A stretch of DNA of 64,000 nt, from positions 64,628 to 128,627 of the IMG/VR virus record IMGVR_UViG_3300018890_000001; one strand, written 5' to 3'. Positions 1 through 64,000 of the stretch are shown in pieces. The notes under the pieces were generated by a model. The model saw only the letters and a program-made list of their open reading frames with translations. It was not told the origin of the DNA and ran no database searches. A program made the translations under genes and the position numbers. Origin of the DNA: a virus. Positions within the stretch are counted from its first letter, which is position 1; each line of letters starts with the position of its first letter.

Positions 1-2
1 AA

Positions 3-158
3 GTTATTTACGACTCTGGTTGTTTGCCAAAAATTGAAAGAGAGAGATTTGAGCTAAACGTTATTAGTCAGTTAAGGCAACTACTTCCACCAGAACCGAT
101 TAATCCTGTAACTTTACAATCAACAGCCGGAGGCAATAATGGTCTTAGCATTAACTGA
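3..158 (+). CDS. 3' end of an upstream ORF (partial)
   Basis: Open frame from the window edge (VIYDSGCLPK...GLSIN) to TGA at 156-158, overlapping the next start. Confidence 0.55.
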   Translation, partial: VIYDSGCLPKIERERFELNVISQLRQLLPPEPINPVTLQSTAGGNNGLSIN

Positions 159-2277
159 AATCAGAAAGTCCGTTATTTTTGCAGTTGAGGGTCGGCTGTC
201 AACACTTCAAAACGAAATCCCAAATTTTTCTCGAATGTCTCCAGTAATGCTTGAATCTGCTGTCAACGCTTCGGTTGTCTTTCTTCCGATTCAAAGCAAT
301 GTTCCAGCAATCAATCCCCAAGATGGTTCTATTCTTTTAGAACCAGCACAAACTAATTTATTAAATTATAATCTCGATTTGAAACAATCGGTCTGGCAAA
401 AAGGAAGTAATGTTACGGTTCGTGGAGATGTGGTACTCGCACCGGACGGTTCGCAGCGAGGTGATCGGATCTCTTGGGGTGTGGGTACAGGAAACACCCA
501 ACTCGTTCAACGACCGATCACTTTAAAAGCCGGAACGCAATACTATTTATCGGGACTGTTTAATTTAGTAGGGGGGAAATTTGCAGCAAGTGACACCATA
601 GAAATGGTGGGTAACGTTGTGGGTACGCCAAAAGTCAGTTTTTCTAGCTTGAATACTTTTCCTGGTAATTACCGATGGCTTGAATTACCCTTTACGACAC
701 TTGGCGTTCAGCCCAAACTTCCGGAAGCAGAAGCAAGTTCTGGTGGATATGTAATTAGCGCGGTATCAGCCAATAGTGTCACATTAGCTGGTGTTACAGG
801 GATTGTTACCAATAATTTAATTGGTGGTCAAATTGGTTTTTCCAACAACCCCACAAAAAAATATAATATTACAGGAAACACGGTTTCCGGATCGAACTGT
901 ACAGTTATTACAGATCCATCTTCTGGTAGTTTTGTTACTGACGGAGTGACAACCTCAAGTAAGGTACAGCTTTACGGCGCACCAGATGTTACTTCTTTTT
1001 TACGGTTTTATATAGAATCCGCCGTGTCGCTAAACTGGGGTGGTGTCCAATTAGAAAAAGGTGTGTTTCGCACATCAATGGTTTACCAAGATGCAATCGT
1101 CACACCACGGGCACAAACTAAGTTGGTTTATCGCAAACAGAGTAACCCATTAATTGGATTCAAAACTTTTGGCCTACTTGTTGATTTGAAGTTTTGGCGT
1201 GGTGATGGTGTATTATTTTCTATTGGTAATGTCTCGGCTGATATCGTGGGTGGTAAATTAAAGCTCACTGTCGGGACTACCGTTATCGAAGATCCCACCC
1301 CACTACCATCGGCACCTCAAATATACGTGCAAGTTAATGGTGAAAGTTTTACACTGAGCTTATTCATTAATAAAAAGGTAATCGCGAGATCTAATCTATC
1401 TGGCTTTCAACCCAGTGTATCTCAAATTTCACTTACTTCTTCAGGTGTTCGCTGTTTCAATCGCATCGTTGTTCTCAACCGCGCTTTTGCTGATGGATCG
1501 GTTGCTGTTGGAGAAATTGTGCAGTCTGAAATGGCGGATGTGTTGTTTTCAGAAATAACAGATGTTAGTGCGGTCGCTGTTTCTGTCCCAGAGCTCGTGC
1601 TTCCATTTGTGACCATTCCTTCACCGGAACAGCCAGTTGCTTCTAGTGAAATTCAATCAATTAACTCAGCAGGTAAAACAGTCACTGTTTCCGATGGTTC
1701 AGGTTTTGGAACATCTGGTGCTGTAATTGTTTATCGTCCAGCATCGGATGGTGATCGTGCTGTGGGCTACCTTACTATTACTGGGAAAACTGGAAATACT
1801 GTATCACTCGACAGTGTTTCAGGGATAGCCTTGGGTGACAAGCTTGTTTCAGATTTTGTAGCTCGACCTGGCAAAGCGTCTGTACGTCTACCTTTTTCTC
1901 CGATCGATCCACAAGCGGTTACAAATATTGATTCTGGGAATAAGTACGTCACCGTTAATTCTTCTTTAGCGTTTGTCGAAAAAAGTAGGGCTATTATTCA
2001 ATCTCCGCTTTATCAAGACGTATCAGAGGTAATCGTAGAAACAGTAGACAATACCAATAATCGATTGACACTAAATTCGATCCTGGGAATCAGCGTTGGT
2101 GATATCATTTCGCAACCTGACGAAGAAGTTGAGATTCCCACCGAATGTTATTATGTCGATTTACTTAGTCCTAACCCGGCGATCGACGTTGACCAAAAAG
2201 CGACTAACGGTTTTGTTCTCTCAAATAAAGGTGGTGGGGATGCAATCATCCAAACTACGATTAAGGTTTATCTATAA
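139..2277 (+). CDS. phage structural fibre/spike protein (beta-rich, LamG/carbohydrate-binding-like)
   Basis: Motifs ILLEPAQTNLL and WGGVQLEKG..TS..TPRA are typical of phage spike/fibre proteins; G/S/T/V-rich. Confidence 0.65.
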   Translation: MVLALTEIRKSVIFAVEGRLSTLQNEIPNFSRMSPVMLESAVNASVVFLPIQSNVPAINPQDGSILLEPAQTNLLNYNLDLKQSVWQKGSNVTVRGDVVLAPDGSQRGDRISWGVGTGNTQLVQRPITLKAGTQYYLSGLFNLVGGKFAASDTIEMVGNVVGTPKVSFSSLNTFPGNYRWLELPFTTLGVQPKLPEAEASSGGYVISAVSANSVTLAGVTGIVTNNLIGGQIGFSNNPTKKYNITGNTVSGSNCTVITDPSSGSFVTDGVTTSSKVQLYGAPDVTSFLRFYIESAVSLNWGGVQLEKGVFRTSMVYQDAIVTPRAQTKLVYRKQSNPLIGFKTFGLLVDLKFWRGDGVLFSIGNVSADIVGGKLKLTVGTTVIEDPTPLPSAPQIYVQVNGESFTLSLFINKKVIARSNLSGFQPSVSQISLTSSGVRCFNRIVVLNRAFADGSVAVGEIVQSEMADVLFSEITDVSAVAVSVPELVLPFVTIPSPEQPVASSEIQSINSAGKTVTVSDGSGFGTSGAVIVYRPASDGDRAVGYLTITGKTGNTVSLDSVSGIALGDKLVSDFVARPGKASVRLPFSPIDPQAVTNIDSGNKYVTVNSSLAFVEKSRAIIQSPLYQDVSEVIVETVDNTNNRLTLNSILGISVGDIISQPDEEVEIPTECYYVDLLSPNPAIDVDQKATNGFVLSNKGGGDAIIQTTIKVYL

Positions 2278-3350
2278 TGCCTGTACGCACCAACTCAGAA
2301 GGTTTGCTTGAAATATTGCACCCCGAGACAGGCGCGTATGTTCCTGCGAGTACGCTTTTACAAGTCGAAGGGGGATTACTTACTGCATTAGTACCAAATC
2401 AATTGACATTACTTGCTGATATTCAGGAGGCTAGTGGCTATTTGCGGCTAATAGAGGCAGCATTGCTTGACGTTAGAGCAGAAATCTTTGCGGTAGATGA
2501 CAAGCTGGCGCAGTCAAACATCTCATTGAGTACACTCGGTCAAATAGATGCGGCACTTGGTGCTGTCAAAAGCGCGATTGATTCATTAGAAACGTTAGGT
2601 ACTGTCACGAATACCCTGCTGACCGCAGTCAACGCAGAAATTGTAACACTATCAGGAAAGATGCCCGCAACGCTTGGCGCAAAAATGAGAGATGCAAGCT
2701 TGTCGGTAGCTTTGGCGACGGATAGTACAATTTTTGCCTCATTAACTAGCATCCTTAATTCGCTTTCGGATATAAATAATAACTCGGTTGTTAGTTTGCT
2801 CTTGGCGTTATCCGCTAAAATACCAGCATCCCTTGGAGCAAAACTGCGGACAGCTAGCTTATCGGTGGCTTTGGCGACCGATAGTACGCTTTTTGCCTCA
2901 TTAACTAACATCCTTAATGCTCTATCGGATGGTGGCGTTAACTCAGCACTTTCTTATTTAAGTACCGTTGCAGGTTCCCAGCATTGGAAAACTCCCGCAA
3001 AATTCAATGGAACATCACCAATTATCAATGCAGCGACAGCCGCCGCAAGTTCTGCTGCATACGCATTAAATTCGCAAGCCGAAGCTTTGAGTTTGCAAAA
3101 CTTTTTTTCAGCAACAGGATTAAGTGCGCAGTTTGCCGTCGAATTGCGGGTGACTACTGGCTCGACTTCGCTTCACGATCGGACTTATTATTATCGTGGG
3201 GATGTCGCAAGCCCTTACGCCGCTAGCGCCGGGGTTTTTCCGGGAGAATCTCCAATTATTATTCCAACTTATGGTTACGTACAGGCGGTGGTGCATCTGC
3301 ATACAATTACAGGTGGTAACGTGAGTACCTATGCACGAGAGATAAAATGA
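2277..3350 (+). CDS. putative virion structural protein with internal repeat
   Basis: Coupled to the previous gene (TAATG); Ala/Leu/Ser-rich; duplicated 38-aa segment. Confidence 0.55.
   Translation: MPVRTNSEGLLEILHPETGAYVPASTLLQVEGGLLTALVPNQLTLLADIQEASGYLRLIEAALLDVRAEIFAVDDKLAQSNISLSTLGQIDAALGAVKSAIDSLETLGTVTNTLLTAVNAEIVTLSGKMPATLGAKMRDASLSVALATDSTIFASLTSILNSLSDINNNSVVSLLLALSAKIPASLGAKLRTASLSVALATDSTLFASLTNILNALSDGGVNSALSYLSTVAGSQHWKTPAKFNGTSPIINAATAAASSAAYALNSQAEALSLQNFFSATGLSAQFAVELRVTTGSTSLHDRTYYYRGDVASPYAASAGVFPGESPIIIPTYGYVQAVVHLHTITGGNVSTYAREIK
2658..2930 (+). repeat. intragenic direct repeat, 2658-2771 and 2817-2930
   Basis: KMPATLGAKMRDASLSVALATDSTIFASLTSILNSLSD vs KIPASLGAKLRTASLSVALATDSTLFASLTNILNALSD, 159-nt period. 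Confidence 0.9.
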
Positions 3351-3895
3351 ACAATATTTTATTAGATAAGATTACAAAATTGGAACTAAAAGCGGACGAC
3401 AGGGATGCACAAGTTCTGGAAGTGTGCGGAATTCTAAACACACCTCAGCCGATCGCCCCCTTAACCAAAACCAACCACAAGCTAAAACCACTACTCATTC
3501 CTCATTTAATAGAAGAAAAACTTTTGGTTCCAGAAAAGTTACAAGCCTTGGCAACACACCCTATTTGTTCTGATTTTTTAAAAGCATTGGTGCGTGAGCA
3601 TTATAATGGAGCAACCGAGCTGACACCAACAATCGAACAATTGGTGGCAGCGGGGCGAACTTTTATGGTCTTAACAGAAGCTGACGCGCAGGCGGTGCGA
3701 GATCGACTGGATATCGACAAAGTGGTAGAAATAGACGCGGCTAAACCTCTAGATCAAAGGCGATATACTGAATGGATCGAAGAGGTTCCCCAGGAGTCGG
3801 TCAGTTGGAGTCAATTGAATCTGGGGCGGGCGATCGATGGTGATGAAGTTTTGCAAATTCTAGGAGAATTATATGGTAGCCAAAAAGACGACTGA
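3347..3895 (+). CDS. hypothetical protein
   Basis: 182-aa ORF in operon, ATGA overlap. Confidence 0.7.
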   Translation: MNNILLDKITKLELKADDRDAQVLEVCGILNTPQPIAPLTKTNHKLKPLLIPHLIEEKLLVPEKLQALATHPICSDFLKALVREHYNGATELTPTIEQLVAAGRTFMVLTEADAQAVRDRLDIDKVVEIDAAKPLDQRRYTEWIEEVPQESVSWSQLNLGRAIDGDEVLQILGELYGSQKDD

Positions 3896-4148
3896 AACAT
3901 TTACAAGAAAAACCGTTGGTGAATTAGTACCGGGCGATCGGTTCAGAGAATTACCAGATCCTGACAGAGAATTAGAGAGTCCTTTGCAAGAAGTTATCTC
4001 TCTAGAAAAAAACGAGAGTTCCTTGCTCGAAGAAGATCAGGTCACGAAAAAGGAAATTGTTGTCTGTAAAACAAAACTTGAAAATTCAAGTGGAGTATTT
4101 TTCTTTCAAGCCTTTGCTAAAGTTGAGGTCGAAGTATTGAATGGCTAA
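3873..4148 (+). CDS. small KOW/SH3-like beta protein
   Basis: TVGELVPGDR motif shared with ORFs at 7902 and 8226; GGAG RBS. Confidence 0.55.
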   Translation: MVAKKTTETFTRKTVGELVPGDRFRELPDPDRELESPLQEVISLEKNESSLLEEDQVTKKEIVVCKTKLENSSGVFFFQAFAKVEVEVLNG

Positions 4149-7100
4149 TTACTACGTCGCAACTACTGGAAATGATACTGCCGAAGGAACTATCAATGCG
4201 CCTCTAAAAACTCTCGATAAGGGGTTGAATAAAGCATTCGCGGGCGATCGGATTATTTTGAGAGGAGGTACTTACCGAAATAGGGCGGGTTGGTTCCCTG
4301 AGCAACAAGCGACAATCAATGATCCCATCAGAATTGAAGCGTATCCTGGGGAAACAGTCAATATTTCCGCCTTTGAGGATCTAACCGACTGGGAACCCTT
4401 TGATTTGACGAATGGGCGGGCGATTTATCGCGCGCCAATGCCTTTTACTATGTGTGAAGAAGATTATGCAGTTGGAGGCGAAGATTTTTTAGTTTGGAAC
4501 GGATCTGTATTAAACGAAGCGCGATGGCCTGCGGCAAATATTAATGATTATCCACAATGGACAGAGGGATGGGCGGCGGTTGAAAGTGGTCAATGGATTT
4601 CCGATGCTAACGTAGAACACGCTAGCGTGACAGCCCAAATCCAAGATAACGACTTGCTGAGCTTTGCCACCAATTCTTTGATAGGTAGTTATATTACGAT
4701 ACTGCCTGGGGCTCGGTGGACTTGGATTTCCGGTAAGGTAGTCGCAAATGAAGGCAATAGTCTGACCTTTGAGACAAAATCACCCGGAGGTTCTACGTTC
4801 TACCGCCCCGATGGACGTAGCCTTTACTTTTTGTTTGGCAAGCAAGAATTCCTTTCCTACCCTGGTAGTTGGTGGAGAGACTCTATATCTAATACTGTTT
4901 ATGTTTGGCTGCCCGACAATAGTAATCCTGGTAACTCGATTATAGAAGCCAAGCAAGCACATAAGTTGATTGATTTTTGGTCGCGATCTTACTACCATCA
5001 CATTAATTTAAATTATATTGGTGGTGTTACTCACGTCGTTAACACCTCCGGTACTGTATTCCAAGATTGTACTTTTAAGTGGTACTCTCATCGTCTTTAT
5101 TTTCCAACAGCGTGGGCGTGGTTAAATCCTGCTTTTTTTGACAACAATAATGGTCTAACGCTACGCAATTGTGACTTTTTAGATGCTGTTGGCCCTGCTG
5201 TCACAATAGATGGAAATTCAAATTCAATTATCGAGAATTGTACTATCATAAATACTGGTGGATTAAATATTGGTGGAACAAACTCTCAAGTTTTCCTGAA
5301 TACAATATGGAAGTGTCCGCATGGTCCCGCAAAAATCAAAAACAATGTTACTAACTTGAAGGTTTACAATAATGATATTGGATATGGTGGCACGACAATT
5401 TTTGACGAAGGATTGCTAACCATAAATAGAAGTGCAACGGGATTTGGCGCTGAAGTTTACAACAATTACATACACGACGGGTATGGATTAGGGGATGGTC
5501 CTAAAGAATTTTACGGCACGGCAGGCTTGTATTTCGACGATAACACTGCTGCAATCAATTTCCACCACAATATCATCTCCAATGTTACTTCTCCCGGCCT
5601 AAATATATGCGGAGAATTAGAGAACGTTTTATTTGTTAATAATATTTTCGATCTTTCGCCAGGTGTTGCTTGGTGGATGTATAAATGGTATCCAGGTTGC
5701 AAGTTTATCAACAACTATACTACAGAGTTTGCTCCAGGCACGAGTGTTCATCCCGACATGGAGTGCGTGCAAAATGCGTTCAAAGAAATTTCTGTTCCCA
5801 ACAATATTATCGTGCCAGATCCTAGATTTAATCCAGATTATTCTTTGCAGTTCAATTCTGCGCTCAAAGGAGCAGGAATCGTTGTCAATGGGATTACGTC
5901 AACAAATCCACCCGACATTGGAGCGTGGGAAGGAATTCGATCGCCCGTTGGAGCTGTATTGCGTAACAGCGATCTGTCGCAACTAACAATAACTTCTTAT
6001 GTTGTTGATGGTGATTTTATCATTTTTGGAATTGGAAACTTACCTTTTGGTCGTCGCCTAGGTGAGAACTTTAGGATGAAACTTGGCTCTGGTGCAGAAG
6101 CCATTGGTACAATTATTCCTTATGATGTCACTACGGGTGGTACTGTCTGGGCGCGAGTTGGAGTTAATGTAGAAAGTTGGGTGGCGATCGGGCAAATCGG
6201 TACAGCACCGATCTTGTCAAGTCTTTCGGGATCGCGAATCCAAGGAACAGTTATCGCTTTACTCGGCAGTGGGTTTACCACTAATAGTTTTGTACAGTTA
6301 GACGGTGTTGAGTTAGTAACGACTTATATTGATGCGGGTAGACTAGAAGTGACTATCCCTGCAAATGCGACACCGACGAATTTATCACTTCAAATTTTTA
6401 ACGCTGATGGTCAAGCATCGGGAACGCTTGCTTTGACGGTATTGAGTTCGTTAGCATTAACAAGCTTGTCTGCTAGTACAGTTCAACTCGGACAACAGAT
6501 CCAGGCAGTGGGAACAGGATTTATCGAAGGCGCGATCGCCAGCTTCGTCTCTGCCGGTGTAGCGACCGCAACAACTTTTGTCAGCAGCACATCGCTTACG
6601 CTTGTCATTCCATTGCTACCTTCTGGCGTAACAACTTTAAGAGTCATAAATCCAAACGGTGCAGAAAGTGGAACTTTGCAATTAACGGTGCTACTGCCAC
6701 CATCGATCGCCAGCTTTGGACCAAACCCAGTGCAGCGCGGCCAAATTCTCACAATTTCTGGTGCTGATTTTGGTTCAGATCCATATCTATTATTTGCCAG
6801 ACAAGAAATTATCCCGATCGCCTACACGAGCAGTTCATTGCAGGCGATCGTACCTGCGATCGCAGCGTTTGGTGCTACCGCCACCCAAGTTGTTAGTGCT
6901 GTAGGCGCCTCTGCGGAAATTTCAGTTGTCGTAGTTCGGACACCTGCGCTTACTTCGATCGCCCCAACCGCAGCGCAACCGGGTTCGACTATAAGGGTAA
7001 CAGGCACCGACTTTGAAGATCCCGTAATCCTCGTTAACGGTAATTCAGTCGAATTCACAAATGTTGGTGAAGGACTATCATTTGTCTTGCCACAATTCCC

Positions 7101-7851
7101 GCCTTCCAACTTGTCGGTGCGCGTTCGCAACAGCACAACTGCATTGTCGGAGGCGATCGGTTTGATGGTGTTGCCACCGATCTCCATCGTTTCACTACCG
7201 ATTCCGACAGCCGCACCGCAAGCTGAAATTGTACTCGAAGGTAAATTCTTCCCGACCAACGCCCAGGTGTTTTTTGGAAATGTGCAAGCTCAGATTCAAA
7301 GTCTGACGAGCAATCAGATTATCGTTCAAGTTCCGCCAGAGTTACCTCCAATCCCCACAAGCATCAAAATCACAACTCCGGACGGTGCCTCTTCGATACA
7401 AACAATTCCGTTCGATGTTTTGCCGTCATTAATAATTAGTCGTGTCTTTCCGAATCCCGCACCGTCAGGCACTTCAATCCAAATCAGCGGTACTGGTTTT
7501 GATGAGGGCGTCGTGGTACTTGTCCGAGATGTACTGGCGATCGACCTTGTACGAGTTAGCGACACGCAGCTCAAGTTAACAGTTCCGCAGTTAAGTCCGG
7601 GCAGTGCTCAAATTAAAATTGTGTTGCCTGACGATCGCCAAACCGTTTTCGACTTCAGCGTACCAACCGTATGGATTTCAGGCGTATCCCACACAGTTGT
7701 TCAAGTCGGGGAGTGGCTTGAAATAACGGGAACCGGATTCGTACAGCCGCTAGCAGTTACGATAGGCAGCGTCGCAGTAACAGAAGTCATTGTAATTTCA
7801 CCAACTTTAATAAAAGTTCGCATACCACCATTCTTGGTGAATGAGCGGTAA
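4141..7851 (+). CDS. right-handed beta-helix (DUF1565-like N-terminus) protein with tandem IPT/TIG domains
   Basis: YYVATTGND..GTINAPLKTL..GDRIILRGGTY; Asn-rich beta-helix; about 6-7 IPT-like repeats (I.GxxF...L.V.IP). Confidence 0.8.
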   Translation: MANYYVATTGNDTAEGTINAPLKTLDKGLNKAFAGDRIILRGGTYRNRAGWFPEQQATINDPIRIEAYPGETVNISAFEDLTDWEPFDLTNGRAIYRAPMPFTMCEEDYAVGGEDFLVWNGSVLNEARWPAANINDYPQWTEGWAAVESGQWISDANVEHASVTAQIQDNDLLSFATNSLIGSYITILPGARWTWISGKVVANEGNSLTFETKSPGGSTFYRPDGRSLYFLFGKQEFLSYPGSWWRDSISNTVYVWLPDNSNPGNSIIEAKQAHKLIDFWSRSYYHHINLNYIGGVTHVVNTSGTVFQDCTFKWYSHRLYFPTAWAWLNPAFFDNNNGLTLRNCDFLDAVGPAVTIDGNSNSIIENCTIINTGGLNIGGTNSQVFLNTIWKCPHGPAKIKNNVTNLKVYNNDIGYGGTTIFDEGLLTINRSATGFGAEVYNNYIHDGYGLGDGPKEFYGTAGLYFDDNTAAINFHHNIISNVTSPGLNICGELENVLFVNNIFDLSPGVAWWMYKWYPGCKFINNYTTEFAPGTSVHPDMECVQNAFKEISVPNNIIVPDPRFNPDYSLQFNSALKGAGIVVNGITSTNPPDIGAWEGIRSPVGAVLRNSDLSQLTITSYVVDGDFIIFGIGNLPFGRRLGENFRMKLGSGAEAIGTIIPYDVTTGGTVWARVGVNVESWVAIGQIGTAPILSSLSGSRIQGTVIALLGSGFTTNSFVQLDGVELVTTYIDAGRLEVTIPANATPTNLSLQIFNADGQASGTLALTVLSSLALTSLSASTVQLGQQIQAVGTGFIEGAIASFVSAGVATATTFVSSTSLTLVIPLLPSGVTTLRVINPNGAESGTLQLTVLLPPSIASFGPNPVQRGQILTISGADFGSDPYLLFARQEIIPIAYTSSSLQAIVPAIAAFGATATQVVSAVGASAEISVVVVRTPALTSIAPTAAQPGSTIRVTGTDFEDPVILVNGNSVEFTNVGEGLSFVLPQFPPSNLSVRVRNSTTALSEAIGLMVLPPISIVSLPIPTAAPQAEIVLEGKFFPTNAQVFFGNVQAQIQSLTSNQIIVQVPPELPPIPTSIKITTPDGASSIQTIPFDVLPSLIISRVFPNPAPSGTSIQISGTGFDEGVVVLVRDVLAIDLVRVSDTQLKLTVPQLSPGSAQIKIVLPDDRQTVFDFSVPTVWISGVSHTVVQVGEWLEITGTGFVQPLAVTIGSVAVTEVIVISPTLIKVRIPPFLVNER

Positions 7852-7901
7852 ACGCATGATAAAGTGTTTGTGTTATTCGATCGTGCGTAGTCAGAACCAT
7901 C

Positions 7902-8114
7902 ATGCAAATAAACACAGAAACCGTAACAAAAGCAGCCAAAGATTTAGAGGTCGGCGATCGTATTCTGACTTCCGTGGGATTTATTACGATTTCAGATATC
8001 CGCGTATGTCAAGATGGTGTAGTTGAAGTGATCTACCCATCGCTTGCCCAAATGCTTACCGTGGAGACAGTTATTGCTGACGGATATACACAAGTCACTG
8101 TAGCTGTGAGTTAA
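7902..8114 (+). CDS. small KOW/SH3-like beta protein
   Basis: AAKDLEVGDRI motif; followed by a hairpin. Confidence 0.6.
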   Translation: MQINTETVTKAAKDLEVGDRILTSVGFITISDIRVCQDGVVEVIYPSLAQMLTVETVIADGYTQVTVAVS

Positions 8115-8120
8115 GAAAAC

Positions 8121-8166
8121 AAAAAAACGGGCGATCTAATAGACTTAGTTCGATCACCCGGTTTTT
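8121..8166. terminator. HIP1-armed palindrome H1 (bidirectional terminator-like)
   Basis: A7-CGGGCGATC...GATCACCCG-GT5. Confidence 0.8.
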
Positions 8167-8225
8167 ATTTCAATAAAATCAGATCCGTAGTAATATACAC
8201 ATAGCAAACCAAAAAGGAGCTAATA

Positions 8226-8414
8226 ATGGAATCTGATAAAAGTACAGTCGCCAAAGACCTGAAAGGTGGTGAACTCATAAAAGATAACAACGGGCTTGGA
8301 ACCGTTAGTCGTGTACACATAACGGCAGAAGCCACCGTCGTTGTTGAAACATTCGGCAGAGGACGGACTGACGAACAAACGTTTGATGGGTATCAAGCAG
8401 TAAAAACCTATTAG
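8226..8414 (+). CDS. small KOW/SH3-like beta protein
   Basis: VAKDLKGGELI motif; AGGAG RBS. Confidence 0.65.
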   Translation: MESDKSTVAKDLKGGELIKDNNGLGTVSRVHITAEATVVVETFGRGRTDEQTFDGYQAVKTY

Positions 8415-8423
8415 GTTTTTAAC

Positions 8424-8469
8424 AAAAAAACGGGCGATCGGATTATATTTAATCCGATCGCCCGTTTTT
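8424..8469. terminator. HIP1-armed palindrome H2
   Basis: A7-CGGGCGATCGGATTA-TATT-TAATCCGATCGCCCG-T5, between convergent genes. Confidence 0.9.
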
Positions 8470-8476
8470 GTTTCGT

Positions 8477-9016
8477 TTAACCTATTTCGTGTTTCCGCAT
8501 CATCGCGTTAAATTTTGCTCTGAGCTTCGGCTCACGCTCTTTTAACCATTGGCTGAGTACGTAAAGCTCTTTCTCACTGTCTATCGTGGGTAACACTTCG
8601 TTGCTGTCTGACAGCGAACCAAAAAGCGTTATATCGCAAAACAATACCCAATGTGGGTGCTTTTGAGATTTTAGGGTTTTTCCAGCGATGCGAAACCATT
8701 CTCTGAAACGTTTGTAAAAGTACAGCGCGTTAGCATGGTAATCAACAGGTATACCTGATGACAACCATCCATCAAACTGAAGTAATTCAAGTAGGTGCGA
8801 CGCTTTATCGTCTACAAAATCATATGCGTCACATTCTACATACTTCCAGTCAACAGTTTGACCCTTTTTTCTGGTCGCAATGTAGGCTTTTATTTGAAAG
8901 CATGGGTAGTGTGTAATTTCATCGTATACCATACCGTAAATTATTTTTCCGGTATTTTCAAGTACACCGCCTTCGTGCCACACTGGAACAGATATTGTTT
9001 TTTGTGTAGTAGACAT
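8477..9016 (-). CDS. hypothetical protein, paralog of 9118-9717
   Basis: Shared C-terminus WLKEREPKL..KF..MMRKH / WLKAREPFL..RF..IIQKH; likely start MSTTQK. Confidence 0.7.
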   Translation of the reverse strand: MSTTQKTISVPVWHEGGVLENTGKIIYGMVYDEITHYPCFQIKAYIATRKKGQTVDWKYVECDAYDFVDDKASHLLELLQFDGWLSSGIPVDYHANALYFYKRFREWFRIAGKTLKSQKHPHWVLFCDITLFGSLSDSNEVLPTIDSEKELYVLSQWLKEREPKLRAKFNAMMRKHEIG

Positions 9017-9072
9017 AAAGATTCCGTTAAATGATTGTACTAATTTTATCACGTTGAATATAAATGAACAAT

Positions 9073-9115
9073 AAAAACGGGTGATCTAATATATTAATTC
9101 GATCACCCGTTTTTT
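9073..9115. terminator. HIP1-armed palindrome H3
   Basis: A5-CGGGTGATC...GATCACCCG-T6; loop is the reverse complement of the H4/H5 loop. Confidence 0.85.
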
Positions 9116-9117
9116 AT

Positions 9118-9717
9118 CTAAGCGTTGGTTTGTAAAGGTGGTTCATAACCTTGCTTACGCATTTCTTCTTCAGTGATATATTCGACACCATGTTTTTGTA
9201 TAATTGAATGAAATCTAGACTGAAGAAACGGTTCTCGCGCTTTTAACCAAGCTTCTAGTAACGGTAGTTCGTTTGCACTCGCCATGTCCGGAATTGGTTC
9301 TCCGCCTTCGTACAGTAGAGTATTTCTTGAAAACCGTAACCAATGTTCAGCACGTTCTTTTTTAGAAGCCCGATCTCTGGACCAATTCCTAAACGTTTTG
9401 TAATACCACATCGTATGCTCGATATACATATCAGGCAGTCCGTCTTGTCTCCAGAGGTCGAAATGGATTAAGTCAGCAATTTTCGGTTCGAGACTTAAAA
9501 TCTCTTCGCTCGACACTCCGTGTGGATCTGGCACCCATGACAGTGGATCGTGACAAAGCCGATATTCCGTCCGTCCACGGATGATGAAAAGTGGCAGTGC
9601 ATAAGGATCATTATTGAGGTGCATATAGCGCATCCCAAATTCGATTTTACCACTGTGTCTTGTACCAAAGGTGAAGCCCCGTGTAAAGTTAATTACTTGG
9701 TATTTTGTGATCGTCAT
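9118..9717 (-). CDS. hypothetical protein, paralog of 8477-9016
   Basis: 199 aa; GAGG RBS; paralogy. Confidence 0.75.
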   Translation of the reverse strand: MTITKYQVINFTRGFTFGTRHSGKIEFGMRYMHLNNDPYALPLFIIRGRTEYRLCHDPLSWVPDPHGVSSEEILSLEPKIADLIHFDLWRQDGLPDMYIEHTMWYYKTFRNWSRDRASKKERAEHWLRFSRNTLLYEGGEPIPDMASANELPLLEAWLKAREPFLQSRFHSIIQKHGVEYITEEEMRKQGYEPPLQTNA

Positions 9718-9836
9718 ACAGTACCTCGATTTACTATATTTGATTGTATCATAATTGTTAAAGATTCAAAAGAAAAAGTGTTGTACGTTGATATGTATTG
9801 TTTTAAAATAAAATTATAGTCTATATTGAGGTTCCG

Positions 9837-10421
9837 ATGATTTACTTTACAGGTTTTCAAAACTGGGGAAAACAATTCGGCACATTAGTCAGTATTGCTA
9901 ATAGTGAACCTAAAGGTTTTAAAGGGCATATCGATCGCCTGCATTTTTTTGCACCAGATTGGAAAGATGTGAATCTATGGAAAACCAGTCCTAAAACAGA
10001 CGCGGACTGGGAGCGGTTCGTGGCGATGTATCGCATAGTCTGTCGAGAAAGGTGGCGATCTATAGAACACTGGTTGCAAACCCTAAAACCGGAAGTTGAC
10101 ATGACGCTGCTGTGTTGGGAACGTGAATCGAAGCGTTGTCACAGATCACTTGCTGCGAAGTTCGTCGAAGTTTACCGACCAGACTGTTACGGTGGGCTGG
10201 ATATGCTAAACCCCTACCGTAAACGACAACGACACAATAATGTGGACTACGATATTCAAGTTGTGAGTTGCCCTTGGTGTGACGGGTTCGCCTACGAAAT
10301 CTCGGTTGGTGTTGGTATCGGTAAGATTGGCGACGATCCAGATTATCCATATTTGAGGGGCGTCTATGCTCTGCCGGAGTATGCGATTGAGGCGGCAGTT
10401 CTGTTTGTTAAGGGTGATTAA
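9837..10421 (+). CDS. DUF488-like protein
   Basis: FAPDW, DMTLLCWE...CHRSLAA motif. Confidence 0.7.
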   Translation: MIYFTGFQNWGKQFGTLVSIANSEPKGFKGHIDRLHFFAPDWKDVNLWKTSPKTDADWERFVAMYRIVCRERWRSIEHWLQTLKPEVDMTLLCWERESKRCHRSLAAKFVEVYRPDCYGGLDMLNPYRKRQRHNNVDYDIQVVSCPWCDGFAYEISVGVGIGKIGDDPDYPYLRGVYALPEYAIEAAVLFVKGD

Positions 10422-10436
10422 ATAAGGTAGACAAAC

Positions 10437-10482
10437 AAAAAAGTGGGCGATCGAATTAATATATTCGATCACCCACTTTTTT
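10437..10482. terminator. HIP1-armed palindrome H4
   Basis: A6-GTGGGCGATCGAAT..ATTCGATCACCCAC-T6. Confidence 0.85.
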
Positions 10483-10738
10483 AATTAAACCAAACCCATT
10501 CAACATCTACACAATCTTCACCAAGATTGCGAATCGCATTCCAAGGATAAAACTCTGGTTCTGGAAAATCACCCACGTCAAAACAACCTTCAGCAAAAGA
10601 TAGTTGTTCGCGTTCAAAGAACGCATCAGCAACCGCAATTTCATCGGCATCAAGACCGGAGGCGTCACCGTATACAAAATAATACAGCGCCCACTGCGGT
10701 AGTCTATATTTTTTGGATTCGCGTGTTTGTGTTTCCAC
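10481..10738 (-). CDS. small acidic phage protein
   Basis: LPQWALYYFVYGDASGL motif, Asp/Glu-rich. Confidence 0.65.
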   Translation of the reverse strand: METQTRESKKYRLPQWALYYFVYGDASGLDADEIAVADAFFEREQLSFAEGCFDVGDFPEPEFYPWNAIRNLGEDCVDVEWVWFN

Positions 10739-10795
10739 TATTCTTAAGATTGATTGGATAATTTAATTATATTAAATGACGAATAATAAGTAAAG

Positions 10796-10837
10796 AAAAA
10801 GCGGGCGATCGAATTAATATATTCGATCGCCCGCTTA
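10796..10837. terminator. HIP1-armed palindrome H5
   Basis: A5-GCGGGCGATCGAAT..ATTCGATCGCCCGC-TT. Confidence 0.85.
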
Positions 10838-10840
10838 AAA

Positions 10841-11056
10841 TTAGGAATTTCTACTTTGATGTGTCGATTTTACCTGTATGTCAGGGTAGCCGATTTCACG
10901 CAACTTCTGTTTTATGTAACCTACGTTTGTTGGATGGTACACATAAACCGTACCACTACCACCAACATGATAAGCCCAACGTGTAAGCCACTGAGACACG
11001 GTAGTCTCCAGCAGCCCAGGATCGTTGTATAAATTTCGTAAAGAAGATTTAGGCAT
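10841..11056 (-). CDS. hypothetical protein
   Basis: Own promoter (TAAGAT-N6-GTAGT) and downstream hairpin. Confidence 0.65.
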   Translation of the reverse strand: MPKSSLRNLYNDPGLLETTVSQWLTRWAYHVGGSGTVYVYHPTNVGYIKQKLREIGYPDIQVKSTHQSRNS

Positions 11057-11124
11057 TAGTTTCTTTGATCACTACTATATTATCTTACTACAAAATTAGT
11101 CAAAAGACAAAAGATTACTCAAAC

Positions 11125-11417
11125 AAAAAGCCCTCAATGTTTGGTGTTAATAAACATTGAAGGCTTTGGCTCTACTTGCAAGTCTTGCGACTGCGCGTCT
11201 GCTACACAAAGCTAGCGTGACCACTTTAAACGGCTTGCGTACCTAGTAGATTTAGGCGGATTTGCTCTTTCTTTCACTTGGCTCGCGGGTGTCCGCCGCG
11301 TAGAGTATCTGTTGTTCTGTCTAGCATTCCGACAGAACCGTAAACGACACTTGAATTTTTTCACTTAACTTTGTAAACTGTTTATATCTTTCGATAAAGA
11401 TGGTTAACCTTTTGTAT
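11125..11417 (-). ncRNA. candidate structured non-coding RNA (~290 nt)
   Basis: Consensus promoter upstream, terminator at 11125-11167, several stems, GAAA and GCAA tetraloops on the minus strand, no ORF of 60 aa or more. Confidence 0.55.
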
Positions 11418-11423
11418 ATATTT

Positions 11424-11452
11424 AATATACCAATTTATACTATGTTTGTCAA
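11424..11452 (-). promoter_or_regulatory. sigma70-type promoter TTGACA-N17-TATATT
   Basis: tgtcaa at 11447-11452 and aatata at 11424-11429 on the plus strand. Confidence 0.8.
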
Positions 11453-11500
11453 GCTTTTTACTCCTAAAAAGCAAAATAGGTTAAAGCATATCGCCGCATA

Positions 11501-11725
11501 TCAAATAATTGCGCTTATATAACGAGGTATGCGTTCCAGTGGTCTACTATCACCGCAAACAAAGCTGCCGTTATCGAGAAAACCTTCAAAATAATCTGGT
11601 ACTACGAATTTAGTGATGCGTCCGCGATGAATTACGGTATGACCTTCATGGTAGGTTTCATATTCAAATCGATCGCCCGCAACAAAAAAAGCACTGCGTT
11701 CAGAGTCAAAACTGGTTGGGTTCAT
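11501..11725 (-). CDS. hypothetical protein
   Basis: 74-aa ORF with beta-strand pattern. Confidence 0.5.
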   Translation of the reverse strand: MNPTSFDSERSAFFVAGDRFEYETYHEGHTVIHRGRITKFVVPDYFEGFLDNGSFVCGDSRPLERIPRYISAII

Positions 11726-11934
11726 GGAGGTTTACCTGGAAACTACCCTGCCAAAGTAGCACGATCCAGGTCGAAAATCCCTAAGCTTGACCAGGAAATG
11801 GTCAACAAAATGTTAGCTAATTTGTCTTTTTAAAGCTTGTAGATTAGAATTAAAGCAATAATTCTTTCAAAGATAACCCCAAAAAGGAGTCTCAACGCTT
11901 AACCAAGCGCGGAGGCTCCTTTTTTGATTTATAT

Positions 11935-12882
11935 ATGTCAAAAAACGAATCTGAATCTGCGGGCTTCGCTCCCGAAACTCCGACTGCACCTCAAGTTACC
12001 GGAATCGCTATCGAAGATGTCAAGCTGAATACTGTACCGTTTTCGGAACTCGGGGAGAACTTACCGACCGGAGTATTCCACGAAGGTGAGCGACTGCATT
12101 CTTACACGCTTGCGCCGTTCACCGGTGATCTTGAAGTACAGCTCGAAGAACTCTTCAACTCGAAAAAACAGGGTGTAGACAAGGTGTATTCAACCTTGCG
12201 CCACTTTTTGCCAAATGCCATCCGCGATATTGGCGGCATTCCCCTGCATAAACTCGACACAGATCCGCGACGCCTGATCGACCGCATGGACTTAGGCGAC
12301 GTGTTTTCTGTGGTGCTCAGTCTCCGCTGCAACTACCACGGGAAAGGCGATATCGCAATTAGCGGTCAGTGTCCGAACTGCAATACCAAAAATGCAGATC
12401 AAGGTGATTACAGCCAGCCGTACCATGATCTCGGTACAGTAGATGTCAAGTGTTACCAGCACTTACCGCAGGAACCGCTGTTCGATATCCCGCTGGAAGA
12501 TGGGTTCAGCGTAACCGGCGAACGCATTAGCAAATTAAGGATGCGACCGCTGCGGTTTCACCAGTTGAAGGTGATGGGAGATCCCAATAGCGGTAAATTC
12601 CCAAACTTGAACATGATTTCGGCACTGATGTACTCATTCCCAGAATCGACTTCGTATCGGGAACCTAAAGGCGACTTTTTCGATAAAAATCTGTACGCTC
12701 GGATGATCGGTTCGCCACGCGACAAGAAAACTGTATTCGATGCCTTAGAAAAACTGCAACCAGGTCCAGTCATGTCGATCGACATGGACTGCATCAACTG
12801 TTCCTATCAGTGGAAGGAGGGTATACCGTGGGGACAACTCCCATCCTTTCTATATGGGCCTCTTGCTCCCATTAGATCCTGA
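11935..12882 (+). CDS. baseplate hub assembly chaperone (T4 gp26-like)
   Basis: Two CxxC pairs (CPNC, CINC), GD...V..LR..YHG and a C-terminal IPW...FLY pattern. Confidence 0.6.
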   Translation: MSKNESESAGFAPETPTAPQVTGIAIEDVKLNTVPFSELGENLPTGVFHEGERLHSYTLAPFTGDLEVQLEELFNSKKQGVDKVYSTLRHFLPNAIRDIGGIPLHKLDTDPRRLIDRMDLGDVFSVVLSLRCNYHGKGDIAISGQCPNCNTKNADQGDYSQPYHDLGTVDVKCYQHLPQEPLFDIPLEDGFSVTGERISKLRMRPLRFHQLKVMGDPNSGKFPNLNMISALMYSFPESTSYREPKGDFFDKNLYARMIGSPRDKKTVFDALEKLQPGPVMSIDMDCINCSYQWKEGIPWGQLPSFLYGPLAPIRS

Positions 12883-13078
12883 TAGCGTTCAAATGCAGCG
12901 CCAGTACCGCGAAGATAGTATTTTTTTCCTGTGTACTGGCGAACAAGCCCCATTTAGTTCTCGTGAAGAAGTGCTGCGGATGCCGGTGTCTACGCGAAAC
13001 TATTATGTAAAAAAGCTGGCTGATACTTACGAACGCCAGCGCCAAGAAATGGAAAAAAGTTCTTCAAGGAAGCGCTAA
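12854..13078 (+). CDS. baseplate/tail assembly chaperone (T4 gp51-like)
   Basis: IFFL...EEVLRMPVSTRNYYVKKL motif directly after the gp26-like gene. Confidence 0.55.
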   Translation: MGLLLPLDPDSVQMQRQYREDSIFFLCTGEQAPFSSREEVLRMPVSTRNYYVKKLADTYERQRQEMEKSSSRKR

Positions 13079-13081
13079 TCG

Positions 13082-13528
13082 GTGGCAGCACAACAAATCC
13101 TGGGTATTGTCTCAAAAAACCCCAAAGAGGCGATCGTACACAATATATGGATCGCCATTCTTCCCAAGATAAAACTCTGGCTTGAAGCTTCAGGCAAACA
13201 CAAACAGAAAATCAAGCTCGAACTGATTTTTAAAGTTGAGGAGATGACAACTTTTTCACTACTTTCAGAAGTCAGCCAGCATGACGAATTCAGGGTCGGA
13301 CAATTTGTTGAGATCGATAATATCAACCGACGCTCTGGCGTAGAGCAGCAGAGTTTAACTCAGCGCGTCCTTCATGCAGAGAAGGCAATCAAGCCGATCC
13401 TTTTGGATGCACTTGCTAGTAAGCGATCGCCCAAGCATATCTCGAAAGTGAGGATCGTGATAAGTACCGGAGTCTGTCGCTGGGTCGAAAAGATTTCTGG
13501 GGTCGAAGCTGCGTCAGTTGATAACTGA
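13082..13528 (+). CDS. hypothetical protein
   Basis: 148-aa ORF in operon. Confidence 0.55.
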   Translation: MAAQQILGIVSKNPKEAIVHNIWIAILPKIKLWLEASGKHKQKIKLELIFKVEEMTTFSLLSEVSQHDEFRVGQFVEIDNINRRSGVEQQSLTQRVLHAEKAIKPILLDALASKRSPKHISKVRIVISTGVCRWVEKISGVEAASVDN

Positions 13529-13566
13529 GTAACGCAATACGAATGGTAATTTGAATTTTAGGTTTT

Positions 13567-14193
13567 ATGAGTGATCGGGATGAAAAACTAAAAAAAAATA
13601 ATAGCAAGCTCTCAACAACGCAACTTAGTTTACAGCAACAGCGATTTTGTGAAGAGTACATATTAGATCTCAATGCTGGCGAAGCGTACATTAGGGCTGG
13701 CTATAAAGTTAAGAGTCAACGAAGTGCTAACTCAGCAGCATCACGCCTTTTGGGGAATGTGAACATCCAAAAAGAAGTCGATCGCCTGCGAAAAGAGCGC
13801 GGTAGGGAGACGGCGATCGATTCTAGTCGAGTGCTAGCAGAATTGGGAATAATCGGACTCTCTAATATTCTCGATTACATCAAGTACGAAAACGGAGTTT
13901 ACACCGTAAAACCTTCGAGCGAATGGGAACACCCGCAAGCTGTCGCTGAGTTCAGCACCACGACATTCAAGGGGGAGACCAAGGTATCGTTCAAGCTTCA
14001 CAACAAGATTGAAGCGATTAAAATGCTAGCCACTCACGCCGGATTGCTTAGCGATTTAAACACAGCACTCAACGTTCTGAGGCGTTATGGGTACGAAGTT
14101 GAGGAAACAGAAGAAGGCTTGTTCTGTCGAGACACTTATCTCAGCGATCGCATTCAAATCGAACAAATTTCCGCAGCAGTCGATAATAATTGA
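13567..14193 (+). CDS. terS: terminase small subunit
   Basis: QQRFCEEYILDLNAGEAYIRAGY...ASRLL.NV.I; KLHNKIEA (Terminase_2 family). Confidence 0.9.
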   Translation: MSDRDEKLKKNNSKLSTTQLSLQQQRFCEEYILDLNAGEAYIRAGYKVKSQRSANSAASRLLGNVNIQKEVDRLRKERGRETAIDSSRVLAELGIIGLSNILDYIKYENGVYTVKPSSEWEHPQAVAEFSTTTFKGETKVSFKLHNKIEAIKMLATHAGLLSDLNTALNVLRRYGYEVEETEEGLFCRDTYLSDRIQIEQISAAVDNN

Positions 14194-14202
14194 CACCCAA
14201 CT

Positions 14203-15024
14203 ATGTACATTAATGCTAAACGAAGAACAATTATCAAAACCAAACAAGTAGATTCAGCGACACTGCGCACTGACGAATTTGTTTGGATCGATCAAGCGAA
14301 AAAAGTACGGATTGAAAGTATCAGTAACGAAACAGCGCAACACCGATTTGTGGTAATGGTGACGGCGATCGACGGTATAAAAGAAGGTTTTATCTACAGC
14401 CCGCACTGGGAATTTTTCAATCCAACACCCAAAGGTGACGTTCTGTTAAATGTTCCTTATTTTTCACAGCTCGATAACTCAACCGCGTACCACGGCCCTG
14501 GTTCCAGACAGTGTAATTTAACATCGAACGCGATGGCCGCCGAGTTTATCCTCAAAGATCGATCGATGCAAACCCTCAGCACGATCGCCAACCAGAAAGG
14601 TTTAGGCGAACCCGAATCTGCATACGGGGCGATCGTCAATCTTTACGGAGACACTACAGATCATAACGCTAACTCTAGCGCGCTGAGCAGTTTAGGACTC
14701 GACAGTTACTGGAGTACAGAGCTTGAGATTGGGGATATCGTCGCTAGTATCAACAAGCGACTTCCGATGCCGATCGGGATGCATTACAAGGAAAGCGGTC
14801 ACATCGTTTGTGCTGTCGGGTACAATCTAGATCGTGAAATTATCTATATCAACGATCCTTACGGTGCTCGGGCAGGCAGTCAAAATTACTACGCCGTAAT
14901 CGGTAACGGCGCTGGTAAATTCGACACTTATACGTTCGCGACGATGCGAAAACTCTGGGCAGACCCGCGCGACGGTTGGGGGCGGATGTTCAGGGCCGTT
15001 GGTAAAGTCAAAACCGGGTTGTAG
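14203..15024 (+). CDS. C39-like cysteine peptidase (probable cell-wall hydrolase)
   Basis: LNVPYFSQLDN, QCNLTS (Cys), GHIVCAVGY (His), INDPYG. Confidence 0.85.
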   Translation: MYINAKRRTIIKTKQVDSATLRTDEFVWIDQAKKVRIESISNETAQHRFVVMVTAIDGIKEGFIYSPHWEFFNPTPKGDVLLNVPYFSQLDNSTAYHGPGSRQCNLTSNAMAAEFILKDRSMQTLSTIANQKGLGEPESAYGAIVNLYGDTTDHNANSSALSSLGLDSYWSTELEIGDIVASINKRLPMPIGMHYKESGHIVCAVGYNLDREIIYINDPYGARAGSQNYYAVIGNGAGKFDTYTFATMRKLWADPRDGWGRMFRAVGKVKTGL

Positions 15025-15089
15025 GGATCTAAACAAAGAAAGGGGGGCTATCGGATTATTCCGATAGCCCCCTCTTTTCTTGTATTGGA

Positions 15090-15437
15090 TTAGCAAACTT
15101 CGGTTAACACGTTCGACTGCTTTGTCCCGTAATCGATATTGCGCTTCCACGAGATATGCTTGAAGCGGAGTTCATCTTTCAAGAGTTGCTCTAGATTTTT
15201 GACCACTGCACTATAGTGTTTGGCGCGATTGTAGTGAACAACAAGATTACTCTTGTCGTAACCACCTTGCGACACATCAGTCCCATAGTTGATCGAGTAC
15301 CCAGGTAAGCTACCATAGTAGCGTGTGAAAGTGTCAAAGATATTTTCGGAAACGCCGTCGCGAAAAATACATTCGATCAAACAGCAAGCTTCGTTAATTA
15401 CAACCAATACTTCATTGTTTGGAGTTCTGCTATTCAT
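15090..15437 (-). CDS. hypothetical protein
   Basis: Own promoter TTGATA-N17-TAAAGT-N6-GTAGT; hairpin at 15035-15080. Confidence 0.7.
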   Translation of the reverse strand: MNSRTPNNEVLVVINEACCLIECIFRDGVSENIFDTFTRYYGSLPGYSINYGTDVSQGGYDKSNLVVHYNRAKHYSAVVKNLEQLLKDELRFKHISWKRNIDYGTKQSNVLTEVC

Positions 15438-15541
15438 TAGGTTTCAAAAATTTCCTTAACTACATCATCACTTTACAACTAATATAGTTAAATATCAAGT
15501 AGTTCGTGCAAAATATACGATCGATTCCGATCGCCCGCGTT

Positions 15542-16342
15542 TCACTTCGCCATTACACCATCAAACTTTTTAACAGCTTCCCAAAATTCATGCCAACCGT
15601 TTAAACCACCATTAACTAAGCGGCGTACCTGTTCCCAGTCGTGTTTGTTGGCTGCTTCTGATATTCGACGATCGAAAAAATATTCAGCTAAGATTTCAGA
15701 CGCGACATCCGCTTGCAAAGCTAAATCTGGATTTTCCAGCAGCGGTACACCAAGTTTTTTACCGTAATATTGATAGTTGGCGCGACCCGTAATTTGCACG
15801 AAACCGCGTCCTTTGTAGCGAGCACCGTCTCCGGGTTGGTTGTTCCCGAGGTCTTCGCGGTCTTCGTAGTTTTGAGTGAAATACCGATCGCCACCATATT
15901 CTGGAATCGGTGAAAAACCACCAGTCTCAACCTTAATAGTCGCAAGTGTCGCCACCAAGCAGAGTCGGTTAAGGATTTTACGCTTGGCTAACGCTTCGGT
16001 GATAGATTTCAGATTTTTAACAGCATCTTCTAATTTGCAATTCATTATCGCAGCAGCGACTTCTGGTAAAACAGCTTCCCGCAGGCGATCGAATCCTGGC
16101 AGCGTCTTCGCTTCGATTAAATCTTCAGCGACTTCTGGTGTAAGTCGATCGCCCGGATAGTTGAACCCTTTGGTGAACCGCTTGTACGCGGCTAGAGAAA
16201 GCGGTCCCCACAAACCGTCAACCTTGACAGATAAACCCAATGTATTGAGTCGCGTTTGTACTTGAAATGCCAGCGGGCGATCGAGCTTCAATTCTTCTAA
16301 ATCAACTGTGATGTTGTCACCGTAAATATCTTGCAACTTCAT
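15542..16342 (-). CDS. endolysin: peptidoglycan-binding domain plus glycoside hydrolase family 19
   Basis: VDGLWGPLS (PG-binding); LGNNQPGDGARYKGRGFVQITGRANY and VNGGLNG (GH19); likely start MKLQDIY. Confidence 0.9.
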   Translation of the reverse strand: MKLQDIYGDNITVDLEELKLDRPLAFQVQTRLNTLGLSVKVDGLWGPLSLAAYKRFTKGFNYPGDRLTPEVAEDLIEAKTLPGFDRLREAVLPEVAAAIMNCKLEDAVKNLKSITEALAKRKILNRLCLVATLATIKVETGGFSPIPEYGGDRYFTQNYEDREDLGNNQPGDGARYKGRGFVQITGRANYQYYGKKLGVPLLENPDLALQADVASEILAEYFFDRRISEAANKHDWEQVRRLVNGGLNGWHEFWEAVKKFDGVMAK

Positions 16343-16346
16343 AAGT

Positions 16347-18062
16347 TTAAGGTGTGGGTGCTGGAGTAGGAACTGGTACGCTTGCTGCATCAGGCGCTCC
16401 CGGCGGCGGTGTCGCAACCGCAGATTTTTTAGTGTATTCCCCAAAACTTCCCCAGGCAGCGTAGCCAGTTAGACCGTTACCGTTCTGGTTGAGGTGATTG
16501 AAAAAATCTTCGCGAGTTTGATAGGGACCGCCGTTCTTGAGGTTTCGGACTTGAGATTCAGTTGTCAGATTGAAGGCTTTTTTGATGTCGTCGTCTTTAC
16601 CGTCTTTAATTGTGTCGTTGAGCTTCTTGAGCATTTCAGCCTGATCTTTCTCAACGGCTTGGGCAGTGCCGACCCCACCGGCTTGTCGCATTGTCAATCC
16701 GCACTTACCTACGTTTTGTAGGCGTTCTGTCGCCGTGCGGTTGGTGTCTTTGAATACGTCATCTTTACCGTCGAGCTTCCCGCCCTGAATCGAAGCCGCA
16801 ATCAAATCGTAGTCGATTTTAAGTTGGGGAAAAATCTCTTGAAACCTCGGTGGCAGTCGGGACGGATCACCCGAGATTAAAGCTTCAGCAACTATCCGGT
16901 CTTCTTGATTTACACCACCCTCTTTCTGGGCAAGAATTGTAGCGACATCTTCTTTAATTTTATCTTGCAGTTCCTTTGCTTTTAATGTGCTGTCGGGAAT
17001 CATACCGGCGATCGCCATTTGGATGCGCGTATTCGGATCTAGTTTTAACAGTGCTTCTTTGTCGGAAAGTCCTTTACTGCCCTGTGGCGCACCCTCTCCA
17101 AAAGTCTCGTTGAGAATCCCTTCTAAATTTTGCTTTCCTTCTGAACCAAGGCAATCACCCAGAATAGCTTTCGCTTTTTCAACTAATGCTTCTCGCGATC
17201 GTTCGGCGCTTGTCTGTTTGGATGTATCGTCACCCAGTGGAGTAGAAGTCAGGGGTGGTGCTAGCATATTTGGCGAACCCCTACCACCAAGCATCTTGAA
17301 ATTAAGATCAACTTGGCAGTAGTGATAACCTTTGTCGCCGACAAGTGGGTGATCGTATTGAGCGGAGATGCTCGTACAAGCGCACGGAGCCATAATTTTA
17401 TCTCCCTGCTGCACGTACAAGAGCGGTGGTGTGTAGACGTTCTTGCTTTCTTGGCGATCGCTTAGTTCGTGCATTTGATATAACTGCTCGACTAAGTGGG
17501 AAACGTCGTGCTGCTTGTCATAAAAAGTGACTGAAAATCGAAACGTGCGCGCACCGATTGATTTAAAGTTTTGCCCACCTCGGATGTGGTCGCCGTCTTG
17601 ATCGCTCCATTCAGCAGATTGTTCATCAGAAATTTGCGACACGGCAACGCCTAAAAACGAATTACCAGGCTGTTTCACGTCGAGAACTTTTCCAGATAAC
17701 TTGCCGTTAAGAAATCGGATCGAAACAGGCGACGCTGCCGGTTGGATCTTGGCATCGCGCTGCTGCTTGGAAATTGGAGACGGTGGATAATTGACGCTTG
17801 GCTGGGAGTTACTGGCAGCAGCAGGTTTGGTGTCGGGTTTGGCATCGGTGGCTCCGGCTGGTTTCTTAGCCGCGTCTTCGGCTTTGGTGTCGCCACCAAA
17901 CAATTTAGTGAAAAAATCTAATGGACTTGACGGTGCTGGCGCTGGCGCTGGCGAAACTGCGGGAGTCGCTGCTGGGGTCGCCGTCGGCGCAGGACTTGCC
18001 GCAGGCGCTGGTGCAGCAGTCGGAGTCGCGGCTGTCGGTTTAATCGGTTTGGTTTCAGGCAT
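16347..18062 (-). CDS. contractile-tail tube initiator/gpU-like protein with Pro/Ala-rich ends
   Basis: RTFRFSVTFYD...PPLLYVQQGD..CACTSISAQYD resembles the CIS tube/gpU domain. Confidence 0.55.
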   Translation of the reverse strand: MPETKPIKPTAATPTAAPAPAASPAPTATPAATPAVSPAPAPAPSSPLDFFTKLFGGDTKAEDAAKKPAGATDAKPDTKPAAASNSQPSVNYPPSPISKQQRDAKIQPAASPVSIRFLNGKLSGKVLDVKQPGNSFLGVAVSQISDEQSAEWSDQDGDHIRGGQNFKSIGARTFRFSVTFYDKQHDVSHLVEQLYQMHELSDRQESKNVYTPPLLYVQQGDKIMAPCACTSISAQYDHPLVGDKGYHYCQVDLNFKMLGGRGSPNMLAPPLTSTPLGDDTSKQTSAERSREALVEKAKAILGDCLGSEGKQNLEGILNETFGEGAPQGSKGLSDKEALLKLDPNTRIQMAIAGMIPDSTLKAKELQDKIKEDVATILAQKEGGVNQEDRIVAEALISGDPSRLPPRFQEIFPQLKIDYDLIAASIQGGKLDGKDDVFKDTNRTATERLQNVGKCGLTMRQAGGVGTAQAVEKDQAEMLKKLNDTIKDGKDDDIKKAFNLTTESQVRNLKNGGPYQTREDFFNHLNQNGNGLTGYAAWGSFGEYTKKSAVATPPPGAPDAASVPVPTPAPTP

Positions 18063-18143
18063 TAGATAGACACAAAAAAGCGCCTTCTGGGTAGAAAGCG
18101 CTTGGTGAAAGTTAGCAGTATTTGATTGGGAGATATTCGTATC

Positions 18144-18722
18144 TTAGGCGATCGCCACCTTCAAGTCTAAACTCAACTGTCCTACTGCGGTCACGGTCGA
18201 AATATAAGCGTCGATAAATTCTTGAGCGTCTGCGATTCCGGCATTTTCTAGTTCGCAAGCGTCAATTTCGCAAAAACGAGTCCAACCGTCCCTCGTTTGA
18301 AAGCAAGGTCCATCAGGTTGTGAAACCAATATTTCTCCACCTTCTAGACTCTGCAAGATTTGGAAGCCTTTATAGGTGCCGAGTAACTCCCAGTAAAATC
18401 CCAACCCGTCTTCGTCAAGAGCGTCAATCTTGTTGTTCAACTCAACGCATTCTTCAGTATCAACAAGTTCGCCGCACGATATGTCGGCAATCATTTTTCT
18501 GTATTTTTGGAGTTTCAGATCGTTGGGGAACGGTTTACCTTTTTTGGTGGCGACGGAAAGTCTGGCAAGTTTAGACATTCGCAGTACCTTAGCAATACCT
18601 TGTTTCGTGTTGGTATCCACTTCAAAATCTCCAAAATACTCCGTCATATCGAAATACGATTCTGTAGCTTGAATCAGAGGTACTGTTTGAAACCATTCGG
18701 GACGTTTTTCTAATCGATTCAT
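18144..18722 (-). CDS. hypothetical protein
   Basis: 192 aa, AGGAG RBS. Confidence 0.7.
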   Translation of the reverse strand: MNRLEKRPEWFQTVPLIQATESYFDMTEYFGDFEVDTNTKQGIAKVLRMSKLARLSVATKKGKPFPNDLKLQKYRKMIADISCGELVDTEECVELNNKIDALDEDGLGFYWELLGTYKGFQILQSLEGGEILVSQPDGPCFQTRDGWTRFCEIDACELENAGIADAQEFIDAYISTVTAVGQLSLDLKVAIA

Positions 18723-18733
18723 CCTTTTTCTCC

Positions 18734-20080
18734 TTAATTACATTGTTTGTCAATCACCGATGCAATCGCCCGGTAAATTGCTTGCGCGACTTGTACTGCA
18801 ACACCGTTACCGATGCAGCTTGAAGCGATGTCATCCTTATCGCAAAGCTTGTAGTCGTCACCCAATCCTTGCAGTCGTCGCAACATCGGAACGTCAAACT
18901 TGACGATGACGCAGTTATCGATCAGGGCGCGAAATTTCTGATCGACTGTCGCATTCCGCAAGTCCAGATTTTTGCAAAATAAACCGCGCGGATAAACCTT
19001 GGGTGTCAGCGTAACTCCTGGGTGATCGTCCATGCAAACTGTCAGTGTATTATTTCCGGCATTGGCACCGGGGATTAATACCGCACGGAGCTGTGCCGCC
19101 GAAAGTCTTTGTGCAGTTACTGTCGTGCAGGGTTCGTGTCCCTGACGAGCTTCTTTCATGGAGAACTCTTGAGTGGTCGCCATAAAGGCCCTTGGCCAAT
19201 GTGACTCCGAATCGGCAGAGGCGACGAGCGTCCAACAAGGTTCATCCGCTGACTTAACTGTGATGTCTCGCCCGGCGTTTTTTCCGTCGATAATATACTC
19301 AAGTATGCCTTTGAGTTTGTTGCGGGCGATCGCCTCCTTGACTCGCGCAATATGCCATTCGGCTAAACCATTTTCCCGTTTCCCTGCTGGACGCATTTTG
19401 TTTTTGTCCCAAATCTGCCAGGACAGTGCACCATCATCGTTCCAAGATGGTATAAAGCAAGGGCGATCTCCAATCAAATCGGAAACGGCTTCGAGCCAAC
19501 CCACCCAAGGCTTGAGAGTTGGACCGAATAGCGTCGGTTGTGGAAATTCGGCGTGAGTCGGTGGAATGGCTGGCACTTGTCCGATATCAGACCGGATGGC
19601 AACTATATAAAGTCGCTCCCTTGTCTGCGGTGTACCGTAATTGGCCGCGTTGAGGTTGAATTTCTGGACGTTATATCCCAACTTCTGTAACCCATTGAAG
19701 ATTATTCTATAGGATATTGAACCTTCGTAATCGTCAACGTTCTCGATAGCTACTGCTTTGGGACGTAGGTATGCAATGTGTCGGATGGTTGCTTGAGCCG
19801 CAGTGATATCGAGTTCCCCTTCAATTCCTTTTTGCGCTTTAGAGAATTTTGTACAAGGGGGAGATGCCCAAAATAAATCGAGTTTTCCGGGTAGAATCCC
19901 GAACTGCTCTGGATCGACTTCTTGCACTGGGGCGATGATAACGTGATCGCCGTGATTCGGTATGTACATCAACTCAGCTTTTTTGCGATCAAATTCGATC
20001 GCCCGCCGAATTCTCGCCCCCATTTTTTTGAAGGCATAGTCCACTACACCACCGCCGCTAAAGGTTGTTACTACGTTCAA
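18734..20080 (-). CDS. DNA (cytosine-5) methyltransferase
   Basis: FSGGG (motif I), SPPC (IV), ENV (VI), QTRER (VIII), RLQG, IGNGV (X). Confidence 0.93.
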   Translation of the reverse strand: MNVVTTFSGGGVVDYAFKKMGARIRRAIEFDRKKAELMYIPNHGDHVIIAPVQEVDPEQFGILPGKLDLFWASPPCTKFSKAQKGIEGELDITAAQATIRHIAYLRPKAVAIENVDDYEGSISYRIIFNGLQKLGYNVQKFNLNAANYGTPQTRERLYIVAIRSDIGQVPAIPPTHAEFPQPTLFGPTLKPWVGWLEAVSDLIGDRPCFIPSWNDDGALSWQIWDKNKMRPAGKRENGLAEWHIARVKEAIARNKLKGILEYIIDGKNAGRDITVKSADEPCWTLVASADSESHWPRAFMATTQEFSMKEARQGHEPCTTVTAQRLSAAQLRAVLIPGANAGNNTLTVCMDDHPGVTLTPKVYPRGLFCKNLDLRNATVDQKFRALIDNCVIVKFDVPMLRRLQGLGDDYKLCDKDDIASSCIGNGVAVQVAQAIYRAIASVIDKQCN

Positions 20081-20084
20081 TGTC

Positions 20085-20381
20085 TTATCCCTCCGTAATT
20101 GTTACTGGGCGAACCACAAGACATTCAACCCATTTTTTGGCTTCAAAAAGTCCCATTCCGTTCATTTGATCGAGCGCAACACCAAATCTAAAAATGAATA
20201 TTTCACGCGCATCTACAGGCGAAATATCGGGTACTTTCTCACGAACCAAAGCGTATATCTTTTTGATGAGCTGCTGCTTATCGGGATTAAAGGCTTCATG
20301 CTCGTCTTCTAGAAACTGCAAGCTTGCAGCTTGATCGTCAAAAGGATCTATACCTTCAACGATCTTTGGGATGTTGCTCAC
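20085..20381 (-). CDS. hypothetical protein
   Basis: In operon. Confidence 0.55.
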   Translation of the reverse strand: MSNIPKIVEGIDPFDDQAASLQFLEDEHEAFNPDKQQLIKKIYALVREKVPDISPVDAREIFIFRFGVALDQMNGMGLFEAKKWVECLVVRPVTITEG

Positions 20382-20385
20382 CTTG

Positions 20386-20688
20386 TTACTCTCCTTTTTT
20401 AACCAAAGCCCTCAAACCACCCTGCTCGGCGATCCATTCGGGCAAGCTTTTTTTGATCGCCCCTTGTTCAATCGCGAGTAGGCGTTTAGATGGTGTCAAG
20501 TCGTAATGCGGAAACCATTTGTGGTTTTGGAAATAAGATCGTTTCAGTCCGATTGCCTCCGCAACGCGGTGCAATTCTCGCAAACTTTTAGGTGTCGTAT
20601 CTGCGGGCCAAAGGTGGCACCACAATTTTCCGTATTGCTTAGTTCTTCCGGTCGGTAGCGCCGGAAACAACTGGTCAACGTACAGCAT
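20386..20688 (-). CDS. DUF4031 family protein
   Basis: YVD..WCHL..ELH..AEAIGLKRSYFQ..PHYDLT..R..A...GA. Confidence 0.85.
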   Translation of the reverse strand: MLYVDQLFPALPTGRTKQYGKLWCHLWPADTTPKSLRELHRVAEAIGLKRSYFQNHKWFPHYDLTPSKRLLAIEQGAIKKSLPEWIAEQGGLRALVKKGE

Positions 20689-20690
20689 AA

Positions 20691-21257
20691 TTAATGTCCA
20701 AATCTAGGAACGAGGTACCCGTCCGCAGCCCACATCAGATTGTGGAGCGGACAGACTTTATTACCGTTGGCATCAGGGGCGATCGAATTAAGGTTTGCAC
20801 CTTTGTGCGGACAAATACCACAACTAAGCTTGCTGTCGCGATAGATTTGTTCCAAGAGTTCCATCAGGTCAGTATTTAAAACTTCAGTTGGGATTTCTGG
20901 AACTTCTCTAAAACACTGGCGTTTTTCCCATGTAATAAAGCGGTGCGGACGGAACGGATAAACAAGCGAATGTAGTGATTCCCCGTCGCGGATTACTCTA
21001 TTGATGACCATCCTAAATTCATAGTTGTTGAAAAACCGAAAATCTGGGTGTATGTGTTCATCGAAGAATCCTATTTCTGCATCTTCGTGGAAATCAGCTA
21101 TTACAGGTATTGAGCGACCTTTCTCAATCTGCGAAAACAGACAAGGGACGAGATAAAATTCCCCAATTATTGGGGGATACGTTAGTTCGGTAATTTTTTG
21201 CACATTAAGCTCCTTGATTGTGTTTGTTGTTTTCGATCGCCAGCAATTGTCGGACAC
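20691..21257 (-). CDS. protein with C-terminal Rieske [2Fe-2S]-like domain
   Basis: CPHKGANL...VCPLHNLMW (CxH...CxxH). Confidence 0.7.
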   Translation of the reverse strand: MSDNCWRSKTTNTIKELNVQKITELTYPPIIGEFYLVPCLFSQIEKGRSIPVIADFHEDAEIGFFDEHIHPDFRFFNNYEFRMVINRVIRDGESLHSLVYPFRPHRFITWEKRQCFREVPEIPTEVLNTDLMELLEQIYRDSKLSCGICPHKGANLNSIAPDANGNKVCPLHNLMWAADGYLVPRFGH

Positions 21258-21755
21258 GATGGATCTCTGTCTCTAAATGTACCACCCCTCCTGCATTTAA
21301 GTCGAGGTAAAGCCGCAAAACTTCTACACGAGTTTGCAAGTCGTTTACATAGAATGTGAAACTCAAAAGCGGGGGTATCTGCGAGGACGGTCTACCTTGA
21401 AGAGTGAAATCTTTTCGATACAACCCATTAAAGACTGGAAGTTTGTTGACAATAAACAACCGCGCAGCTTGGAGTCTTTGTTTACCATCAAGTAACACCA
21501 TTGGTGGTTCAATATTGCCCTCAAAAAACCGGGGCAGTTAAATATGATGTGTCGGTTGAGATTTCCGCCTCTAAGGACGTATTCGACATATTTAATCTGT
21601 TGCTGTTGCGACCAAACGTGTCCGCGCTGAAAGTCGGGATCGAGATCGAGTCCGACCTCCCTTTCATAAATCACTAATTGTTGTTCTAAGCTGTTCCAGG
21701 GTATTGTAAAAGACTTGCCCCAACGCTCGATTTTAGGGATATCGTACCATTCCAT
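21205..21755 (-). pseudogene. DUF262/ParB-like protein split by a -1 frameshift
   Basis: PDFQRGHVW in the first frame, LLDGKQRL in the second; shift at the T6 run 21523-21528. Confidence 0.75.
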
Positions 21756-21827
21756 AATAAAAATCCTCTGCGATTGATTGGATCTAGAAAATCCTGACAC
21801 TATGTTTCAAGTGCCAGGAAAAAATAA

Positions 21828-22811
21828 TTAAGTGCTTACACCTCCAAAATTGATGTTTTTGAATGCCAACATTTCGGTCACTGGATTCGATCGCGCCTTC
21901 CCATCTCTATTAATCGAAACTTTATTCTCAAAAGTGGTGATAGTGAACCCAAGATCTGAGTAGAGTTCGACAATCCTTGGGGTTGCGTAATTGGAGGCAA
22001 CCACCGGATTTGGTTTGTTTGCCAAGAAGTGTGCGAGTCGCGCCTGATCCGCCCAAGTAAACGGAGCAGCGTAGGAAAAAGTGCTACCCGTTGCAGACAC
22101 CGGATCGTATGGTGGGTCTGCATAGACAAAATCGTCTTGGGCGATCGACACCGCTTCAAAATCACCGACGGTGAACTCCCAATTGGTGAAAACTTCTTGA
22201 TATGCGCTGAAATCAGTAAGGTAAGTGCGGTAATCGGAAAAATCTTCCTTGTACAGATGCCATTTTTTGCGATCGGGTTTGCCATGAGGAACATTGAATC
22301 CTCCGTCTTTTCTACAGCGGACTAAGCCGTTGTAGCCTGTCGCCAGAATAAAATACAACAAGCTGGCGGTTTCCGCAGATTCCTCGTTTTGATAGATCGC
22401 CCGCAAATTGAACTCATCACGTTTTTCGTTGTGCAATGCTTCTGTACTGACCATTTTAAAATGAGGCACGAGTCCATTTTTGACCTGGTTGTACAGGTTT
22501 ACGATCGGTCGCCAGTTATCATTAGCAAGAACACGATCCGGGCGGATTGCCATCACGTCTCCTAGTCCGCCAGCGAACAAAGAGACATAACGCAACTGGC
22601 GATCGTAATAGGGGGCGATCCGATGTGCCACTTTTGTTTTACCTCCAGGCCACGCCACCAGCGGTTTTAGATTAGAAATCGTTGGGTTCGGACTCTGGCT
22701 CTGGCTCGAGCTCGATTTCTTCAAGTTCTTCTGCGATTTCGACTTCGACGGCTTCAACATTCTGGAACTGCTCTTGGTAGTTGTGGGCGTAAGTTTCGAC
22801 ATACTGTTCAA
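21828..22811 (-). CDS. dam: Dam-family DNA adenine methyltransferase (start uncertain; overlaps upstream gene)
   Basis: WPGGK, LFAGG, YNGLVR..GGFNVP, DFVYADPPY. Confidence 0.88.
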   Translation of the reverse strand: MNSMSKLTPTTTKSSSRMLKPSKSKSQKNLKKSSSSQSQSPNPTISNLKPLVAWPGGKTKVAHRIAPYYDRQLRYVSLFAGGLGDVMAIRPDRVLANDNWRPIVNLYNQVKNGLVPHFKMVSTEALHNEKRDEFNLRAIYQNEESAETASLLYFILATGYNGLVRCRKDGGFNVPHGKPDRKKWHLYKEDFSDYRTYLTDFSAYQEVFTNWEFTVGDFEAVSIAQDDFVYADPPYDPVSATGSTFSYAAPFTWADQARLAHFLANKPNPVVASNYATPRIVELYSDLGFTITTFENKVSINRDGKARSNPVTEMLAFKNINFGGVST

Positions 22812-23913
22812 CTTTTTCGGTGTGAAGAAAGTCGAGATACTCTCGAAGCTGAGCGATCGATAGCTTAGTAGAAAGATTTTCGCCTTCAGGACTCGTCACC
22901 TGAAAGAGTTTAAATGCCATTTCACGCGCCCACACTGGCGTTTTATTCAATTCTTTAAGCTTCGCGCCCAATTGCTGAATCAACTGTCTCCTCAAAATAT
23001 CTTCTTCACTTTGCGCTGGAGGTAGCGCATGATCGCCAGTAGCTGCACTTTTGAGCATGGTTCCATCACCAAAACCAAGTTGATGCAATACGGTTTGCGG
23101 AAGCTGAACCCCGCGTTCCTTGGCTTGTACGTACTGCTGCCAAAGTAAGAACCGTTGATACCACATCGGTTCCACTGTCAAAGTAAGTGGCCAGTCCGCA
23201 GTTTCTCTGGTAGTGCCTGTTCGCTTTTGAGAACCTTTAGGGCCATCGAAAATGGGCGCTTTTCGCTTCGCACTCAGCCGCTTCAGAATGAACGGAATCT
23301 TACCAAAAGTCTCCGGCCAAGGAAATGGCGACAAATTCAGCGAACCAAACTCTCGGTAGTAGTTGAGCAGTTGTTTGGCGATCGAGAAAACCTCACCAGA
23401 GTGAACCGTCGTCAGACTCGCTAGCTGATATGGTTCAATCGCTTGCATTTCTTGCAAGTAGAAATACAGTGTACCCATACCCTTGCATCCTCTAGGGCAC
23501 TCTGGGAGTTCTTCTCCATCGCCAATAAACTTGGCGCAAGGGATTTCCTCGTGAGCTTCAACAACTTTTCGGTACTCACCCTTTTCTGTCTTAACCTTGA
23601 TACAGTGCTTGAGAATATGCAGTCCGTCGCACACTGTTTCAAGACCGCTTAGAGAATAGCCTTTATTGAAGTTAGGGAAGACAGCATCCGGCGTCGAATA
23701 AGCGAGAAAAACGGGTATCTCCTCGTGATAGGAGTCTTTCACATAATTGACTTTTTCGCGTAACCAAGGTGTGTCTATATGAACTCTGAGTTTGTTTTGC
23801 AAGTTACTACCTGGTCGATCGCCCTGCTTAATATCACCTTTGAACACCTGGATAGGTGGCTTAACTTCCCGCAGTTCGAGTGATGCTAGAGTTGTTTTTC
23901 CATGAATTGGCAT
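22672..23913 (-). CDS. recombination directionality factor/gp3-like protein
   Basis: CDG..C..CP.GCK..G.LYF and IPFILKR pattern. Confidence 0.55.
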   Translation of the reverse strand: MPIHGKTTLASLELREVKPPIQVFKGDIKQGDRPGSNLQNKLRVHIDTPWLREKVNYVKDSYHEEIPVFLAYSTPDAVFPNFNKGYSLSGLETVCDGLHILKHCIKVKTEKGEYRKVVEAHEEIPCAKFIGDGEELPECPRGCKGMGTLYFYLQEMQAIEPYQLASLTTVHSGEVFSIAKQLLNYYREFGSLNLSPFPWPETFGKIPFILKRLSAKRKAPIFDGPKGSQKRTGTTRETADWPLTLTVEPMWYQRFLLWQQYVQAKERGVQLPQTVLHQLGFGDGTMLKSAATGDHALPPAQSEEDILRRQLIQQLGAKLKELNKTPVWAREMAFKLFQVTSPEGENLSTKLSIAQLREYLDFLHTEKVEQYVETYAHNYQEQFQNVEAVEVEIAEELEEIELEPEPESEPNDF

Positions 23914-23975
23914 TGACTTTCTCCTTTTGGTTGGTAATGTGAGCGTCCCGAAAATTAATTCGAGACGCTAGATAA

Positions 23976-25037
23976 TTAGAATGGGTCGTAATTAGCTTCC
24001 GTATCAGGGATATCCAATGAAAGTGCCTGTCTAATTTCAAAACAAGGTTTCGGTGGTACATCTAGACTGAACGTCACAATAGCGGGTGCGATCTCAAAAT
24101 GGTTTGCAAGCTCAGGCGGTAGTTCTGGTAAAAATTGAGGCAACAGTATAGAATGCTCTTCCCTGATGCGGTTGTAGACTTCGACAACATCTAGTTGCTG
24201 CGTCATCTTTTCAAGCAACTCTTCCGGCAGTTCGTCTTCCGTAAAGTAGTAACGCTCTACGGTCACTGGATATCCGGATTTTACTTCCCTCGCAGGCTTG
24301 CCCCGTTCGGGAAGTAATGTGAAATACCCCTCAAACGATCTGGGTAGGTCTGACAAGGACCAACCAAATTCGTAATCAAAGTGTGATTCTCCCTGTGCAT
24401 CCAGAAATCCGTGTTTCTGCCAAGTAATTTTGTGCAACTTCAATTGGCGACGCCCTTCTTCCGGCCATTGCCAAGCTTTCAAAACGGTGTTCAAAGCTGC
24501 AATTTCTTGATTACTTTTGTCGCCAACTCCTTCGATAGTCTGACAATACGCTGCAAACTTGCGATCGGTTTCAAATTCTGGAAGCAGGTGATCGTACTCT
24601 TCACAGATATCGAAGATTAGATTCAACAGTGTATCTAACGCTTTTTGGGGATTATTGAACCACGTACCTCCAACCGCAGGCTGTAAAGTTTTTAATCTCG
24701 AAAAATAACATTCCGTCGTGTTAGCCGAAATACCGATGCTGGGGTCATGCGTATTGACCCTTAGAACATCATACTCAGACATTGTTATCGAAACGATTGC
24801 GTGTTTGATCGCAAAGCTGCATACGAGATCCCGGTTGAGATACTGAAAACTTTTATCTGCGTCTAGTGCGTCCAAAACATCACCGAAGTATTTTTGTACA
24901 GCACTCTCGAATGCTACCAATAAATTCCGCACCCTTTCCGCTTCGATCGCCCGCTTCTGTTCTGCGACATACTCTTGCTCTAGTCGCATAGCTTCCCGAC
25001 GCTGACGTACTTGCGCTAGCAAATCTTCTAATGACAT
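23976..25037 (-). CDS. hypothetical protein, paralog of 25168-26298
   Basis: Shared WxWP..L.K..W..FDY..GWSLSD..YF.LLPER..TVER..FTE..LP; shared promoter. Confidence 0.8.
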   Translation of the reverse strand: MSLEDLLAQVRQRREAMRLEQEYVAEQKRAIEAERVRNLLVAFESAVQKYFGDVLDALDADKSFQYLNRDLVCSFAIKHAIVSITMSEYDVLRVNTHDPSIGISANTTECYFSRLKTLQPAVGGTWFNNPQKALDTLLNLIFDICEEYDHLLPEFETDRKFAAYCQTIEGVGDKSNQEIAALNTVLKAWQWPEEGRRQLKLHKITWQKHGFLDAQGESHFDYEFGWSLSDLPRSFEGYFTLLPERGKPAREVKSGYPVTVERYYFTEDELPEELLEKMTQQLDVVEVYNRIREEHSILLPQFLPELPPELANHFEIAPAIVTFSLDVPPKPCFEIRQALSLDIPDTEANYDPF

Positions 25038-25053
25038 AAAACCTGATTTTTTG

Positions 25054-25114
25054 TGACTACAAAACCAAGGTAACAAAATGTAGTAAAGATTGTCAACCCA
25101 ATGTCGTAAAGATT
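25054..25114 (-). promoter_or_regulatory. duplicated promoter/operator, copy 1
   Basis: 58/61 identical to 26313-26373; TTGACA..TG-N-TACCTT; two ATGT(A/C)GTAAAGATT repeats. Confidence 0.8.
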
Positions 25115-25167
25115 AGTAACGCACAAAAAAGCCCCAGATTTAAATCTGGGGCTTTTTCTTGGCTTGT

Positions 25168-26298
25168 CTAGAAGTGTATGTCGTCGTCAAGTGGTGCGCT
25201 GCTTGGCGCTGTCGAAGTGACAGCCGCATCGATCGCCTGCCTGATTTCGATACAAGGCAAGCGCCTTAAATCGAAAGGTGATATACAGTTTTCTACCGAA
25301 ACCTTGCATCCACTAGGGACAGGAGGTACAAACTCGGGAAGTAATTTGAATCGCTGCTTGCTATAGCCCAATGTGAACTCAATACTAACGAGTTCGATAT
25401 CTATTTTTTCCGGTAAATCAAACAGGCGATCGGGTAGCGTCGCCTCAGTAAAGCGGAAACGCTCTACTGTTAATGGCGACGAGGTTTTGACGGTACGTGC
25501 AGACCCATAACGCTCCGGTAACAGTACAAAATATTCTGGTTCTGTCACAGAAATGTCGGACAATGACCATCCCGAATCGTAATCAAACTCAGTCTCTTCG
25601 TACTCATCGCTGCGGTACGCTCCGGTACACCACGAGACTTTGTACAGATCTAGTACAAAATCTTTAGGCCAAGTCCACTGGTTTGCAATTGCTGCCTCAC
25701 CGAATAAGCGAATCTTTTCGCTACTTTGTTCATTCAGGGCGTAAAGTGCTTCGCTAAACAAACGCAGTCGGGATTCGGCTTCGCGCTTTTGGGCTTCAAT
25801 CAGCTCTTCCTTGGCTTTTTCAGCATTCATTCTTTCGACTTGCGCCAGCACAGAATCGTGTTCTTCGGAAATTTGTAAAATCCGAAGTAGCAAGTAATCA
25901 GAGAGGTTGCTGCTGCTGATGCGTTCTTCCTTGCTGGAAAAATTAACCTTCGGAACGTTCCAGTATTCTCGACGCAATTCATCGCAAACTTTCCACATCC
26001 CGGTAGGTTCGTAATGTACAGGTTTGCTGGACATTTTTAGCGAAAGCATTCTGTGAAAAACATTTACGCGCAAAACCGTACCACCATGAAGACGAGGCTC
26101 TATTTGAGACATATCATCGTCAAGACGATCGAAGATATCGCCTGCATACATTTGCAGTAGCGACTCAAACTCTTGCTTCTCGATCGCCAGCTCTTTCTGG
26201 CGTTCATTTTTTTCGACCTCAGTTTTTTGGGCTTCAATAGCTTGAAGCTCTTGTTGGCGCTGTTGCGCTGCTTTCAACAAATCTGTGAGTGCTGACAT
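25168..26298 (-). CDS. hypothetical protein, paralog of 23976-25037
   Basis: Paralogy; coiled-coil N-terminus; acidic C-terminus DDDIHF. Confidence 0.8.
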   Translation of the reverse strand: MSALTDLLKAAQQRQQELQAIEAQKTEVEKNERQKELAIEKQEFESLLQMYAGDIFDRLDDDMSQIEPRLHGGTVLRVNVFHRMLSLKMSSKPVHYEPTGMWKVCDELRREYWNVPKVNFSSKEERISSSNLSDYLLLRILQISEEHDSVLAQVERMNAEKAKEELIEAQKREAESRLRLFSEALYALNEQSSEKIRLFGEAAIANQWTWPKDFVLDLYKVSWCTGAYRSDEYEETEFDYDSGWSLSDISVTEPEYFVLLPERYGSARTVKTSSPLTVERFRFTEATLPDRLFDLPEKIDIELVSIEFTLGYSKQRFKLLPEFVPPVPSGCKVSVENCISPFDLRRLPCIEIRQAIDAAVTSTAPSSAPLDDDIHF

Positions 26299-26312
26299 AG
26301 GAAAACTCAGAT

Positions 26313-26373
26313 TGACTACACAACCAAGATAACAAAATGTAGTAAAGATTGTCAACCGAATGTCGTAAAGATT
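26313..26373 (-). promoter_or_regulatory. duplicated promoter/operator, copy 2
   Basis: See 25054-25114. Confidence 0.8.
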
Positions 26374-26421
26374 GGTCGTAAAGTTTGCTAGAGTAGATTT
26401 GTTGTAGTAGATTTCAGAACC

Positions 26422-26751
26422 GTGAAAAAAGAAACAAAAATTAGCGTATGGAAGATGCGGGCGACACTGCGGTCACTTCGCAACCGGGTATTGGCAGGGG
26501 AGACGTTTCTCTGCTCATACTGGGGGCAGATTAAAGCAGAACTCTCCCAAATTGAACGGAATACGGACATGAGTGCTTTCTCGAAACACCACCGAATCAA
26601 AATGGACGCATTCAAAATTCGGTTAACCGAATGTTGGAGGGCGATCGAAGAAGATCCGGCACATCCGGGTTTTATTATCTGCTTTTATGGCAAACCCTGG
26701 GGCTTGTTTAAGCGGTTTAACGGAAGTCAAGACGATCTCCCGGAAGAATAA
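26422..26751 (+). CDS. hypothetical protein
   Basis: 109 aa, followed by a hairpin at 26755-26791. Confidence 0.6.
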   Translation: MKKETKISVWKMRATLRSLRNRVLAGETFLCSYWGQIKAELSQIERNTDMSAFSKHHRIKMDAFKIRLTECWRAIEEDPAHPGFIICFYGKPWGLFKRFNGSQDDLPEE

Positions 26752-26809
26752 CGCAAAAAAATCCACAACCCGAAAGCTGTGGATTTTTTTTAATTGTGCG
26801 CGGGCGATC

Positions 26810-26830
26810 GTCTCTGAGGGCTTCGCTAAC
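26810..26830 (+). mobile_element. 21-nt small dispersed repeat (SDR-like), copy 1 (degenerate)
   Basis: GGGCGATC|GTCTCTGAGGGCTTCGCTAAC. Confidence 0.65.
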
Positions 26831-26833
26831 AAA

Positions 26834-27400
26834 CTAGCTCACAGGTTGAGCAATTCGCACCGTTGTAGAAGATACTCCCGGAATTGCGGGCTGTTGTACG
26901 GCGACAATTTCTTCTTCGCCCTCATCATCATCCTCGCCACCCTCTTCTTCATCCTCGTCGTCTTCACTGTTGTCAACCGCGATTGTCGGATTTGCAGCAG
27001 CTTCAAGACGTGCTGCTTCACTGCGTTCGGCATCCTTTCCGATCAATAGCGTTCCGTCCTCACCTTCTTTGATTACGACGTAATCACCTGGCTCGCAACC
27101 AACCATCTCAACAAATCGACGGGGAATAATTGCTGCGCCATTTTTCTGGACTTTGAACGAATCTATGTCGCCGCGAGCAGACGCTCTTTGAGTTTCAGGC
27201 AGTACCAGTCCAAAGAATTCTCCTTTTGCCAGAAGCAGCGCTTGGTAATACGCCTGTAAATCCGGCTTGACGCGATCTTCACCACTGCGCGACCGAGTTT
27301 GCTTTGTATAACCTGTTCGCATCGCTAGTTGCGTATCCGCCATTTGTCGGTTCTGATCCACTTCGGTCAGTAACGCGGCACCCGTCAGTTTTTGAGGCAT
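26834..27400 (-). CDS. cyanobacterial AbrB-like (cyAbrB) transcriptional regulator with acidic tail
   Basis: LTGAALL..V...GY...YYQALLLAKG and VQKNG..II......G..PGD pattern of cyAbrB proteins. Confidence 0.8.
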   Translation of the reverse strand: MPQKLTGAALLTEVDQNRQMADTQLAMRTGYTKQTRSRSGEDRVKPDLQAYYQALLLAKGEFFGLVLPETQRASARGDIDSFKVQKNGAAIIPRRFVEMVGCEPGDYVVIKEGEDGTLLIGKDAERSEAARLEAAANPTIAVDNSEDDEDEEEGGEDDDEGEEEIVAVQQPAIPGVSSTTVRIAQPVS

Positions 27401-27574
27401 ATGTCGGAAAAAATATATTTACTAATGTCAGATTAACACAATTATCTAAAATGTTGTCGTTTTGACTATTTTAACGATCGCCGTCAAAAAAAGAGGTGCT
27501 GACCGAAATCAGCACCGCCAAAAAACATCAATGACTAAACTCATCTTAATATCGTCACTTTAAAGACTGACTGG

Positions 27575-27826
27575 TCACGCATCTACATCTTCTTCTTTGG
27601 CAAGTGTTGAGATTAATAGCGCCTCACGATCTCGACAGATAAAGTTAATGGCGTCCAAGAGTGCAAGTTCCGGAGTCTAGAAAACCGCTTCTGATTCCTT
27701 GCATCGCCAATGCCATTCGTATTCGTCGTCGATGGGGGTGATCCTCTTCGAGGGCTACGCTAACGAAATTTCAGTATGCTTGTTGACTTGTTCAATGATT
27801 TGACTGAATTCACTATTATTGTACAT
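27575..27826 (-). pseudogene. small gene broken by the 21-nt insertion and a second TAG
   Basis: MYNNSEF...EIS[LA*PSKR]ITPIDDEYEWHWRCKESEAVF*TPELALLDAINF... Confidence 0.6.
27744..27764 (+). mobile_element. 21-nt SDR-like element, copy 2
   Basis: GGTGATC|CTCTTCGAGGGCTACGCTAAC|G. Confidence 0.8.
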
Positions 27827-27904
27827 TGGTTTTAATATGCTAGTTTGTTGCAATAATATTATATTATTGGTATTATTATAGTGTAGTTCATCTATATCAA
27901 TTGT

Positions 27905-28378
27905 ATGCCATTATCTGACATCAATGTTGATCGTGTATTAACACACCAAGAAGTTGTGACAATGCTAACGGAGGATGCCGTAAAGGAAGATGCCAAGCAA
28001 TCTAGAATACTAAAGCATTGGGATTCTACGTTGAGACACTGGAAACAGTCATCTGGTACACTTGTCACCACTCCGTCGGACAAGGTGCGATCGTTAGTCT
28101 GGAAAGAAGAATTAACTTATATTTTCCAGCTTCGCGAAAATCCAAAAATTAAAATACCTAAACAGTCTTTGGATGGGCGAAAATACGGGTATAGCTACGT
28201 AACAGATTTGTGTCGATTGGCAAAAATGCCTCGGCAATCCCAATTAGAGGGGTTATCAATAGGTGACATTGAAGAGATATCCACGAGGTTTATTATCAAG
28301 GAGTCACCAATAAAGTGTCTTTTGGATGCAGGTTTCACACTGGATCTAATAGTACCTAAAGACTTTTTAGGGCTGTAA
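27905..28378 (+). CDS. hypothetical protein
   Basis: Promoter TATTAT-N6-GTAGT; hairpin at 28383-28422. Confidence 0.7.
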   Translation: MPLSDINVDRVLTHQEVVTMLTEDAVKEDAKQSRILKHWDSTLRHWKQSSGTLVTTPSDKVRSLVWKEELTYIFQLRENPKIKIPKQSLDGRKYGYSYVTDLCRLAKMPRQSQLEGLSIGDIEEISTRFIIKESPIKCLLDAGFTLDLIVPKDFLGL

Positions 28379-28426
28379 ACACAAAAAAGCCGTTAGCGAA
28401 ATTAATCGCTAACGGCTTTTTTGTGT

Positions 28427-29515
28427 CTATTTCAGCGTTCTGAATATCCAGCGACGGAATAACTCGATCACCACCCGATAGGTTTCTATTCCATCTTTGT
28501 TGATCTTTTCAATCAAGCTACCTGCATGGCACTCCATAGCTGCTTGACAGACTTCGTGAACTTGGTTTGGTTTTCTGTCAATATATCGAGCTAATTGATA
28601 CACGGTACACCCGTCAGGATCGTCCGCTAGTTCAACGAGAACCTCTTGCAGCCTTACGTCCCCAAAAACAATCGGTCTGTTGTACAAGCTTGTAAAATAA
28701 GGTCGGTAATTGTCGTAGAATCTTTCCGATGCAGCTATCTCTTCTACATCGTGAACTGTGATGTGACTTAGAACCTTGTGGTCTTCTTCGACCATCCAGT
28801 TGAATTCGCTAATAATATTGGCGCACACACCGCGCACCAACCAAGGGTGTCCGCTACTCAATTCGTATAGGCGATCGATCGCATCAGAATCGAATTTGTA
28901 TGGTTGCTGATTGCAGTATTCAGCCGTCTCTTCCTTGGTGAAAAATCCCAACCACAATTTGCGACTGGGTTTGAAGTCGAGCGTCGCTTGACCAATATCA
29001 GAGCCGATGTCGTGACTACCGCAAAGCAAGAATGCTAGGCGATCGTGTCTCAGTGTTAAAGCTTCAAGCTGTTTCAAAATTGTCGCCGCTGGAATATTCA
29101 GGAAGGCCTCGTACTGATCGATCGCCAGCAACAATTTGCGATCTGGATGCCTGTCTAGCGCTTGTTCTAGATACTTAACAAATGCTGAATAAGGCTTACT
29201 GCGAAAAATAGCAGTGCCTACCAAGACGACAGCATCCATTTTGTCCAAAGCTAGAGCCAACGCCAGCCAAACATCTTTATCTTCTCTGTCGCCACCGAGA
29301 CACTGTAGGCTAGTATATGCGACATCTATTTGCTGACAATGCTTATCAATATGCCAGAGAACTTCGCTTTTCCCAGTAAACCAATCACCCCAAAACAACA
29401 TTGAGCGTGGTGTACCTGCTGGAATTGTCCAGAGTTTCTCAATCTGCTCAAATGCGTATTTGCGACCGATGAAGTTTGTATTGAGGAATTTTTTCGTAGA
29501 ATCTGAAGGATTCAT
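28427..29515 (-). CDS. STAND-like P-loop ATPase (AAA_16/ATPase_2-like) with winged-helix C-terminus
   Basis: FIGR, GDWFTGKS (Walker A), LLLAIDQYE (Walker B), SGHPWL (GxP). Confidence 0.8.
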   Translation of the reverse strand: MNPSDSTKKFLNTNFIGRKYAFEQIEKLWTIPAGTPRSMLFWGDWFTGKSEVLWHIDKHCQQIDVAYTSLQCLGGDREDKDVWLALALALDKMDAVVLVGTAIFRSKPYSAFVKYLEQALDRHPDRKLLLAIDQYEAFLNIPAATILKQLEALTLRHDRLAFLLCGSHDIGSDIGQATLDFKPSRKLWLGFFTKEETAEYCNQQPYKFDSDAIDRLYELSSGHPWLVRGVCANIISEFNWMVEEDHKVLSHITVHDVEEIAASERFYDNYRPYFTSLYNRPIVFGDVRLQEVLVELADDPDGCTVYQLARYIDRKPNQVHEVCQAAMECHAGSLIEKINKDGIETYRVVIELFRRWIFRTLK

Positions 29516-29587
29516 GTTACAAATAGAGTAGCGTACATCTATATATTACACTAAGCGTCGCCATATAAATAGGCGTATCACACTATT

Positions 29588-30544
29588 ATGAATATTGTTT
29601 CGTTGCCAGAATGGAACGCTGTTATCAAGACACCGCTCATTGTATCAACCTATTGGAGCAATGATCTCTTAACGATTGGTAACGGTAGTGCAGAAAAGTT
29701 TGCACTCGATCGCCCAAAAGGAATTTATTATCAAAAACCATACCTAAAAATTGCGACATGGGGCAACCTGTGGACGTTCCGCGAGTACACAGAGTCACAC
29801 ATCACAAGGCAGGTAGACCCCGATTGTGATGCAATCTTCGTACCTAAAAAGTTTGAAGAAACTGGAAACATCGGCAGTAGGGAAATAGCAGGAAATTTTA
29901 TTGCAGCGTCAAAGCTGTCGTGTGTCGTGCAAGTGGATGAGGTATTTACCGTATCCCCGGTTTGGAAACCCGATTGGATTGCAGACGTTGTTCCAGAAGA
30001 CCGCTGCCACGTCAATGGCGTAGCGCTTGACGAGAATGGAAATCTCAAGTACGTCACCGCCCTCGGAACTGGGAACCGCAAAGAAAGTTGGCGAACCGAA
30101 CCCGTTAAAGGCTGTGTTATAGATGTACAGTCCGGGCGGGTGATCGTCGATAATCTACGGATGCCTCATTCACCCAGGACTTATCAAAAACAACTCTGGG
30201 TTTGCGATTCGATGCGTGGCGAACTCTCAATCATTGATGTCAAAGCAAAAAAGCGACAACCGTTTGTTCGTTTTCCCGATTTCGTCCGTGGTTTGGCATT
30301 CTGGGAAGACTGGGCGATCGTCGGATTGTCAAAGATGCGGTACGCCAAAGGGTCTTGGATTAAAGCGGGTGATCGGTGCGGACTTGCTGCTGTAAATTTA
30401 AACACGGCAAATATTGACGCGATTCTAGTGCTTAATTATGATGAAATCTTTGATGTTCAAGTGCTGCCATTTAAAAATCCCAAAATATTAGACCCGCGAG
30501 CTAGTGTATTAGATTCATTATTAATTTTACCTGCGTTTAACTAG
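29588..30544 (+). CDS. TIGR03032/DUF4915 family beta-propeller protein
   Basis: PEDRCHVNG, YVTALG, MPHSPR, FVRGLAF, AIVGLSK. Confidence 0.85.
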   Translation: MNIVSLPEWNAVIKTPLIVSTYWSNDLLTIGNGSAEKFALDRPKGIYYQKPYLKIATWGNLWTFREYTESHITRQVDPDCDAIFVPKKFEETGNIGSREIAGNFIAASKLSCVVQVDEVFTVSPVWKPDWIADVVPEDRCHVNGVALDENGNLKYVTALGTGNRKESWRTEPVKGCVIDVQSGRVIVDNLRMPHSPRTYQKQLWVCDSMRGELSIIDVKAKKRQPFVRFPDFVRGLAFWEDWAIVGLSKMRYAKGSWIKAGDRCGLAAVNLNTANIDAILVLNYDEIFDVQVLPFKNPKILDPRASVLDSLLILPAFN

Positions 30545-30595
30545 ACTTTTTTGTCTAAAAAACATAAAATAAAAATATAGTTTATCCTTCTGGTT

Positions 30596-30931
30596 ATGAA
30601 CGCAACAAAAAAAGTCAAAGCCAAAACGTGGATCGTATGGGCTGAAGAGCTAAATACAAGATCGAAGCACACGTTTGAAGTATACGAGTTCCAGAACGGA
30701 CTAATCATGAGTCCAAACAGCAGTTGTAATGACGAGTGGTTTGCAGTCAGTAGTGAAATCGAAGCAAGCGGGAATTCTGTGATTACAGTCATAGAATCCA
30801 AAGAAACCGAAGTGGAATTTAGTGAAAAAGAATTGATCGATTCATTCCTTGGTGCTGGCGGAGAATGGGGGTTTGGTGACTTACCAATTCAAAAATTCTT
30901 AGAACTACTGCTTGTTTTTTACGAAAACTAA
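30596..30931 (+). CDS. hypothetical protein (family with 31493 and 48443)
   Basis: KKVKAK...YEFQNGLI. Confidence 0.7.
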   Translation: MNATKKVKAKTWIVWAEELNTRSKHTFEVYEFQNGLIMSPNSSCNDEWFAVSSEIEASGNSVITVIESKETEVEFSEKELIDSFLGAGGEWGFGDLPIQKFLELLLVFYEN

Positions 30932-31030
30932 CAATTCATCTGCAAGACACGTTCTAAAAATGTACTAACTCAAAAAACCGGATTATCTTATTTTGAGATA
31001 ATCCGGTTTTTATTGGGTACTGCAATCAAT

Positions 31031-31070
31031 TAGACAAATTTAATTAGCCATATTATAATAGTAAAGTAGT
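31031..31070 (+). promoter_or_regulatory. promoter TAGACA-N17-TATAAT-N6-GTAGT (example of the recurrent class)
   Basis: Direct sequence match. Confidence 0.75.
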
Positions 31071-31091
31071 CGATATTTCAGGTAAAAATCA

Positions 31092-31406
31092 ATGACAACT
31101 CCAAATACAAAACCCATTGTTTGTAGCACTCATGCACTTATCAGCGTCGAGGACGGTGTGCAGTATTTTGCAGTACCCGAAGATTATGTAACATTCCCCA
31201 AACAAGTAATGTGGGTTGCATTAGGTGACAAGGTGAAGTGTTGGATCGAAGTGTTTTCTGTGGGTTCAGATGACTCCGAAGGTATTAACGACTTCAGTGA
31301 AGACCTAGAAGTTACCGTCAATATCGATAGTTCTTTTTTTCCGCCAAGTACACCAAACTGGGCAATTGTAAATTGGCGTTGGTTTACGCTCTTGACTGAT
31401 AGCTAA
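31092..31406 (+). CDS. hypothetical protein
   Basis: Own promoter. Confidence 0.7.
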   Translation: MTTPNTKPIVCSTHALISVEDGVQYFAVPEDYVTFPKQVMWVALGDKVKCWIEVFSVGSDDSEGINDFSEDLEVTVNIDSSFFPPSTPNWAIVNWRWFTLLTDS

Positions 31407-31492
31407 TTAACGCATCAAAACGACTGCGTATATCTAATAGATATATGCGGTCGTTTTCTGTATAATAGATTTGTGGTCTCGGTATTCTCAAA

Positions 31493-31828
31493 ATGAATAG
31501 CAAAAAAATAAAAGCCAAATCATTAACTATCACGATCAAAGCGCACGATGGTGGCGAACACGCGGTTTTTGGGTACAAATTTACCAACAAGCTCATTTTA
31601 ATCCCTGGTGTAGAAGATGACCCCGATATATTTTTTGAGAGTCTTGGGGTTTTAAAATTATCGACTTCAAAGGGTGCTACCGTTTCAGTAGAAGAAGGAT
31701 TAGAATTGGAAATGACTGAATCGGATCTACTTAATTCGGTCATGAAGATAATGGTGAAGAATGGTAGTCGCTGCATTCCAATGGAGCGCATTCTTCACTT
31801 ACTGTGGCAAGTTCATTCTTCCGATTAA
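31493..31828 (+). CDS. hypothetical protein (family with 30596 and 48443)
   Basis: KKIKAK...YKFTNKLILIP. Confidence 0.7.
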   Translation: MNSKKIKAKSLTITIKAHDGGEHAVFGYKFTNKLILIPGVEDDPDIFFESLGVLKLSTSKGATVSVEEGLELEMTESDLLNSVMKIMVKNGSRCIPMERILHLLWQVHSSD

Positions 31829-31932
31829 TTTCTGTAAAGAAGTTGAAAAAACCAAGTTATTCAGTGCGAACTAACTTGGTTTTTTCGTTTCGATCGCTCG
31901 CACCAATGCTTACTTGCTAAGATACGTGCAAA

Positions 31933-32667
31933 TTGAATTCAGGAGTTTACCAAATGGATATACCAAGTACGTTCGAGATATTGAAACAAATTGCTATCAA
32001 AGAGGGTGTTTACAAGGAAGGTGATACCGAAATCACATTACAAAGAAAGCTTAGGCCGAAGCGCCATCAGGGAATGCAAACACGATATTTATTTGACAAA
32101 AACGAAAGTCCGAAAAATCTACCACCGCGCCCTCATGAATTTAGCTGTATCACAACTTGCGCTTTGAGGTATGCACATAACAGCACTGATGTGCAGGCGA
32201 CTGGCTTCTGCATTGATGCCACGATGAAAAACTGGAACTGGTTATCAAGTCAAGATAAAGCTGTTTTGCGTCGGGATACCGAAGAGGCTCTCGAAATGTC
32301 TCGTCGATATCGCGAGATAACAGGAAACTATGAAGTTGCATTTTTGTGTGCATTCGAGGAATGGGAAGCGTTTGATCGCTGGTTAACTGACTCAGAGCAG
32401 CAGGTAGTTTATCCACCCAAAGGCGAAGTGTACGGAGTGGGATTACTGACAGTTTACGCTCTGCGTTACTGCGTAGGTCGCCAGACTTATATGCCTAGTC
32501 TGATCGCGGATGCTACCAAAAAGAACTGGCATTTACTCAACAGAGTTGACCGTCGGACGATTCAGCAAGATACGATTGGGGCGATCGCCACCCGACATTT
32601 GGGTGCAACGTGCGATCGGGAAACCTGGCTAGGGTTTAATGAGTGGGTTGCCACACAGATGAAATAA
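31933..32667 (+). CDS. hypothetical phage protein with duplicated ALRY domain
   Basis: CALRY...DATMKNW vs YALRYCVGR.TYMPS...DATKKNW. Confidence 0.7.
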   Translation: MNSGVYQMDIPSTFEILKQIAIKEGVYKEGDTEITLQRKLRPKRHQGMQTRYLFDKNESPKNLPPRPHEFSCITTCALRYAHNSTDVQATGFCIDATMKNWNWLSSQDKAVLRRDTEEALEMSRRYREITGNYEVAFLCAFEEWEAFDRWLTDSEQQVVYPPKGEVYGVGLLTVYALRYCVGRQTYMPSLIADATKKNWHLLNRVDRRTIQQDTIGAIATRHLGATCDRETWLGFNEWVATQMK

Positions 32668-32714
32668 AAAAAAGACCGTCCGAGACTAATCGGACGGTCT
32701 TTTTTTTAACTAAA

Positions 32715-33421
32715 TTAGTTCACTGGCGGCGGAACCAGATTTGAAACAGTCGAGTTAACTGCCCGCAGTGGTCGTGGCTCGTCGCTCGGTTTGGCTACCA
32801 ACCGCAGGTTGATTATGACTTGGCGACCGTAATCGCGATCAATAGCTCCAGCCCTACCGAACTTCTGGTCCGATCGCCCACTCAATCCGGTGCCACCGGC
32901 ATTGCGCGTATTCAGGTTGACGCTTTGCCCACCAGCACCACCTCGTGAACCAGACGAGAAGCTCTCCTGCTGCCAGTCGCCTCCCTTCATTGCTCCACCA
33001 CCTTTGGCACCAGAGTAGGATCTAGTAGTGTCAATCGCAGAGATACCATGATGTTGGGTTTCTCTGGGATGAACGTAATTTTGACTAAACCTAAATCTGA
33101 ACGGGCGATCTCACTCAAGCCGACCTTCTGCGCTTCACGGGAACCGATTTCGTAGAAGGTGAACTTCCCTGTATCATCTGCCGGATGCTCAAGTGTTGCT
33201 GTTTGATAAGACGCTAGTCGCCAACCACCAACTTCCTTGCCGTCGATCTCAATAATTACGTCATTGGCTTCATCGGTGTGATTTTTCAAAAAAATATGAT
33301 AGACATCCCCATGTTGCAGATAAACGTATCCATGCTCATCTTCATGCGGATGATGCCCGTCAGCACCCCATCCCGTAGGAATTGATCCAAGAATTCGAGC
33401 TTCTTTTTGAGCTAAGCGCAT
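32715..33421 (-). pseudogene. conserved hypothetical gene split by a -1 frameshift near 33055-33065
   Basis: IDGKEVGGWRL...TGKFTF continues in the other frame as TRSYSGAKGGGAMKGG...AGGTGLSG.S.Q.F. Confidence 0.65.
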
Positions 33422-33526
33422 AACAAACCTCAATGTATTTTTATCAATATAACACACATTCGTGTTATACAACAAAGCCAATCACTTATTTTGTACGAGT
33501 GATTGGTTTTGTTGTATAAAATTGAA

Positions 33527-33970
33527 TTATTGTTTTGGTTCCGAATCAGGTAGCTTTTCGATCTGCTCTGGAGTTTCTGGCAGTTCTGCTGACGGTGGCT
33601 GACCGGCTAAATGAGTTTCCGACGTGGGAATAGGTTCCGGAGCTGATCCTCCAGAAGCTTCAGGAGCCGGGACAGGTATTAAGTCTTTGGGCAAGAGTGC
33701 CGGAGCATCCAACACGTAAGGATCTTGGGGCGTTACGTTAGCTCCCGACTGTGGTGCTGCTGTATCGACTTGGACTGTGGGAATCGATGACGGTAAATCC
33801 ACAGCAAGTGCTGTTTCACCGGGCTGCTGGTATGCGGGTAGTCCGTGCACGATCGGCGCTACAGGAACTGGAGTTGCCGGAACTTCGGCATGGGGCATAT
33901 CCGGAGTCGTTTCTTCAGGCTGTGCTGCCTGTACGGGATCTTTTTCTGACTTCTGCTCTTCTTCAGGCAT
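33527..33970 (-). CDS. Pro/Glu/Ala-rich low-complexity protein
   Basis: 147 aa, biased composition. Confidence 0.6.
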   Translation of the reverse strand: MPEEEQKSEKDPVQAAQPEETTPDMPHAEVPATPVPVAPIVHGLPAYQQPGETALAVDLPSSIPTVQVDTAAPQSGANVTPQDPYVLDAPALLPKDLIPVPAPEASGGSAPEPIPTSETHLAGQPPSAELPETPEQIEKLPDSEPKQ

Positions 33971-34146
33971 GAATTTTTACCAAAATTTTGAAAGGGAGCG
34001 ATCAAATTATACGTTAAGACGTGACCGCCACTTCAGCGCCTTTGGGCTGAGGAATATCAAATCGGTTGCGGGCGATTGGCAGACTCGACTGACTAGCAAA
34101 AAAAATAACCCGCCCTCAATGGAGAACGGGTCTAAAGTCAAGCTAT

Positions 34147-34419
34147 TCAGTACGTTACTGAGGGTGTGATTTGATGGAGTCTTTTGAACTCCCTTTCGTC
34201 AGCCTTAGTAGTTGGCGCAAACAGATGTGGATTATCAAGCTGAACAGCGTATAACGCCGCTTTAAATAACCACCAACTTTGTTCGTCTAGCGGACGATCA
34301 GAATCCAAACCCATATCTACGTACTGCTTGACCTTCTTTTCGATTAAAACCTGCAACAAAGCGAAAGTTTCTTCGGCTCGCGAAGCAACTTGTTTTTGCA
34401 CTTCTTGTTGTGAAAGCAT
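34147..34419 (-). CDS. hypothetical protein
   Basis: Promoter TTGACA-N17-TATGAT-N6-GTAGT. Confidence 0.75.
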   Translation of the reverse strand: MLSQQEVQKQVASRAEETFALLQVLIEKKVKQYVDMGLDSDRPLDEQSWWLFKAALYAVQLDNPHLFAPTTKADEREFKRLHQITPSVTY

Positions 34420-34480
34420 AATTGATTAATTTGCGACTACAAAATTATCATATCAAGGCAACAAGAAAGTGTCAAGCAAA

Positions 34481-34690
34481 TTATGGGCGATCAAAAACAC
34501 GCTCTTCTTCTGGTGCGAACCGATCGCCCGCAGCACCAATACTTTCTCCGCCAAGTCCGATACGCAGCTCGTTATGAGTAATCGCGCCAATGCGGTACAG
34601 CGTATTCATTTTTACTAAATGAGCCATTTCCGCTTCACTTAATAACCGAGATTGCGAAAGCGATTGCAGTTTGTCAAATATTGATTTCAT
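34481..34690 (-). CDS. small protein resembling the portal C-terminal segment
   Basis: ITHNELRIGLGGESIGAAGDRF vs portal ATRNEMRLATGLQPIGPAGDKF. Confidence 0.6.
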   Translation of the reverse strand: MKSIFDKLQSLSQSRLLSEAEMAHLVKMNTLYRIGAITHNELRIGLGGESIGAAGDRFAPEEERVFDRP

Positions 34691-34694
34691 ATTT

Positions 34695-35891
34695 TTAAGC
34701 AGGAATTACTTCTAAACTCGACTGTACCTCGAACAATGTCCACGGGTTGACTTCTATCTCGGAGAGCGGTTGCCCTGTGAACGAGTTTTTCAATTCAGTC
34801 TTCGGCACCGAATAAATACCTTCAGCTTTTTCGAGCTCACTGGCAAGCGTCTTATGAAATTCGAGATCTCCCCAAATCCCAAAAGGTGGATTGATCGCAT
34901 CGACGATCGTCTGGGCAACAAGGTTAAACCGCTGCTGCTGTGTCAAATCCCGCACAAAACCGACAGTTACTTTGCCGTCGATTGGAATGATTTCTGCCGC
35001 CCTGAATTCCAAAGGTTGTGATTCCATCGCCAGCGGGCGTGTTTTCTCTTCAACGACAGCGACCTGCTGTTCAGGCCAAACGGCAACGGTCACTAAATCG
35101 GTCCAGTGTCCGACAGTTCCGTACTGAGATGAGAGCACCAAAGTTTTCTTGCTACCAAATTCTTGAGCAGCCAAGTAGTAATCTTCTTTATTGACGACGC
35201 GCCCGATTTGGGCGGAAGTAAGATTTGGTGCATTACCGCGTCGGAATCTGTTGCGCGCTCTGATCATCATGTCGATTAGCGTTTCGCGATCGCGCCCTTC
35301 AGAAACAGCAGTTCCATCGTTCGCGACTCCAGATACGTTTGCCAGTAGTCTGGGTAAAACAGAAAACTCACCGGGGATTAAACCAGGGAGTGTACCAAGT
35401 CGGTTGATCCTGGCCGGTACAACTTTGAACTCGTCCGATCCGAATATGCGATCTTCTTTAATCGTGTAAGCGGCCAACGTGTTGTCACGAGAACTCCGCA
35501 CTTCCATGTTGTAAGGAATATCGACCGCGAGTCCAGATCGCATCGCATCAGTCGATCGCCGAAACACTAAATTAATTACTGGATATTCGGCTAACTGCCG
35601 CTCTACGCCAAGCATCCGAAACATCTGCACCCACTCCCAGTCGGGTTTTAGATTCAGTTCATATGCCAGATACTGCATCTGGGCGATCGTTGCCGACGCC
35701 AATATAACGTGCCCTGCTCCGGGTGCCATTGAAGAAAACGGAGAAGGTTCGCCACTGGGTAGTGGTTGTGCCAGTTGGTTTACGTAATTTGCGAGTTGCT
35801 GACTTGGATCGTAATCCCAAAGCTTGTCCGCTTCAATTAAATTCGCTTCAGATTCGAGGCGACGCATTAACTCGAAGTGTTCATCGTACAT
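34695..35891 (-). CDS. baseplate J/gp47-like wedge protein
   Basis: MLGVER..AEY..L.F; EGRDRET..M..RA; RVVNKEDY..AA. Confidence 0.8.
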   Translation of the reverse strand: MYDEHFELMRRLESEANLIEADKLWDYDPSQQLANYVNQLAQPLPSGEPSPFSSMAPGAGHVILASATIAQMQYLAYELNLKPDWEWVQMFRMLGVERQLAEYPVINLVFRRSTDAMRSGLAVDIPYNMEVRSSRDNTLAAYTIKEDRIFGSDEFKVVPARINRLGTLPGLIPGEFSVLPRLLANVSGVANDGTAVSEGRDRETLIDMMIRARNRFRRGNAPNLTSAQIGRVVNKEDYYLAAQEFGSKKTLVLSSQYGTVGHWTDLVTVAVWPEQQVAVVEEKTRPLAMESQPLEFRAAEIIPIDGKVTVGFVRDLTQQQRFNLVAQTIVDAINPPFGIWGDLEFHKTLASELEKAEGIYSVPKTELKNSFTGQPLSEIEVNPWTLFEVQSSLEVIPA

Positions 35892-36142
35892 AATATATAG
35901 TTGAGGTTGTTAATGCCTATGGGTATTAAAAGTCGTATAGGAAGTCCACAAAGAAACCGCAAGCAATTACGAACAGCACAAAGTAGGGCCAGCCACCAGT
36001 CGTCGTACTCCTCCTTGTATTTAATTAGGCAAATATCGTCGCACCCAAAATACTTGGAGAGTACCAGGTTTCCCCAAACAACAACCAGGATGTTGTAGGC
36101 GATTAGCACTGAGAGTCTGTGTGCGACAACAAAATTAGACAT
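35867..36142 (-). CDS. small hydrophobic protein
   Basis: Promoter TAAACT-N6-GTAGT; hydrophobic segments. Confidence 0.55.
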   Translation of the reverse strand: MSNFVVAHRLSVLIAYNILVVVWGNLVLSKYFGCDDICLIKYKEEYDDWWLALLCAVRNCLRFLCGLPIRLLIPIGINNLNYILCTMNTSS

Positions 36143-36236
36143 ACTTGCATATCTTGAGACTACAATGCGAGTTTAACACTATGGACTTGATCGCCCCCTT
36201 GTTACGCTAAAAGCGTGATCGCCGGAAAATCAACGT

Positions 36237-36542
36237 ATGAATATCGAGCTAACTCCAGAGCAGGTTGAGTTTATCGAACGCGCGCTTGCCAGTGGACAGT
36301 ACGGAAGCGTTGAGGAAGTATTGTCTCAAATTGTGGCGATCGGAATGAAGGAAGTTACGCAGCAAGTTGACCGAGAAACCGAACTGCGAAGCTCAAAAGA
36401 ACTTTATGCACCGGCGCTTGCGCAAAATTCGTGTGAAGATACGGAGCTTACCAGTGAGTACGAGGAATTTGTGAAAGCAATGGCTGAAGCTAGGGGGCGA
36501 TCGAAAAGCTTACGAGCTTGCTTTGGGGAATTGATTGAATAG
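36237..36542 (+). CDS. ParD-like (CC2985/ribbon-helix-helix) antitoxin
   Basis: MNIELTPEQVEFIERALASGQYGSVEEVL. Confidence 0.75.
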   Translation: MNIELTPEQVEFIERALASGQYGSVEEVLSQIVAIGMKEVTQQVDRETELRSSKELYAPALAQNSCEDTELTSEYEEFVKAMAEARGRSKSLRACFGELIE

Positions 36543-36575
36543 TCGATCACCCGAAACTCCTATTATTTACACCTT

Positions 36576-37646
36576 TCAGAACGGTAGTACCGCATCCAAC
36601 GCCCACGGGGGTGCCATTTCCGACAACCACAGTTCCGTCTTACCAAGTTGTTCTTCCCACCAGACGATCGCCCGCTCAGTTTTCTCCATCGCCCACGCGG
36701 GCACTGTAACCGAAGCTTCTTTCTCAACTTTGACGCGCTCTGCCGGCGGTACTTTCATAGATCTTCTAACCATCGTTGCCAGTGGAATCGTCGCCACAAT
36801 CTTTTCGACCAGCAATGCCAAACCACCTGAGACGATAATTTCTGGTTCTACAAGATCGAAGGTTTCAGTAGCTAGGATTTCTTCGGGTGGGCGATCGGGT
36901 TGTTCTTCTTGGAGTTTCTCGAAAGCTTGCTCTGCCTGCAACATTTTATAGTTGGTGTTGACGATTTGAACTACATCCGGCAGCGGGCGATCGGCGATCG
37001 GTTCAGTGCGACGACCCCAGCGAGCAATGCCCTTAAACACCATGTTGAACAGTGCGACTAGCGTGTACGCCTTATGCTCTGGGAGGGATTTCGATTCGTC
37101 GCGTACTGTCGGGTAGTTCCCGTTTCCAATTTCTTTCGACCAGTCCAAACGCATTTCTTCGAGGCTGTAGTGTTCCAGCAAGATTAATTCACAGCGCTCT
37201 GCCAGAATTAACGCAGCTACAGCATCAAAATTAGTCATCACGTTGGGCTGCTTATTGCGATTCTTGGGGATTTTGCGGGATTCGTGGCGATCTTCGAGAT
37301 TGTAGAGCTTGAAGGTTTCGCTCAGATCGTGTCGCACCTTGTCAACAGTACCCTTTGCTGTATGACAATAACCTTCCCAGTGCGCAGACAGGTACGTCAT
37401 GATACCTTCCATCTTTACCGGAACCGCCAAGGGCTGCACCAGATCGTTGATATTTTTCTGGTCGTAGTCCCGCAATCCCTTGCTACCATGCTTGCCGCTG
37501 ATTACTTTTACCTGGCGACCGGCTACATACAAGGCATGATTGAGGATTCCAAAAATTGTGAAAATCTTTGTAATGCTTTTCCCGTTTAGCTTTGCGTCGA
37601 ATTCTTGGGAAAGAGCATTGATCTCTTGCTCGGTTCTTGCTATCAT
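36576..37646 (-). CDS. hypothetical protein
   Basis: 356-aa ORF; C-terminus duplicated at 39395-39673. Confidence 0.75.
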   Translation of the reverse strand: MIARTEQEINALSQEFDAKLNGKSITKIFTIFGILNHALYVAGRQVKVISGKHGSKGLRDYDQKNINDLVQPLAVPVKMEGIMTYLSAHWEGYCHTAKGTVDKVRHDLSETFKLYNLEDRHESRKIPKNRNKQPNVMTNFDAVAALILAERCELILLEHYSLEEMRLDWSKEIGNGNYPTVRDESKSLPEHKAYTLVALFNMVFKGIARWGRRTEPIADRPLPDVVQIVNTNYKMLQAEQAFEKLQEEQPDRPPEEILATETFDLVEPEIIVSGGLALLVEKIVATIPLATMVRRSMKVPPAERVKVEKEASVTVPAWAMEKTERAIVWWEEQLGKTELWLSEMAPPWALDAVLPF

Positions 37647-37825
37647 GTTGTTAATTAAATGAATATTACTTGGACTGCCCGATACCTTTAACGAGGTCGG
37701 GCTATTTTTTTGAGCGTATCCTGAAAACCTGCGGTAGTTGTCTACCTGTATATAGGGTACACCAGGGTTTAAATTGATGCAATTAGGTATAAATACGTAT
37801 TTAACGATTTTGCGTCGTTTCAGCG

Positions 37826-37951
37826 ATTGACCACTTAAACATCTTCAATCCGTTTTGGATTTTCTTTATTTCTTACTCTTTTGTTTTTGGACAAAATTTT
37901 AACAAAGAAGAAAAACACCTTTGCAAGCTTAAGGATGTTTAAGTGGTCAAT
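37826..37951. repeat. 18-bp perfect inverted repeat around a 90-bp AT-rich spacer
   Basis: ATTGACCACTTAAACATC (37826-37843) / GATGTTTAAGTGGTCAAT (37934-37951). Confidence 0.9.
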
Positions 37952-38072
37952 TTGGTTTTAAGCGAACCCAACAGCATTAAAACGGACACAGCTTTAGGTT
38001 GCGGACTCTACAGTTTGGGATGGGCGGGCGATCGATTGTTATCATAAAACCACTGTCACCGGAAAATTAACA

Positions 38073-38258
38073 ATGAATATTGAACTAACACAAGAGCAGG
38101 TTGAATTTGTAGAACTTACCATAGCTAGCGGACAGTACGAAAGTGTTGAGCAAGTTGCAATTCAGGTTTGGGCGATTGGGATGAAGGAAGTCATCAAGTC
38201 GATCGCCCGAGAAGTCGAACTACAACACTTGCGAGAGCGTCACGAAACTTATCGATGA
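38073..38258 (+). CDS. ParD-like antitoxin paralog
   Basis: MNIELTQEQVEFVELTIASGQYESVEQV; leader similar to that of 36237. Confidence 0.7.
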   Translation: MNIELTQEQVEFVELTIASGQYESVEQVAIQVWAIGMKEVIKSIAREVELQHLRERHETYR

Positions 38259-38271
38259 GAAAGGGAAGAAG

Positions 38272-38555
38272 ATGGCAGACACCCCAAAATTTCTGTAAAT
38301 TTTAAAAATACTGATGAACGCGGGCGTATTTATCTAAACAGCCCATGTACACTTGGAGATTTGTACGATCAGGGTGTCGATCTAATTGATGGTATGATGC
38401 TGATAGTGTGCGATCAAGGAGTAGAAATCGAGGGTGTTGTCGAATACTCAGAAAAAGATGCGTATTATGTTGCGGTAGTTAATTGGGACGGTGTTAACGT
38501 AAATCGCGATTTTCCTGAGCAGCATCGATTTTTTTTACAGGTCGCCAAACCATAG
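38272..38555 (+). pseudogene. conserved hypothetical gene with a one-base deletion at the A4 run 38286-38289
   Basis: Restoring one A gives MADTPKISVNFKNTDERGRIYLN...VEIEGVVEYS. Confidence 0.55.
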
Positions 38556-38625
38556 AGGAAGTTAAGACAGCATAAAAAACAAAATCCCCTCAAGTTTTTT
38601 AATCTTGAGGGGGTTTTGTTTTTTA

Positions 38626-38946
38626 TTAAGGTTGTGGAAAATCAGTTACGATTTCAACGGTAACATCTATTTCTTGACCTACAGCGTCCGCGACCATGCT
38701 CTGTGTGGATGTTTGATAGCTTTCGCAAATTCCGGTGAACCGTAGCGTTTTGGGCTGTCCGGGTCTTGAAATTAATCTTAGATCCCTGGTATTTAGCCAG
38801 AAATCAGATGCTATATTCCCGCCTTCGAGAAAGTATATTGTCTCTTCAGGTGTTACTGTCACGCTGCTTACGTCTACATATAATTTTTGGTCTTTTTCAA
38901 CTTCTTTAATCATTGTGCGACTTGCGATGCTGATTTGTAATTTCAT
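38626..38946 (-). CDS. hypothetical protein
   Basis: 106 aa, hairpin at 38577-38622. Confidence 0.65.
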   Translation of the reverse strand: MKLQISIASRTMIKEVEKDQKLYVDVSSVTVTPEETIYFLEGGNIASDFWLNTRDLRLISRPGQPKTLRFTGICESYQTSTQSMVADAVGQEIDVTVEIVTDFPQP

Positions 38947-39070
38947 TGTATTACGCTATTGGTTGATAATTAATTATACAATTTTAAATAAATTAACACA
39001 AGTATTTTCGATCGCCCACCACATTATTTGTTATACTGAGTCTGTAATTACGTATGTCGAGGAATCTCAA

Positions 39071-39367
39071 ATGAATATTTTGTTAACACCAAAACAGGAA
39101 GTTTTCGTTCAATTGCAGATTCAAGGTGGAGAATACGAAAACGTAGATCAAGTGATCGAAGCTGCGTTATTGCTTTTGCAACAGCGTCATCAGTCCCTTG
39201 ATAGTATTCGTCAAAAAATAGAGCTTGGGGCTGCTCAAATTCCTTTGGGTCAAACTACCGATGGTGCGCAGGTATCCGATCGCCCGCAACAAAAGTTGGA
39301 TAGTGGGCGATCGCGACTGTCCCTCGAAGAAATGCGGAAAATGATAGGCACGGATAAGCCTGCCTGA
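39071..39367 (+). CDS. ParD-like antitoxin paralog
   Basis: MNILLTPKQEVFVQLQIQGGEYENVDQVIEAALLLL...IRQKIELG; GAGG RBS. Confidence 0.8.
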   Translation: MNILLTPKQEVFVQLQIQGGEYENVDQVIEAALLLLQQRHQSLDSIRQKIELGAAQIPLGQTTDGAQVSDRPQQKLDSGRSRLSLEEMRKMIGTDKPA

Positions 39368-39394
39368 GTTGCTGTAGCGTTAGCTTGGGGCGTC

Positions 39395-39673
39395 GTGTTA
39401 GTTTTCGTCGATCGCCCGGGCATCAGGAATTCCTCTAAGCAAATCTCGATCGCCAGCGCTTTAATCCAATGCTGTATGAGAGTGCCTGCCCAGAAGTCTG
39501 TCAAAAAAGAGAAAGTGTTGACAGTTCCGGTGTGGACGATCCTCTCCGAGGGCTTCGCTAACGAACAATCCGAGCGGGCGATCGTTTGGTGGGAAGAAAG
39601 GATCGAAAATTCAGGACTGTGGTTATCTCAACTTGCGCTTCCGTGGGTTTGGGATGCCGTTTTACCGTTTTAA
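39395..39673 (+). pseudogene. C-terminal fragment paralogous to 36576-37646, carrying a 7-aa SDR insertion
   Basis: TVPVWTI[LSEGFAN]EQSERAIVWWEE...DAVLPF vs TVPAWAMEKTERAIVWWEE...DAVLPF. Confidence 0.7.
39542..39562 (+). mobile_element. 21-nt SDR-like element, copy 3
   Basis: ACGATC|CTCTCCGAGGGCTTCGCTAAC|G; absent from the paralog. Confidence 0.85.
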
Positions 39674-39682
39674 GGAGATCTT

Positions 39683-39910
39683 GTGAGATTCAACGCAACC
39701 GAAGATCGGATCAAACAAATTGTGGTGAATGCCTGCAAAACACAGTTACCGCTCGTTTGTAAAAACTTGAAGCCAGAAGATATAGAACTTGACGATCGCG
39801 GATTAGTTATAGCAGATAGGGTTAAGTTGATTATCCGAAGAGCTGGCGCGTATAAATGGGAAATTGATGATGAAATAGATCGAGGTTGGCATGGATGGGT
39901 CGATATCTAA
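39683..39910 (+). CDS. hypothetical protein
   Basis: AAGGAG RBS with GTG start. Confidence 0.6.
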   Translation: MRFNATEDRIKQIVVNACKTQLPLVCKNLKPEDIELDDRGLVIADRVKLIIRRAGAYKWEIDDEIDRGWHGWVDI

Positions 39911-39975
39911 CCAACAGCGACCGCGCTCGTAGATTCTGTGTTGAAAATCAATAACTAAAAAAGGAGATTAAATTC

Positions 39976-40206
39976 ATGACATTTATTTACAACAAGGCGT
40001 TGGGTTGTGCAGTATACAATCCGCTACTAACGGGATTTGAACTCAAGCACAATTATTTTGTTATTTCTGAAGAATGCAAAAACTCTTTAATTTATTTGCA
40101 AAGATGGGCGATCGAAAGTAACGGTCGTGAGATATTTAATTGGGCGAATTTAGTGACTGTGGCGGATCAAATAGGACTACCATCAGAACAACTTGTGAAT
40201 TCTTAG
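39976..40206 (+). CDS. hypothetical protein
   Basis: AAGGAG RBS. Confidence 0.6.
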   Translation: MTFIYNKALGCAVYNPLLTGFELKHNYFVISEECKNSLIYLQRWAIESNGREIFNWANLVTVADQIGLPSEQLVNS

Positions 40207-40323
40207 AAAAGTGGGGGAAGGTGCGCGACGGTTTGTTTGAAGCGAAGAGGTTAACATCCAGACAAATTCGCGAACAAGTTGAAAAAGGCAAGAAGAAGGT
40301 TTTATCATAATTCCGATCGCCCA

Positions 40324-40581
40324 CTACTGTCTTTTGTGCCAATTATCGGTTTTCGTCTGCAAGTTTAACCAAATCTGAGCATCCATGAATAACGCTTTAC
40401 CGATCGCCAATGCTGTATCTTGGGTGATCGGTTTTTTATTGTCTATGATATCCCTTAGATCGTTAACCTCAATTCTGCTCATCCTTGCAAACTCAGTAAG
40501 CGTAATTTGGTTATCTTCGAGTATATCTGCGAGGATTTCACCGGGAGTGACGGGTGAAACTTTCCGATCTTCAATACTCAT
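40324..40581 (-). CDS. higA: HigA-family antitoxin (HTH)
   Basis: PVTPGEIL...ITQDTALAIGKAL...QIWLNLQ. Confidence 0.85.
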   Translation of the reverse strand: MSIEDRKVSPVTPGEILADILEDNQITLTEFARMSRIEVNDLRDIIDNKKPITQDTALAIGKALFMDAQIWLNLQTKTDNWHKRQ

Positions 40582-42026
40582 ATTTTTCCGTTGGTTGTGC
40601 CCCTGGCTTTTGCCGGAACGGTTTGCGCGGAAGCTGCTTTCCCTGGGATATTGGTTTTCGAGGCGATCGCCTTAGAACCTTTCTCGATCGTCACTTCTTC
40701 GACTACAGCACCATCCTCTTCGGGAATAGCCTTCTCATCTTTTGGTGGTTTTTCTGGACCTGGTGGCAGAGCTGCTTCTTGTGCCGGTTCGCCTTCGAGT
40801 CCAGTGCCATCCATAAATTTGTCGCCGGCCGGTCCAATCGGTTGCAGCCCTGTAGCAAGACGCATCTCGTTTCGCGTCGCCAAATTTTTCTCGAACAGCA
40901 TTGTCGCTCGGGTCGCTTCCTGTTCTTCGGTACGCTTTTCTAAGTCGGCGTATTCCTTTGTAAAACCGGGTTCGTAGTAGTTTACAAGTTCTAGGTTTTC
41001 GTGCTCGTTGAGGATGTTGGCGATAGGAACCACACCTTCTTGGTAAGATGCGTCTGCCGACACACCAGCGGTGGCATACGTGAATTGTTCGTGGCCCAAG
41101 TCTTTGGGTGTTAAACCGAACGGCATACAGATTAATCGCAGTAGTAACTCAGTCCAACCGAGATAAAGCTCACCGTCGCTCGAAGCACCGAGCGTGACGA
41201 CCTTAATCAAACCTTTGCCTCCGGCGATCGGTGTTTGACCGTCGATCTCTACTTTCGTGTTCCAGTAATCTCGAAACGCATCGAGTTCTACTTGGGTTAC
41301 ATCTCCGATGTCGAGGATGTACTTGGCAGAAACTTTGGAAGTCGCGTTGTGCTGGAAGTTGTTGAGCGCCAACCAAGACAGTACATACGGAAACGCGATC
41401 TCGACAGGTGACGGCGGCATAAGCTCGTAAGAAGCGCTGTCGATCTGCATAATGTACATATCTTCGTCAGCCAGCAACTCCTGCGTAGTGTAATCTTTGC
41501 GGTAGAGGTAGCGAGCTTCTTCTGGATTATCCTGCCAAACAGGATTGAATTCTATTTTGGCGGCATCGATACAGAAAGCAAAAAACCTGCGGATGCTTTT
41601 ACTATCTCTTTTTAATAAATCATCGTTACCGTGCATCCGCTGTATCGCCGCGTAGTTAAGCGTCAAAAGGTCTTTAACGACAGCGTTTGTATATTTTGTA
41701 TAAGTATTTTGCGCAAGCTCATAATTAGGTCGGAGCAAGCTGCCTTTTATTTCTTCTGCTCGTTGAATTGCCCCTGGTTTTTCGCGGTCTTCCTTGGGTG
41801 GGCTGATATGCCACGGCATGAGTGATACGCCGCGCTGAATTCTCTGGATGCACTTTGCTACTGGTCCGACGCGGGTGGTCGTTCGCAACAGCTCGAACGA
41901 GGGACGCGCTCGCAAGCGCACCGATTTCTGAAACTCGATCGCTGGGTCGATTTCTGGATAGTGTGGGCGTGGATTGTGAACGTGCGGTCTTAAAAAAACT
42001 AATTTTCCGCGAGTATTTGCAGGCAT
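40578..42026 (-). CDS. phage portal protein
   Basis: SPVE, ICMPFGLTPKDLG, TYATA, TRNEMR...GLQPI..GD motifs; likely start MPANTR. Confidence 0.85.
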   Translation of the reverse strand: MPANTRGKLVFLRPHVHNPRPHYPEIDPAIEFQKSVRLRARPSFELLRTTTRVGPVAKCIQRIQRGVSLMPWHISPPKEDREKPGAIQRAEEIKGSLLRPNYELAQNTYTKYTNAVVKDLLTLNYAAIQRMHGNDDLLKRDSKSIRRFFAFCIDAAKIEFNPVWQDNPEEARYLYRKDYTTQELLADEDMYIMQIDSASYELMPPSPVEIAFPYVLSWLALNNFQHNATSKVSAKYILDIGDVTQVELDAFRDYWNTKVEIDGQTPIAGGKGLIKVVTLGASSDGELYLGWTELLLRLICMPFGLTPKDLGHEQFTYATAGVSADASYQEGVVPIANILNEHENLELVNYYEPGFTKEYADLEKRTEEQEATRATMLFEKNLATRNEMRLATGLQPIGPAGDKFMDGTGLEGEPAQEAALPPGPEKPPKDEKAIPEEDGAVVEEVTIEKGSKAIASKTNIPGKAASAQTVPAKARGTTNGKI

Positions 42027-42094
42027 ATATAAAAAAAGAAGTCGAGCGTTCTTGTTCGCGCAACCTCCGACTAAGATTAGTTGGTATTCTGTGA

Positions 42095-42511
42095 TTGTAT
42101 TCCTTCTTCCTAATTCAAGCATACGCTACGGACAGCTTGGATAGTGCCAGAATATTGGTATCTCAATTTTTACCAAAAATGTTTGAAATTTCTAATGGTG
42201 CCACCAAAGTTTGTTTGATCTCCCTTGCTGATGTAGAAACCTCCCAAGATATCGCCCCCATCAAAGCCGAATTTTCGACCGACAACAAAGATTTGATCAA
42301 TGAATTTCGCTACTACTACTGCACCACACCAGGGTCTTTTGGTAAGTGCATGGGCGACGCTCTGGCGAAAAGTCCACCAAATTGGGGTCTGAGTGACTTC
42401 GATAATTTAGAGAAAATCCTGACGAATTTCCCTAAGCCTTGGCGCGTCAAAGTGGGAGATCGACCGAAACATGACCCATTTATTCCGCCCGACAACGGAG
42501 CTATTTACTAA
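42095..42511 (+). CDS. hypothetical protein
   Basis: 138 aa, coupled to the next ORF. Confidence 0.55.
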   Translation: MYSFFLIQAYATDSLDSARILVSQFLPKMFEISNGATKVCLISLADVETSQDIAPIKAEFSTDNKDLINEFRYYYCTTPGSFGKCMGDALAKSPPNWGLSDFDNLEKILTNFPKPWRVKVGDRPKHDPFIPPDNGAIY

Positions 42512-44225
42512 TGAGCTATGCGCTGTTTCAAATTCAATGTCGGGCGATCGAACTTACGCTGGCACTATCTGAGCGCGAATATCTACGATATCCACCAGGG
42601 ACGATTATCGACGGTGTGAATGTGGGTGGTCAGTTTGCCAATGGCAAGAAATCTGGTAGTGCAGCACCACCAAAAGAAAAGACCGTCACTGAGCAGAAAC
42701 CACCGCCTTGGGTGAAAACTTTGGAGAAAGCTTTTGCTCAAGGCAAGGGCTTGGAGGAAAAGGTTGGGCGCGTCGTAAATCAGATATCAAACGAAATTAC
42801 GACACAGTACGGTATAAAACCAGAGCCGACGATCGCCCAACCTGAAAAAAAATTTACCGAAAAACTCAGAGAAGCTGCTGCCAGGTATGGATTAATTGAA
42901 GCGCAACTGTCGAAAGCGACGCCGGACAAGCAGAAGGTTTTGCTCGAAGACTTGATTAAAGCTTCTATCCCACTTGCTGTTGCTGTTTCATTGACCGTTG
43001 GTGCTGAGGTGGCGATCGGACTATTCTTGGGCCAGACCGTTGGGGAATTGTTGATTGGGTCGTCGATCGGTTTAGGGGTGTCGGTCGGTGTCGATAAAAG
43101 TTTGGACTTAGCAAAGGTTGAAAACCCGATCGTCAGAGCCGGACTTCAACTCGCTGCCGGTGTCGCGACTGGTGGCATTGTCAGCAAAGTGGCGAGAGCC
43201 TCAGCTTTGAATTTTGGGAAGTTCAGCGAAACAGCCAAAGAATTTATTGAGCAAGCGACTGTCGTTCCTGGTATCCGATCTAAAATCAAAAATCCATATA
43301 GAACCGCTGCGGTACTTGACAAAGACGGTATCGATTCTCAGAAAGTGTTGGATGCGCTGCGTCGTGAAGTGGAACAAGAAAAAAGAATAGTACCAGAGCT
43401 GCGGACGCCCCATACCTTCTCAAAACGACTTGATGAATATGTCGAACTTTCTCTAGCCAAGAAAACAGGCGTTGGAACTGACTGGCGCAAAGGTATTGTG
43501 GATGCTGAGCTTAAATATGGAGAGGCGATCGAGAGAATTCATTCTGTTGCAATTAAAGATGCTTTCACTCCGGGAACCGAAAAAGTCTATCAAGATTTTT
43601 TATCAACAATTAAAGCTGGCAAGAAGGGAAGCGCGAATGTGATTGAAGCCAATCCAGACGAAATAGATGCTGGAGTTGGCGCTAAATTAATTACTAAAGG
43701 TAAACGTAAATATAAAGGCTACGAATTCGATATTGAAGATCGCCTCCGTGAAGTTCGTCAAGCGACAACTGAAGCATCTCGATTGTCTAATGTTGATTTA
43801 GGGGATATTTATGTTGGACATATTGAAGGGAAAGGCTACAATGCGACACGCGGTTTTATGGTTAAGGTTGATAGTGTCAAGTATATGGGATTGGTTTTAT
43901 GCACGATAGTCGATATTTAGCATTTCATGAAACAGGTCATTTTATTGAAGATGCTAAAAAACTTGTTGATACCTCAGTTGACTACATCAATAATCGCAGT
44001 GATAGCGCATACACTGCAATTATTGATGGTCAAAAACAGAAATTCACTGATTTTCTAAATTTGTACACAGGCAAAACTTACGGAGAAATTGGCGCAGAGC
44101 GAGCAACTGAGGTTGTTTCTACTGGATTGGAAAATTTATCGTCATTCCAAAGAGTACATCGGATCGCCCGCGAAGATCCAGATCACTTGCGATATACGCT
44201 ATTTGCGCTCGATGCTACCAATTAG
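42511..44225 (+). CDS. head-associated protein with C-terminal HExxH domain, split by a -1 shift near 43887
   Basis: RYPPGT..GGQF N-terminal motif; second frame FHETGHFIE...TEVVSTGLE. Confidence 0.55.
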
Positions 44226-44559
44226 CTATCTCATCCTTGTCCTGGCGCTGCGAGAATGCAACAGATTGCGAAAGGATCAAGTCCGGATACATGGATTGCA
44301 GGCGATCGAATTCTGCGATAGTTTCCGTGTCGTCGATCGCCACCAATAAGTAAGGATTAGTCTCTCTGAACAAAGCGCGCTCGTTCTTCCTAGCTAGTTT
44401 GCACAGCGAGTTTGCCCAGAGTGTCTGAGTGGATTGCTGGTGATCCTCTTCGAGGGCTTCGCTAACGGGACTAAATAAGCTGCGAATCAACTCGATCTGT
44501 GTGCAGGCGTAAGATAATTTATAGCTTTGATATCGATACATAAATTTGTAATTAAACAA
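44215..44559 (-). CDS. hypothetical protein with in-frame SDR insertion (VSEALEE)
   Basis: ORF stays open across the 21-nt insertion. Confidence 0.5.
   Translation of the reverse strand: MFNYKFMYRYQSYKLSYACTQIELIRSLFSPVSEALEEDHQQSTQTLWANSLCKLARKNERALFRETNPYLLVAIDDTETIAEFDRLQSMYPDLILSQSVAFSQRQDKDEIANW
44446..44466 (+). mobile_element. 21-nt SDR-like element, copy 4
   Basis: GGTGATC|CTCTTCGAGGGCTTCGCTAAC|G. Confidence 0.85.
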
Positions 44560-44606
44560 TAAAAAAGGAACCGAGAGAATTACCTCTCGGTTCCTTTTTA
44601 TTGTAT

Positions 44607-44915
44607 CTAGTTCACACTAAAATCATGACGGGTTTCCGTATTTCCTGCCGGATCTTTATCAAACATCACACATAGCACCGCATTGTTATCCATTGCGAAT
44701 GGAACTAGAAACTCCGTTAAAGGTTCCACGCACGCATTGTACAATCCAGTGATGGTTATAGTGTTTGTTAGCTTTGGATTTTCCTTCGCAACTTCTTGCG
44801 CAACTACAATATTTAGCCTTGGAAAACTGTTTTTAATTTTAGCCTGCACGACTTTTGCCATTATGGGGCTTTGTAGGTACAGTTTGATTTGCTCGGAACA
44901 TTGTTGTGATGCCAT
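44607..44915 (-). CDS. hypothetical protein
   Basis: Own promoter; hairpin at 44561-44600. Confidence 0.65.
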   Translation of the reverse strand: MASQQCSEQIKLYLQSPIMAKVVQAKIKNSFPRLNIVVAQEVAKENPKLTNTITITGLYNACVEPLTEFLVPFAMDNNAVLCVMFDKDPAGNTETRHDFSVN

Positions 44916-45222
44916 TTGTTTTACGTTTAATGTACACGATTATATTACAACTAAACAATAAACAAATCAAGTGTTTTTGAATTCCTTTGGATAAAAAGCT
45001 AAGCTATTATTTTGTTGCTTCATTGATGTACGAATAAAATAACCAAATTCCAAACAAGAAACCTATAATTGTCCCAACTAAGTGATAGTTCATGAGTAAA
45101 ATTGAGTATGTATAAGCTGATTGTACCACTTTTAAGCAATATTTTACCACAAGAATCGGAAGGTTTGACATATTATTCTTTTTGTAATATAATTAAAGTG
45201 TAAAGAAATAAAGAGCAAATAT

Positions 45223-45681
45223 ATGTCTTTAATAACAAAAGTGTTAGCACTCTTTGAAGTCAAAGCTAATTTACATAGAAAAACAGCCACATTTGTGGTT
45301 TTAAAAACTCTAGAGACAACGAAAGTTGCTCTCCCGGAGGAATTAAAAGCTTTTTTGGTAAAGCGAATTTGTCGAGCGCGTCTCGACATCAGGTTGTTTA
45401 TAAGCCTGATATGGCTAGAAGCCCTTTTAGTAGGGCTTCCCAAGGACATACAAATCTGGCAACTGCGGTTCCAAATTTGCGATCTTCAAGATCAAATTTG
45501 GAAGCTCCGATTCCTAATACTACCTTTATTCAAAGTGCTTTGTTATTTGCAAGGTTTCTGCGAAGGAACCGCATTCGGTATCTTCGTTGCTTTCATGATA
45601 TACAGCTTCATCAAGTGGATGGCGTTGCAGAGACAGAAATGCAGTCTTTACTACCTACTTTACCGCAGTAAAGCGGTTTAA
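45223..45681 (+). CDS. hypothetical membrane-associated protein
   Basis: Hydrophobic C-terminal segment; QIWxLRF repeat. Confidence 0.55.
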   Translation: MSLITKVLALFEVKANLHRKTATFVVLKTLETTKVALPEELKAFLVKRICRARLDIRLFISLIWLEALLVGLPKDIQIWQLRFQICDLQDQIWKLRFLILPLFKVLCYLQGFCEGTAFGIFVAFMIYSFIKWMALQRQKCSLYYLLYRSKAV

Positions 45682-45771
45682 TAAAAAAGAGTCATCAATT
45701 TGATGGCTCTTTTTTTGTCTGTATATATTTAAAACAAAAAAGCCGTAAGATTTGCGTCTTACGGCTTTTTT

Positions 45772-46074
45772 TTAGGTCAGTGCTACAGATAGAAGTAAAA
45801 ATACTTCGATACCTGTACACACGGTGGGTTGTGACCAACCCTTCCAATGAGCTATCTTATCAGCTAGCAAGTATTGACTTGCTGTGACAACAACTAGCGT
45901 TAATAGTTCAATTAATCCCGCTAACGGGATGTGCATAATCCACCCATTTAGGTGGCATTCAGGAATTAATTCCTGAAGTACGTTACTGAACTCCCAGAGG
46001 GAGGCTATAACTGGAAACATTACAAAAAATAAGGCGATCGGAGTGATCCGATCGCCTGTGTTATTTAATTTCAT
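45772..46074 (-). CDS. small membrane protein (about 3 TM segments)
   Basis: AGGAG RBS, hydrophobic stretches. Confidence 0.65.
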   Translation of the reverse strand: MKLNNTGDRITPIALFFVMFPVIASLWEFSNVLQELIPECHLNGWIMHIPLAGLIELLTLVVVTASQYLLADKIAHWKGWSQPTVCTGIEVFLLLSVALT

Positions 46075-46235
46075 TGTACGATCTCCTGATCTGTTTATAC
46101 TCTATTATTGTACGACGAAACATAAATAAAGTCAAATTTAGCCTATTTTAGAAGGGTTTTAGACTCAAAAAGTGTATTAAATTGACTATTTTATGGACAA
46201 CCCATATAATAATTGTGTAGTTTTTACCTAGATCT

Positions 46236-47075
46236 ATGAAATTAGCATCATCTTTGTACAAAGGCGGTAAATTGATTGACGCTTCTGAAGCTGATTATGA
46301 ATGCAGTAAAGAATTGGGGATAGTTTGCCCTTTCTGTAAAGAAGCTGTGTTTCTTGCCCGAGAACATATTCGCAAGAACAGTAACGTGCGCGCCTCTTGG
46401 CGACACTATAAGGTGTCAGAACAGTCTGCGTTCTGTGAAGAACGTGCACTAAGTGTTCAAGGCAAAGAAATGCTCAAACAGTTACAACCTGAAGCTCGCG
46501 GACAACGGTTAAGGTTATTTAATCGTAGATTTTGGGATATCTACAGCTACGAGAAAGACGTGCCGCCACTAGATAAGGTGACACGTCATATCTTCGACGA
46601 TAAAACGACTAACTTACTTATCAAACACTGTAGAGACAAGTGGGATATACCCGCTATCATGAAAATTATTCCTAGCAGGATAGAATCCATCGTTGAAACA
46701 GTAGAAAAGAGTAGTTCCGAGCTTGTTCCGATGCTGAACAGTGTCGGTTTAGATCGATTGGCGTTTGCAGAACAACAAGATGTGTTGCAAACAGCACGAA
46801 ACTCTCTGAATCATTTTGCAGGTATTAAGTTCTCACTGTTGAGACATAAAATATTGTCGGAAGTCATTGAATGGCTCCCAACGGAGACGGCTTCCGCCAG
46901 TTTCCGAAAGGTAATTCTGTTGGCGATTATAGACTGTCGTGCTATTTCAGCACCACCAATCCATTCGAGCGCGATCGCCAACGTAGCTGTATCGAGCTTG
47001 ATACTCACTGACTGGGAAGTAGCGATCGCCAGTCTAAAAGAACCATCGAAAGGACTCGGTTTCGGTAAGGCTTAA
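46236..47075 (+). CDS. Zn-ribbon (CoiA N-terminal-like) protein
   Basis: CPFCKEAVFL...WRHY...CEER; promoter TATAAT-N6-GTAGT. Confidence 0.6.
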   Translation: MKLASSLYKGGKLIDASEADYECSKELGIVCPFCKEAVFLAREHIRKNSNVRASWRHYKVSEQSAFCEERALSVQGKEMLKQLQPEARGQRLRLFNRRFWDIYSYEKDVPPLDKVTRHIFDDKTTNLLIKHCRDKWDIPAIMKIIPSRIESIVETVEKSSSELVPMLNSVGLDRLAFAEQQDVLQTARNSLNHFAGIKFSLLRHKILSEVIEWLPTETASASFRKVILLAIIDCRAISAPPIHSSAIANVAVSSLILTDWEVAIASLKEPSKGLGFGKA

Positions 47076-47084
47076 GCTAAAAAT

Positions 47085-47120
47085 AAAAGCCCGCATACTT
47101 GCTTAAGTATGCGGGCTTTT
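47085..47120. terminator. long bidirectional hairpin, AAAAGCCCGCA family (also 49059, 61375, 62061, 62504)
   Basis: AAAAGCCCGCATACTT-GCTT-AAGTATGCGGGCTTTT. Confidence 0.85.
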
Positions 47121-47140
47121 TCGTTGTTGTGGCGATCGGA

Positions 47141-47677
47141 TTAGCGAGAAAGTCTCATTTGAGTCAGGCGATCGTCAAACGCAGCGATCTTGTTATGCAG
47201 GTCGATCAGATTTTGGATATCTGTTTTTGCAGCGATCAAATATCTGAGTACCCGTAAATCGTTGTGAAATTGCTCGACTTCCGAGGTTAACCCATCTTGC
47301 TCCTTCGGGAGAAGCATTTCAAGATTTGCTCTGATATTATCCTCCCAGAAACAGTATGATTCTAGTGCCAAATCTTTGATATATTGACGAAACGCTCTCT
47401 CAGCCATTGCCTTTAGTCTTAGACACAAAACGGTTAACGAAGCGTTGAGCGGTAATCTCTCTGTCAACAAGGCATCGTCTACTCCTGGTGCTTCATGTAG
47501 CACTTCAAGAAGTAAATATTCTCGTACTGTTACTGTTAGAAACAGGTTTTTTACGAGTTCTACCCCACAAGACTTGAGTTCAAAGCAGATTCCAATTCTA
47601 TTCCATTCACTTTTATGATAAGTTTGGGGAGTGACGGTGCCATATTTCCGTAAAAATTGTTCTACTTCTTTTTGCAT
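47141..47677 (-). CDS. hypothetical protein, paralog of 47763-48323
   Basis: QKEVE..L..G; L..RL..MAE; IAAKT.I..LI.L. Confidence 0.75.
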   Translation of the reverse strand: MQKEVEQFLRKYGTVTPQTYHKSEWNRIGICFELKSCGVELVKNLFLTVTVREYLLLEVLHEAPGVDDALLTERLPLNASLTVLCLRLKAMAERAFRQYIKDLALESYCFWEDNIRANLEMLLPKEQDGLTSEVEQFHNDLRVLRYLIAAKTDIQNLIDLHNKIAAFDDRLTQMRLSR

Positions 47678-47762
47678 TAGATCTGAGTTACAACAACGAC
47701 TACGTTATTATAATACAACAAAAAAGCGTAATACAAAGTTATTTGTATTACGCTTTTACAGA

Positions 47763-48323
47763 TTATGAATGTCGCAACTGATTTAAGTCTTCAGTTTCTT
47801 TCTCTAGGTTTTCGCTCAAAGCTATTAGTCTTTTAATAGGGGCTTTCGTGGCGATCGCATCTTCCAATGCTTTGATGTCGGCTTGCAGATTGGCGATTAA
47901 TTTGCGCGCACGATCCTTGTGTTTTGGCGGTAACTGGTTGAACAACCTTTCGATGCCTTCAGGTTTCATTGTCCAGAATTCTTCTGAAGCTAAGCTTTCT
48001 ATGAATTTCCGAGAACCCTTTTCAGCCATATCAATTAGGCGTGAATGCAATGTCTTTAATGACACGTCAATCGCCAGACATTCTGACAGTTCTGGATCAT
48101 CACTTTCTGTCACGTCATGCCACATCTCTAAGATAAGATGCCTTCCGTTTGCTGTGACCGTCTGGTTAAAATCTCTAAGTATTGGCCAGTGAGGGTGTGC
48201 TATCAGCCAGCAGATATCTCCAGGTTGAATAGTTCGGTAACTATCGACACTCATGTGAACTTCTCCACAAAGTTGTAGATACAATTCAACTTCTTTTTGT
48301 ATTTGCATTGTTTTGACACTCAA
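47763..48323 (-). CDS. hypothetical protein, paralog of 47141-47677
   Basis: Paralogy. Confidence 0.75.
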   Translation of the reverse strand: MSVKTMQIQKEVELYLQLCGEVHMSVDSYRTIQPGDICWLIAHPHWPILRDFNQTVTANGRHLILEMWHDVTESDDPELSECLAIDVSLKTLHSRLIDMAEKGSRKFIESLASEEFWTMKPEGIERLFNQLPPKHKDRARKLIANLQADIKALEDAIATKAPIKRLIALSENLEKETEDLNQLRHS

Positions 48324-48442
48324 GTTTTATATATTTCTATATATTATAATATGATATGTTTGTTAAAATAGCTAGTTAATTTTTATTGTAATACTAGGGT
48401 GTATATTGTATTATAAATATGTAGTCGTTCAAGTCCTTCGTA

Positions 48443-49051
48443 ATGCAAAAATTAACAGCAAAGTGTTTAATTGTTGATTGCAAGACTCCTTATGTCGATC
48501 GCCAGGTTCTGTTGAACTATGCGTATGGACCTTTGTTCACCGATGAGGAGGAACGGTTTAAAGCTTACGAATTTGAGAACGGTTTGATTCGATTGCCCAA
48601 TTTGCCTGGTTACGATCGTTACTTTAAGGATCGCACAGAACTTTGGCAATGGAAGCCCGACCGAAGAACGAGCGTCGCTGAAATAAAAGAAGCAGGATTC
48701 ACTTGCGACTTTTTCCCCGGAGCCATACATGATTCGATCGCCCGATCGATTGAAGAATTTGGTAGCGTACCCGAAAAATACAAGGAATTACTGACACCAC
48801 TGTTCCGGGTGATCACCCAACTCAGAAATGAACTCGATCGCCTGGGTGCATCATCGATAATGGTTGTTCCCGACGAAGAAGCTTCCGAGGAACTTCGGAT
48901 TGAAGAGATTGATGCAAGTTGTTACAGCGACCACATCGATATTCAGCAGACACTAGCTAACTGGCGACAATTGCCGGACGGCGCTGGCGCAAAAGTAGCG
49001 TGGCTGCAATTGGTAGATTCTGGTCGTCCAGTCCTCCGAGGTCTTGACTAA
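48443..49051 (+). CDS. hypothetical protein (N-terminal family with 30596/31493)
   Basis: KLTAK...AYEFENGLIRLP; promoter TATTAT-N6-GTAGT. Confidence 0.75.
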   Translation: MQKLTAKCLIVDCKTPYVDRQVLLNYAYGPLFTDEEERFKAYEFENGLIRLPNLPGYDRYFKDRTELWQWKPDRRTSVAEIKEAGFTCDFFPGAIHDSIARSIEEFGSVPEKYKELLTPLFRVITQLRNELDRLGASSIMVVPDEEASEELRIEEIDASCYSDHIDIQQTLANWRQLPDGAGAKVAWLQLVDSGRPVLRGLD

Positions 49052-49099
49052 CATTCAACAAAAAGCCCGCACACTTAATTAAGTGTGTGGGCTTTTTAT

Positions 49100-50077
49100 T
49101 CAGCTAGGTCCGTTTTGGTTGGCGATCGCCCCCAATGGCATTTCCCAGCGAGCATCAAAGATTGGATAATCCCAATCAGTATCTCGCAGTTCTGCAATTA
49201 GCTCTGATGTGATTCCTGTGAATGGGGTTCCGGCGTCAGCCCGATCACCCATCCATAAATGCTCAATTTCAACTTCGCCGTTCCGCTTCTTTGATTTGAA
49301 GTGGATGCTTTTGTTGAATTCCTTTTCCAGCGTCGCCATTTCTGCAAACTGTTCTGGCAGCACTGCGCGGAACGATGCAATTTGATCAGCGTCCGAGAAG
49401 ATACAACCGGCACAAGAGCACCGCCCCCAACCTGCTCGATAACAAGGGTGGGGATTTACTTTGTGGCGGGCGATCGTCTGCCAGACTTCCTGAGTAGTCC
49501 ACTTATGAACTGGTCGCCAATGATCGATTGTTCGATGCTTGCTATTGCAAACGTGTGGCTCGAAGTCTTGATAGCCAGCGCGTTGTTTCGACTCCTCTGC
49601 GCGTTCGCCGGAAATAAATAACGTGCGATTGCCGAGGAAGCGGACTTGATTGTTTAGCGCGCTGCGACCCACATCAATTTTTTGCAAAGCAGAACACCAG
49701 CGACCCGATTCAATCTTACCGACGTGCGGATACTGGCGACAGGTTAAGACTTTCCCTAATCCGCCACCTCTTTCGACTAACCCATTAGGAGTCTCAAAAT
49801 AGTAAGCGGCGCTCTTGCGGTTTTCCCGCAGCAGCTCGGCTTTGAAACCACCGAACCGACCCGAGAAGTAAATCTGAATTCCGAATGCTTTGGCGATCGC
49901 CTGAGCGTATGCGCCAGAGCAAAACCAATCAATAAATGGTGTTTCACCATCAACGAGATGGTGCTACAGCTCAATTTTTTCTGGTGGAAAACCTAATTCT
50001 AGGCAGTGCAATAAACACGCTAGAGAATCTTTTCCGCAGAACGAAATAATTATAAAGTCGTATCTTTTGTGATTCAT
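49100..50077 (-). pseudogene. PAPS-reductase-family protein with an in-frame TAG at 49964-49966
   Basis: SFCGKDSLAC (PP-loop), KIEL*HH (usually W), RWCSA..KID, GERAEES..RA, GRCSCAGCIF; single frame throughout. Confidence 0.8.
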
Positions 50078-50196
50078 TGGATTGAAAAGTAGCTACATTT
50101 TTAGTGTATGACATTAGATTGTTATACACAATTGATATGCTTGTATTTTAACGCAATTAATATTACAATTTATTTGTAGTTAATTTTCGGAATCCA

Positions 50197-50646
50197 ATGA
50201 AATCTATAGAAAAGCTTGCAGGACATATTTCTCGCCAGTGCGTTGCGGTTAAGTGTGGACAACTGTCATGGGAAGATATTGAAGATGAGCGAATGCAAAA
50301 AATTATTGCGCTCGCAAATGCTAGTGAAGTCTATTACGAAAAAGTGATTGATTTTTGCTGGCACGTCGAAGTTTCTGCACCATTTTTCAAGGTTGACGAC
50401 ATTGCGCGCTATAGGCATACGCTACGTAGTAATGACGCAGGAAAAGCTTGGTATTGGTTCCGAACACATCCGGAAGCTATTCATTTTGTAGAGCGGGCAA
50501 TCGAGAAACACGCTGAGTCAACAGATTTGGCACAATTTAGCTTCAGGTTGCAGCGGTTTATTTTACTTGCGTTGGAAGCAGAGTTGGATCTAGTTTTCCA
50601 AGCAGTTAAAGATTATATTCTTGAGGTTTGTCAGGAGGAACAATAA
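50197..50646 (+). CDS. helical protein, paralog 1 of a tandem triplet
   Basis: MKSIEKLA..; VFQAVKDYILE; own promoter. Confidence 0.75.
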   Translation: MKSIEKLAGHISRQCVAVKCGQLSWEDIEDERMQKIIALANASEVYYEKVIDFCWHVEVSAPFFKVDDIARYRHTLRSNDAGKAWYWFRTHPEAIHFVERAIEKHAESTDLAQFSFRLQRFILLALEAELDLVFQAVKDYILEVCQEEQ

Positions 50647-50752
50647 CTAAAAAGGAGGTAGCGATTGAATAATGTTCGATCGCCACCTTTTTTATTTTCA
50701 TTTTTTGCAACAACTGTTATAATTTATTTGTAGTTAGATAGAATTCTATGTC

Positions 50753-51262
50753 ATGGAAGTAATTCAAATCATGAGATCTATTCAAGAGTTGGCAGATGAG
50801 TTGTATACACTTTGTTACCACGCACACCGAGGTAACAAAAAAGTCAAAAAGGAGGATTGTTCTCAAAAACTATGGACTGTTATTCAATTCACTCAAAACA
50901 AGTACAAGTACGATTTTTTACAAAATGCGATTGACGCAATCAAAAACGAACCAAGTGAAATCAATAAACCTGAAGATGTCGAACCCGTTGAATTGGCTGA
51001 CACCTACTGGAATTTTGATAAGTTGTGGGAATTTTATACTTCCAACACAGATCATTACTACCGCGTCCAAGAGCTAGTTCAAGAACACTTGCAACCTGAA
51101 GAAATTAAAAACTTCTGCCAAAAACGATTCTTTAATTTGCTTATGCAACAACAGCAAGATGAAGTATTTCATGCAACTCTTGCATACCTTTTTGAGGCTT
51201 ACGAGACTCAAGAGTTCGATGAAGAAGATGAGGATTTTATTACAGTTATCACGTTCAAGTGA
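50753..51262 (+). CDS. acidic helical protein, paralog 2
   Basis: MRSIQELA..DCSQKLW; C-terminal EFDEEDED. Confidence 0.75.
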   Translation: MEVIQIMRSIQELADELYTLCYHAHRGNKKVKKEDCSQKLWTVIQFTQNKYKYDFLQNAIDAIKNEPSEINKPEDVEPVELADTYWNFDKLWEFYTSNTDHYYRVQELVQEHLQPEEIKNFCQKRFFNLLMQQQQDEVFHATLAYLFEAYETQEFDEEDEDFITVITFK

Positions 51263-51405
51263 ATAACCAAAGAAGCCAGTGTTAAATAATAGTTTATTTA
51301 ACACTGGCTTCTTTGGTCTGAATAACTCGATCGCCACCTTTTTGTTTGCATTAAATATTGACGAGTGTTATAATTCTGATGTAGTCGCAAACAGAGATCG
51401 ATCTC

Positions 51406-51885
51406 ATGAAAACCATTCAACAAATTGCAGGAGAGACTCGTGAGTTACTCAGTAATCTCAGAAGTGGAAATGTCCGAATAGACAAAGCTGATTGCTCTAA
51501 AACCCTTTGGGATTTACGTGGCTATCTTGCAGATGACGACGAACGAAATCGTTTAGACACGATTTTAGCTAACATCGAATTTGCAGCTCAAGAAATTGAG
51601 GACATTGACGAATATTTTGAACCCACACAAGAAAACGATGTTAACGAACTGTGGGGATGGCTTATCTGTAATCAGTCCCATGTCCGACTTGTTGAGCAAG
51701 CTATTCAGGAGTATTCAATAAACAATCCAGCAAAAACGCACGACCTGTATAAATCTATAGGTCGTGCCTTACTGGAGAAAGAGCTTGAAATTTTTGGGGC
51801 AGCAAAAGCCTACATCATGGAGGAATACAAAAATCAGCCTGATGACGAGGATGAAGACGAAGAGGACTGTGACGACGAAGAATAA
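51406..51885 (+). CDS. acidic helical protein, paralog 3
   Basis: MKTIQQIA..DCSKTLW; C-terminal DDEDEDEEDCDDEE. Confidence 0.75.
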   Translation: MKTIQQIAGETRELLSNLRSGNVRIDKADCSKTLWDLRGYLADDDERNRLDTILANIEFAAQEIEDIDEYFEPTQENDVNELWGWLICNQSHVRLVEQAIQEYSINNPAKTHDLYKSIGRALLEKELEIFGAAKAYIMEEYKNQPDDEDEDEEDCDDEE

Positions 51886-51947
51886 ATAATTAAGCCCCGC
51901 TAGGCAATTGCTTAGCGGGGCTTTTGTTTGGGAGATCGTCCGCCTTA

Positions 51948-52406
51948 TCAATCACCTGGTAAATCGTCTAACTTGCGAACCAAATGATTAAGTTTCTTGC
52001 GAACTCGTTTTAGAGGGGTGTCAATATCTGCTAATCCGTGGTGATCGAACATTTCAGAATCGAGAGCATCCGCGATCGCCCGCAATTCGTCTCCATTAAG
52101 ATATAGGGAAGCGGTATAAGGGATGCGACTAGCTTCCCGTTCAATTTCATCAGCTTTTTCTAGAAAAACAGCGCGCCTGCCCCTGCTTAGCGACATCCGA
52201 CATATTTGAACAAATAGAGCGCGAGCTAAATTCGTTGGACTTTCTTCTAAGGTTATTTCACCTTTTACAGAAAGCGCAAATTGTTTCAGTGTTGACTGAA
52301 GCATTCTGTGTTCTACTCTTTCATTTTGATCTAGCAATATCTCGTTGTAAAGTGAATCGACTAACTCTGCGAACTGCTCTAGTTTTAATGCCAGACTTAT
52401 GCTCAT
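51948..52406 (-). CDS. hypothetical protein
   Basis: Promoter TACAAT-N7-GTAGT. Confidence 0.7.
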   Translation of the reverse strand: MSISLALKLEQFAELVDSLYNEILLDQNERVEHRMLQSTLKQFALSVKGEITLEESPTNLARALFVQICRMSLSRGRRAVFLEKADEIEREASRIPYTASLYLNGDELRAIADALDSEMFDHHGLADIDTPLKRVRKKLNHLVRKLDDLPGD

Positions 52407-52456
52407 GCTAAATACCGATCTAAGATTCTACTACACTATGAATTGTAGCAATAAAA

Positions 52457-53083
52457 ATGCGAGGACTTGTGAAAAGAATAGTTAAATTCAATAGTTGCGA
52501 AGCAGCTAGTAAAGTAGAGCAGCACTTGTACCACGTCGTCCAAGATTTAGATCAATTAAAGTTTTCCGAGTTTGATGAAGCTGCGTTTAAGGCTGCTGTC
52601 GGCTTGGAAGGTTTGACGAGGGCTGATTACAGCTATGTGAGCGACACTGTAATGCCACGCATTGGCATTGGTCTTGCTCCTAGAATGTTCGGACGACCCA
52701 GAATCACACTAGATTTTACGCTTGAAGCGCCCGAGAACCACTATCATCCATTTACGTTAAACGTGTTGCCCGATATTATCGCAATGTCGTCGGAGGGGTA
52801 TGACGAATTTCCATTGGCGATTGACGGTGGATTATTGCATCTGATTCGGATACTTCTAATCACCTTGACTCGTAACAGTGAAGCGAGTAACAAAACGATA
52901 GCGATCGCCACGAGTCTAGAAAGAGCTTGCTTACGGATTGAGACACAGCGATCGCCTCTAACATCTTTCCGCATTGCGCCTATTCGTTATTTTTTAGTGA
53001 TTTGTGGAGCGGGAGATTCTCAGACGCTTGCGCTTAATCTGACCGATGTCGTGCTCAACGTGAACCGCTCAATTTATGAGTAA
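52457..53083 (+). CDS. hypothetical protein
   Basis: 208-aa ORF. Confidence 0.6.
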   Translation: MRGLVKRIVKFNSCEAASKVEQHLYHVVQDLDQLKFSEFDEAAFKAAVGLEGLTRADYSYVSDTVMPRIGIGLAPRMFGRPRITLDFTLEAPENHYHPFTLNVLPDIIAMSSEGYDEFPLAIDGGLLHLIRILLITLTRNSEASNKTIAIATSLERACLRIETQRSPLTSFRIAPIRYFLVICGAGDSQTLALNLTDVVLNVNRSIYE

Positions 53084-53220
53084 AACCGTGAAAACCCCAA
53101 ACGCAAAGTCTTTGAAGAGGTGCGTTCAGGGTTGTCACGGGTAGTCGATCTCAGATCCAATCAATCGTGTTTCAAGCATAACACGACATAGAATTAAATT
53201 ACCGATATTCAAAAAAATAA

Positions 53221-56052
53221 ATGGCGACACCTATATCTAGGGAACTCTACAAGAACTTACCTTATTACTTGCGAATGCTTGATGAGCAAGGATCTGGGAT
53301 GCTTAAGCATCTTACAGATCCAACTCAGACGCAACTAGATAAGTGGACAGATGCCAAGGGGATGATCGAACTAATCGAGAATCCCGACATCATTCCTAAA
53401 AGTTGGGCATATTGGGCGCAGCAAAAAGTTGGTGGTGCCGGTACACGGGAACACTGGCTTGGTATCGGTGTACACCCGGATTGGCCTGTCGAGCGGATGC
53501 GTCGGTTTTTGCTCGAAGGTTGGAACTACTGGAACACCAAAGGTACTCAAAAGTCAATTCGGTGGGCGATCGACTTTTGGCTGGATTGGGAAAAAGCGCA
53601 AAATCCAATTTATCTTGAATTTCGTAGACCGTTTGGCGATCGCCCGACATCCGAACCGACTCAGTGGTGGTCTTATGCGACACCTTATGGCGCGCACACA
53701 ACGCAGCACTATACCGAATTTCAGTTTTGGGGCGGCGGAGATTACCCGCAACAGTATCAACCAGATGCTAGGACTTTACGTCAGGATACGTGGCAGTGGG
53801 ATTTTGAAGCAGTGTGGGACGATCGCCAGCTTGTACTCGATCGCCCACCTGAAATCGACAATTCGAGATCTGGCTTGGGACCGAGAAATGTATGGATGCA
53901 CTTCCACGTCGATGAATTTGAATGGAATAAGGTGGCGCTCGACATTCACAAGCTAAATCCAGAGACTTATCACGTACTTGCCAGACCGCAGGTTTTTCTA
54001 TGGCAAGATATCGAAGTCGATCTGAAGCTTATTGAAGATCCAGATTTCCCGATCGCCAACACGAAAATTCTCTACGATATCGACGGATTCCAGTTCGGTG
54101 ATATTTTTCCGTGGCCAGCAGACCAACTACCACGAACTGAAATCGAAGCCGTGCAAATGGCTTGGCAACCAGAGCCTTACTTTCAGTTCGACGACTGTCT
54201 TGGTGGAGCCGGCGGTGAAATCGTACCCCATTCCGATAGATACAGTTCGGTCGAAGTGCAGCGGTTTTCTGCATACTGGACAGCTTACATTTTTTCAACG
54301 GAAGTAATTAAAATAATTTCCGTTCCGGGCGTATCGACAGAACAAGCTGTAATTCCGACAACTATTTCGGTATCGAACGAACTCGGTCAAGCAATCGTCG
54401 GAATCGAGCTGGAGATTGCAAGTGAGCGCAGCATAGTCATCGGTGCTGACTATCAAACCCTTTACGGATTTGAACCAAATACAGAATCTGTCGTTGAGCG
54501 AACCACACAACTTATTTTTTCGCAGGCGATCGAGTGGTTTACCGATTACCTTGATTGCTTTGGCGGTGACACACCAAGCTTGCCAGGAAATCAGTGGTCT
54601 GCGGGCGATCGTTACGTAGAAGTGGAAATTGTTACGGTAACTGCTCCAAGCCTCGAAGGTCAACCGAGTGAGTTTTGGCAGACCACGACCTTCCGATCGC
54701 CCGCTGACGAACAAATCGAAGTTGTGGAAACAGTCGAATGTCTTGGTTTTAACGGGGCAAATTATACCGACACTTACGCCTGGGATGTTCCGGCAACTTC
54801 GACGCAAAATACCACTACAGCAATTCGATATTTACCGGGTGCAAGTTTTCAAGATTGCTTCACCGAAATCTGGACTTCGACGATCGAGGATATTACGGTT
54901 GTCGAAATTGAGACTCCAGGACGCAGCGGCGCCGGAACTCCTTGGACGATCGCCAGAGGTGCTTGGATCGAAACAGTCGAAGAATTAATACCCGGAATCC
55001 CTGAATTTACAGACCCGGCTACAACACACCTCTGGTACGTAAATTACCGAGAGTGGACCGAAGAAGTCGAAATTGAGATTCCGGGTGTTCAAAGTTGTTG
55101 GTCGGGATTGCTGGCGGATGTTACGACAGAATTTCAAGAAATACAAATCCCAGCAGAACCTGGATTTCCGCCGCTGCTCTGGGGTGATATTTCCCCCGAC
55201 ACCCAAACAATTACCACAACCCCAGGTAGTCCCGGCAGTGTCGGCATCGACTTTCAATCTCCTTATCTTGGTTTTGGACTACCACAATCGATCGCCCATG
55301 ACGTTGCACCGATTTCACTAGATGGAATTGCGTTCCTGACAATGGATCTCAGTCCGCAGTTACCGACTACTTTTAATCCCAGTGTTGTCTATGACTTATT
55401 TGCAGGCGAAGATCAAAGTCTCAACTCCGAAGACTGGTGGCAGTACCCAGGAAAACAGTCCGTGGACACCGTTGTTGCCGATGTCGGGGGATTCCGCCTC
55501 GACAAGCCACAGTTATGTTTCCAATATCTCGACACCTACGGTCAAAATCTTGAATGGTACGCTTACGGTATACCCACCGAAGCGGATACCCGGATTGAAC
55601 CGATCGCACAGCATTACAACTTATGCAACGTTGTCGATAACTACACGCTAAGCAAAATTGAAAACTGGCGCGAGATTACAGATTCGATACCAGAGTCTGA
55701 ACTGGCGATCGAGAAAACATACCCGATACTACAACAAGTCGCAAAACAGCAATCTTGGACGCTTTCAGTTGAAACCGATGAAGAGTTGCTACTCGTCGAA
55801 CCGTTGGTGATTTTTACAGAAAAAGATGGCGAGCGTTCACTGGCGATCGAGTTAGATCGAAAACTCAATCTCGAATTCGTATTTATTGTGGGGCGGTTTA
55901 CACACATCAGATCGATCTCTTTGTTTGTCGGACACGAGATCGTTGAAAGCAAAACTTATGCGATTCCGCTTAACGTACATCCTAGAGATAAGATTGGCTT
56001 TAAGTTTTTATTGAGTTTAGTTCCGCAACCTGTAACAGCTTTACCTGTGTAA
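53221..56052 (+). CDS. baseplate wedge/tail protein (P2 gpI-like N-terminus) with long acidic extension
   Basis: LYKNLPYYLR..D; R.FL...W.YWNTKGT.KSI. Confidence 0.65.
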   Translation: MATPISRELYKNLPYYLRMLDEQGSGMLKHLTDPTQTQLDKWTDAKGMIELIENPDIIPKSWAYWAQQKVGGAGTREHWLGIGVHPDWPVERMRRFLLEGWNYWNTKGTQKSIRWAIDFWLDWEKAQNPIYLEFRRPFGDRPTSEPTQWWSYATPYGAHTTQHYTEFQFWGGGDYPQQYQPDARTLRQDTWQWDFEAVWDDRQLVLDRPPEIDNSRSGLGPRNVWMHFHVDEFEWNKVALDIHKLNPETYHVLARPQVFLWQDIEVDLKLIEDPDFPIANTKILYDIDGFQFGDIFPWPADQLPRTEIEAVQMAWQPEPYFQFDDCLGGAGGEIVPHSDRYSSVEVQRFSAYWTAYIFSTEVIKIISVPGVSTEQAVIPTTISVSNELGQAIVGIELEIASERSIVIGADYQTLYGFEPNTESVVERTTQLIFSQAIEWFTDYLDCFGGDTPSLPGNQWSAGDRYVEVEIVTVTAPSLEGQPSEFWQTTTFRSPADEQIEVVETVECLGFNGANYTDTYAWDVPATSTQNTTTAIRYLPGASFQDCFTEIWTSTIEDITVVEIETPGRSGAGTPWTIARGAWIETVEELIPGIPEFTDPATTHLWYVNYREWTEEVEIEIPGVQSCWSGLLADVTTEFQEIQIPAEPGFPPLLWGDISPDTQTITTTPGSPGSVGIDFQSPYLGFGLPQSIAHDVAPISLDGIAFLTMDLSPQLPTTFNPSVVYDLFAGEDQSLNSEDWWQYPGKQSVDTVVADVGGFRLDKPQLCFQYLDTYGQNLEWYAYGIPTEADTRIEPIAQHYNLCNVVDNYTLSKIENWREITDSIPESELAIEKTYPILQQVAKQQSWTLSVETDEELLLVEPLVIFTEKDGERSLAIELDRKLNLEFVFIVGRFTHIRSISLFVGHEIVESKTYAIPLNVHPRDKIGFKFLLSLVPQPVTALPV

Positions 56053-56094
56053 CACTTTGTTATATAATGAAGCAGTAGTCGTTAGGTAAATCAT

Positions 56095-56391
56095 ATGTTA
56101 ATCAAGATTGGTGACAAAGTAACTGCGTACCACAAACATTGGATCGTTAACAACGTAAGAAACGCTGATGAAGTCGAAAAAGAGCTTCCCGACATAGGTC
56201 GCGCCTTGAAACGCCTGAACATGACATTGTTGGTGCTAGAAAGTGCGCCTAAGACAATGGATCTAATGATAATGCGAATTTACGGACAGCCGGAATTCAC
56301 TACAGTATTAGTGGACAACAAAACTGGAAACTTCCACGACCCAGATACGGTTTTACCACCAACGCTTAAGAGCTTGGTACAGCCTAGATAA
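56095..56391 (+). CDS. hypothetical protein
   Basis: Promoter TATAAT-N6-GTAGT; hairpin at 56397-56429. Confidence 0.7.
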   Translation: MLIKIGDKVTAYHKHWIVNNVRNADEVEKELPDIGRALKRLNMTLLVLESAPKTMDLMIMRIYGQPEFTTVLVDNKTGNFHDPDTVLPPTLKSLVQPR

Positions 56392-56448
56392 AAATAAAAA
56401 AGCCGATCTTTCCCAAGATCGGCTTTTTTATGCCTAAATTCCGGCATA

Positions 56449-56844
56449 TTAGATGAATAGTTCTGGAGAAACCTTAAACCGATCGCCCAATAATTTAGCT
56501 TGTCGCTTACTGATCCCCCGCTTTCCGTTGACAATTTGTGAGACAACACCGCTAGAGCCGATTTCACCAACTAAATTTACTTGCCTTGTACGGCTAGATT
56601 CCATAATGTGTTGAAGAGTTTCGCAAGGTTTTGATTTATCCATTGGGTGCGTTTTTGTTTCATAAGTTTCGATGAGCAACACGAGTAACCTAAATAGAGT
56701 CGCTTCTTCGGGAGTCCGTTCGGAAAACATCAGTCGCTCTACAATTGCCAGCAGGCGATCGTACTCAGCTTCGGTTTCAATTACTTGCGGAGCAACAGTC
56801 GCTAAAAGCTGCGCATATGATTGAAGATTGAATTCTAGGGACAT
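56449..56844 (-). CDS. HigA-like antitoxin/HTH regulator
   Basis: PQVIETEAEY...LLVLLIETYE...IGSSGVVSQIVNGKRGISK.QAK.L...F.V. Confidence 0.85.
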   Translation of the reverse strand: MSLEFNLQSYAQLLATVAPQVIETEAEYDRLLAIVERLMFSERTPEEATLFRLLVLLIETYETKTHPMDKSKPCETLQHIMESSRTRQVNLVGEIGSSGVVSQIVNGKRGISKRQAKLLGDRFKVSPELFI

Positions 56845-56903
56845 CTTGTTTGGTTTAAACAAAATAATAGTATAATGTTTATTGTAGTTTATCGAAGTAA
56901 CAA

Positions 56904-57164
56904 ATGCCGTCTAAAAAAAATGTGCGACGAGTAAAGGTCGGTGAAACTGTATCTTGGCAACGGCAATGTTGCAACACATATTCTGGGGACGCATTAGCGT
57001 TCTGTCCAAAAGGAACTGCAATCAATGAAGCTATCGATTTGTCGGGATATAAATCTAGGGAATTGAATCGAATCGATACGGAGCGCAGTCTGATTAACAG
57101 GTACTTAATCTGGGTTCAAAATACAGGTGTCGTCTCGGTTGCTGCGACGACAATCGAAAAATAA
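56904..57164 (+). CDS. hypothetical protein
   Basis: Promoter TATAAT-N7-GTAGT. Confidence 0.65.
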   Translation: MPSKKNVRRVKVGETVSWQRQCCNTYSGDALAFCPKGTAINEAIDLSGYKSRELNRIDTERSLINRYLIWVQNTGVVSVAATTIEK

Positions 57165-57204
57165 AATTCAAACGCGGAACGAATCGATTGACGGTATTCA
57201 AAAC

Positions 57205-57250
57205 AAAAGAAGTGGGAGATCGGAATTATCCGATCTCCCACTTCTTTTTT
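57205..57250. terminator. HIP1-related palindrome
   Basis: AAAAGAAGTGGGAGATCGGA..TCCGATCTCCCACTTCTTTT. Confidence 0.85.
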
Positions 57251-57531
57251 TAAGTTTTTGATATCATAAACGCAATATTAAATTCATTAATAGTGCGTAT
57301 GTTGGATGTGCTTATCTTCCGAAAAGCGCAAATAACATTTGGAGGTTGATGGTTAGGTAAAACTACATTTGGATTATGCACGCCTAACCCACGCAACAAC
57401 ACAAGTCTTAGATTGTGATAACGCATTGTACGCGCTATCGCGGTTCCGTTGGTGTATTCGCTTTCAACCTCTGTCGCTGAAAGCTCTCTGTATATAAACC
57501 ATTGTGTATTTAAGAATTCTACAGATCTCAT
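57250..57531 (-). CDS. hypothetical protein
   Basis: Bounded by hairpins at 57205 and 57588. Confidence 0.6.
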   Translation of the reverse strand: MRSVEFLNTQWFIYRELSATEVESEYTNGTAIARTMRYHNLRLVLLRGLGVHNPNVVLPNHQPPNVICAFRKISTSNIRTINEFNIAFMISKT

Positions 57532-57635
57532 AAACTTACCAAGTGCAAACTGATATTATTATACCATTATTAAAATAAACGTACAATAAAAAAGCGGGTG
57601 ATCGGAGTTATTAGATCACCCTCCTTTTTATTCAT

Positions 57636-57986
57636 TCAAGACGGTACTTCAAGCAACTTATTAGGAATATTCGGTGTACGATTTAGTGCTTCCTTAAGCG
57701 CACCGTCTCGTTTTAACGGAAATCCAAAAAATGCCCGCAATGACTCCGCGTCTTCTTCTTTGTAGGTGAGCCACCATCCGGTTGCATCAGACTCAGCCCA
57801 ACTCGGGACATTGTTGCTTTCTAGACTGTTGCCGATAGGTACGCCAAAATAAAGCGTTACGTGCGGGGATGCCGTCTCAGACAATTTTTCGTTGAGGATT
57901 ATCTGGGTGACATTCGCTAAGTTGATGATGCGGTTGTCGATCCTTAACAGCGTTTGACTGCTGTTGAGCCATTCTATATGCGCCAT
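57636..57986 (-). CDS. hypothetical protein
   Basis: IINLANVTQI motif similar to the 62559 ORF. Confidence 0.65.
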   Translation of the reverse strand: MAHIEWLNSSQTLLRIDNRIINLANVTQIILNEKLSETASPHVTLYFGVPIGNSLESNNVPSWAESDATGWWLTYKEEDAESLRAFFGFPLKRDGALKEALNRTPNIPNKLLEVPS

Positions 57987-58058
57987 AATTTAAGTCTCGC
58001 CGTTTGTTTTTACGGATGTGATACAGCAAAAAGTACATACCACCTCTACAGAAGCATC

Positions 58059-58379
58059 TCAATCTCCATCAAACCATACAATTTCGTCGTATGACTCTAC
58101 CCAGTGAACCAAATTTGGGGTTATTGGAAAATGACTCTCATTCTCATCTTTGGGAAATTTGATTAAACCCTTGTCGTACATTTCTTGGGCAATTTTTACC
58201 GATTTCTTGGGTGATCGACTCCAATAATCTTTGGGATATTCAGGAATGACGCGATTCCAAAAAGCTTCCTTGGTACAGGCGGCGATAATCTCTTTTACTT
58301 CTGCTCTGGCGATCGTACCATCTGCAATTTGAACAATGCAGAAAGGCAGCGAAAGCCCAATCAGTCTTGGGATCGTCAT
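58059..58379 (-). CDS. hypothetical phage protein
   Basis: IGLSLPFCI..IA.G motif; coupled to the gp25-like gene. Confidence 0.7.
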   Translation of the reverse strand: MTIPRLIGLSLPFCIVQIADGTIARAEVKEIIAACTKEAFWNRVIPEYPKDYWSRSPKKSVKIAQEMYDKGLIKFPKDENESHFPITPNLVHWVESYDEIVWFDGD

Positions 58380-58846
58380 TAATTTCTAAAAATAGGGAAT
58401 GGTTGTCCGTTAAGCGCCATACTCCTGCGAAAGGCTTCCATCTCGCCGTCAAACAAAGCACCTCGGTAGGCAAACCAGCCAAAAGTTAGTGTTTGAAGCG
58501 TCGGAAAATCTCTCGGTATAAAGTCAATGTTCGCTTTTAATTCATTGTAAGCGTCCGGGTAGTCTTCTATGTAAACCCGCAACTGCTCTATGCCGTCAAC
58601 GTGCTTGAGGATTGTTTCATGCGCTCTGTAGCACCAAAACTGAGGTTGCGCGTTGCTCATCGGTTCAAATAATTCTGGTGCCAGACCGAAGCTAGGGTAC
58701 AGCGCAATTTCGCCCGGTTGAATTAGCATCACCGAAGTGATCTCGTCTGCAATCTTTTCGGGACCTCGAACAATTCGGAGATCCCCTCGGTTCGTTTCCA
58801 TCGGCCACAAACCGAGAGCGGAACCCATGTAATCAAAGTCAGCCAT
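58379..58846 (-). CDS. baseplate wedge protein (gp25/GpW-like)
   Basis: GDL..V.G...I...I..V....PGE...YP.FG. Confidence 0.75.
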   Translation of the reverse strand: MADFDYMGSALGLWPMETNRGDLRIVRGPEKIADEITSVMLIQPGEIALYPSFGLAPELFEPMSNAQPQFWCYRAHETILKHVDGIEQLRVYIEDYPDAYNELKANIDFIPRDFPTLQTLTFGWFAYRGALFDGEMEAFRRSMALNGQPFPIFRN

Positions 58847-59029
58847 AAAAAACCGACTCCTTTGTGCGGAGCCGGACTACGGGTATTCTCTTCTCTGTAT
58901 TGCAGCTCCCGCCGGAGTCGCCCTGCTGGTTTCGATCTTAGCAGGTTGAAGCGGATTGCTGACGATCGCCGGGTGGAAAGATGAGATACTTAAAGTTGTC
59001 TAGATGCAAATTGTTCAGGAACGATTTAA

Positions 59030-59224
59030 ATGCGAAAATTAACACGGCATGAGCAATACGAGCATTGGCTTGAAAAGCCACGAGAACTTCGTGAACTTGA
59101 GTATCAAGCGTGTCTGCGACACCATAGAATGCAATCCTTTTCACGAATGTTGCAAATATTGTTGATTTTGATGGTACTCATTCAGGTTGGCGTGGATGTC
59201 TGGACTTTGGTTAAACCTGGTTGA
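59030..59224 (+). CDS. small C-terminally membrane-anchored protein
   Basis: MRKLT...Y..WLE.P...RHH plus TM segment. Confidence 0.65.
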   Translation: MRKLTRHEQYEHWLEKPRELRELEYQACLRHHRMQSFSRMLQILLILMVLIQVGVDVWTLVKPG

Positions 59225-59285
59225 GAAAGGTGACGGGCGATCGAATGACTGCTTAACTGCTTAAGGGTTTTTCAAATAAATTAAA

Positions 59286-59465
59286 ATGCAAAAATTAACA
59301 GACAAAGAAATTTACCAACGCTGGCTGGAGATGCCAATAGGCTATCGCTACACATACCGAGAAATCGATCGCCATCACCAGACGATGCGGTTCTTGTTGC
59401 GGACGCTGGTTGGAATGATGGTGGTTACTCAGGTTTTGTTGATTGTTCAGGCGATCGCCCACTAA
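59286..59465 (+). CDS. 59-aa paralog of 59030-59224 (missing from the ORF track)
   Basis: MQKLTDKEIYQRWLEMP...RHHQTMRFLLRTLVGMMVVTQVLLIVQAIAH. Confidence 0.7.
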   Translation: MQKLTDKEIYQRWLEMPIGYRYTYREIDRHHQTMRFLLRTLVGMMVVTQVLLIVQAIAH

Positions 59466-59621
59466 TCCAAAACGCTTCTCGCCCACAAAAAAACCGTACT
59501 CTCAGGAAAGCGCGGTTGGACTAGATAGAAACCTGTCTGTAAAAGAATAGCACAGACCGATCACCCGTTAGAAAGTTCCCATAAGAAAGCCCTCCTACAA
59601 CATATAGGAGGGCTTTTTGTT

Positions 59622-60413
59622 TTAACCAAATACCGAGAGTTTACCTGACGCAACGCTGCGTAAGGCGTCTAATGCGGTTCCAGTATCGCTCTGGAAGTAT
59701 TTTGCCAGTGTCGGGTATAGCCTGGACGCTAGTGCGGCATCTTCTTCTGGATATGGTTCTTGTGGGAATGCCAGTCCAACGATACAGTGTGACCAGTCCT
59801 TCATATTAAACCGGAAGTCACCTGTTTCTATTTCTCGAAGTGAGTTTCGCGCAAATTCAATTTCTTCAGCTTTCGTACCTAGTCCAGTTGCGCCAGTTAG
59901 GATTGCGCCTGTCAAATCAGCCTCACTTAGATCGACCAAACTCAAATTAGCATTAGTTAAGTTTGTGCCAACTAGCGTTGCCTTAGTTAGGTCAGCTTCT
60001 TTTAGATTAGCGAAGCTCAAGTTAGCGTTAGTTAAATCGACTTGAACCAGATCTGAACATTCAAGATGTGCGCCGGATAAATTAGCATTTATCAAGATGG
60101 CGCGATCGAATCGTGCATACGTTATCTTTGCAATTTGCGCATTTGCGTTCGTTAGATTTGCGCCTCGAAAGTCCGCATTATGTAAAGTCGCTGAAGAAAG
60201 ATCCGCATCGGTTAAATTCGCATCTTCAAAACAAGCTTCCGTCAGCAACGCGCCATTCAAACGACAACCGATCAGATCCGCCTTAGTAAAACTTGCTCGT
60301 GACAATTGGGCATAAGATAATCTTGTGCCGATTAAGTTGCATTCACTGAAATCCTGAGCGCCTAGTTTTTCTGCACTTAGGTCAACTCCAGCGTAATCTG
60401 CTTTGTATGTCAT
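59622..60413 (-). CDS. pentapeptide repeat protein
   Basis: Over 30 A(D/N)Lxx repeats plus a C-terminal domain; promoter TATAAT-N6-GTAGT. Confidence 0.9.
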   Translation of the reverse strand: MTYKADYAGVDLSAEKLGAQDFSECNLIGTRLSYAQLSRASFTKADLIGCRLNGALLTEACFEDANLTDADLSSATLHNADFRGANLTNANAQIAKITYARFDRAILINANLSGAHLECSDLVQVDLTNANLSFANLKEADLTKATLVGTNLTNANLSLVDLSEADLTGAILTGATGLGTKAEEIEFARNSLREIETGDFRFNMKDWSHCIVGLAFPQEPYPEEDAALASRLYPTLAKYFQSDTGTALDALRSVASGKLSVFG

Positions 60414-60571
60414 AGAGTTGAGATATAAACTACTTCTTTATTATATTATTTGGTATTGAATATGTAAAGAAAATATAACTTTCTTGAGGTACTGTTGATG
60501 TTAAAATAAAAAACAAACCAACCGCGTTACGGGCGATCGGTTTGTAAAAGTCACATTAATTGGTTCACCAT

Positions 60572-61366
60572 ATGACAGACAACATTGTACACATCCCTGA
60601 AGAAATTCGCAACGAGTTCAGAATTGACGCTGGCGGTAAAGCCTTTGTCTCTATTCGAGGTGCAGCTCGCTTAGCCGATGTCAGTCACGTCGCCCTGATC
60701 AAGGCATTTGAGGGCGGTAACATGAGTCAAACAAAATTGGCTGAAATGCTTATTGCGTCTGGCTTTGACCCTGGTAACTTTACTGAAGTAGGTATCCCAG
60801 ATATTGCTTTGTCAATAATCTTGAAATATTATGCATACAAGGCGAAGCGAACCACTGAACAGGCAGAGCGGTTTTACGATGCCATGAGTGCGATCGGTAT
60901 CAGGACTTGGATACACCAGCAATTAGGCTGGCATTCAGCGCTAAGCCTAGCTCCGTTTTGGTATCAGCGACTGACCTTATTCTTAAAACAAAACAAGGTT
61001 CCAGTGGGATACTTTTCAATCTTCCAAGAAACAATCATGCTAGTCAGTGAGTTAGAAACAGCCGGATACATCATACCTGACAATGCAGTACCTGATATTT
61101 CAATTGGACTTTGTTGGGCAAAGCATTTACGCAGCGAAGGTGTTGAACCGAATGAAGTAGCTGTTGTGTATCCACACAAATATCCAGACCATCGCAACAT
61201 AGTAAACGCAAATGCGTATCCCGAAGAAATGTTGCCCAAGTTTCGGAAATGGTTCAGGGAAACATACAAGCCAGTGAAACTTCCAGCTTACTTAGCAGGT
61301 AAAGATTCCGCTGCGCTGCCAGCGCTCAGCAAAATGCTCGACATCCCGATCGCCCTTCTGAAATAA
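60572..61366 (+). CDS. BstA-like DNA-binding/abortive-infection protein
   Basis: SIRGAARLA.V.H, ILKYYAY.A, VPVGYFSIF.E, PDISIG..WAKH, Y.H.YPD, YP...L..FR.W.RE.Y. Confidence 0.65.
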   Translation: MTDNIVHIPEEIRNEFRIDAGGKAFVSIRGAARLADVSHVALIKAFEGGNMSQTKLAEMLIASGFDPGNFTEVGIPDIALSIILKYYAYKAKRTTEQAERFYDAMSAIGIRTWIHQQLGWHSALSLAPFWYQRLTLFLKQNKVPVGYFSIFQETIMLVSELETAGYIIPDNAVPDISIGLCWAKHLRSEGVEPNEVAVVYPHKYPDHRNIVNANAYPEEMLPKFRKWFRETYKPVKLPAYLAGKDSAALPALSKMLDIPIALLK

Positions 61367-61419
61367 AACAAACAAAAAGCTCGCAAGTAATTAATATTAC
61401 TTGCGAGCTTTTCACTAGA

Positions 61420-61986
61420 TTAATCTAGGTTTTGAGGGTTTACGTTAATACGACAATTAGGTAATTTGTCGCGCAGCCAGACAATATTGTCGTCGCTAAT
61501 TGGATTGTTACTAATGTCGAGCCAAGTCAGATTAGTCAAAGCAGCTAAAGGCTTAACCTCACTAATTTGATTATTTTTGAGATCGAGTGTTTTTAGCCCA
61601 TTCAATGACGTTAGTGGTTGAATATCGCAAATTTGATTGTTATTGAGGTATATATCTCTCGGTGAGGTCAAAGATGCCAATGGTTCAACGTTTTTGATTT
61701 GATTGCCACTAAGATAGATCCACATCAGTCTAGTCAAAGATGCTAGCGGTTTGATGTCACTAATTTGGTTGTCGCCAAGATAAAGTGTCATCAGTTCAAT
61801 TAAAGACGCGAGCGGTTTAATGTCGCAGATTTGATTTGCTGTGAGATCAAGGCAGTTCAAGCCAATTAAATAGGCTAGTGGCTCGACATCGCTGATCTGA
61901 CTGTCCCGGAGGTAAAGTCTTGCAGGATGGTTTTTTCTTTGCGATCGATTCTGGTTCAAAACATTTTGGGTGTGTTGAATTGTCAT
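61420..61986 (-). CDS. internalin-type leucine-rich repeat protein
   Basis: About 6 repeats of 22 aa, L.L..NQI.DI.PLASL..L. Confidence 0.88.
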   Translation of the reverse strand: MTIQHTQNVLNQNRSQRKNHPARLYLRDSQISDVEPLAYLIGLNCLDLTANQICDIKPLASLIELMTLYLGDNQISDIKPLASLTRLMWIYLSGNQIKNVEPLASLTSPRDIYLNNNQICDIQPLTSLNGLKTLDLKNNQISEVKPLAALTNLTWLDISNNPISDDNIVWLRDKLPNCRINVNPQNLD

Positions 61987-62128
61987 TGTTTTGCGATCTC
62001 TTGATTGACTACATTATTATTTTATCTGTTTACGCTTTATTAGTCAACGTGATTACATATAAAAAGCCTCGCAAGATTAATTGATCTTGCGAGGCTTTTT
62101 TATTCATAAAACAAAGACGGAAATATCG

Positions 62129-62374
62129 TTAGTTAAGGTCAGGAGTTTCTATCTTTCCTGCGTAATCGCCTGCACGATCGAAGAGGCTTCCATCTTTGTG
62201 CATTGTTACTTCTTTACCGTAATCTCTGAGATTCCGAGCAAGGCATTCTTCGCTTGCTCTGTCGTAATAATTCGTTCCTTTTCCTTGTACTTTTCCTATT
62301 TTTTTGCTTTTTTTCGTTGCGGTGTTTAGGATATACCAAAAATTTGATGAAGTGTTTAGATTTACGATCCACAT
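62129..62374 (-). CDS. hypothetical protein
   Basis: Followed by a hairpin at 62061-62101. Confidence 0.6.
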   Translation of the reverse strand: MWIVNLNTSSNFWYILNTATKKSKKIGKVQGKGTNYYDRASEECLARNLRDYGKEVTMHKDGSLFDRAGDYAGKIETPDLN

Positions 62375-62558
62375 AATCTTTAGCCTTGTTTTTGAATTGT
62401 GCTTGTGTTTTATTATAATAAATTATAGTTTTTAAAGCAATTAAAATACTTCGCAAATTAATTAAATGATTTTCTGACTGATAAGTGATCGGATTTCGAT
62501 AGTAAAAAGCCCGCAAGTGATTAATACTACTTGCGGGCTTTTATTACTAATTTTCGTG

Positions 62559-62762
62559 TTAACTGTGCATTGCAATGTGCAAAGAAGATACGTCAGCATC
62601 GTAACTTGGAGAGGTGCTACTTAAAGTCAAGGGCGCTGACCTGTGTTTAAGGTAAACATAGGTGCTCCTCCAGCTTGTTACATTGTCTGTTTTTTGAACA
62701 TTCCACTCAATGTATTGCACTTGAGTTAAATCAATTGTACAAGTCGATAATGCTAATTTCAT
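62559..62762 (-). CDS. hypothetical protein
   Basis: TIDLTQVQYIEW motif; hairpin at 62504-62541. Confidence 0.6.
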   Translation of the reverse strand: MKLALSTCTIDLTQVQYIEWNVQKTDNVTSWRSTYVYLKHRSAPLTLSSTSPSYDADVSSLHIAMHS

Positions 62763-62957
62763 TTTACAACACAGTAAAGATCATATGCTTATATTAAAGG
62801 AAAATTAGCTTCTCGTCAAGTTATCACCGATCGCCCGCAATAGATAATCTAATCAGGAAGTATTGAAATCTTACATCAGCATTCGTGATTAATTGAGTGA
62901 TGATGTAACTGGAGTTATATAATTGATCTAATCAATCGTAAGTAGTGGATCGATCTA

Positions 62958-64000
62958 ATGTACAAATTAAGAGATTACCAACAGGAATTAGAGGATGAGA
63001 TTTTTAAACTGTGGGCGATCGGTACTCGCTGTATCATGGTTCAATTGCCGACAGGTGGGGGCAAAACTAAGACGTTCGGTAGTATTACACACAAACAATT
63101 AGACATTGGTTGGCGTGTTTTAGTAATTGCCCACAGAGAGGAATTGATATTCCAAGCCAAGAAAGAAATTGAAGAAGCGTCTGGTCATTCGGCAGGAATT
63201 ATTAAAAGTGGGCACACACCTAGTCCGCTATTCGCGCTACAAGTGGCCTCGATTCAGACCTTGACCAAATACAAAACCATGCCGCCATTCGATCTGATAA
63301 TTATCGACGAGGCACACCACGCCTGTAGTCGCAGTTACACGCGAGTGATGGAGCAGTACCCAAATGCAAAAATCCTGGGCTTTACAGCAACACCGTGTCG
63401 CAACGACGGTCAGGGTTTTAAGTATTTGTTCGAGAAATTGATCTGCGGACCAACGACACGAGAGTTAATTGAGCGCGGACATCTATGCCCGTATACGCTG
63501 TTTGAAGCAGGAAAAACGGTCGATACAAGCAAGGTTAAGAAAAACGGTGAGGGTGACTTTAATACCAAGCAGTTAAGTGAAACCGTTGCAAATCAAATCG
63601 AACCCGACGACGTAGTTCGCGAATGGCTGGATAAGGCGAAGGATAAGCAAACAGTAGTGTTTGCGGTAGATGTTGAAAGAAGCAAGGAATACGCTGAAGC
63701 ATTTTGCAGGGCGGGGATTCCTGCGGAACACTTAGATGGAGAAACAGAAAAAGACGATCGCCGAGAAATCTTAAAACGCTTTGCACTAGGTGAAACACTC
63801 ATCCTTTGCAACTGTGGGATTATTTCGGAAGGTGTCGATATTCCTGGTATTGTCGCAGCCCTGATTGTACGTCCGACAGGAAGCTTGAGCCTATGGCGAC
63901 AAATGGCGGGTCGCGTATTACGAAATGCCAAAGGTAAAACGACTGCGATTATTGTCGATTTCTCACAAGCGCGCGCCAGGAAAAGATTGGGTCTTCCCGA
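62958..64000 (+). CDS. superfamily 2 DEAH (SSL2/ResIII-like) helicase, runs off the window (missing from the ORF track)
   Basis: LRDYQ, LPTGGGKT, IIDEAHH, GFTATP, SEGVDIP, QMAGRVLR. Confidence 0.92.
   Translation, partial: MYKLRDYQQELEDEIFKLWAIGTRCIMVQLPTGGGKTKTFGSITHKQLDIGWRVLVIAHREELIFQAKKEIEEASGHSAGIIKSGHTPSPLFALQVASIQTLTKYKTMPPFDLIIIDEAHHACSRSYTRVMEQYPNAKILGFTATPCRNDGQGFKYLFEKLICGPTTRELIERGHLCPYTLFEAGKTVDTSKVKKNGEGDFNTKQLSETVANQIEPDDVVREWLDKAKDKQTVVFAVDVERSKEYAEAFCRAGIPAEHLDGETEKDDRREILKRFALGETLILCNCGIISEGVDIPGIVAALIVRPTGSLSLWRQMAGRVLRNAKGKTTAIIVDFSQARARKRLGLP

What the first reader, a model, noticed from the sequence alone, without database searches (positions are those of the whole stretch)
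11125..11452. Stand-alone ~290-nt structured ncRNA candidate with its own promoter and terminator
Seen on the minus strand: a TTGACA-N17-TATATT promoter (11452-11424) fires into ~290 nt with no ORF of 60 aa or more (only a ~50-codon Arg-rich GTG frame without an RBS) and ends at a terminator (11167-11125). The interval is more GC-rich than its flanks. It folds into TATC-GAAA-GATA, GTTCTGTC/GACAGAAC, CGCGG/CCGCG and AGTC-GCAA-GACT stems, with long-range TCTACT/AGTAGA pairing and GGCGGA/TCCGCC pairing (pseudoknot or alternative fold). Both GNRA tetraloops lie on the transcribed strand. It has the same promoter-unit-terminator layout as neighbouring protein cassettes. Inference: a phage-encoded RNA gene that I cannot match to tRNA, tmRNA, 6S or a group II intron; it could be a decoy, antitoxin RNA or ribozyme.
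Basis: partly seen in the sequence, partly recalled or inferred. Interest (0 to 1): 0.8.

Follow-up and report, generated by a model that had tools for sequence, protein, structure and literature searches.

The report
New double-pseudoknot RNA gene in cyanophage
A 200-kb phage of filamentous cyanobacteria carries a stand-alone gene for a roughly 290-base, tightly knotted non-coding RNA from a family not in Rfam 15, which related phages carry as rows of one to three non-identical units; its job is unknown.

Summary
On the minus strand, a near-consensus promoter (11452-11424) leads into about 290 nt without a conserved reading frame. The stretch ends at a 16-bp hairpin plus U-tract (11167-11120).

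I found 17 homologous units on 11 phage or phage-like contigs. They occur as arrays of 1, 2 or 3 units under one promoter and one terminator. Units within an array are always of different subtypes.

Base pairing is strongly conserved through compensatory changes. On an unbiased MAFFT alignment 87.9% of cells pair, against 31-41% in slid controls. On the model-fitted alignment 21 of 31 pairs change on both sides. Two pseudoknots are supported by covariation.

The 50-codon frame is not conserved. No Rfam 15 family, tRNA or tmRNA matches. The RNA was not found in 295 sampled cyanobacterial genomes, apart from one phage-like contig.

It is an accessory gene: the nearest complete relative has deleted it. 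It usually follows a conserved 74-aa gene for a possibly SH3-like protein.

My best guess, unproven, is a trans-acting protein-binding RNA, acting either as a partner of that protein or as a decoy for a host factor. A ribozyme or a ligand sponge remain open. No expression data could be obtained. The scan has noted analogous, non-homologous double-pseudoknot phage RNAs on other DNA.

The parts
11424..11452 (-). Sigma-70-type promoter TTGACA-17-TATATT with TG extension. The start site is inferred near 11417.
   Evidence: 11/12. A perfect TTGACA and a good -10 box are kept in all ten close relatives' arrays.
11398..11410 (-). P0 hairpin that opens each unit. In relatives it reads AGGN-UGACN-NCCU.
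   Evidence: alifold on A2. It recurs at the start of every unit in the arrays.
11385..11396 (-). P0b: optional UAUC-GAAA-GAUA hairpin with a GNRA loop.
   Evidence: Present in the window, L015 and L013u1, with a related hairpin in L094u3. Absent in the other units.
11368..11374 (-). P1, 5' strand. P1 is the long-range closing helix.
   Evidence: Pairs with 11206-11212. Four of seven pairs change on both sides. In L097 it is fully replaced by AUCCGAAGUU/AACUUCGGAU.
11352..11358 (-). J1/2: conserved AAAUUCA.
   Evidence: Nearly invariant columns in A4.
11346..11351 (-). P2, 5' strand.
   Evidence: Pairs with 11304-11309. 100% of cells are paired, and one pair is CG in 9 units and UA in 8.
11314..11338 (-). 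P2a hairpin. Its loop UGCUA (11322-11326) is the 5' strand of pseudoknot PK2.
   Evidence: The stem differs between subtypes but always pairs. The loop pairing is shown.
11304..11309 (-). P2, 3' strand.
11282..11303 (-). P3 hairpin with a conserved 7-nt loop CGGACAN.
   Evidence: Five of seven pairs change on both sides and 99% of cells are paired.
11267..11281 (-). J3/4: the most conserved single-stranded stretch (CYAAGUGAAAGAAAG).
   Evidence: Invariant or nearly invariant columns in A4.
11241..11257 (-). P4 hairpin. Its loop UCUAC (11246-11250) is the 5' strand of pseudoknot PK1.
   Evidence: Four of five pairs change on both sides; one pair is UA in 7, CG in 6 and AU in 3 units.
11212..11240 (-). 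P5 variable hairpin and J5/1 (UUAAAG...ACGCUAG).
   Evidence: The P5 stem differs in every subtype. J5/1 is missing from subtype C.
11206..11212 (-). P1, 3' strand.
11200..11204 (-). PK2, 3' strand (UAGCA).
   Evidence: UGCUA/UAGCA in most units, AUGUCG/CGACAU in subtype B, GUGUU/AACAC in L097.
11178..11196 (-). P6 hairpin, with a GNRA loop in most units.
   Evidence: 96% of cells are paired and four pairs change on both sides. It survives in the L002 remnant with GCAA changed to GCGA.
11171..11175 (-). PK1, 3' strand (GUAGA).
   Evidence: UCUAC/GUAGA in most units, CUUAC/GUAAG in L013u1 and L097, GUUUAC/GUAAAC in L015.
11120..11167 (-). Intrinsic terminator: 16-bp stem, 9-nt loop, U-tract.
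   Evidence: A terminator hairpin sits in the same place in every relative, with other stem sequences.
11501..11725 (-). Upstream 74-aa gene, conserved and possibly SH3-like. It is the usual neighbour of the RNA.
   Evidence: Homologues of 47-81% identity with many invariant residues. It lies next to the RNA in 9 of 11 contigs. The Atlas structure neighbours are SH3-like.

Best explanation
SHOWN. This is a stand-alone gene for a structured non-coding RNA of a family absent from Rfam 15. A strong host-type promoter drives about 290 nt that stop at an intrinsic terminator.

The conserved unit is about 215 nt of core plus a 5' hairpin. Helix P1 closes a multi-helix junction made of P2/P2a, P3, P4 and P5, and a hairpin P6 follows. 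Two pseudoknots tie the 3' end back into the core:
- PK2 joins the P2a loop to the bases just 3' of P1.
- PK1 joins the P4 loop to the 3' tail.

The junction strands are nearly invariant, while the peripheral stems vary freely. Related phages carry 1-3 units of different subtypes in a row under one promoter and one terminator.

INFERRED. The RNA is made early and abundantly by host RNA polymerase. It acts in trans as a folded, protein-binding RNA. It may form a particle with the small, possibly SH3-like protein encoded just upstream, or it may act as a decoy or sponge that ties up a host RNA-binding or RNA-cutting factor. The invariant knotted core would be the binding surface. The differing units in an array would widen or multiply the binding capacity.
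For: Real RNA gene:
- Promoter at 11/12 matches.
- Terminator, and a folding z-score of -5.2.
- 17 units on 11 contigs.
- On the unbiased MAFFT alignment A4, 87.9% of cells pair against 31-41% when partners are slid. 19 pairs change on both sides against 6-11 in the slid controls. No shuffle of 500 reached the observed values.
- On the model-fitted alignment A8, which includes the distant L097, 96.4% of cells pair and 21 of 31 pairs change on both sides.
- G-U pairs in P1, P4 and P6 fit only the minus-strand transcript.
- Both pseudoknots covary.

Not coding: L016 and L015 have no ORF of 20 aa or more. In L093u2, which is 94% identical to the window's unit, the window's frame stops after 28 codons.

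Trans-acting, not a leader:
- The genes downstream differ between phages, and a promoter-like site follows the terminator in the window and in at least L090 and L093.
- In L097 the next genes are convergent.

Accessory:
- The complete 188-kb relative G001 has a roughly 520-bp deletion that leaves only P6 and the terminator.
- No copy was found in L017 or L020.
- It sits in a row of small promoter-terminator cassettes.

Protein link:
- The 74-aa gene is adjacent in 9 of 11 contigs and is co-deleted in G001.
- I saw no contig with the 74-aa gene and no RNA, though two contigs that carry it were too short to tell.
- The Atlas model resembles small SH3-like barrels.

Not a copy of a host RNA: apart from the phage-like contig G081:C27, there was no hit in 151 + 144 sampled cyanobacterial genomes.
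Against: No binding partner is shown. The 74-aa protein has no recognised family, and my own model of it was poor, with pLDDT 55.7. The RNA exists without that gene in L015, where only a remnant of the gene is left. It was also not found in G081 with the window's protein as query.

An invariant junction with two pseudoknots suits a ribozyme or a small-molecule pocket just as well.

Heterotypic arrays may only reflect the instability of identical direct repeats.

The genome searches scored only 15-16 candidates per genome, so absence from hosts is weakly shown.
Confidence: 0.4

Rival explanations
1. Self-cleaving or otherwise catalytic RNA. The invariant junction and the two pseudoknots would form an active site. 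In two- and three-unit arrays each unit would cut itself free, giving unit-length RNAs.
For: The fold is compact and double-pseudoknotted, with about 74 invariant or nearly invariant positions out of about 216. Units abut with only 0-20 nt between them under a single promoter, so some processing step is plausible. Established knowledge: glmS and HDV ribozymes have double-pseudoknot cores.
Against: No known ribozyme family matches, even at E up to 10. No conserved candidate cleavage site stands out at the unit borders. Single-unit loci are as common as arrays. Host RNases could do any processing needed.
Confidence: 0.17
2. Free-standing aptamer (ligand sponge). Each unit would bind a small molecule, for example a nucleotide signal of host immunity or a metabolite, and abundant transcription would soak it up.
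For: The pattern of an invariant core with variable periphery is the one seen in riboswitch aptamers. There is no expression platform and no regulated gene, so any ligand binding would act by sequestration. The locus is dispensable and variable like other accessory phage genes. Earlier unchecked scan notes propose anti-defence decoys elsewhere in this genome.
Against: No riboswitch class matches. No RNA sponge for a small molecule is known to me in phages. The core is larger than most aptamers. Nothing points to a particular ligand.
Confidence: 0.12
3. Base-pairing regulatory sRNA. A conserved single-stranded stretch (J3/4 AAGUGAAAGAAAG or J1/2 AAAUUCA) would pair with phage or host mRNAs.
For: J3/4 is 15 nt long, nearly invariant and unpaired in the model. 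The complement of the J1/2-P2 word occurs four more times in the genome, against 0.8 on average for permuted words.
Against: Those four sites share no context, and the count equals the maximum seen among the permuted words. The longest complementarity anywhere in the phage genome is 14 nt, in AT-rich sequence. An RNA of more than 200 nt with two pseudoknots is far more elaborate than a seed carrier needs. Purine-rich junctions usually make tertiary contacts.
Confidence: 0.1
4. Cis-acting leader (riboswitch or attenuator) that controls read-through of its terminator into the gene downstream.
For: The PK1 3' strand lies 3 nt before the terminator stem, the usual place for an expression platform. 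Tandem aptamers before one terminator are known for some riboswitches (established knowledge).
Against: The downstream gene differs between phages: 71 aa, 191 aa, DUF6926 and 230 aa. Where I read the sequence, that gene is preceded by its own promoter-like site. In L097 the next genes are convergent. I saw no antiterminator alternative.
Confidence: 0.04
5. Small-protein gene (the 50-codon GTG frame or another short frame), or a DNA-level element such as a pac site or an origin.
For: A 50-codon frame exists in the window. The locus lies about 2 kb from the small terminase gene.
Against: The frame is absent or truncated in the homologues. Substitutions are compensatory in helices, and G-U pairs are strand-specific. 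That argues for RNA and against both protein and duplex DNA.
Confidence: 0.02

Closest known systems
Type III toxin-antitoxin loci (ToxIN, CptIN, TenpIN) and the phage 'pseudo-ToxI' decoy
   Same: Tandem RNA units under one promoter, ended by a terminator, lying next to a protein gene. Copy number varies between related phages. The RNA plausibly acts by binding a protein. This comparison rests on established knowledge of those systems.
   Different: Units here are 206-243 nt, against about 34-45 nt. They are heterotypic, 54-78% identical within an array, and each is a double-pseudoknotted multi-helix fold. The neighbouring protein has 74 aa, lies upstream and has no similarity to ToxN-type RNases. 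The downstream genes are unrelated between phages.
Orphan phage RNA motifs that follow small SH3-like genes, such as DUF2693-FD (Rfam RF02926), and the analogous RNAs noted earlier in this scan (e1-5391586, e1-5340428)
   Same: A structured RNA lies directly behind a small, possibly SH3-like phage gene, sometimes as tandem units, and its function is unknown. This is a lead from earlier scan notes and from my memory of Rfam.
   Different: RF02926 gives no match at E up to 10. The 74-aa protein has no WYL_2 or other Pfam match, even at E up to 10. The scan index holds no look-alike of the sequence.
ROOL, GOLLD and other ornate phage or prophage ncRNAs
   Same: They are stand-alone, phage-borne, elaborately folded RNAs with covariation support and no known function.
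   Different: Those RNAs are 500-800 nt single units of other architectures. None of them matches here. This RNA is about 215-250 nt per unit and occurs in arrays.
glmS and HDV-type ribozymes
   Same: A double-pseudoknot core with invariant junction nucleotides.
   Different: There is no sequence or model match. The helix order differs. Catalysis was not tested.
phi29 pRNA
   Same: A phage-encoded structured RNA near morphogenesis and packaging genes.
   Different: No Rfam family, which includes the pRNA model, matches. The adjacent 315-aa gene is a T4 gp26-like baseplate hub protein, not a portal or packaging ATPase. The RNA is dispensable in a complete relative.

Membership tests
Any Rfam 15 family (4227 models) | Score at or above the family's gathering threshold. 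| tested here: not met
   There are 0 matches in the whole window at gathering scores. At E up to 10, no match lies on the body of the RNA in the window, L094, L097 or L001. The only overlaps are weak chance hits to the terminator hairpin and one 12-bit GEBRO hit.
tRNA / tmRNA | A cloverleaf or tRNA-like domain recognised by ARAGORN. | tested here: not met
   0 genes in the window.
Type III TA antitoxin RNA | Short (about 34-45 nt), near-identical tandem repeats. | tested here: not met
   Units are 206-243 nt. Units within an array are 54-78% identical.
Type III TA antitoxin RNA | A toxin endoribonuclease gene immediately downstream, behind the terminator. | tested here: not met
   The downstream genes differ between phages, are preceded by their own promoter-like sites where I read the sequence, and are convergent in L097.
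Type III TA antitoxin RNA | The RNA is cut into units by, and binds, its partner protein. | not testable with these tools
   This needs biochemistry.
Riboswitch / cis leader | Lies in the 5' UTR of a conserved regulated gene and has an expression platform. | tested here: not met
   The unit has its own terminator, followed by a separate promoter-like site. The downstream genes vary, and L097 is convergent.
6S RNA | A long imperfect duplex with a central open-promoter-like bubble. | tested here: not met
   The supported structure is a multi-helix junction with two pseudoknots. No Rfam match.
Group I / group II intron | Interrupts a gene and matches the intron models. | tested here: not met
   It lies between genes and has its own promoter and terminator. 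No Rfam match.
DUF2693-FD RNA motif (RF02926) | Matches the model and follows a DUF2693/WYL_2 gene. | tested here: not met
   No match at E up to 10. None of the ten members of the 74-aa family matches WYL_2 at E up to 10.
Known self-cleaving ribozyme classes | Matches a class model and cleaves itself. | tested here: inconclusive
   No model match. Self-cleavage by a new class cannot be tested here.

The most novel reading that the evidence does not exclude
The RNA is a new class of phage counter-defence molecule or ribozyme. One version: an abundantly made, knotted RNA whose non-identical tandem units each capture a different variant of a host immune protein or a nucleotide signal. The other version: a new self-cleaving fold that releases those units. 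Either would be an RNA-based anti-defence mechanism or a catalytic fold with no described counterpart.
Probability: 0.3. Interest if true: 0.9.

Novelty: categorically new. Interest (0 to 1): 0.7.

Why it matters
Elaborately folded RNAs with invariant junctions and pseudoknots usually turn out to be ribozymes, ligand sensors or cores of RNA-protein machines, and few such classes are known from phages. This one is well defined: 17 members, a testable secondary structure with two pseudoknots, a clear promoter and terminator, and a candidate protein partner. Presence or absence differs naturally between sister phages.

That makes direct tests possible, including deletion or complementation in a phage, pull-downs, self-cleavage assays and ligand screens.

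It also adds to a pattern seen elsewhere in this scan, where large phages repeatedly carry uncatalogued double-pseudoknot RNAs next to small unknown genes. If that pattern is real, this class of phage biology is under-annotated.

Tried and rejected
- Rfam at gathering scores on the window, and at E up to 10 on four sources: nothing on the RNA.
- ARAGORN: nothing.
- blastn against 50,697 phage records: only a chance AT-rich hit over the promoter.
- Pattern scans:
  - Two patterns in IMG/VR found only the G001 remnant or nothing.
  - The 18-mer GAGCYAAGTGAAAGAAAG in viral, metagenome and genome contigs gave 68 loci. Only the two contigs already known were real members.
  - A gapped pattern gave one hit inside a 1225-aa ORF.
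  - A pattern that included the distant member gave none.
- L026 gave a weak model hit of 21 bits, but P3 and P6 do not pair, so I rejected it.
- My own P1 extension (GUUU with UAGC) is doubtful, because UAGC is better explained by PK2.
- Search for targets complementary to the RNA in the phage genome: nothing above chance.
- Partner enzymes in the phage: no Ro/TROVE and no RtcB. The sub-threshold reverse-transcriptase hit is not a reverse transcriptase.
- The 74-aa protein: no Pfam, PHROG or PDB match; a whole-library profile search found only its own clade; the AF2 model was too poor to search with.
- The 315-aa neighbour: Foldseek against PDB gave nothing.
- Literature searches gave no description of this RNA. 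The DUF2693-FD text could not be retrieved.

Full report
**What is at the coordinates**

Read on the minus strand, the stretch 11452-11120 has three parts.
- The best promoter-like site of the region: TTGACA, 17 nt, TATATT, with a TG extension, 11 of 12 matches.
- About 290 nt whose only same-strand frames are a 50-codon GTG frame and a 30-codon TTG frame that overlaps the promoter.
- A 16-bp hairpin followed by a U-tract.

The simple terminator scan missed this hairpin only because its loop has 9 nt and the scan allows 3-8. GC is 0.43-0.51 inside the unit and 0.28-0.31 on either side. The strand folds to -84.8 kcal/mol, z = -5.2 against dinucleotide shuffles.

**Where the window comes from**

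The window is bases 64628-128627 of a 199,763-bp IMG/VR virus record rated 100% complete. HIP1-type GCGATCGC palindromes in the neighbouring terminators point to a cyanobacterial host, from general knowledge. A related protein is named in NCBI from a 'Richelia sp.' metagenome-assembled genome. Earlier unchecked notes of this scan call the record a phage of soil-crust Microcoleus.

The genes around the finding are small minus-strand cassettes, each with its own promoter-like site and terminator. They include a DUF6926 gene and a DUF488 gene.

On the other side, transcribed divergently, lies a 315-aa gene followed by the small terminase. A model of the 315-aa protein (pLDDT 76.5) matches T4 gp26-like baseplate hub assembly proteins in BFVD, with E down to 1e-11 and TM about 0.6. 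The RNA therefore sits at the border between the virion gene block and an accessory block.

**Homologues**

Public phage records gave nothing, so I reached relatives through the neighbouring proteins. Homologues of the 315-aa protein and of the 74-aa protein encoded just upstream of the RNA led to contigs. In these, blastn found the RNA at 67-93% identity.

A covariance model built from 16 units (R1) recovers 16 units on 10 contigs at 156-233 bits. It also finds one distant member at 75.6 bits (E 5e-17): G081:C27:138279-138482, on a 188.6-kb contig of a cyanobacterial MAG.

That contig behaves like a related phage:
- Ten neighbouring proteins have no Pfam family.
- It carries two 31%-identical homologues of the gp26-like protein.
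- One of these lies divergently next to the RNA, as in the window.

Outside these contigs I found nothing.
- Apart from G081, there was no hit in 151 genomes of that order or in 144 genomes of one family. Only 15-16 candidates per genome were scored, so I say 'not found in those searched'.
- There is no second copy in the phage's own genome.
- L017 and L020, more distant relatives that carry the 315-aa gene, have none.
- Pattern scans of the three large collections added only chance hits.

**Arrays**

The number of units per locus varies, always under one promoter and one terminator.

| Units | Loci |
|---|---|
| 1 | window, L016, L015, L090, L092 |
| 2 | L011, L013, L091, L093 |
| at least 3 | L094, cut by the contig end |

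Clustering the units by identity gives subtypes.

| Subtype | Members |
|---|---|
| A | window, L093u2, L016, L091u2, L094u2 |
| B | L011u1, L093u1, L094u1 |
| C | L090, L092, L091u1, L094u3 |
| singletons | L015, L013u1, L013u2, L011u2 |

The array compositions are A; C; B-A; C-A; B-A-C; B-singleton; and singleton-singleton. No array repeats a subtype, and units within an array are only 54-78% identical. This may mean the units have diverged in function. It may also mean only that identical direct repeats are lost by recombination.

**It is RNA, not protein**

L016 and L015 have no ORF of 20 codons or more on the transcribed strand. In L093u2, which is 94% identical to the window's unit, the window's frame ends after 28 codons.

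**Structure**

RNAalifold on plain MAFFT alignments predicts the same helices with 7 and with 16 units. I named them P1, P2, P2a, P3, P4 and P6.

Counts on the MAFFT alignment A4, which was not fitted to any structure, cover 49 pairs in 7 helices including PK1.

| Measure | Observed | Partners slid by 1-3 columns |
|---|---|---|
| Cells that pair | 87.9% | 31-41% |
| Pairs changed on both sides | 19 | 6-11 |
| Covariation score | 0.277 | 0.057-0.113 |

No shuffle of 500 reached the observed values. On the model-fitted alignment that includes the distant member (A8), 96.4% of cells pair and 21 of 31 pairs change on both sides, against 4-8 when slid. That alignment leans towards the model, so I treat the MAFFT figures as the fair test.

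Examples of covarying pairs:
- In P2, one pair is CG in 9 units and UA in 8.
- In P4, one pair is UA in 7, CG in 6 and AU in 3.
- In P3, one pair is GC in 9, AU in 6 and GU in 2.
- In P1, one pair is AU in 7 and GC in 6.

In the distant member, P1 is a perfect 10-bp helix of entirely different sequence, AUCCGAAGUU/AACUUCGGAU. Frequent G-U pairs in P1, P4 and P6 fit only the minus-strand transcript.

**Pseudoknots**

PK1 joins the P4 loop to the 3' tail.
- It reads UCUAC/GUAGA in most units.
- It reads CUUAC/GUAAG in L013u1 and L097.
- It reads GUUUAC/GUAAAC in L015.

PK2 joins the P2a loop to the bases just 3' of P1.
- It reads UGCUA/UAGCA in most units.
- It reads AUGUCG/CGACAU in subtype B.
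- It reads GUGUU/AACAC in L097.

Two of the four PK2 pairs change on both sides on the MAFFT alignment.

The changes in that region are compensated inside P4 instead. The junction strands (AAAUUCA, CYAAGUGAAAGAAAG, the P3 loop CGGACAN) are nearly invariant, while the P2a stem, P5, P0b and an insertion after P1 vary or come and go.

**Independent and dispensable**

The genes downstream of the terminator differ from phage to phage: 71 aa, 191 aa, DUF6926, 69 aa and 230 aa. A promoter-like site follows the terminator in the window and in at least L090 and L093. In L097 the next genes are convergent. This argues against a cis leader.

The complete 188-kb relative G001 encodes a gp26-like protein 90% identical to the window's. 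It has a deletion of about 520 bp that removes most of the 74-aa gene and all of the RNA except P6 and the terminator. In that remnant the P6 loop GCAA has become GCGA, still a GNRA loop.

**The 74-aa neighbour**

It is a real, conserved gene: ten homologues, 47-81% identical to the window's protein, with many invariant residues. It is found only in this phage lineage. It precedes the RNA in 9 of 11 contigs. L015 keeps the RNA beside a remnant of the gene. In G081 the gene was not found with this query. I saw no case of the gene without the RNA, though two contigs that carry it were too short to tell.

It has no Pfam, PHROG or PDB match. My AF2 model was poor. The ESM Atlas model (pTM 0.67) has small SH3-like barrels as its neighbours. 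I treat this as a lead only.

**What it most likely does**

Shown: a stand-alone, structured, accessory phage RNA gene of a family not in Rfam 15.

Inferred:
- The perfect -35 box and good -10 box in the ten close relatives suggest strong transcription by host polymerase, probably early in infection.
- The knotted, invariant core suggests a specific molecular surface, not a simple antisense seed.
- The accessory, copy-variable locus with diverged units resembles loci under host-specific selection.

I therefore favour a trans-acting protein-binding RNA, acting either as a partner of the 74-aa protein or as a decoy for a host factor, at about 0.4. The rivals are a new ribozyme (0.17), a ligand sponge (0.12), a base-pairing sRNA (0.10), a cis leader (0.04), and a coding or DNA-level element (0.02). 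None of these can be settled without experiments.

**Comparison with known systems**

No catalogued family fits; the membership tests list each one.
- The closest in layout are type III toxin-antitoxin loci, but unit size, unit identity and gene partners all differ.
- The closest in spirit are orphan phage RNAs such as ROOL, GOLLD and DUF2693-FD.
- Earlier notes of this scan describe analogous, non-homologous double-pseudoknot RNAs beside small genes in other large phages.
- The scan index holds no look-alike of this sequence.

**Verdict**

The feature is real, and the family is new as far as these libraries and the searched papers show. Its function is open. Interest 0.7.

Noticed in passing
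L002:3560-4001 (G001, the 188-kb relative), against window 11170-11700: A deletion of about 520 bp removes two thirds of the 74-aa gene and the whole RNA except P6 and the terminator. The P6 loop changed from GCAA to GCGA, still a GNRA loop.
   Followed up: yes
window 11453-11472 (-): A conserved AU-rich hairpin (GCUUUUU-N6-AAAAAGC) abuts the -35 box of the RNA promoter, and most relatives have a similar one. It could be a weak terminator for the 74-aa gene or an UP-like element. It leaves open that the 74-aa mRNA reads through into the RNA.
   Followed up: partly
window 11935-12882 (+); G081:C27:136481-137290 and 142261-143115: By fold, the 315-aa zinc-ribbon protein is a T4 gp26-like baseplate hub assembly protein. 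The distant phage-like contig has two paralogues of it flanking the RNA locus.
   Followed up: partly
window 10799-10836 and 10436-10483 (-): The terminators of the neighbouring cassettes are long palindromes with HIP1-like GATCGCCC arms and a shared AT-rich centre.
   Followed up: no
window 11725-11800 (-): The 74-aa gene is preceded by TACTTT, 6 nt, then GTAGT. The two neighbours may therefore be timed differently.
   Followed up: no
window 28427-29515 (-): A 362-aa ORF has only sub-threshold Pfam hits (DUF5575_C, AAA_16, RVT_1 at 14.8 bits). It is not a credible reverse transcriptase.
   Followed up: partly
L097:1340-1460 (+), just upstream of the distant RNA member: About 120 nt with GNRA-capped hairpins (GGCGAAAGCC, GGAAUAGGCAACAUUCC) precede the unit and may be a further, unrelated structured element or a leader.
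   Followed up: no
Model R1 finds no second copy in the genome, so that candidate is not a homologue.
   Followed up: partly

Follow-up and report, generated by a model that had tools for sequence, protein, structure and literature searches.

A 21-nt SDR5-related repeat at HIP1-like sites in a phage genome

Described short repeats and the phage element

Elhai et al. have described small dispersed repeat 5 (SDR5) in Nostoc punctiforme and its relatives (Genome Res 2008, 18:1484, as relayed in PMC4390886, PMC5861425 and PMC13756078). SDR5 is inserted at the boundary between nucleotides 3 and 4 of HIP1, that is, GCG^ATCGC (PMC4390886), and SDRs have been published as restricted to Nostocaceae (PMC5861425). 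REPs and REPINs move with RAYT (TnpA-REP) transposases (PMC3116915, PMC6006769), and in REPs the tetranucleotide GT[AG]G stands at the 5' side of the hairpin (PMC6006769).

Here, we analyzed a window of 64,000 nt (positions 64,628 to 128,627 of IMG/VR virus record IMGVR_UViG_3300018890_000001), which belongs to a tailed-phage genome, since a portal protein gene is present. The features considered are listed in Table 1. The 21-mer pattern CTCT-N-CGAGGGCT-N-CGCTAAC matched the window exactly four times, always on the + strand, whereas 0.01 matches were expected by chance (dinucleotide-preserving shuffles). The original prediction was that four co-oriented copies each follow directly after GATC, and the pattern search agrees with it at all four positions. 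A search for a fifth copy with up to 5 mismatches, across all 199,763 bp of the phage genome, found none. Copy 1 is intergenic; it lies just past the stop of the MazE/AbrB-like gene, right after a conserved terminator-like hairpin. Copy 2 lies within the ORF-poor stretch 27400-27905.

Table 1. Positions of the four copies and of the genes around them in the window.
Feature	Position	Strand	Remarks
Copy 1, degenerate GTCTCTGAGGGCTTCGCTAAC	26810..26830	+	Junction GCGATC^A; 3 mismatches to consensus copy 4
MazE/AbrB-like DNA-binding protein gene	26834..27400	-	PF04014, E = 4.9e-7; ends 3 nt from copy 1
Copy 2, loop-2 variant GCTACGC	27744..27764	+	Junction TGATC^G; pattern match
Full-length paralog, 356 aa, without insertion	36576..37646	-	Internal empty-site control TGGGCGATGGAG
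ParD-type antitoxin gene	39077..39367	+	PF03693, 26.1 bits vs cut-off 21
C-terminal remnant, 92 codons, of three-member phage gene family	39395..39673	+	tblastn; contains copy 3 in frame
Copy 3, loop-1 variant CTCTCCGAG	39542..39562	+	Junction CGATC^G; in frame, adds LSEGFAN
Portal protein gene	40578..42122	-	PF04860, E = 8.6e-12; phrog_2662; between copies 3 and 4
Conserved small phage ORF (MYRY...IANW)	44215..44541 (ORF frame 44215..44559)	-	Contains copy 4; orthologue in related phage
Copy 4	44446..44466	+	Junction TGATC^G; commonest host variant; adds VSEALEE on minus strand

SDR5 matches the element in length, HIP1 site and hairpin layout. The putative SDR5 consensus that we used was derived empirically from the whole N. 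punctiforme plasmid pNPUN01. This plasmid contains GCG[TAGGCGTAGCCCGCCGTAGGC]ATCGC and variants of it; no SDR5-type copies were found in its first 50 kb, but the whole plasmid was positive. Both repeats are 21 nt long, lie inside HIP1 at GCG^ATCGC without target duplication, and consist of two C-GNA-G triloop hairpins with a near-identical first half (T..GC-GNA-GCCC). Both reach copy numbers of tens to hundreds. The element also shows the presence/absence polymorphism of recent mobility, in phages and hosts. However, the phage element and the pNPUN01-derived SDR5 share 11 of 21 bases in an ungapped alignment, which makes the element a sister family and not SDR5 itself. Its second stem is CTC/GAG, whereas that of SDR5 is GCC/GGC, and it sits 1 nt nearer the first stem, which has 2 bp in the element and 3 bp in SDR5. 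The target of the element, (G)CGATCG, is looser. Finally, the element occurs in Microcoleus/Tychonema-type Oscillatoriales and their phages, while SDRs were reported from Nostocaceae (PMC5861425).

The element also resembles REPs, because both are short, non-autonomous hairpin repeats with tens to hundreds of dispersed copies and both are presumably processed as single-stranded DNA. However, REPs are longer, mostly extragenic, flank a RAYT gene and have no palindromic target, whereas about 60% of the copies of the element are in ORFs, no Y1 gene adjoins it and its target is a palindrome. With the IS200/IS605 elements (IS608, ISDra2) it shares hairpin ends and a position 3' of a fixed target of 4-6 nt without duplication. 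Those elements have 1-2 kb and their miniature derivatives >100 nt, in contrast to an element that has 21 nt, encodes no transposase and has no demonstrated replication-strand bias.

Empty and filled sites in phages and hosts

A related phage of 188 kb is syntenic with the ~200-kb phage studied here. We aligned the two genomes and found four exact 21-nt differences, namely copies 1, 3 and 4, and a copy that the related phage has of its own, where the studied phage has an empty site. The orthologous site of copy 1 is an intact GGGCGATCGC from which the 21 nt are absent, and the orthologous sites of copies 3 and 4 are precise 21-nt empty sites (TGGGCGATCGAAAAA and GGCGATCT, respectively). The empty site of copy 2 was also sought in the related phage, where the region was unalignable. 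Three of the four copies are thus empty in the relative, and the converse case was found as well. At least three insertions occurred in the lineage of the studied phage after its split from the related phage, and one was gained by the latter. Precise excision in the related phage, rather than insertion in the studied one, is a less parsimonious alternative. Megablast of 20 kb against a phage collection gave no match, and no further phage relatives were found with the copy-4 protein.

The flanks of the copies bear on the idea that the phage recombined with host fragments already holding the element, so that nothing was inserted into phage DNA. Host-derived features of the phage, such as its strong HIP1 enrichment, would agree with this idea. 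However, copies 1, 3 and 4 are flanked by phage DNA that is collinear with the relative up to the 21 nt on both sides, and the own copy of the related phage shows the same clean flanks. Passive acquisition with host DNA is contradicted by these phage flanks, and we attach only a minimal probability to it.

The four co-oriented copies are clustered within 17.6 kb of the 200 kb (P ~0.003 given the CGATCG site positions), and this clustering with shared orientation is not predicted by a purely random process acting in trans. Such an arrangement around structural genes, together with the terminator hairpin beside copy 1, would be expected if the 21-mer were not mobile but served the phage as a conserved functional site, for example in packaging, in termination or in the binding of a protein. 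However, the sites are missing in the syntenic relative, two copies lie within reading frames, and the same 21-mer is dispersed through host genes in either orientation. We rejected a conserved phage regulatory site, since the related phage lacks it, and regard this explanation as extremely improbable.

We then turned to 401 sampled cyanobacterial genomes. The first host scan held all positions fixed save the Ns. The 21-mer was found in 20 of the genomes, all Microcoleus/Tychonema-type, with 15-56 copies each; the other 381 had zero copies, and the reversed-pattern control over the sampled genomes gave 0. The consensus, with four copies in the full phage genome, therefore reaches tens of copies per carrier host. 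At least 120 loci with the 21-mer were found, almost all of them in Microcoleus, Tychonema or Oscillatoriales, and the carrier records also include Lyngbya. Blastn of the 21-mer against plasmids gave chance matches only.

Empty alleles were present in the hosts too. Some loci are an intact GCGATCGC, and at one locus 2 genomes have the 21 nt, whereas 6 of the genomes in the alignment show an intact GGCGATCGC. In a seventh genome of the alignment, this locus is empty as well, and the adjacent HIP1 has an independent insertion. In phages and hosts alike, the length difference between empty and filled alleles is exactly 21 nt. It is very probable that the element is native to the Microcoleus/Tychonema-type hosts of the phage, that it is a sister family of the Nostoc SDR5 diverged from it in sequence, and that it is non-autonomous and mobile. 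The original prediction had linked the element to the SDR5 repeats of Nostoc. The kinship with SDR5 stood, but the home of the family is in Microcoleus/Tychonema-type Oscillatoriales and not in Nostoc. A long residence in the host had also been read from the copies, but repeated infection would explain them equally well.

The target was examined in 109 distinct host copies. Upstream, GCGATC was found in 78 and CGATC in about 100 (~92%), and the downstream base was G in 107. The full GCGATC^GC was found in 28 of the 109 copies and the CGATCG core in >90%. The preference for GATC is thus kept in these further copies, and the target, (G)CGATCG, is relaxed relative to the full HIP1. The position of the junction, which is ambiguous by 1 nt, agrees with GCG^ATCGC on the GNA strand, and there is no target duplication.

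ORFs of at least 150 codons contain 65 of the 109 distinct host copies (~60%), and these read the element solely in its four stop-free frames. Since the 21 nt span 7 codons and lack a stop in four of the six frames, genic insertions persist as 7-residue additions. In the phage, the in-frame addition that had been claimed for copy 4 was seen in its small ORF. The orthologue of this ORF in the related phage (MYRYKKY...IGNW) is conserved throughout its length without the 7 residues, and its product in the studied phage had no family match in Pfam. For copy 3, the paralog alignment sets PAWAMEKTERAIVWW against PVWTI[LSEGFAN]EQSERAIVWW; the full-length paralog lacks the 7 codons, as had been stated, and a third paralog beyond the window lacks them likewise. 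From copies 3 and 4 the element would be able to lengthen proteins by 7 residues, as far as can be judged from the reading frames.

The assignment of copy 3 to a full-length gene was rejected. Its ORF aligns with the 356-aa paralog only over the last ~74 residues of the latter (tblastn) and is a C-terminal remnant, whereas the orthologue in the related phage is full length. The ParD-type antitoxin gene stands at the place where the N-terminal portion of the copy-3 gene would be expected. The suggestion that copy 2 breaks a small gene was not borne out either: removal of the element extends a 32-codon frame to just 51 codons. This frame lacks a homologue and lies in the region that is unalignable with the related phage.

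Double-hairpin structure and possible route of insertion

On the GNA strand, the element reads GCG^[TTAGC-GNA-GCC-CTC-GNA-GAGG]^ATCGC and contains two C-GNA-G triloop mini-hairpins. Triloops of this kind are best known from DNA rather than RNA, and GNA-triloop mini-hairpins occur in the origins of phages G4 and phiX174. Hirao and colleagues reportedly found that C-GNA-G triloops of the d(GCGAAGC) type are unusually stable DNA mini-hairpins. The element has GCGNAGC exactly, and its second hairpin is closed by the same C-GNA-G motif; only the middle loop base varies. However, the d(GCGAAGC) mini-hairpins are single motifs at replication origins, whereas the element is a dispersed insertion.

We analyzed covariation in 20 diverse copies across families and found that 99.2% of the cells pair, compared with 12-42% in slid controls. 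Cells changed on both sides numbered 28 (6.0 ± 2.2 in shuffles), and the observed score was reached by 0/500. Double changes were found at all four free pairs. The two mini-hairpins that had been predicted on the reverse strand are thus present as sequence and backed by covariation across related families. The layout across these families is two 3-bp stems with GNA loops, from which the family of the phage element differs by a first stem of just 2 bp and a second stem shifted by 1 nt. The middle loop base is hypervariable; when loop variation was re-measured with 3 mismatches allowed, 16 substitutions fell at 2 positions and 9 at the remaining 19. Nearest-neighbour DNA folding, whose parameters have no GNA-triloop term, did not single out the mini-hairpins (z = -0.4 to -1.4). 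The double-hairpin design was found in 61 of 301 sampled cyanobacterial genomes (~20%), and one of the carriers, G241, has 118 copies of a double-hairpin element. A scan of the phage genome for other double C-GNA-G motifs, or for hairpin-bearing HIP1 inserts of 21, 24 or 27 nt, found none besides the known copies.

The phage genome had no match to PF00078 (reverse transcriptase) or PF01797 (Y1 transposase), and insertion of the element is therefore probably due to a host factor. This absence and the reciprocal insertions in the two related phages point to a trans-acting host process. A host-encoded factor would act in trans on replicating phage DNA. We suppose that one strand of the HIP1 core would be nicked sequence-specifically, that the folded single-stranded 21 nt would be joined in, and that the second strand would then be copied. 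We favour this three-step route tentatively, at somewhat less than an even chance.

The orientation of host copies was followed along two chromosomes, both with unmapped origins, and no simple two-arm (replichore-scale) pattern was seen. In G003, 17 copies were forward and 11 reverse; in G267, the strands interleave over 4.9 Mb with some local runs. The absence of a two-arm pattern may speak against a single-strand, replication-coupled route.

The element might instead be a REP-like or IS200/IS605-derived hairpin moved by a Y1 HUH transposase of the host (TnpA or RAYT), through a single-stranded DNA circle; on the lagging-strand template, this circle would be inserted 3' of a short target. It would then be understandable that the element is built of hairpins and that insertion is precise, without duplication and adjoining a fixed short sequence. 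The flanks are also conserved asymmetrically (G at position -6 in 79% of the copies versus 51% background, with position +2 loose). Across the junction, the sequence of SDR5-type copies is G|TAGG, similar to the REP 5' GT[AG]G (PMC6006769), while the family of the phage element reads G|TTAG. Moreover, Y1_Tnp genes were found in four of five carrier genomes tested. However, a six-frame search of G241 with its 118 copies gave no PF01797 match, the same holds for the phage with its four copies, and no simple replichore-scale orientation switch was seen along the two chromosomes. In G003, all copies and Y1 genes are separated by more than 16 kb, whereas REPs flank their RAYT gene. The co-occurring HUH enzyme that the original prediction proposed to look for was thus found neither in the phage or G241 nor adjoining the copies in G003. 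RAYT or IS200-type mobilisation is weakened by the lack of a Y1 gene in G241 and beside the copies, and we consider it rather unlikely.

As an alternative to the nick-and-joining route, insertion could be RNA-templated and target-primed: a reverse transcriptase would extend a primer supplied by a nick in HIP1 and would copy the 21 nt from the transcript of any filled site. This agrees with the RNA intermediates that Elhai et al. (2008) reportedly suggested. The GNA-strand stems include four G-U-type wobble pairs, reverse transcriptases were found in the carrier G241, and a palindromic target would permit either orientation. However, copies in host ORFs show no bias to the sense strand (36 sense, 29 antisense), C-GNA-G triloops are familiar as DNA mini-hairpins, and the primer-template overlap would be as short as 3-5 nt. 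The RNA-templated route therefore appears doubtful.

Meaning for the phage, its hosts and SDR-type repeats

Our analysis supports the view that a tiny SDR5-related element with HIP1-like GATC targets has colonised this phage and may give proteins 7 extra residues. The known range is widened by a sister family that occurs beyond Nostocaceae, and in phages; a literature search on HIP1 in cyanophages and on SDRs in phages returned nothing relevant. SDR-type repeats may be the smallest mobile DNA known, and the phage offers a small, traceable target: with ~200 kb and 488 candidate insertion sites, it is far smaller to watch for new insertions than a polyploid chromosome of 6-8 Mb.

The 21-mer is lineage-specific and can help to assign hosts to uncultured phages; it is usable as a host marker because Microcoleus-type genomes have 15-56 copies and the 381 others none. 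Judging from sequence, the element may also be a natural source of in-frame 7-residue insertions, with ~60% of the host copies in long ORFs and one copy in a conserved phage ORF.

A wider reading, which we put forward as speculative and somewhat unlikely, is that double C-GNA-G 21-mers form a phylum-wide superfamily, written into the HIP1 core by a hypothetical HIP1-specific activity that is neither a Y1 HUH enzyme nor a conventional retroelement. If this were true, the clustered, co-oriented copies would mark a region of the phage that is exposed during infection, and the abundance of HIP1 would be tied to a DNA-editing process that also hits incoming phage DNA.

Copies and empty sites in two related phages

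We searched the whole phage genome (G000; 199,763 bp) for the degenerate 21-mer. The original prediction of four same-strand copies in the window, each directly preceded by GATC, was borne out by the pattern search (0.01 matches expected from shuffles), and no further copy was found in the whole of G000 with up to five mismatches allowed. Copy 4 is identical to the consensus CTCTTCGAGGGCTTCGCTAAC, from which copies 2 and 3 depart at one base apiece and copy 1 at three. They share one orientation and span 17.6 kb (window 26810-44466) of the 200-kb genome, a clustering with P of about 0.003 when the positions of the CGATCG sites are taken as given. The portal and baseplate-wedge-like genes indicate that the record is a tailed phage.

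Positions and context of the features (window coordinates, unless another sequence is named)
Feature	Position	Context
Copy 1	26810 (+)	intergenic; 3 nt beyond stop of MazE/AbrB-like gene; adjoins conserved terminator-like hairpin
Copy 2	27744 (+)	ORF-poor stretch
Copy 3	39542 (+)	in-frame LSEGFAN; 92-codon ORF, C-terminal remnant of three-member gene family
Copy 4	44446 (+)	in-frame VSEALEE; small ORF conserved in G001
DUF4915 protein	29588-30544	between copies 2 and 3; PF16261, E = 2.4e-72
Baseplate-wedge-like gene	34695..35891	
Three-member gene family	38735-39673; genome 131448-132470	~350 aa
Portal gene	40578..42122	
Reverse-transcriptase ORF	G001:C1:57964-58644	590 aa open frame
IS200-type Y1 transposase ORF	G001:C1:83500-83853	174 aa
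Array of SDR5-type units	G267:C1:4597897-4598135	tandem, 42-nt spacing

Both in-frame insertions that had been proposed were upheld: copy 4 adds its seven residues within a conserved ORF, and those of copy 3 are absent from both full-length paralogs. Copy 2 had been thought to break a small gene. However, its excision extends a 32-codon frame to 51 codons only, and this frame has no homologue, so that claim was not sustained. The family of copy 3 matches nothing in Pfam. Of one member only the last 92 codons are left, and where its N-terminal part would lie there is a gene for a ParD antitoxin.

The related phage G001 (IMG/VR contig 3300032431_000001; 188,399 bp, direct terminal repeats, estimated complete) is syntenic with G000 at 65-80% nucleotide identity. 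Empty orthologous sites were looked for in related phages, and alignment showed exact 21-nt gaps in G001 at the sites of copy 3 (TGGGCGATCGAAAAA), copy 4 (GGCGATCT) and copy 1 (a perfect GGGCGATCGC). G001 has its own copy at GGCGATC^GTA (^, insertion point), where G000 reads GGCGATCGTA with homology running on both sides. Thus, four events part the two phages, none common to both. In these alignments the insert is exactly 21 nt, without duplication of the target; a shared C leaves two ways to place the junction, GAT^CG or GATC^G (on the other strand, C^GATC or CG^ATC).

Beside the site empty in G000 and filled in G001 (genome ~32655-32907, outside the window), about 1 kb in G000 corresponds to ~145 bp in G001, with an HNH-endonuclease-like motif (CHRDGN..LNN) downstream; this difference may be a homing-endonuclease indel. 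G001 also carries reverse-transcriptase and Y1 transposase ORFs that are absent from G000, so other mobile elements entered G001 too.

True copies, in the GCGATC^G context, were also found elsewhere in IMG/VR: contig 3300032431_000006 has three, and 3300048516_000008 carries the element too. Three related IMG/VR contigs of 39% GC (L167, L172 and L176) hold a complete copy, CTCTACGAGGGCTACGCTAAC, at the same locus, at TTAATC^GA and not CGATC^G; either the insertion went off target or the target has decayed.

Host genomes and target preference

At least 120 loci of the 21-mer were found with one genome taken per prokaryotic species, and among the matches listed almost all belonged to Microcoleus, Tychonema, Lyngbya or Oscillatoriales. 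Five such genomes have 21-31 exact-pattern copies each. In 401 sampled cyanobacterial genomes, 20 carried 15-56 copies and 381 none; the reversed-pattern control gave zero throughout.

The predicted preference for GATC and the host palindrome HIP1 (core CGATCG) extended to these copies. CGATC lies upstream of about 100 of the 109 distinct host copies (GCGATC in 78), and G lies downstream of 107; the position after it is taken by C, G or A, with T all but absent. Relative to the background around CGATCG, the flanks are biased asymmetrically, with G at position -6 in 79% of copies and 51% of the background. One host locus is filled in two genomes and reads intact GGCGATCGC in six aligned genomes; a seventh, likewise empty there, gained the element independently in a different HIP1 60 nt off.

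Open frames of at least 150 codons hold 65 of the 109 copies, near parity between sense (36) and antisense (29), and only the four stop-free reading frames are used (LFEGFAN 20, SSRASL 16, LAKPSKR 18, VSEALEE 11). When the complete Microcoleus chromosome G003 was searched without bias at ≤3 mismatches, 28 copies were found; their two middle loop bases account for 16 substitutions, and the other 19 positions together for 9. The element occupies 4 of the 488 CGATCG sites in G000, a fraction about five times as high as in G003 (28 copies; CGATCG sites estimated at 17,000).

HIP1 is strongly enriched in G000: base composition predicts about 2 GCGATCGC and about 37 CGATCG, whereas 61 and 488 occur. 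The phage has this signature palindrome in common with its host. GGATCC occurs once in the 200-kb genome and other NGATCN hexamers 31-488 times, as if a BamHI-type restriction site were being avoided.

Possible routes of insertion

The element enters the HIP1 core specifically and precisely, without duplication and in either direction; chromosomes and phages alike receive it, and genes can tolerate it. G000 gave no match to a reverse transcriptase or a Y1 transposase, so a host factor acting in trans is the simplest reading. A RAYT or IS200-type route is weakened, because the cyanobacterial genome G241 has no Y1 gene despite 118 copies, and G003 has none within 16 kb of any copy. Read along the sequence of two chromosomes, copy orientation followed no simple two-arm pattern.

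The near parity of sense and antisense copies weakens a transcript-dependent route, and we consider RNA-templated copying rather unlikely. The C-GNA-G DNA mini-hairpin is very stable, and its structure agrees with the loops seen here, in each of which G and A are conserved and the middle base is free. A folded single-stranded DNA intermediate is therefore preferred over RNA-templated copying, though only tentatively: a strand-specific nick would be made at the target, and the folded DNA would be joined there.

Kinship with SDR5 and the wider superfamily

SDR5 is a HIP1-associated 21-nt repeat of heterocystous cyanobacteria (PMC13756078), which enters HIP1 exactly at the junction of bases 3 and 4 (PMC4390886). 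SDR-like repeats were not found outside Nostocaceae (PMC5861425). Scanning the Nostoc punctiforme plasmid pNPUN01 for GCG-N21-ATCGC gave a recurrent 21-mer, TAGGCGTAGCCCGCCGTAGGC, with variants; this empirically recovered sequence, not the published consensus, was our SDR5 comparison. The window's element, on the strand carrying the GNA loops, reads GCG[TTAGCGAAGCCCTCGAAGAGG]ATCGC. The proposed kinship is supported by a shared length, insertion point and pair of C-GNA-G triloop hairpins. The first halves are nearly identical, whereas the second stem differs and lies 1 nt nearer to the first; 11/21 bases are identical.

A superfamily pattern imposing only the split HIP1 and two C-GNA-G motifs occurred in 61 of the 301 cyanobacterial genomes sampled, with about 1,370 matches in total (up to 190 in one genome) and about 8 in the reversed control. 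These comprise several sequence families plus hybrids. The outer stem pairs, although free in the pattern, are complementary in every family listed, and second-stem pairs include CTC/GAG, GCC/GGC, GTC/GAC, AAC/GTT, ATC/GAT, TCC/GGA, ACC/GGT and CGC/GCG. In 20 copies chosen for diversity, not pairing, 99.2% of cells pair, the two closing pairs being fixed by the pattern, compared with 12-42% in slid controls. Double changes occur at all four free pairs; both sides changed in 28 cells (shuffles, 6.0 ± 2.2; 0/500 as high).

Six Microcoleus genomes (G003, G012, G223, G155, G069 and G195) each have their own family and one or two SDR5-type copies. Hybrids with a Microcoleus-like first half and the GCC/GGC second stem of SDR5 hint at modular exchange between families. 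The large cyanobacterial chromosome G267, whose 21-mers match those of Nostoc punctiforme, has a tandem array of SDR5-type units, and similar tight clusters occur in contig C22 of G173, another cyanobacterial genome.

The core interpretation is supported. The element is of the SDR5 kind, a new variant diverged in sequence, from a host clade previously without reported SDR-like repeats, and the insertion of such an element into phage genomes is documented here.
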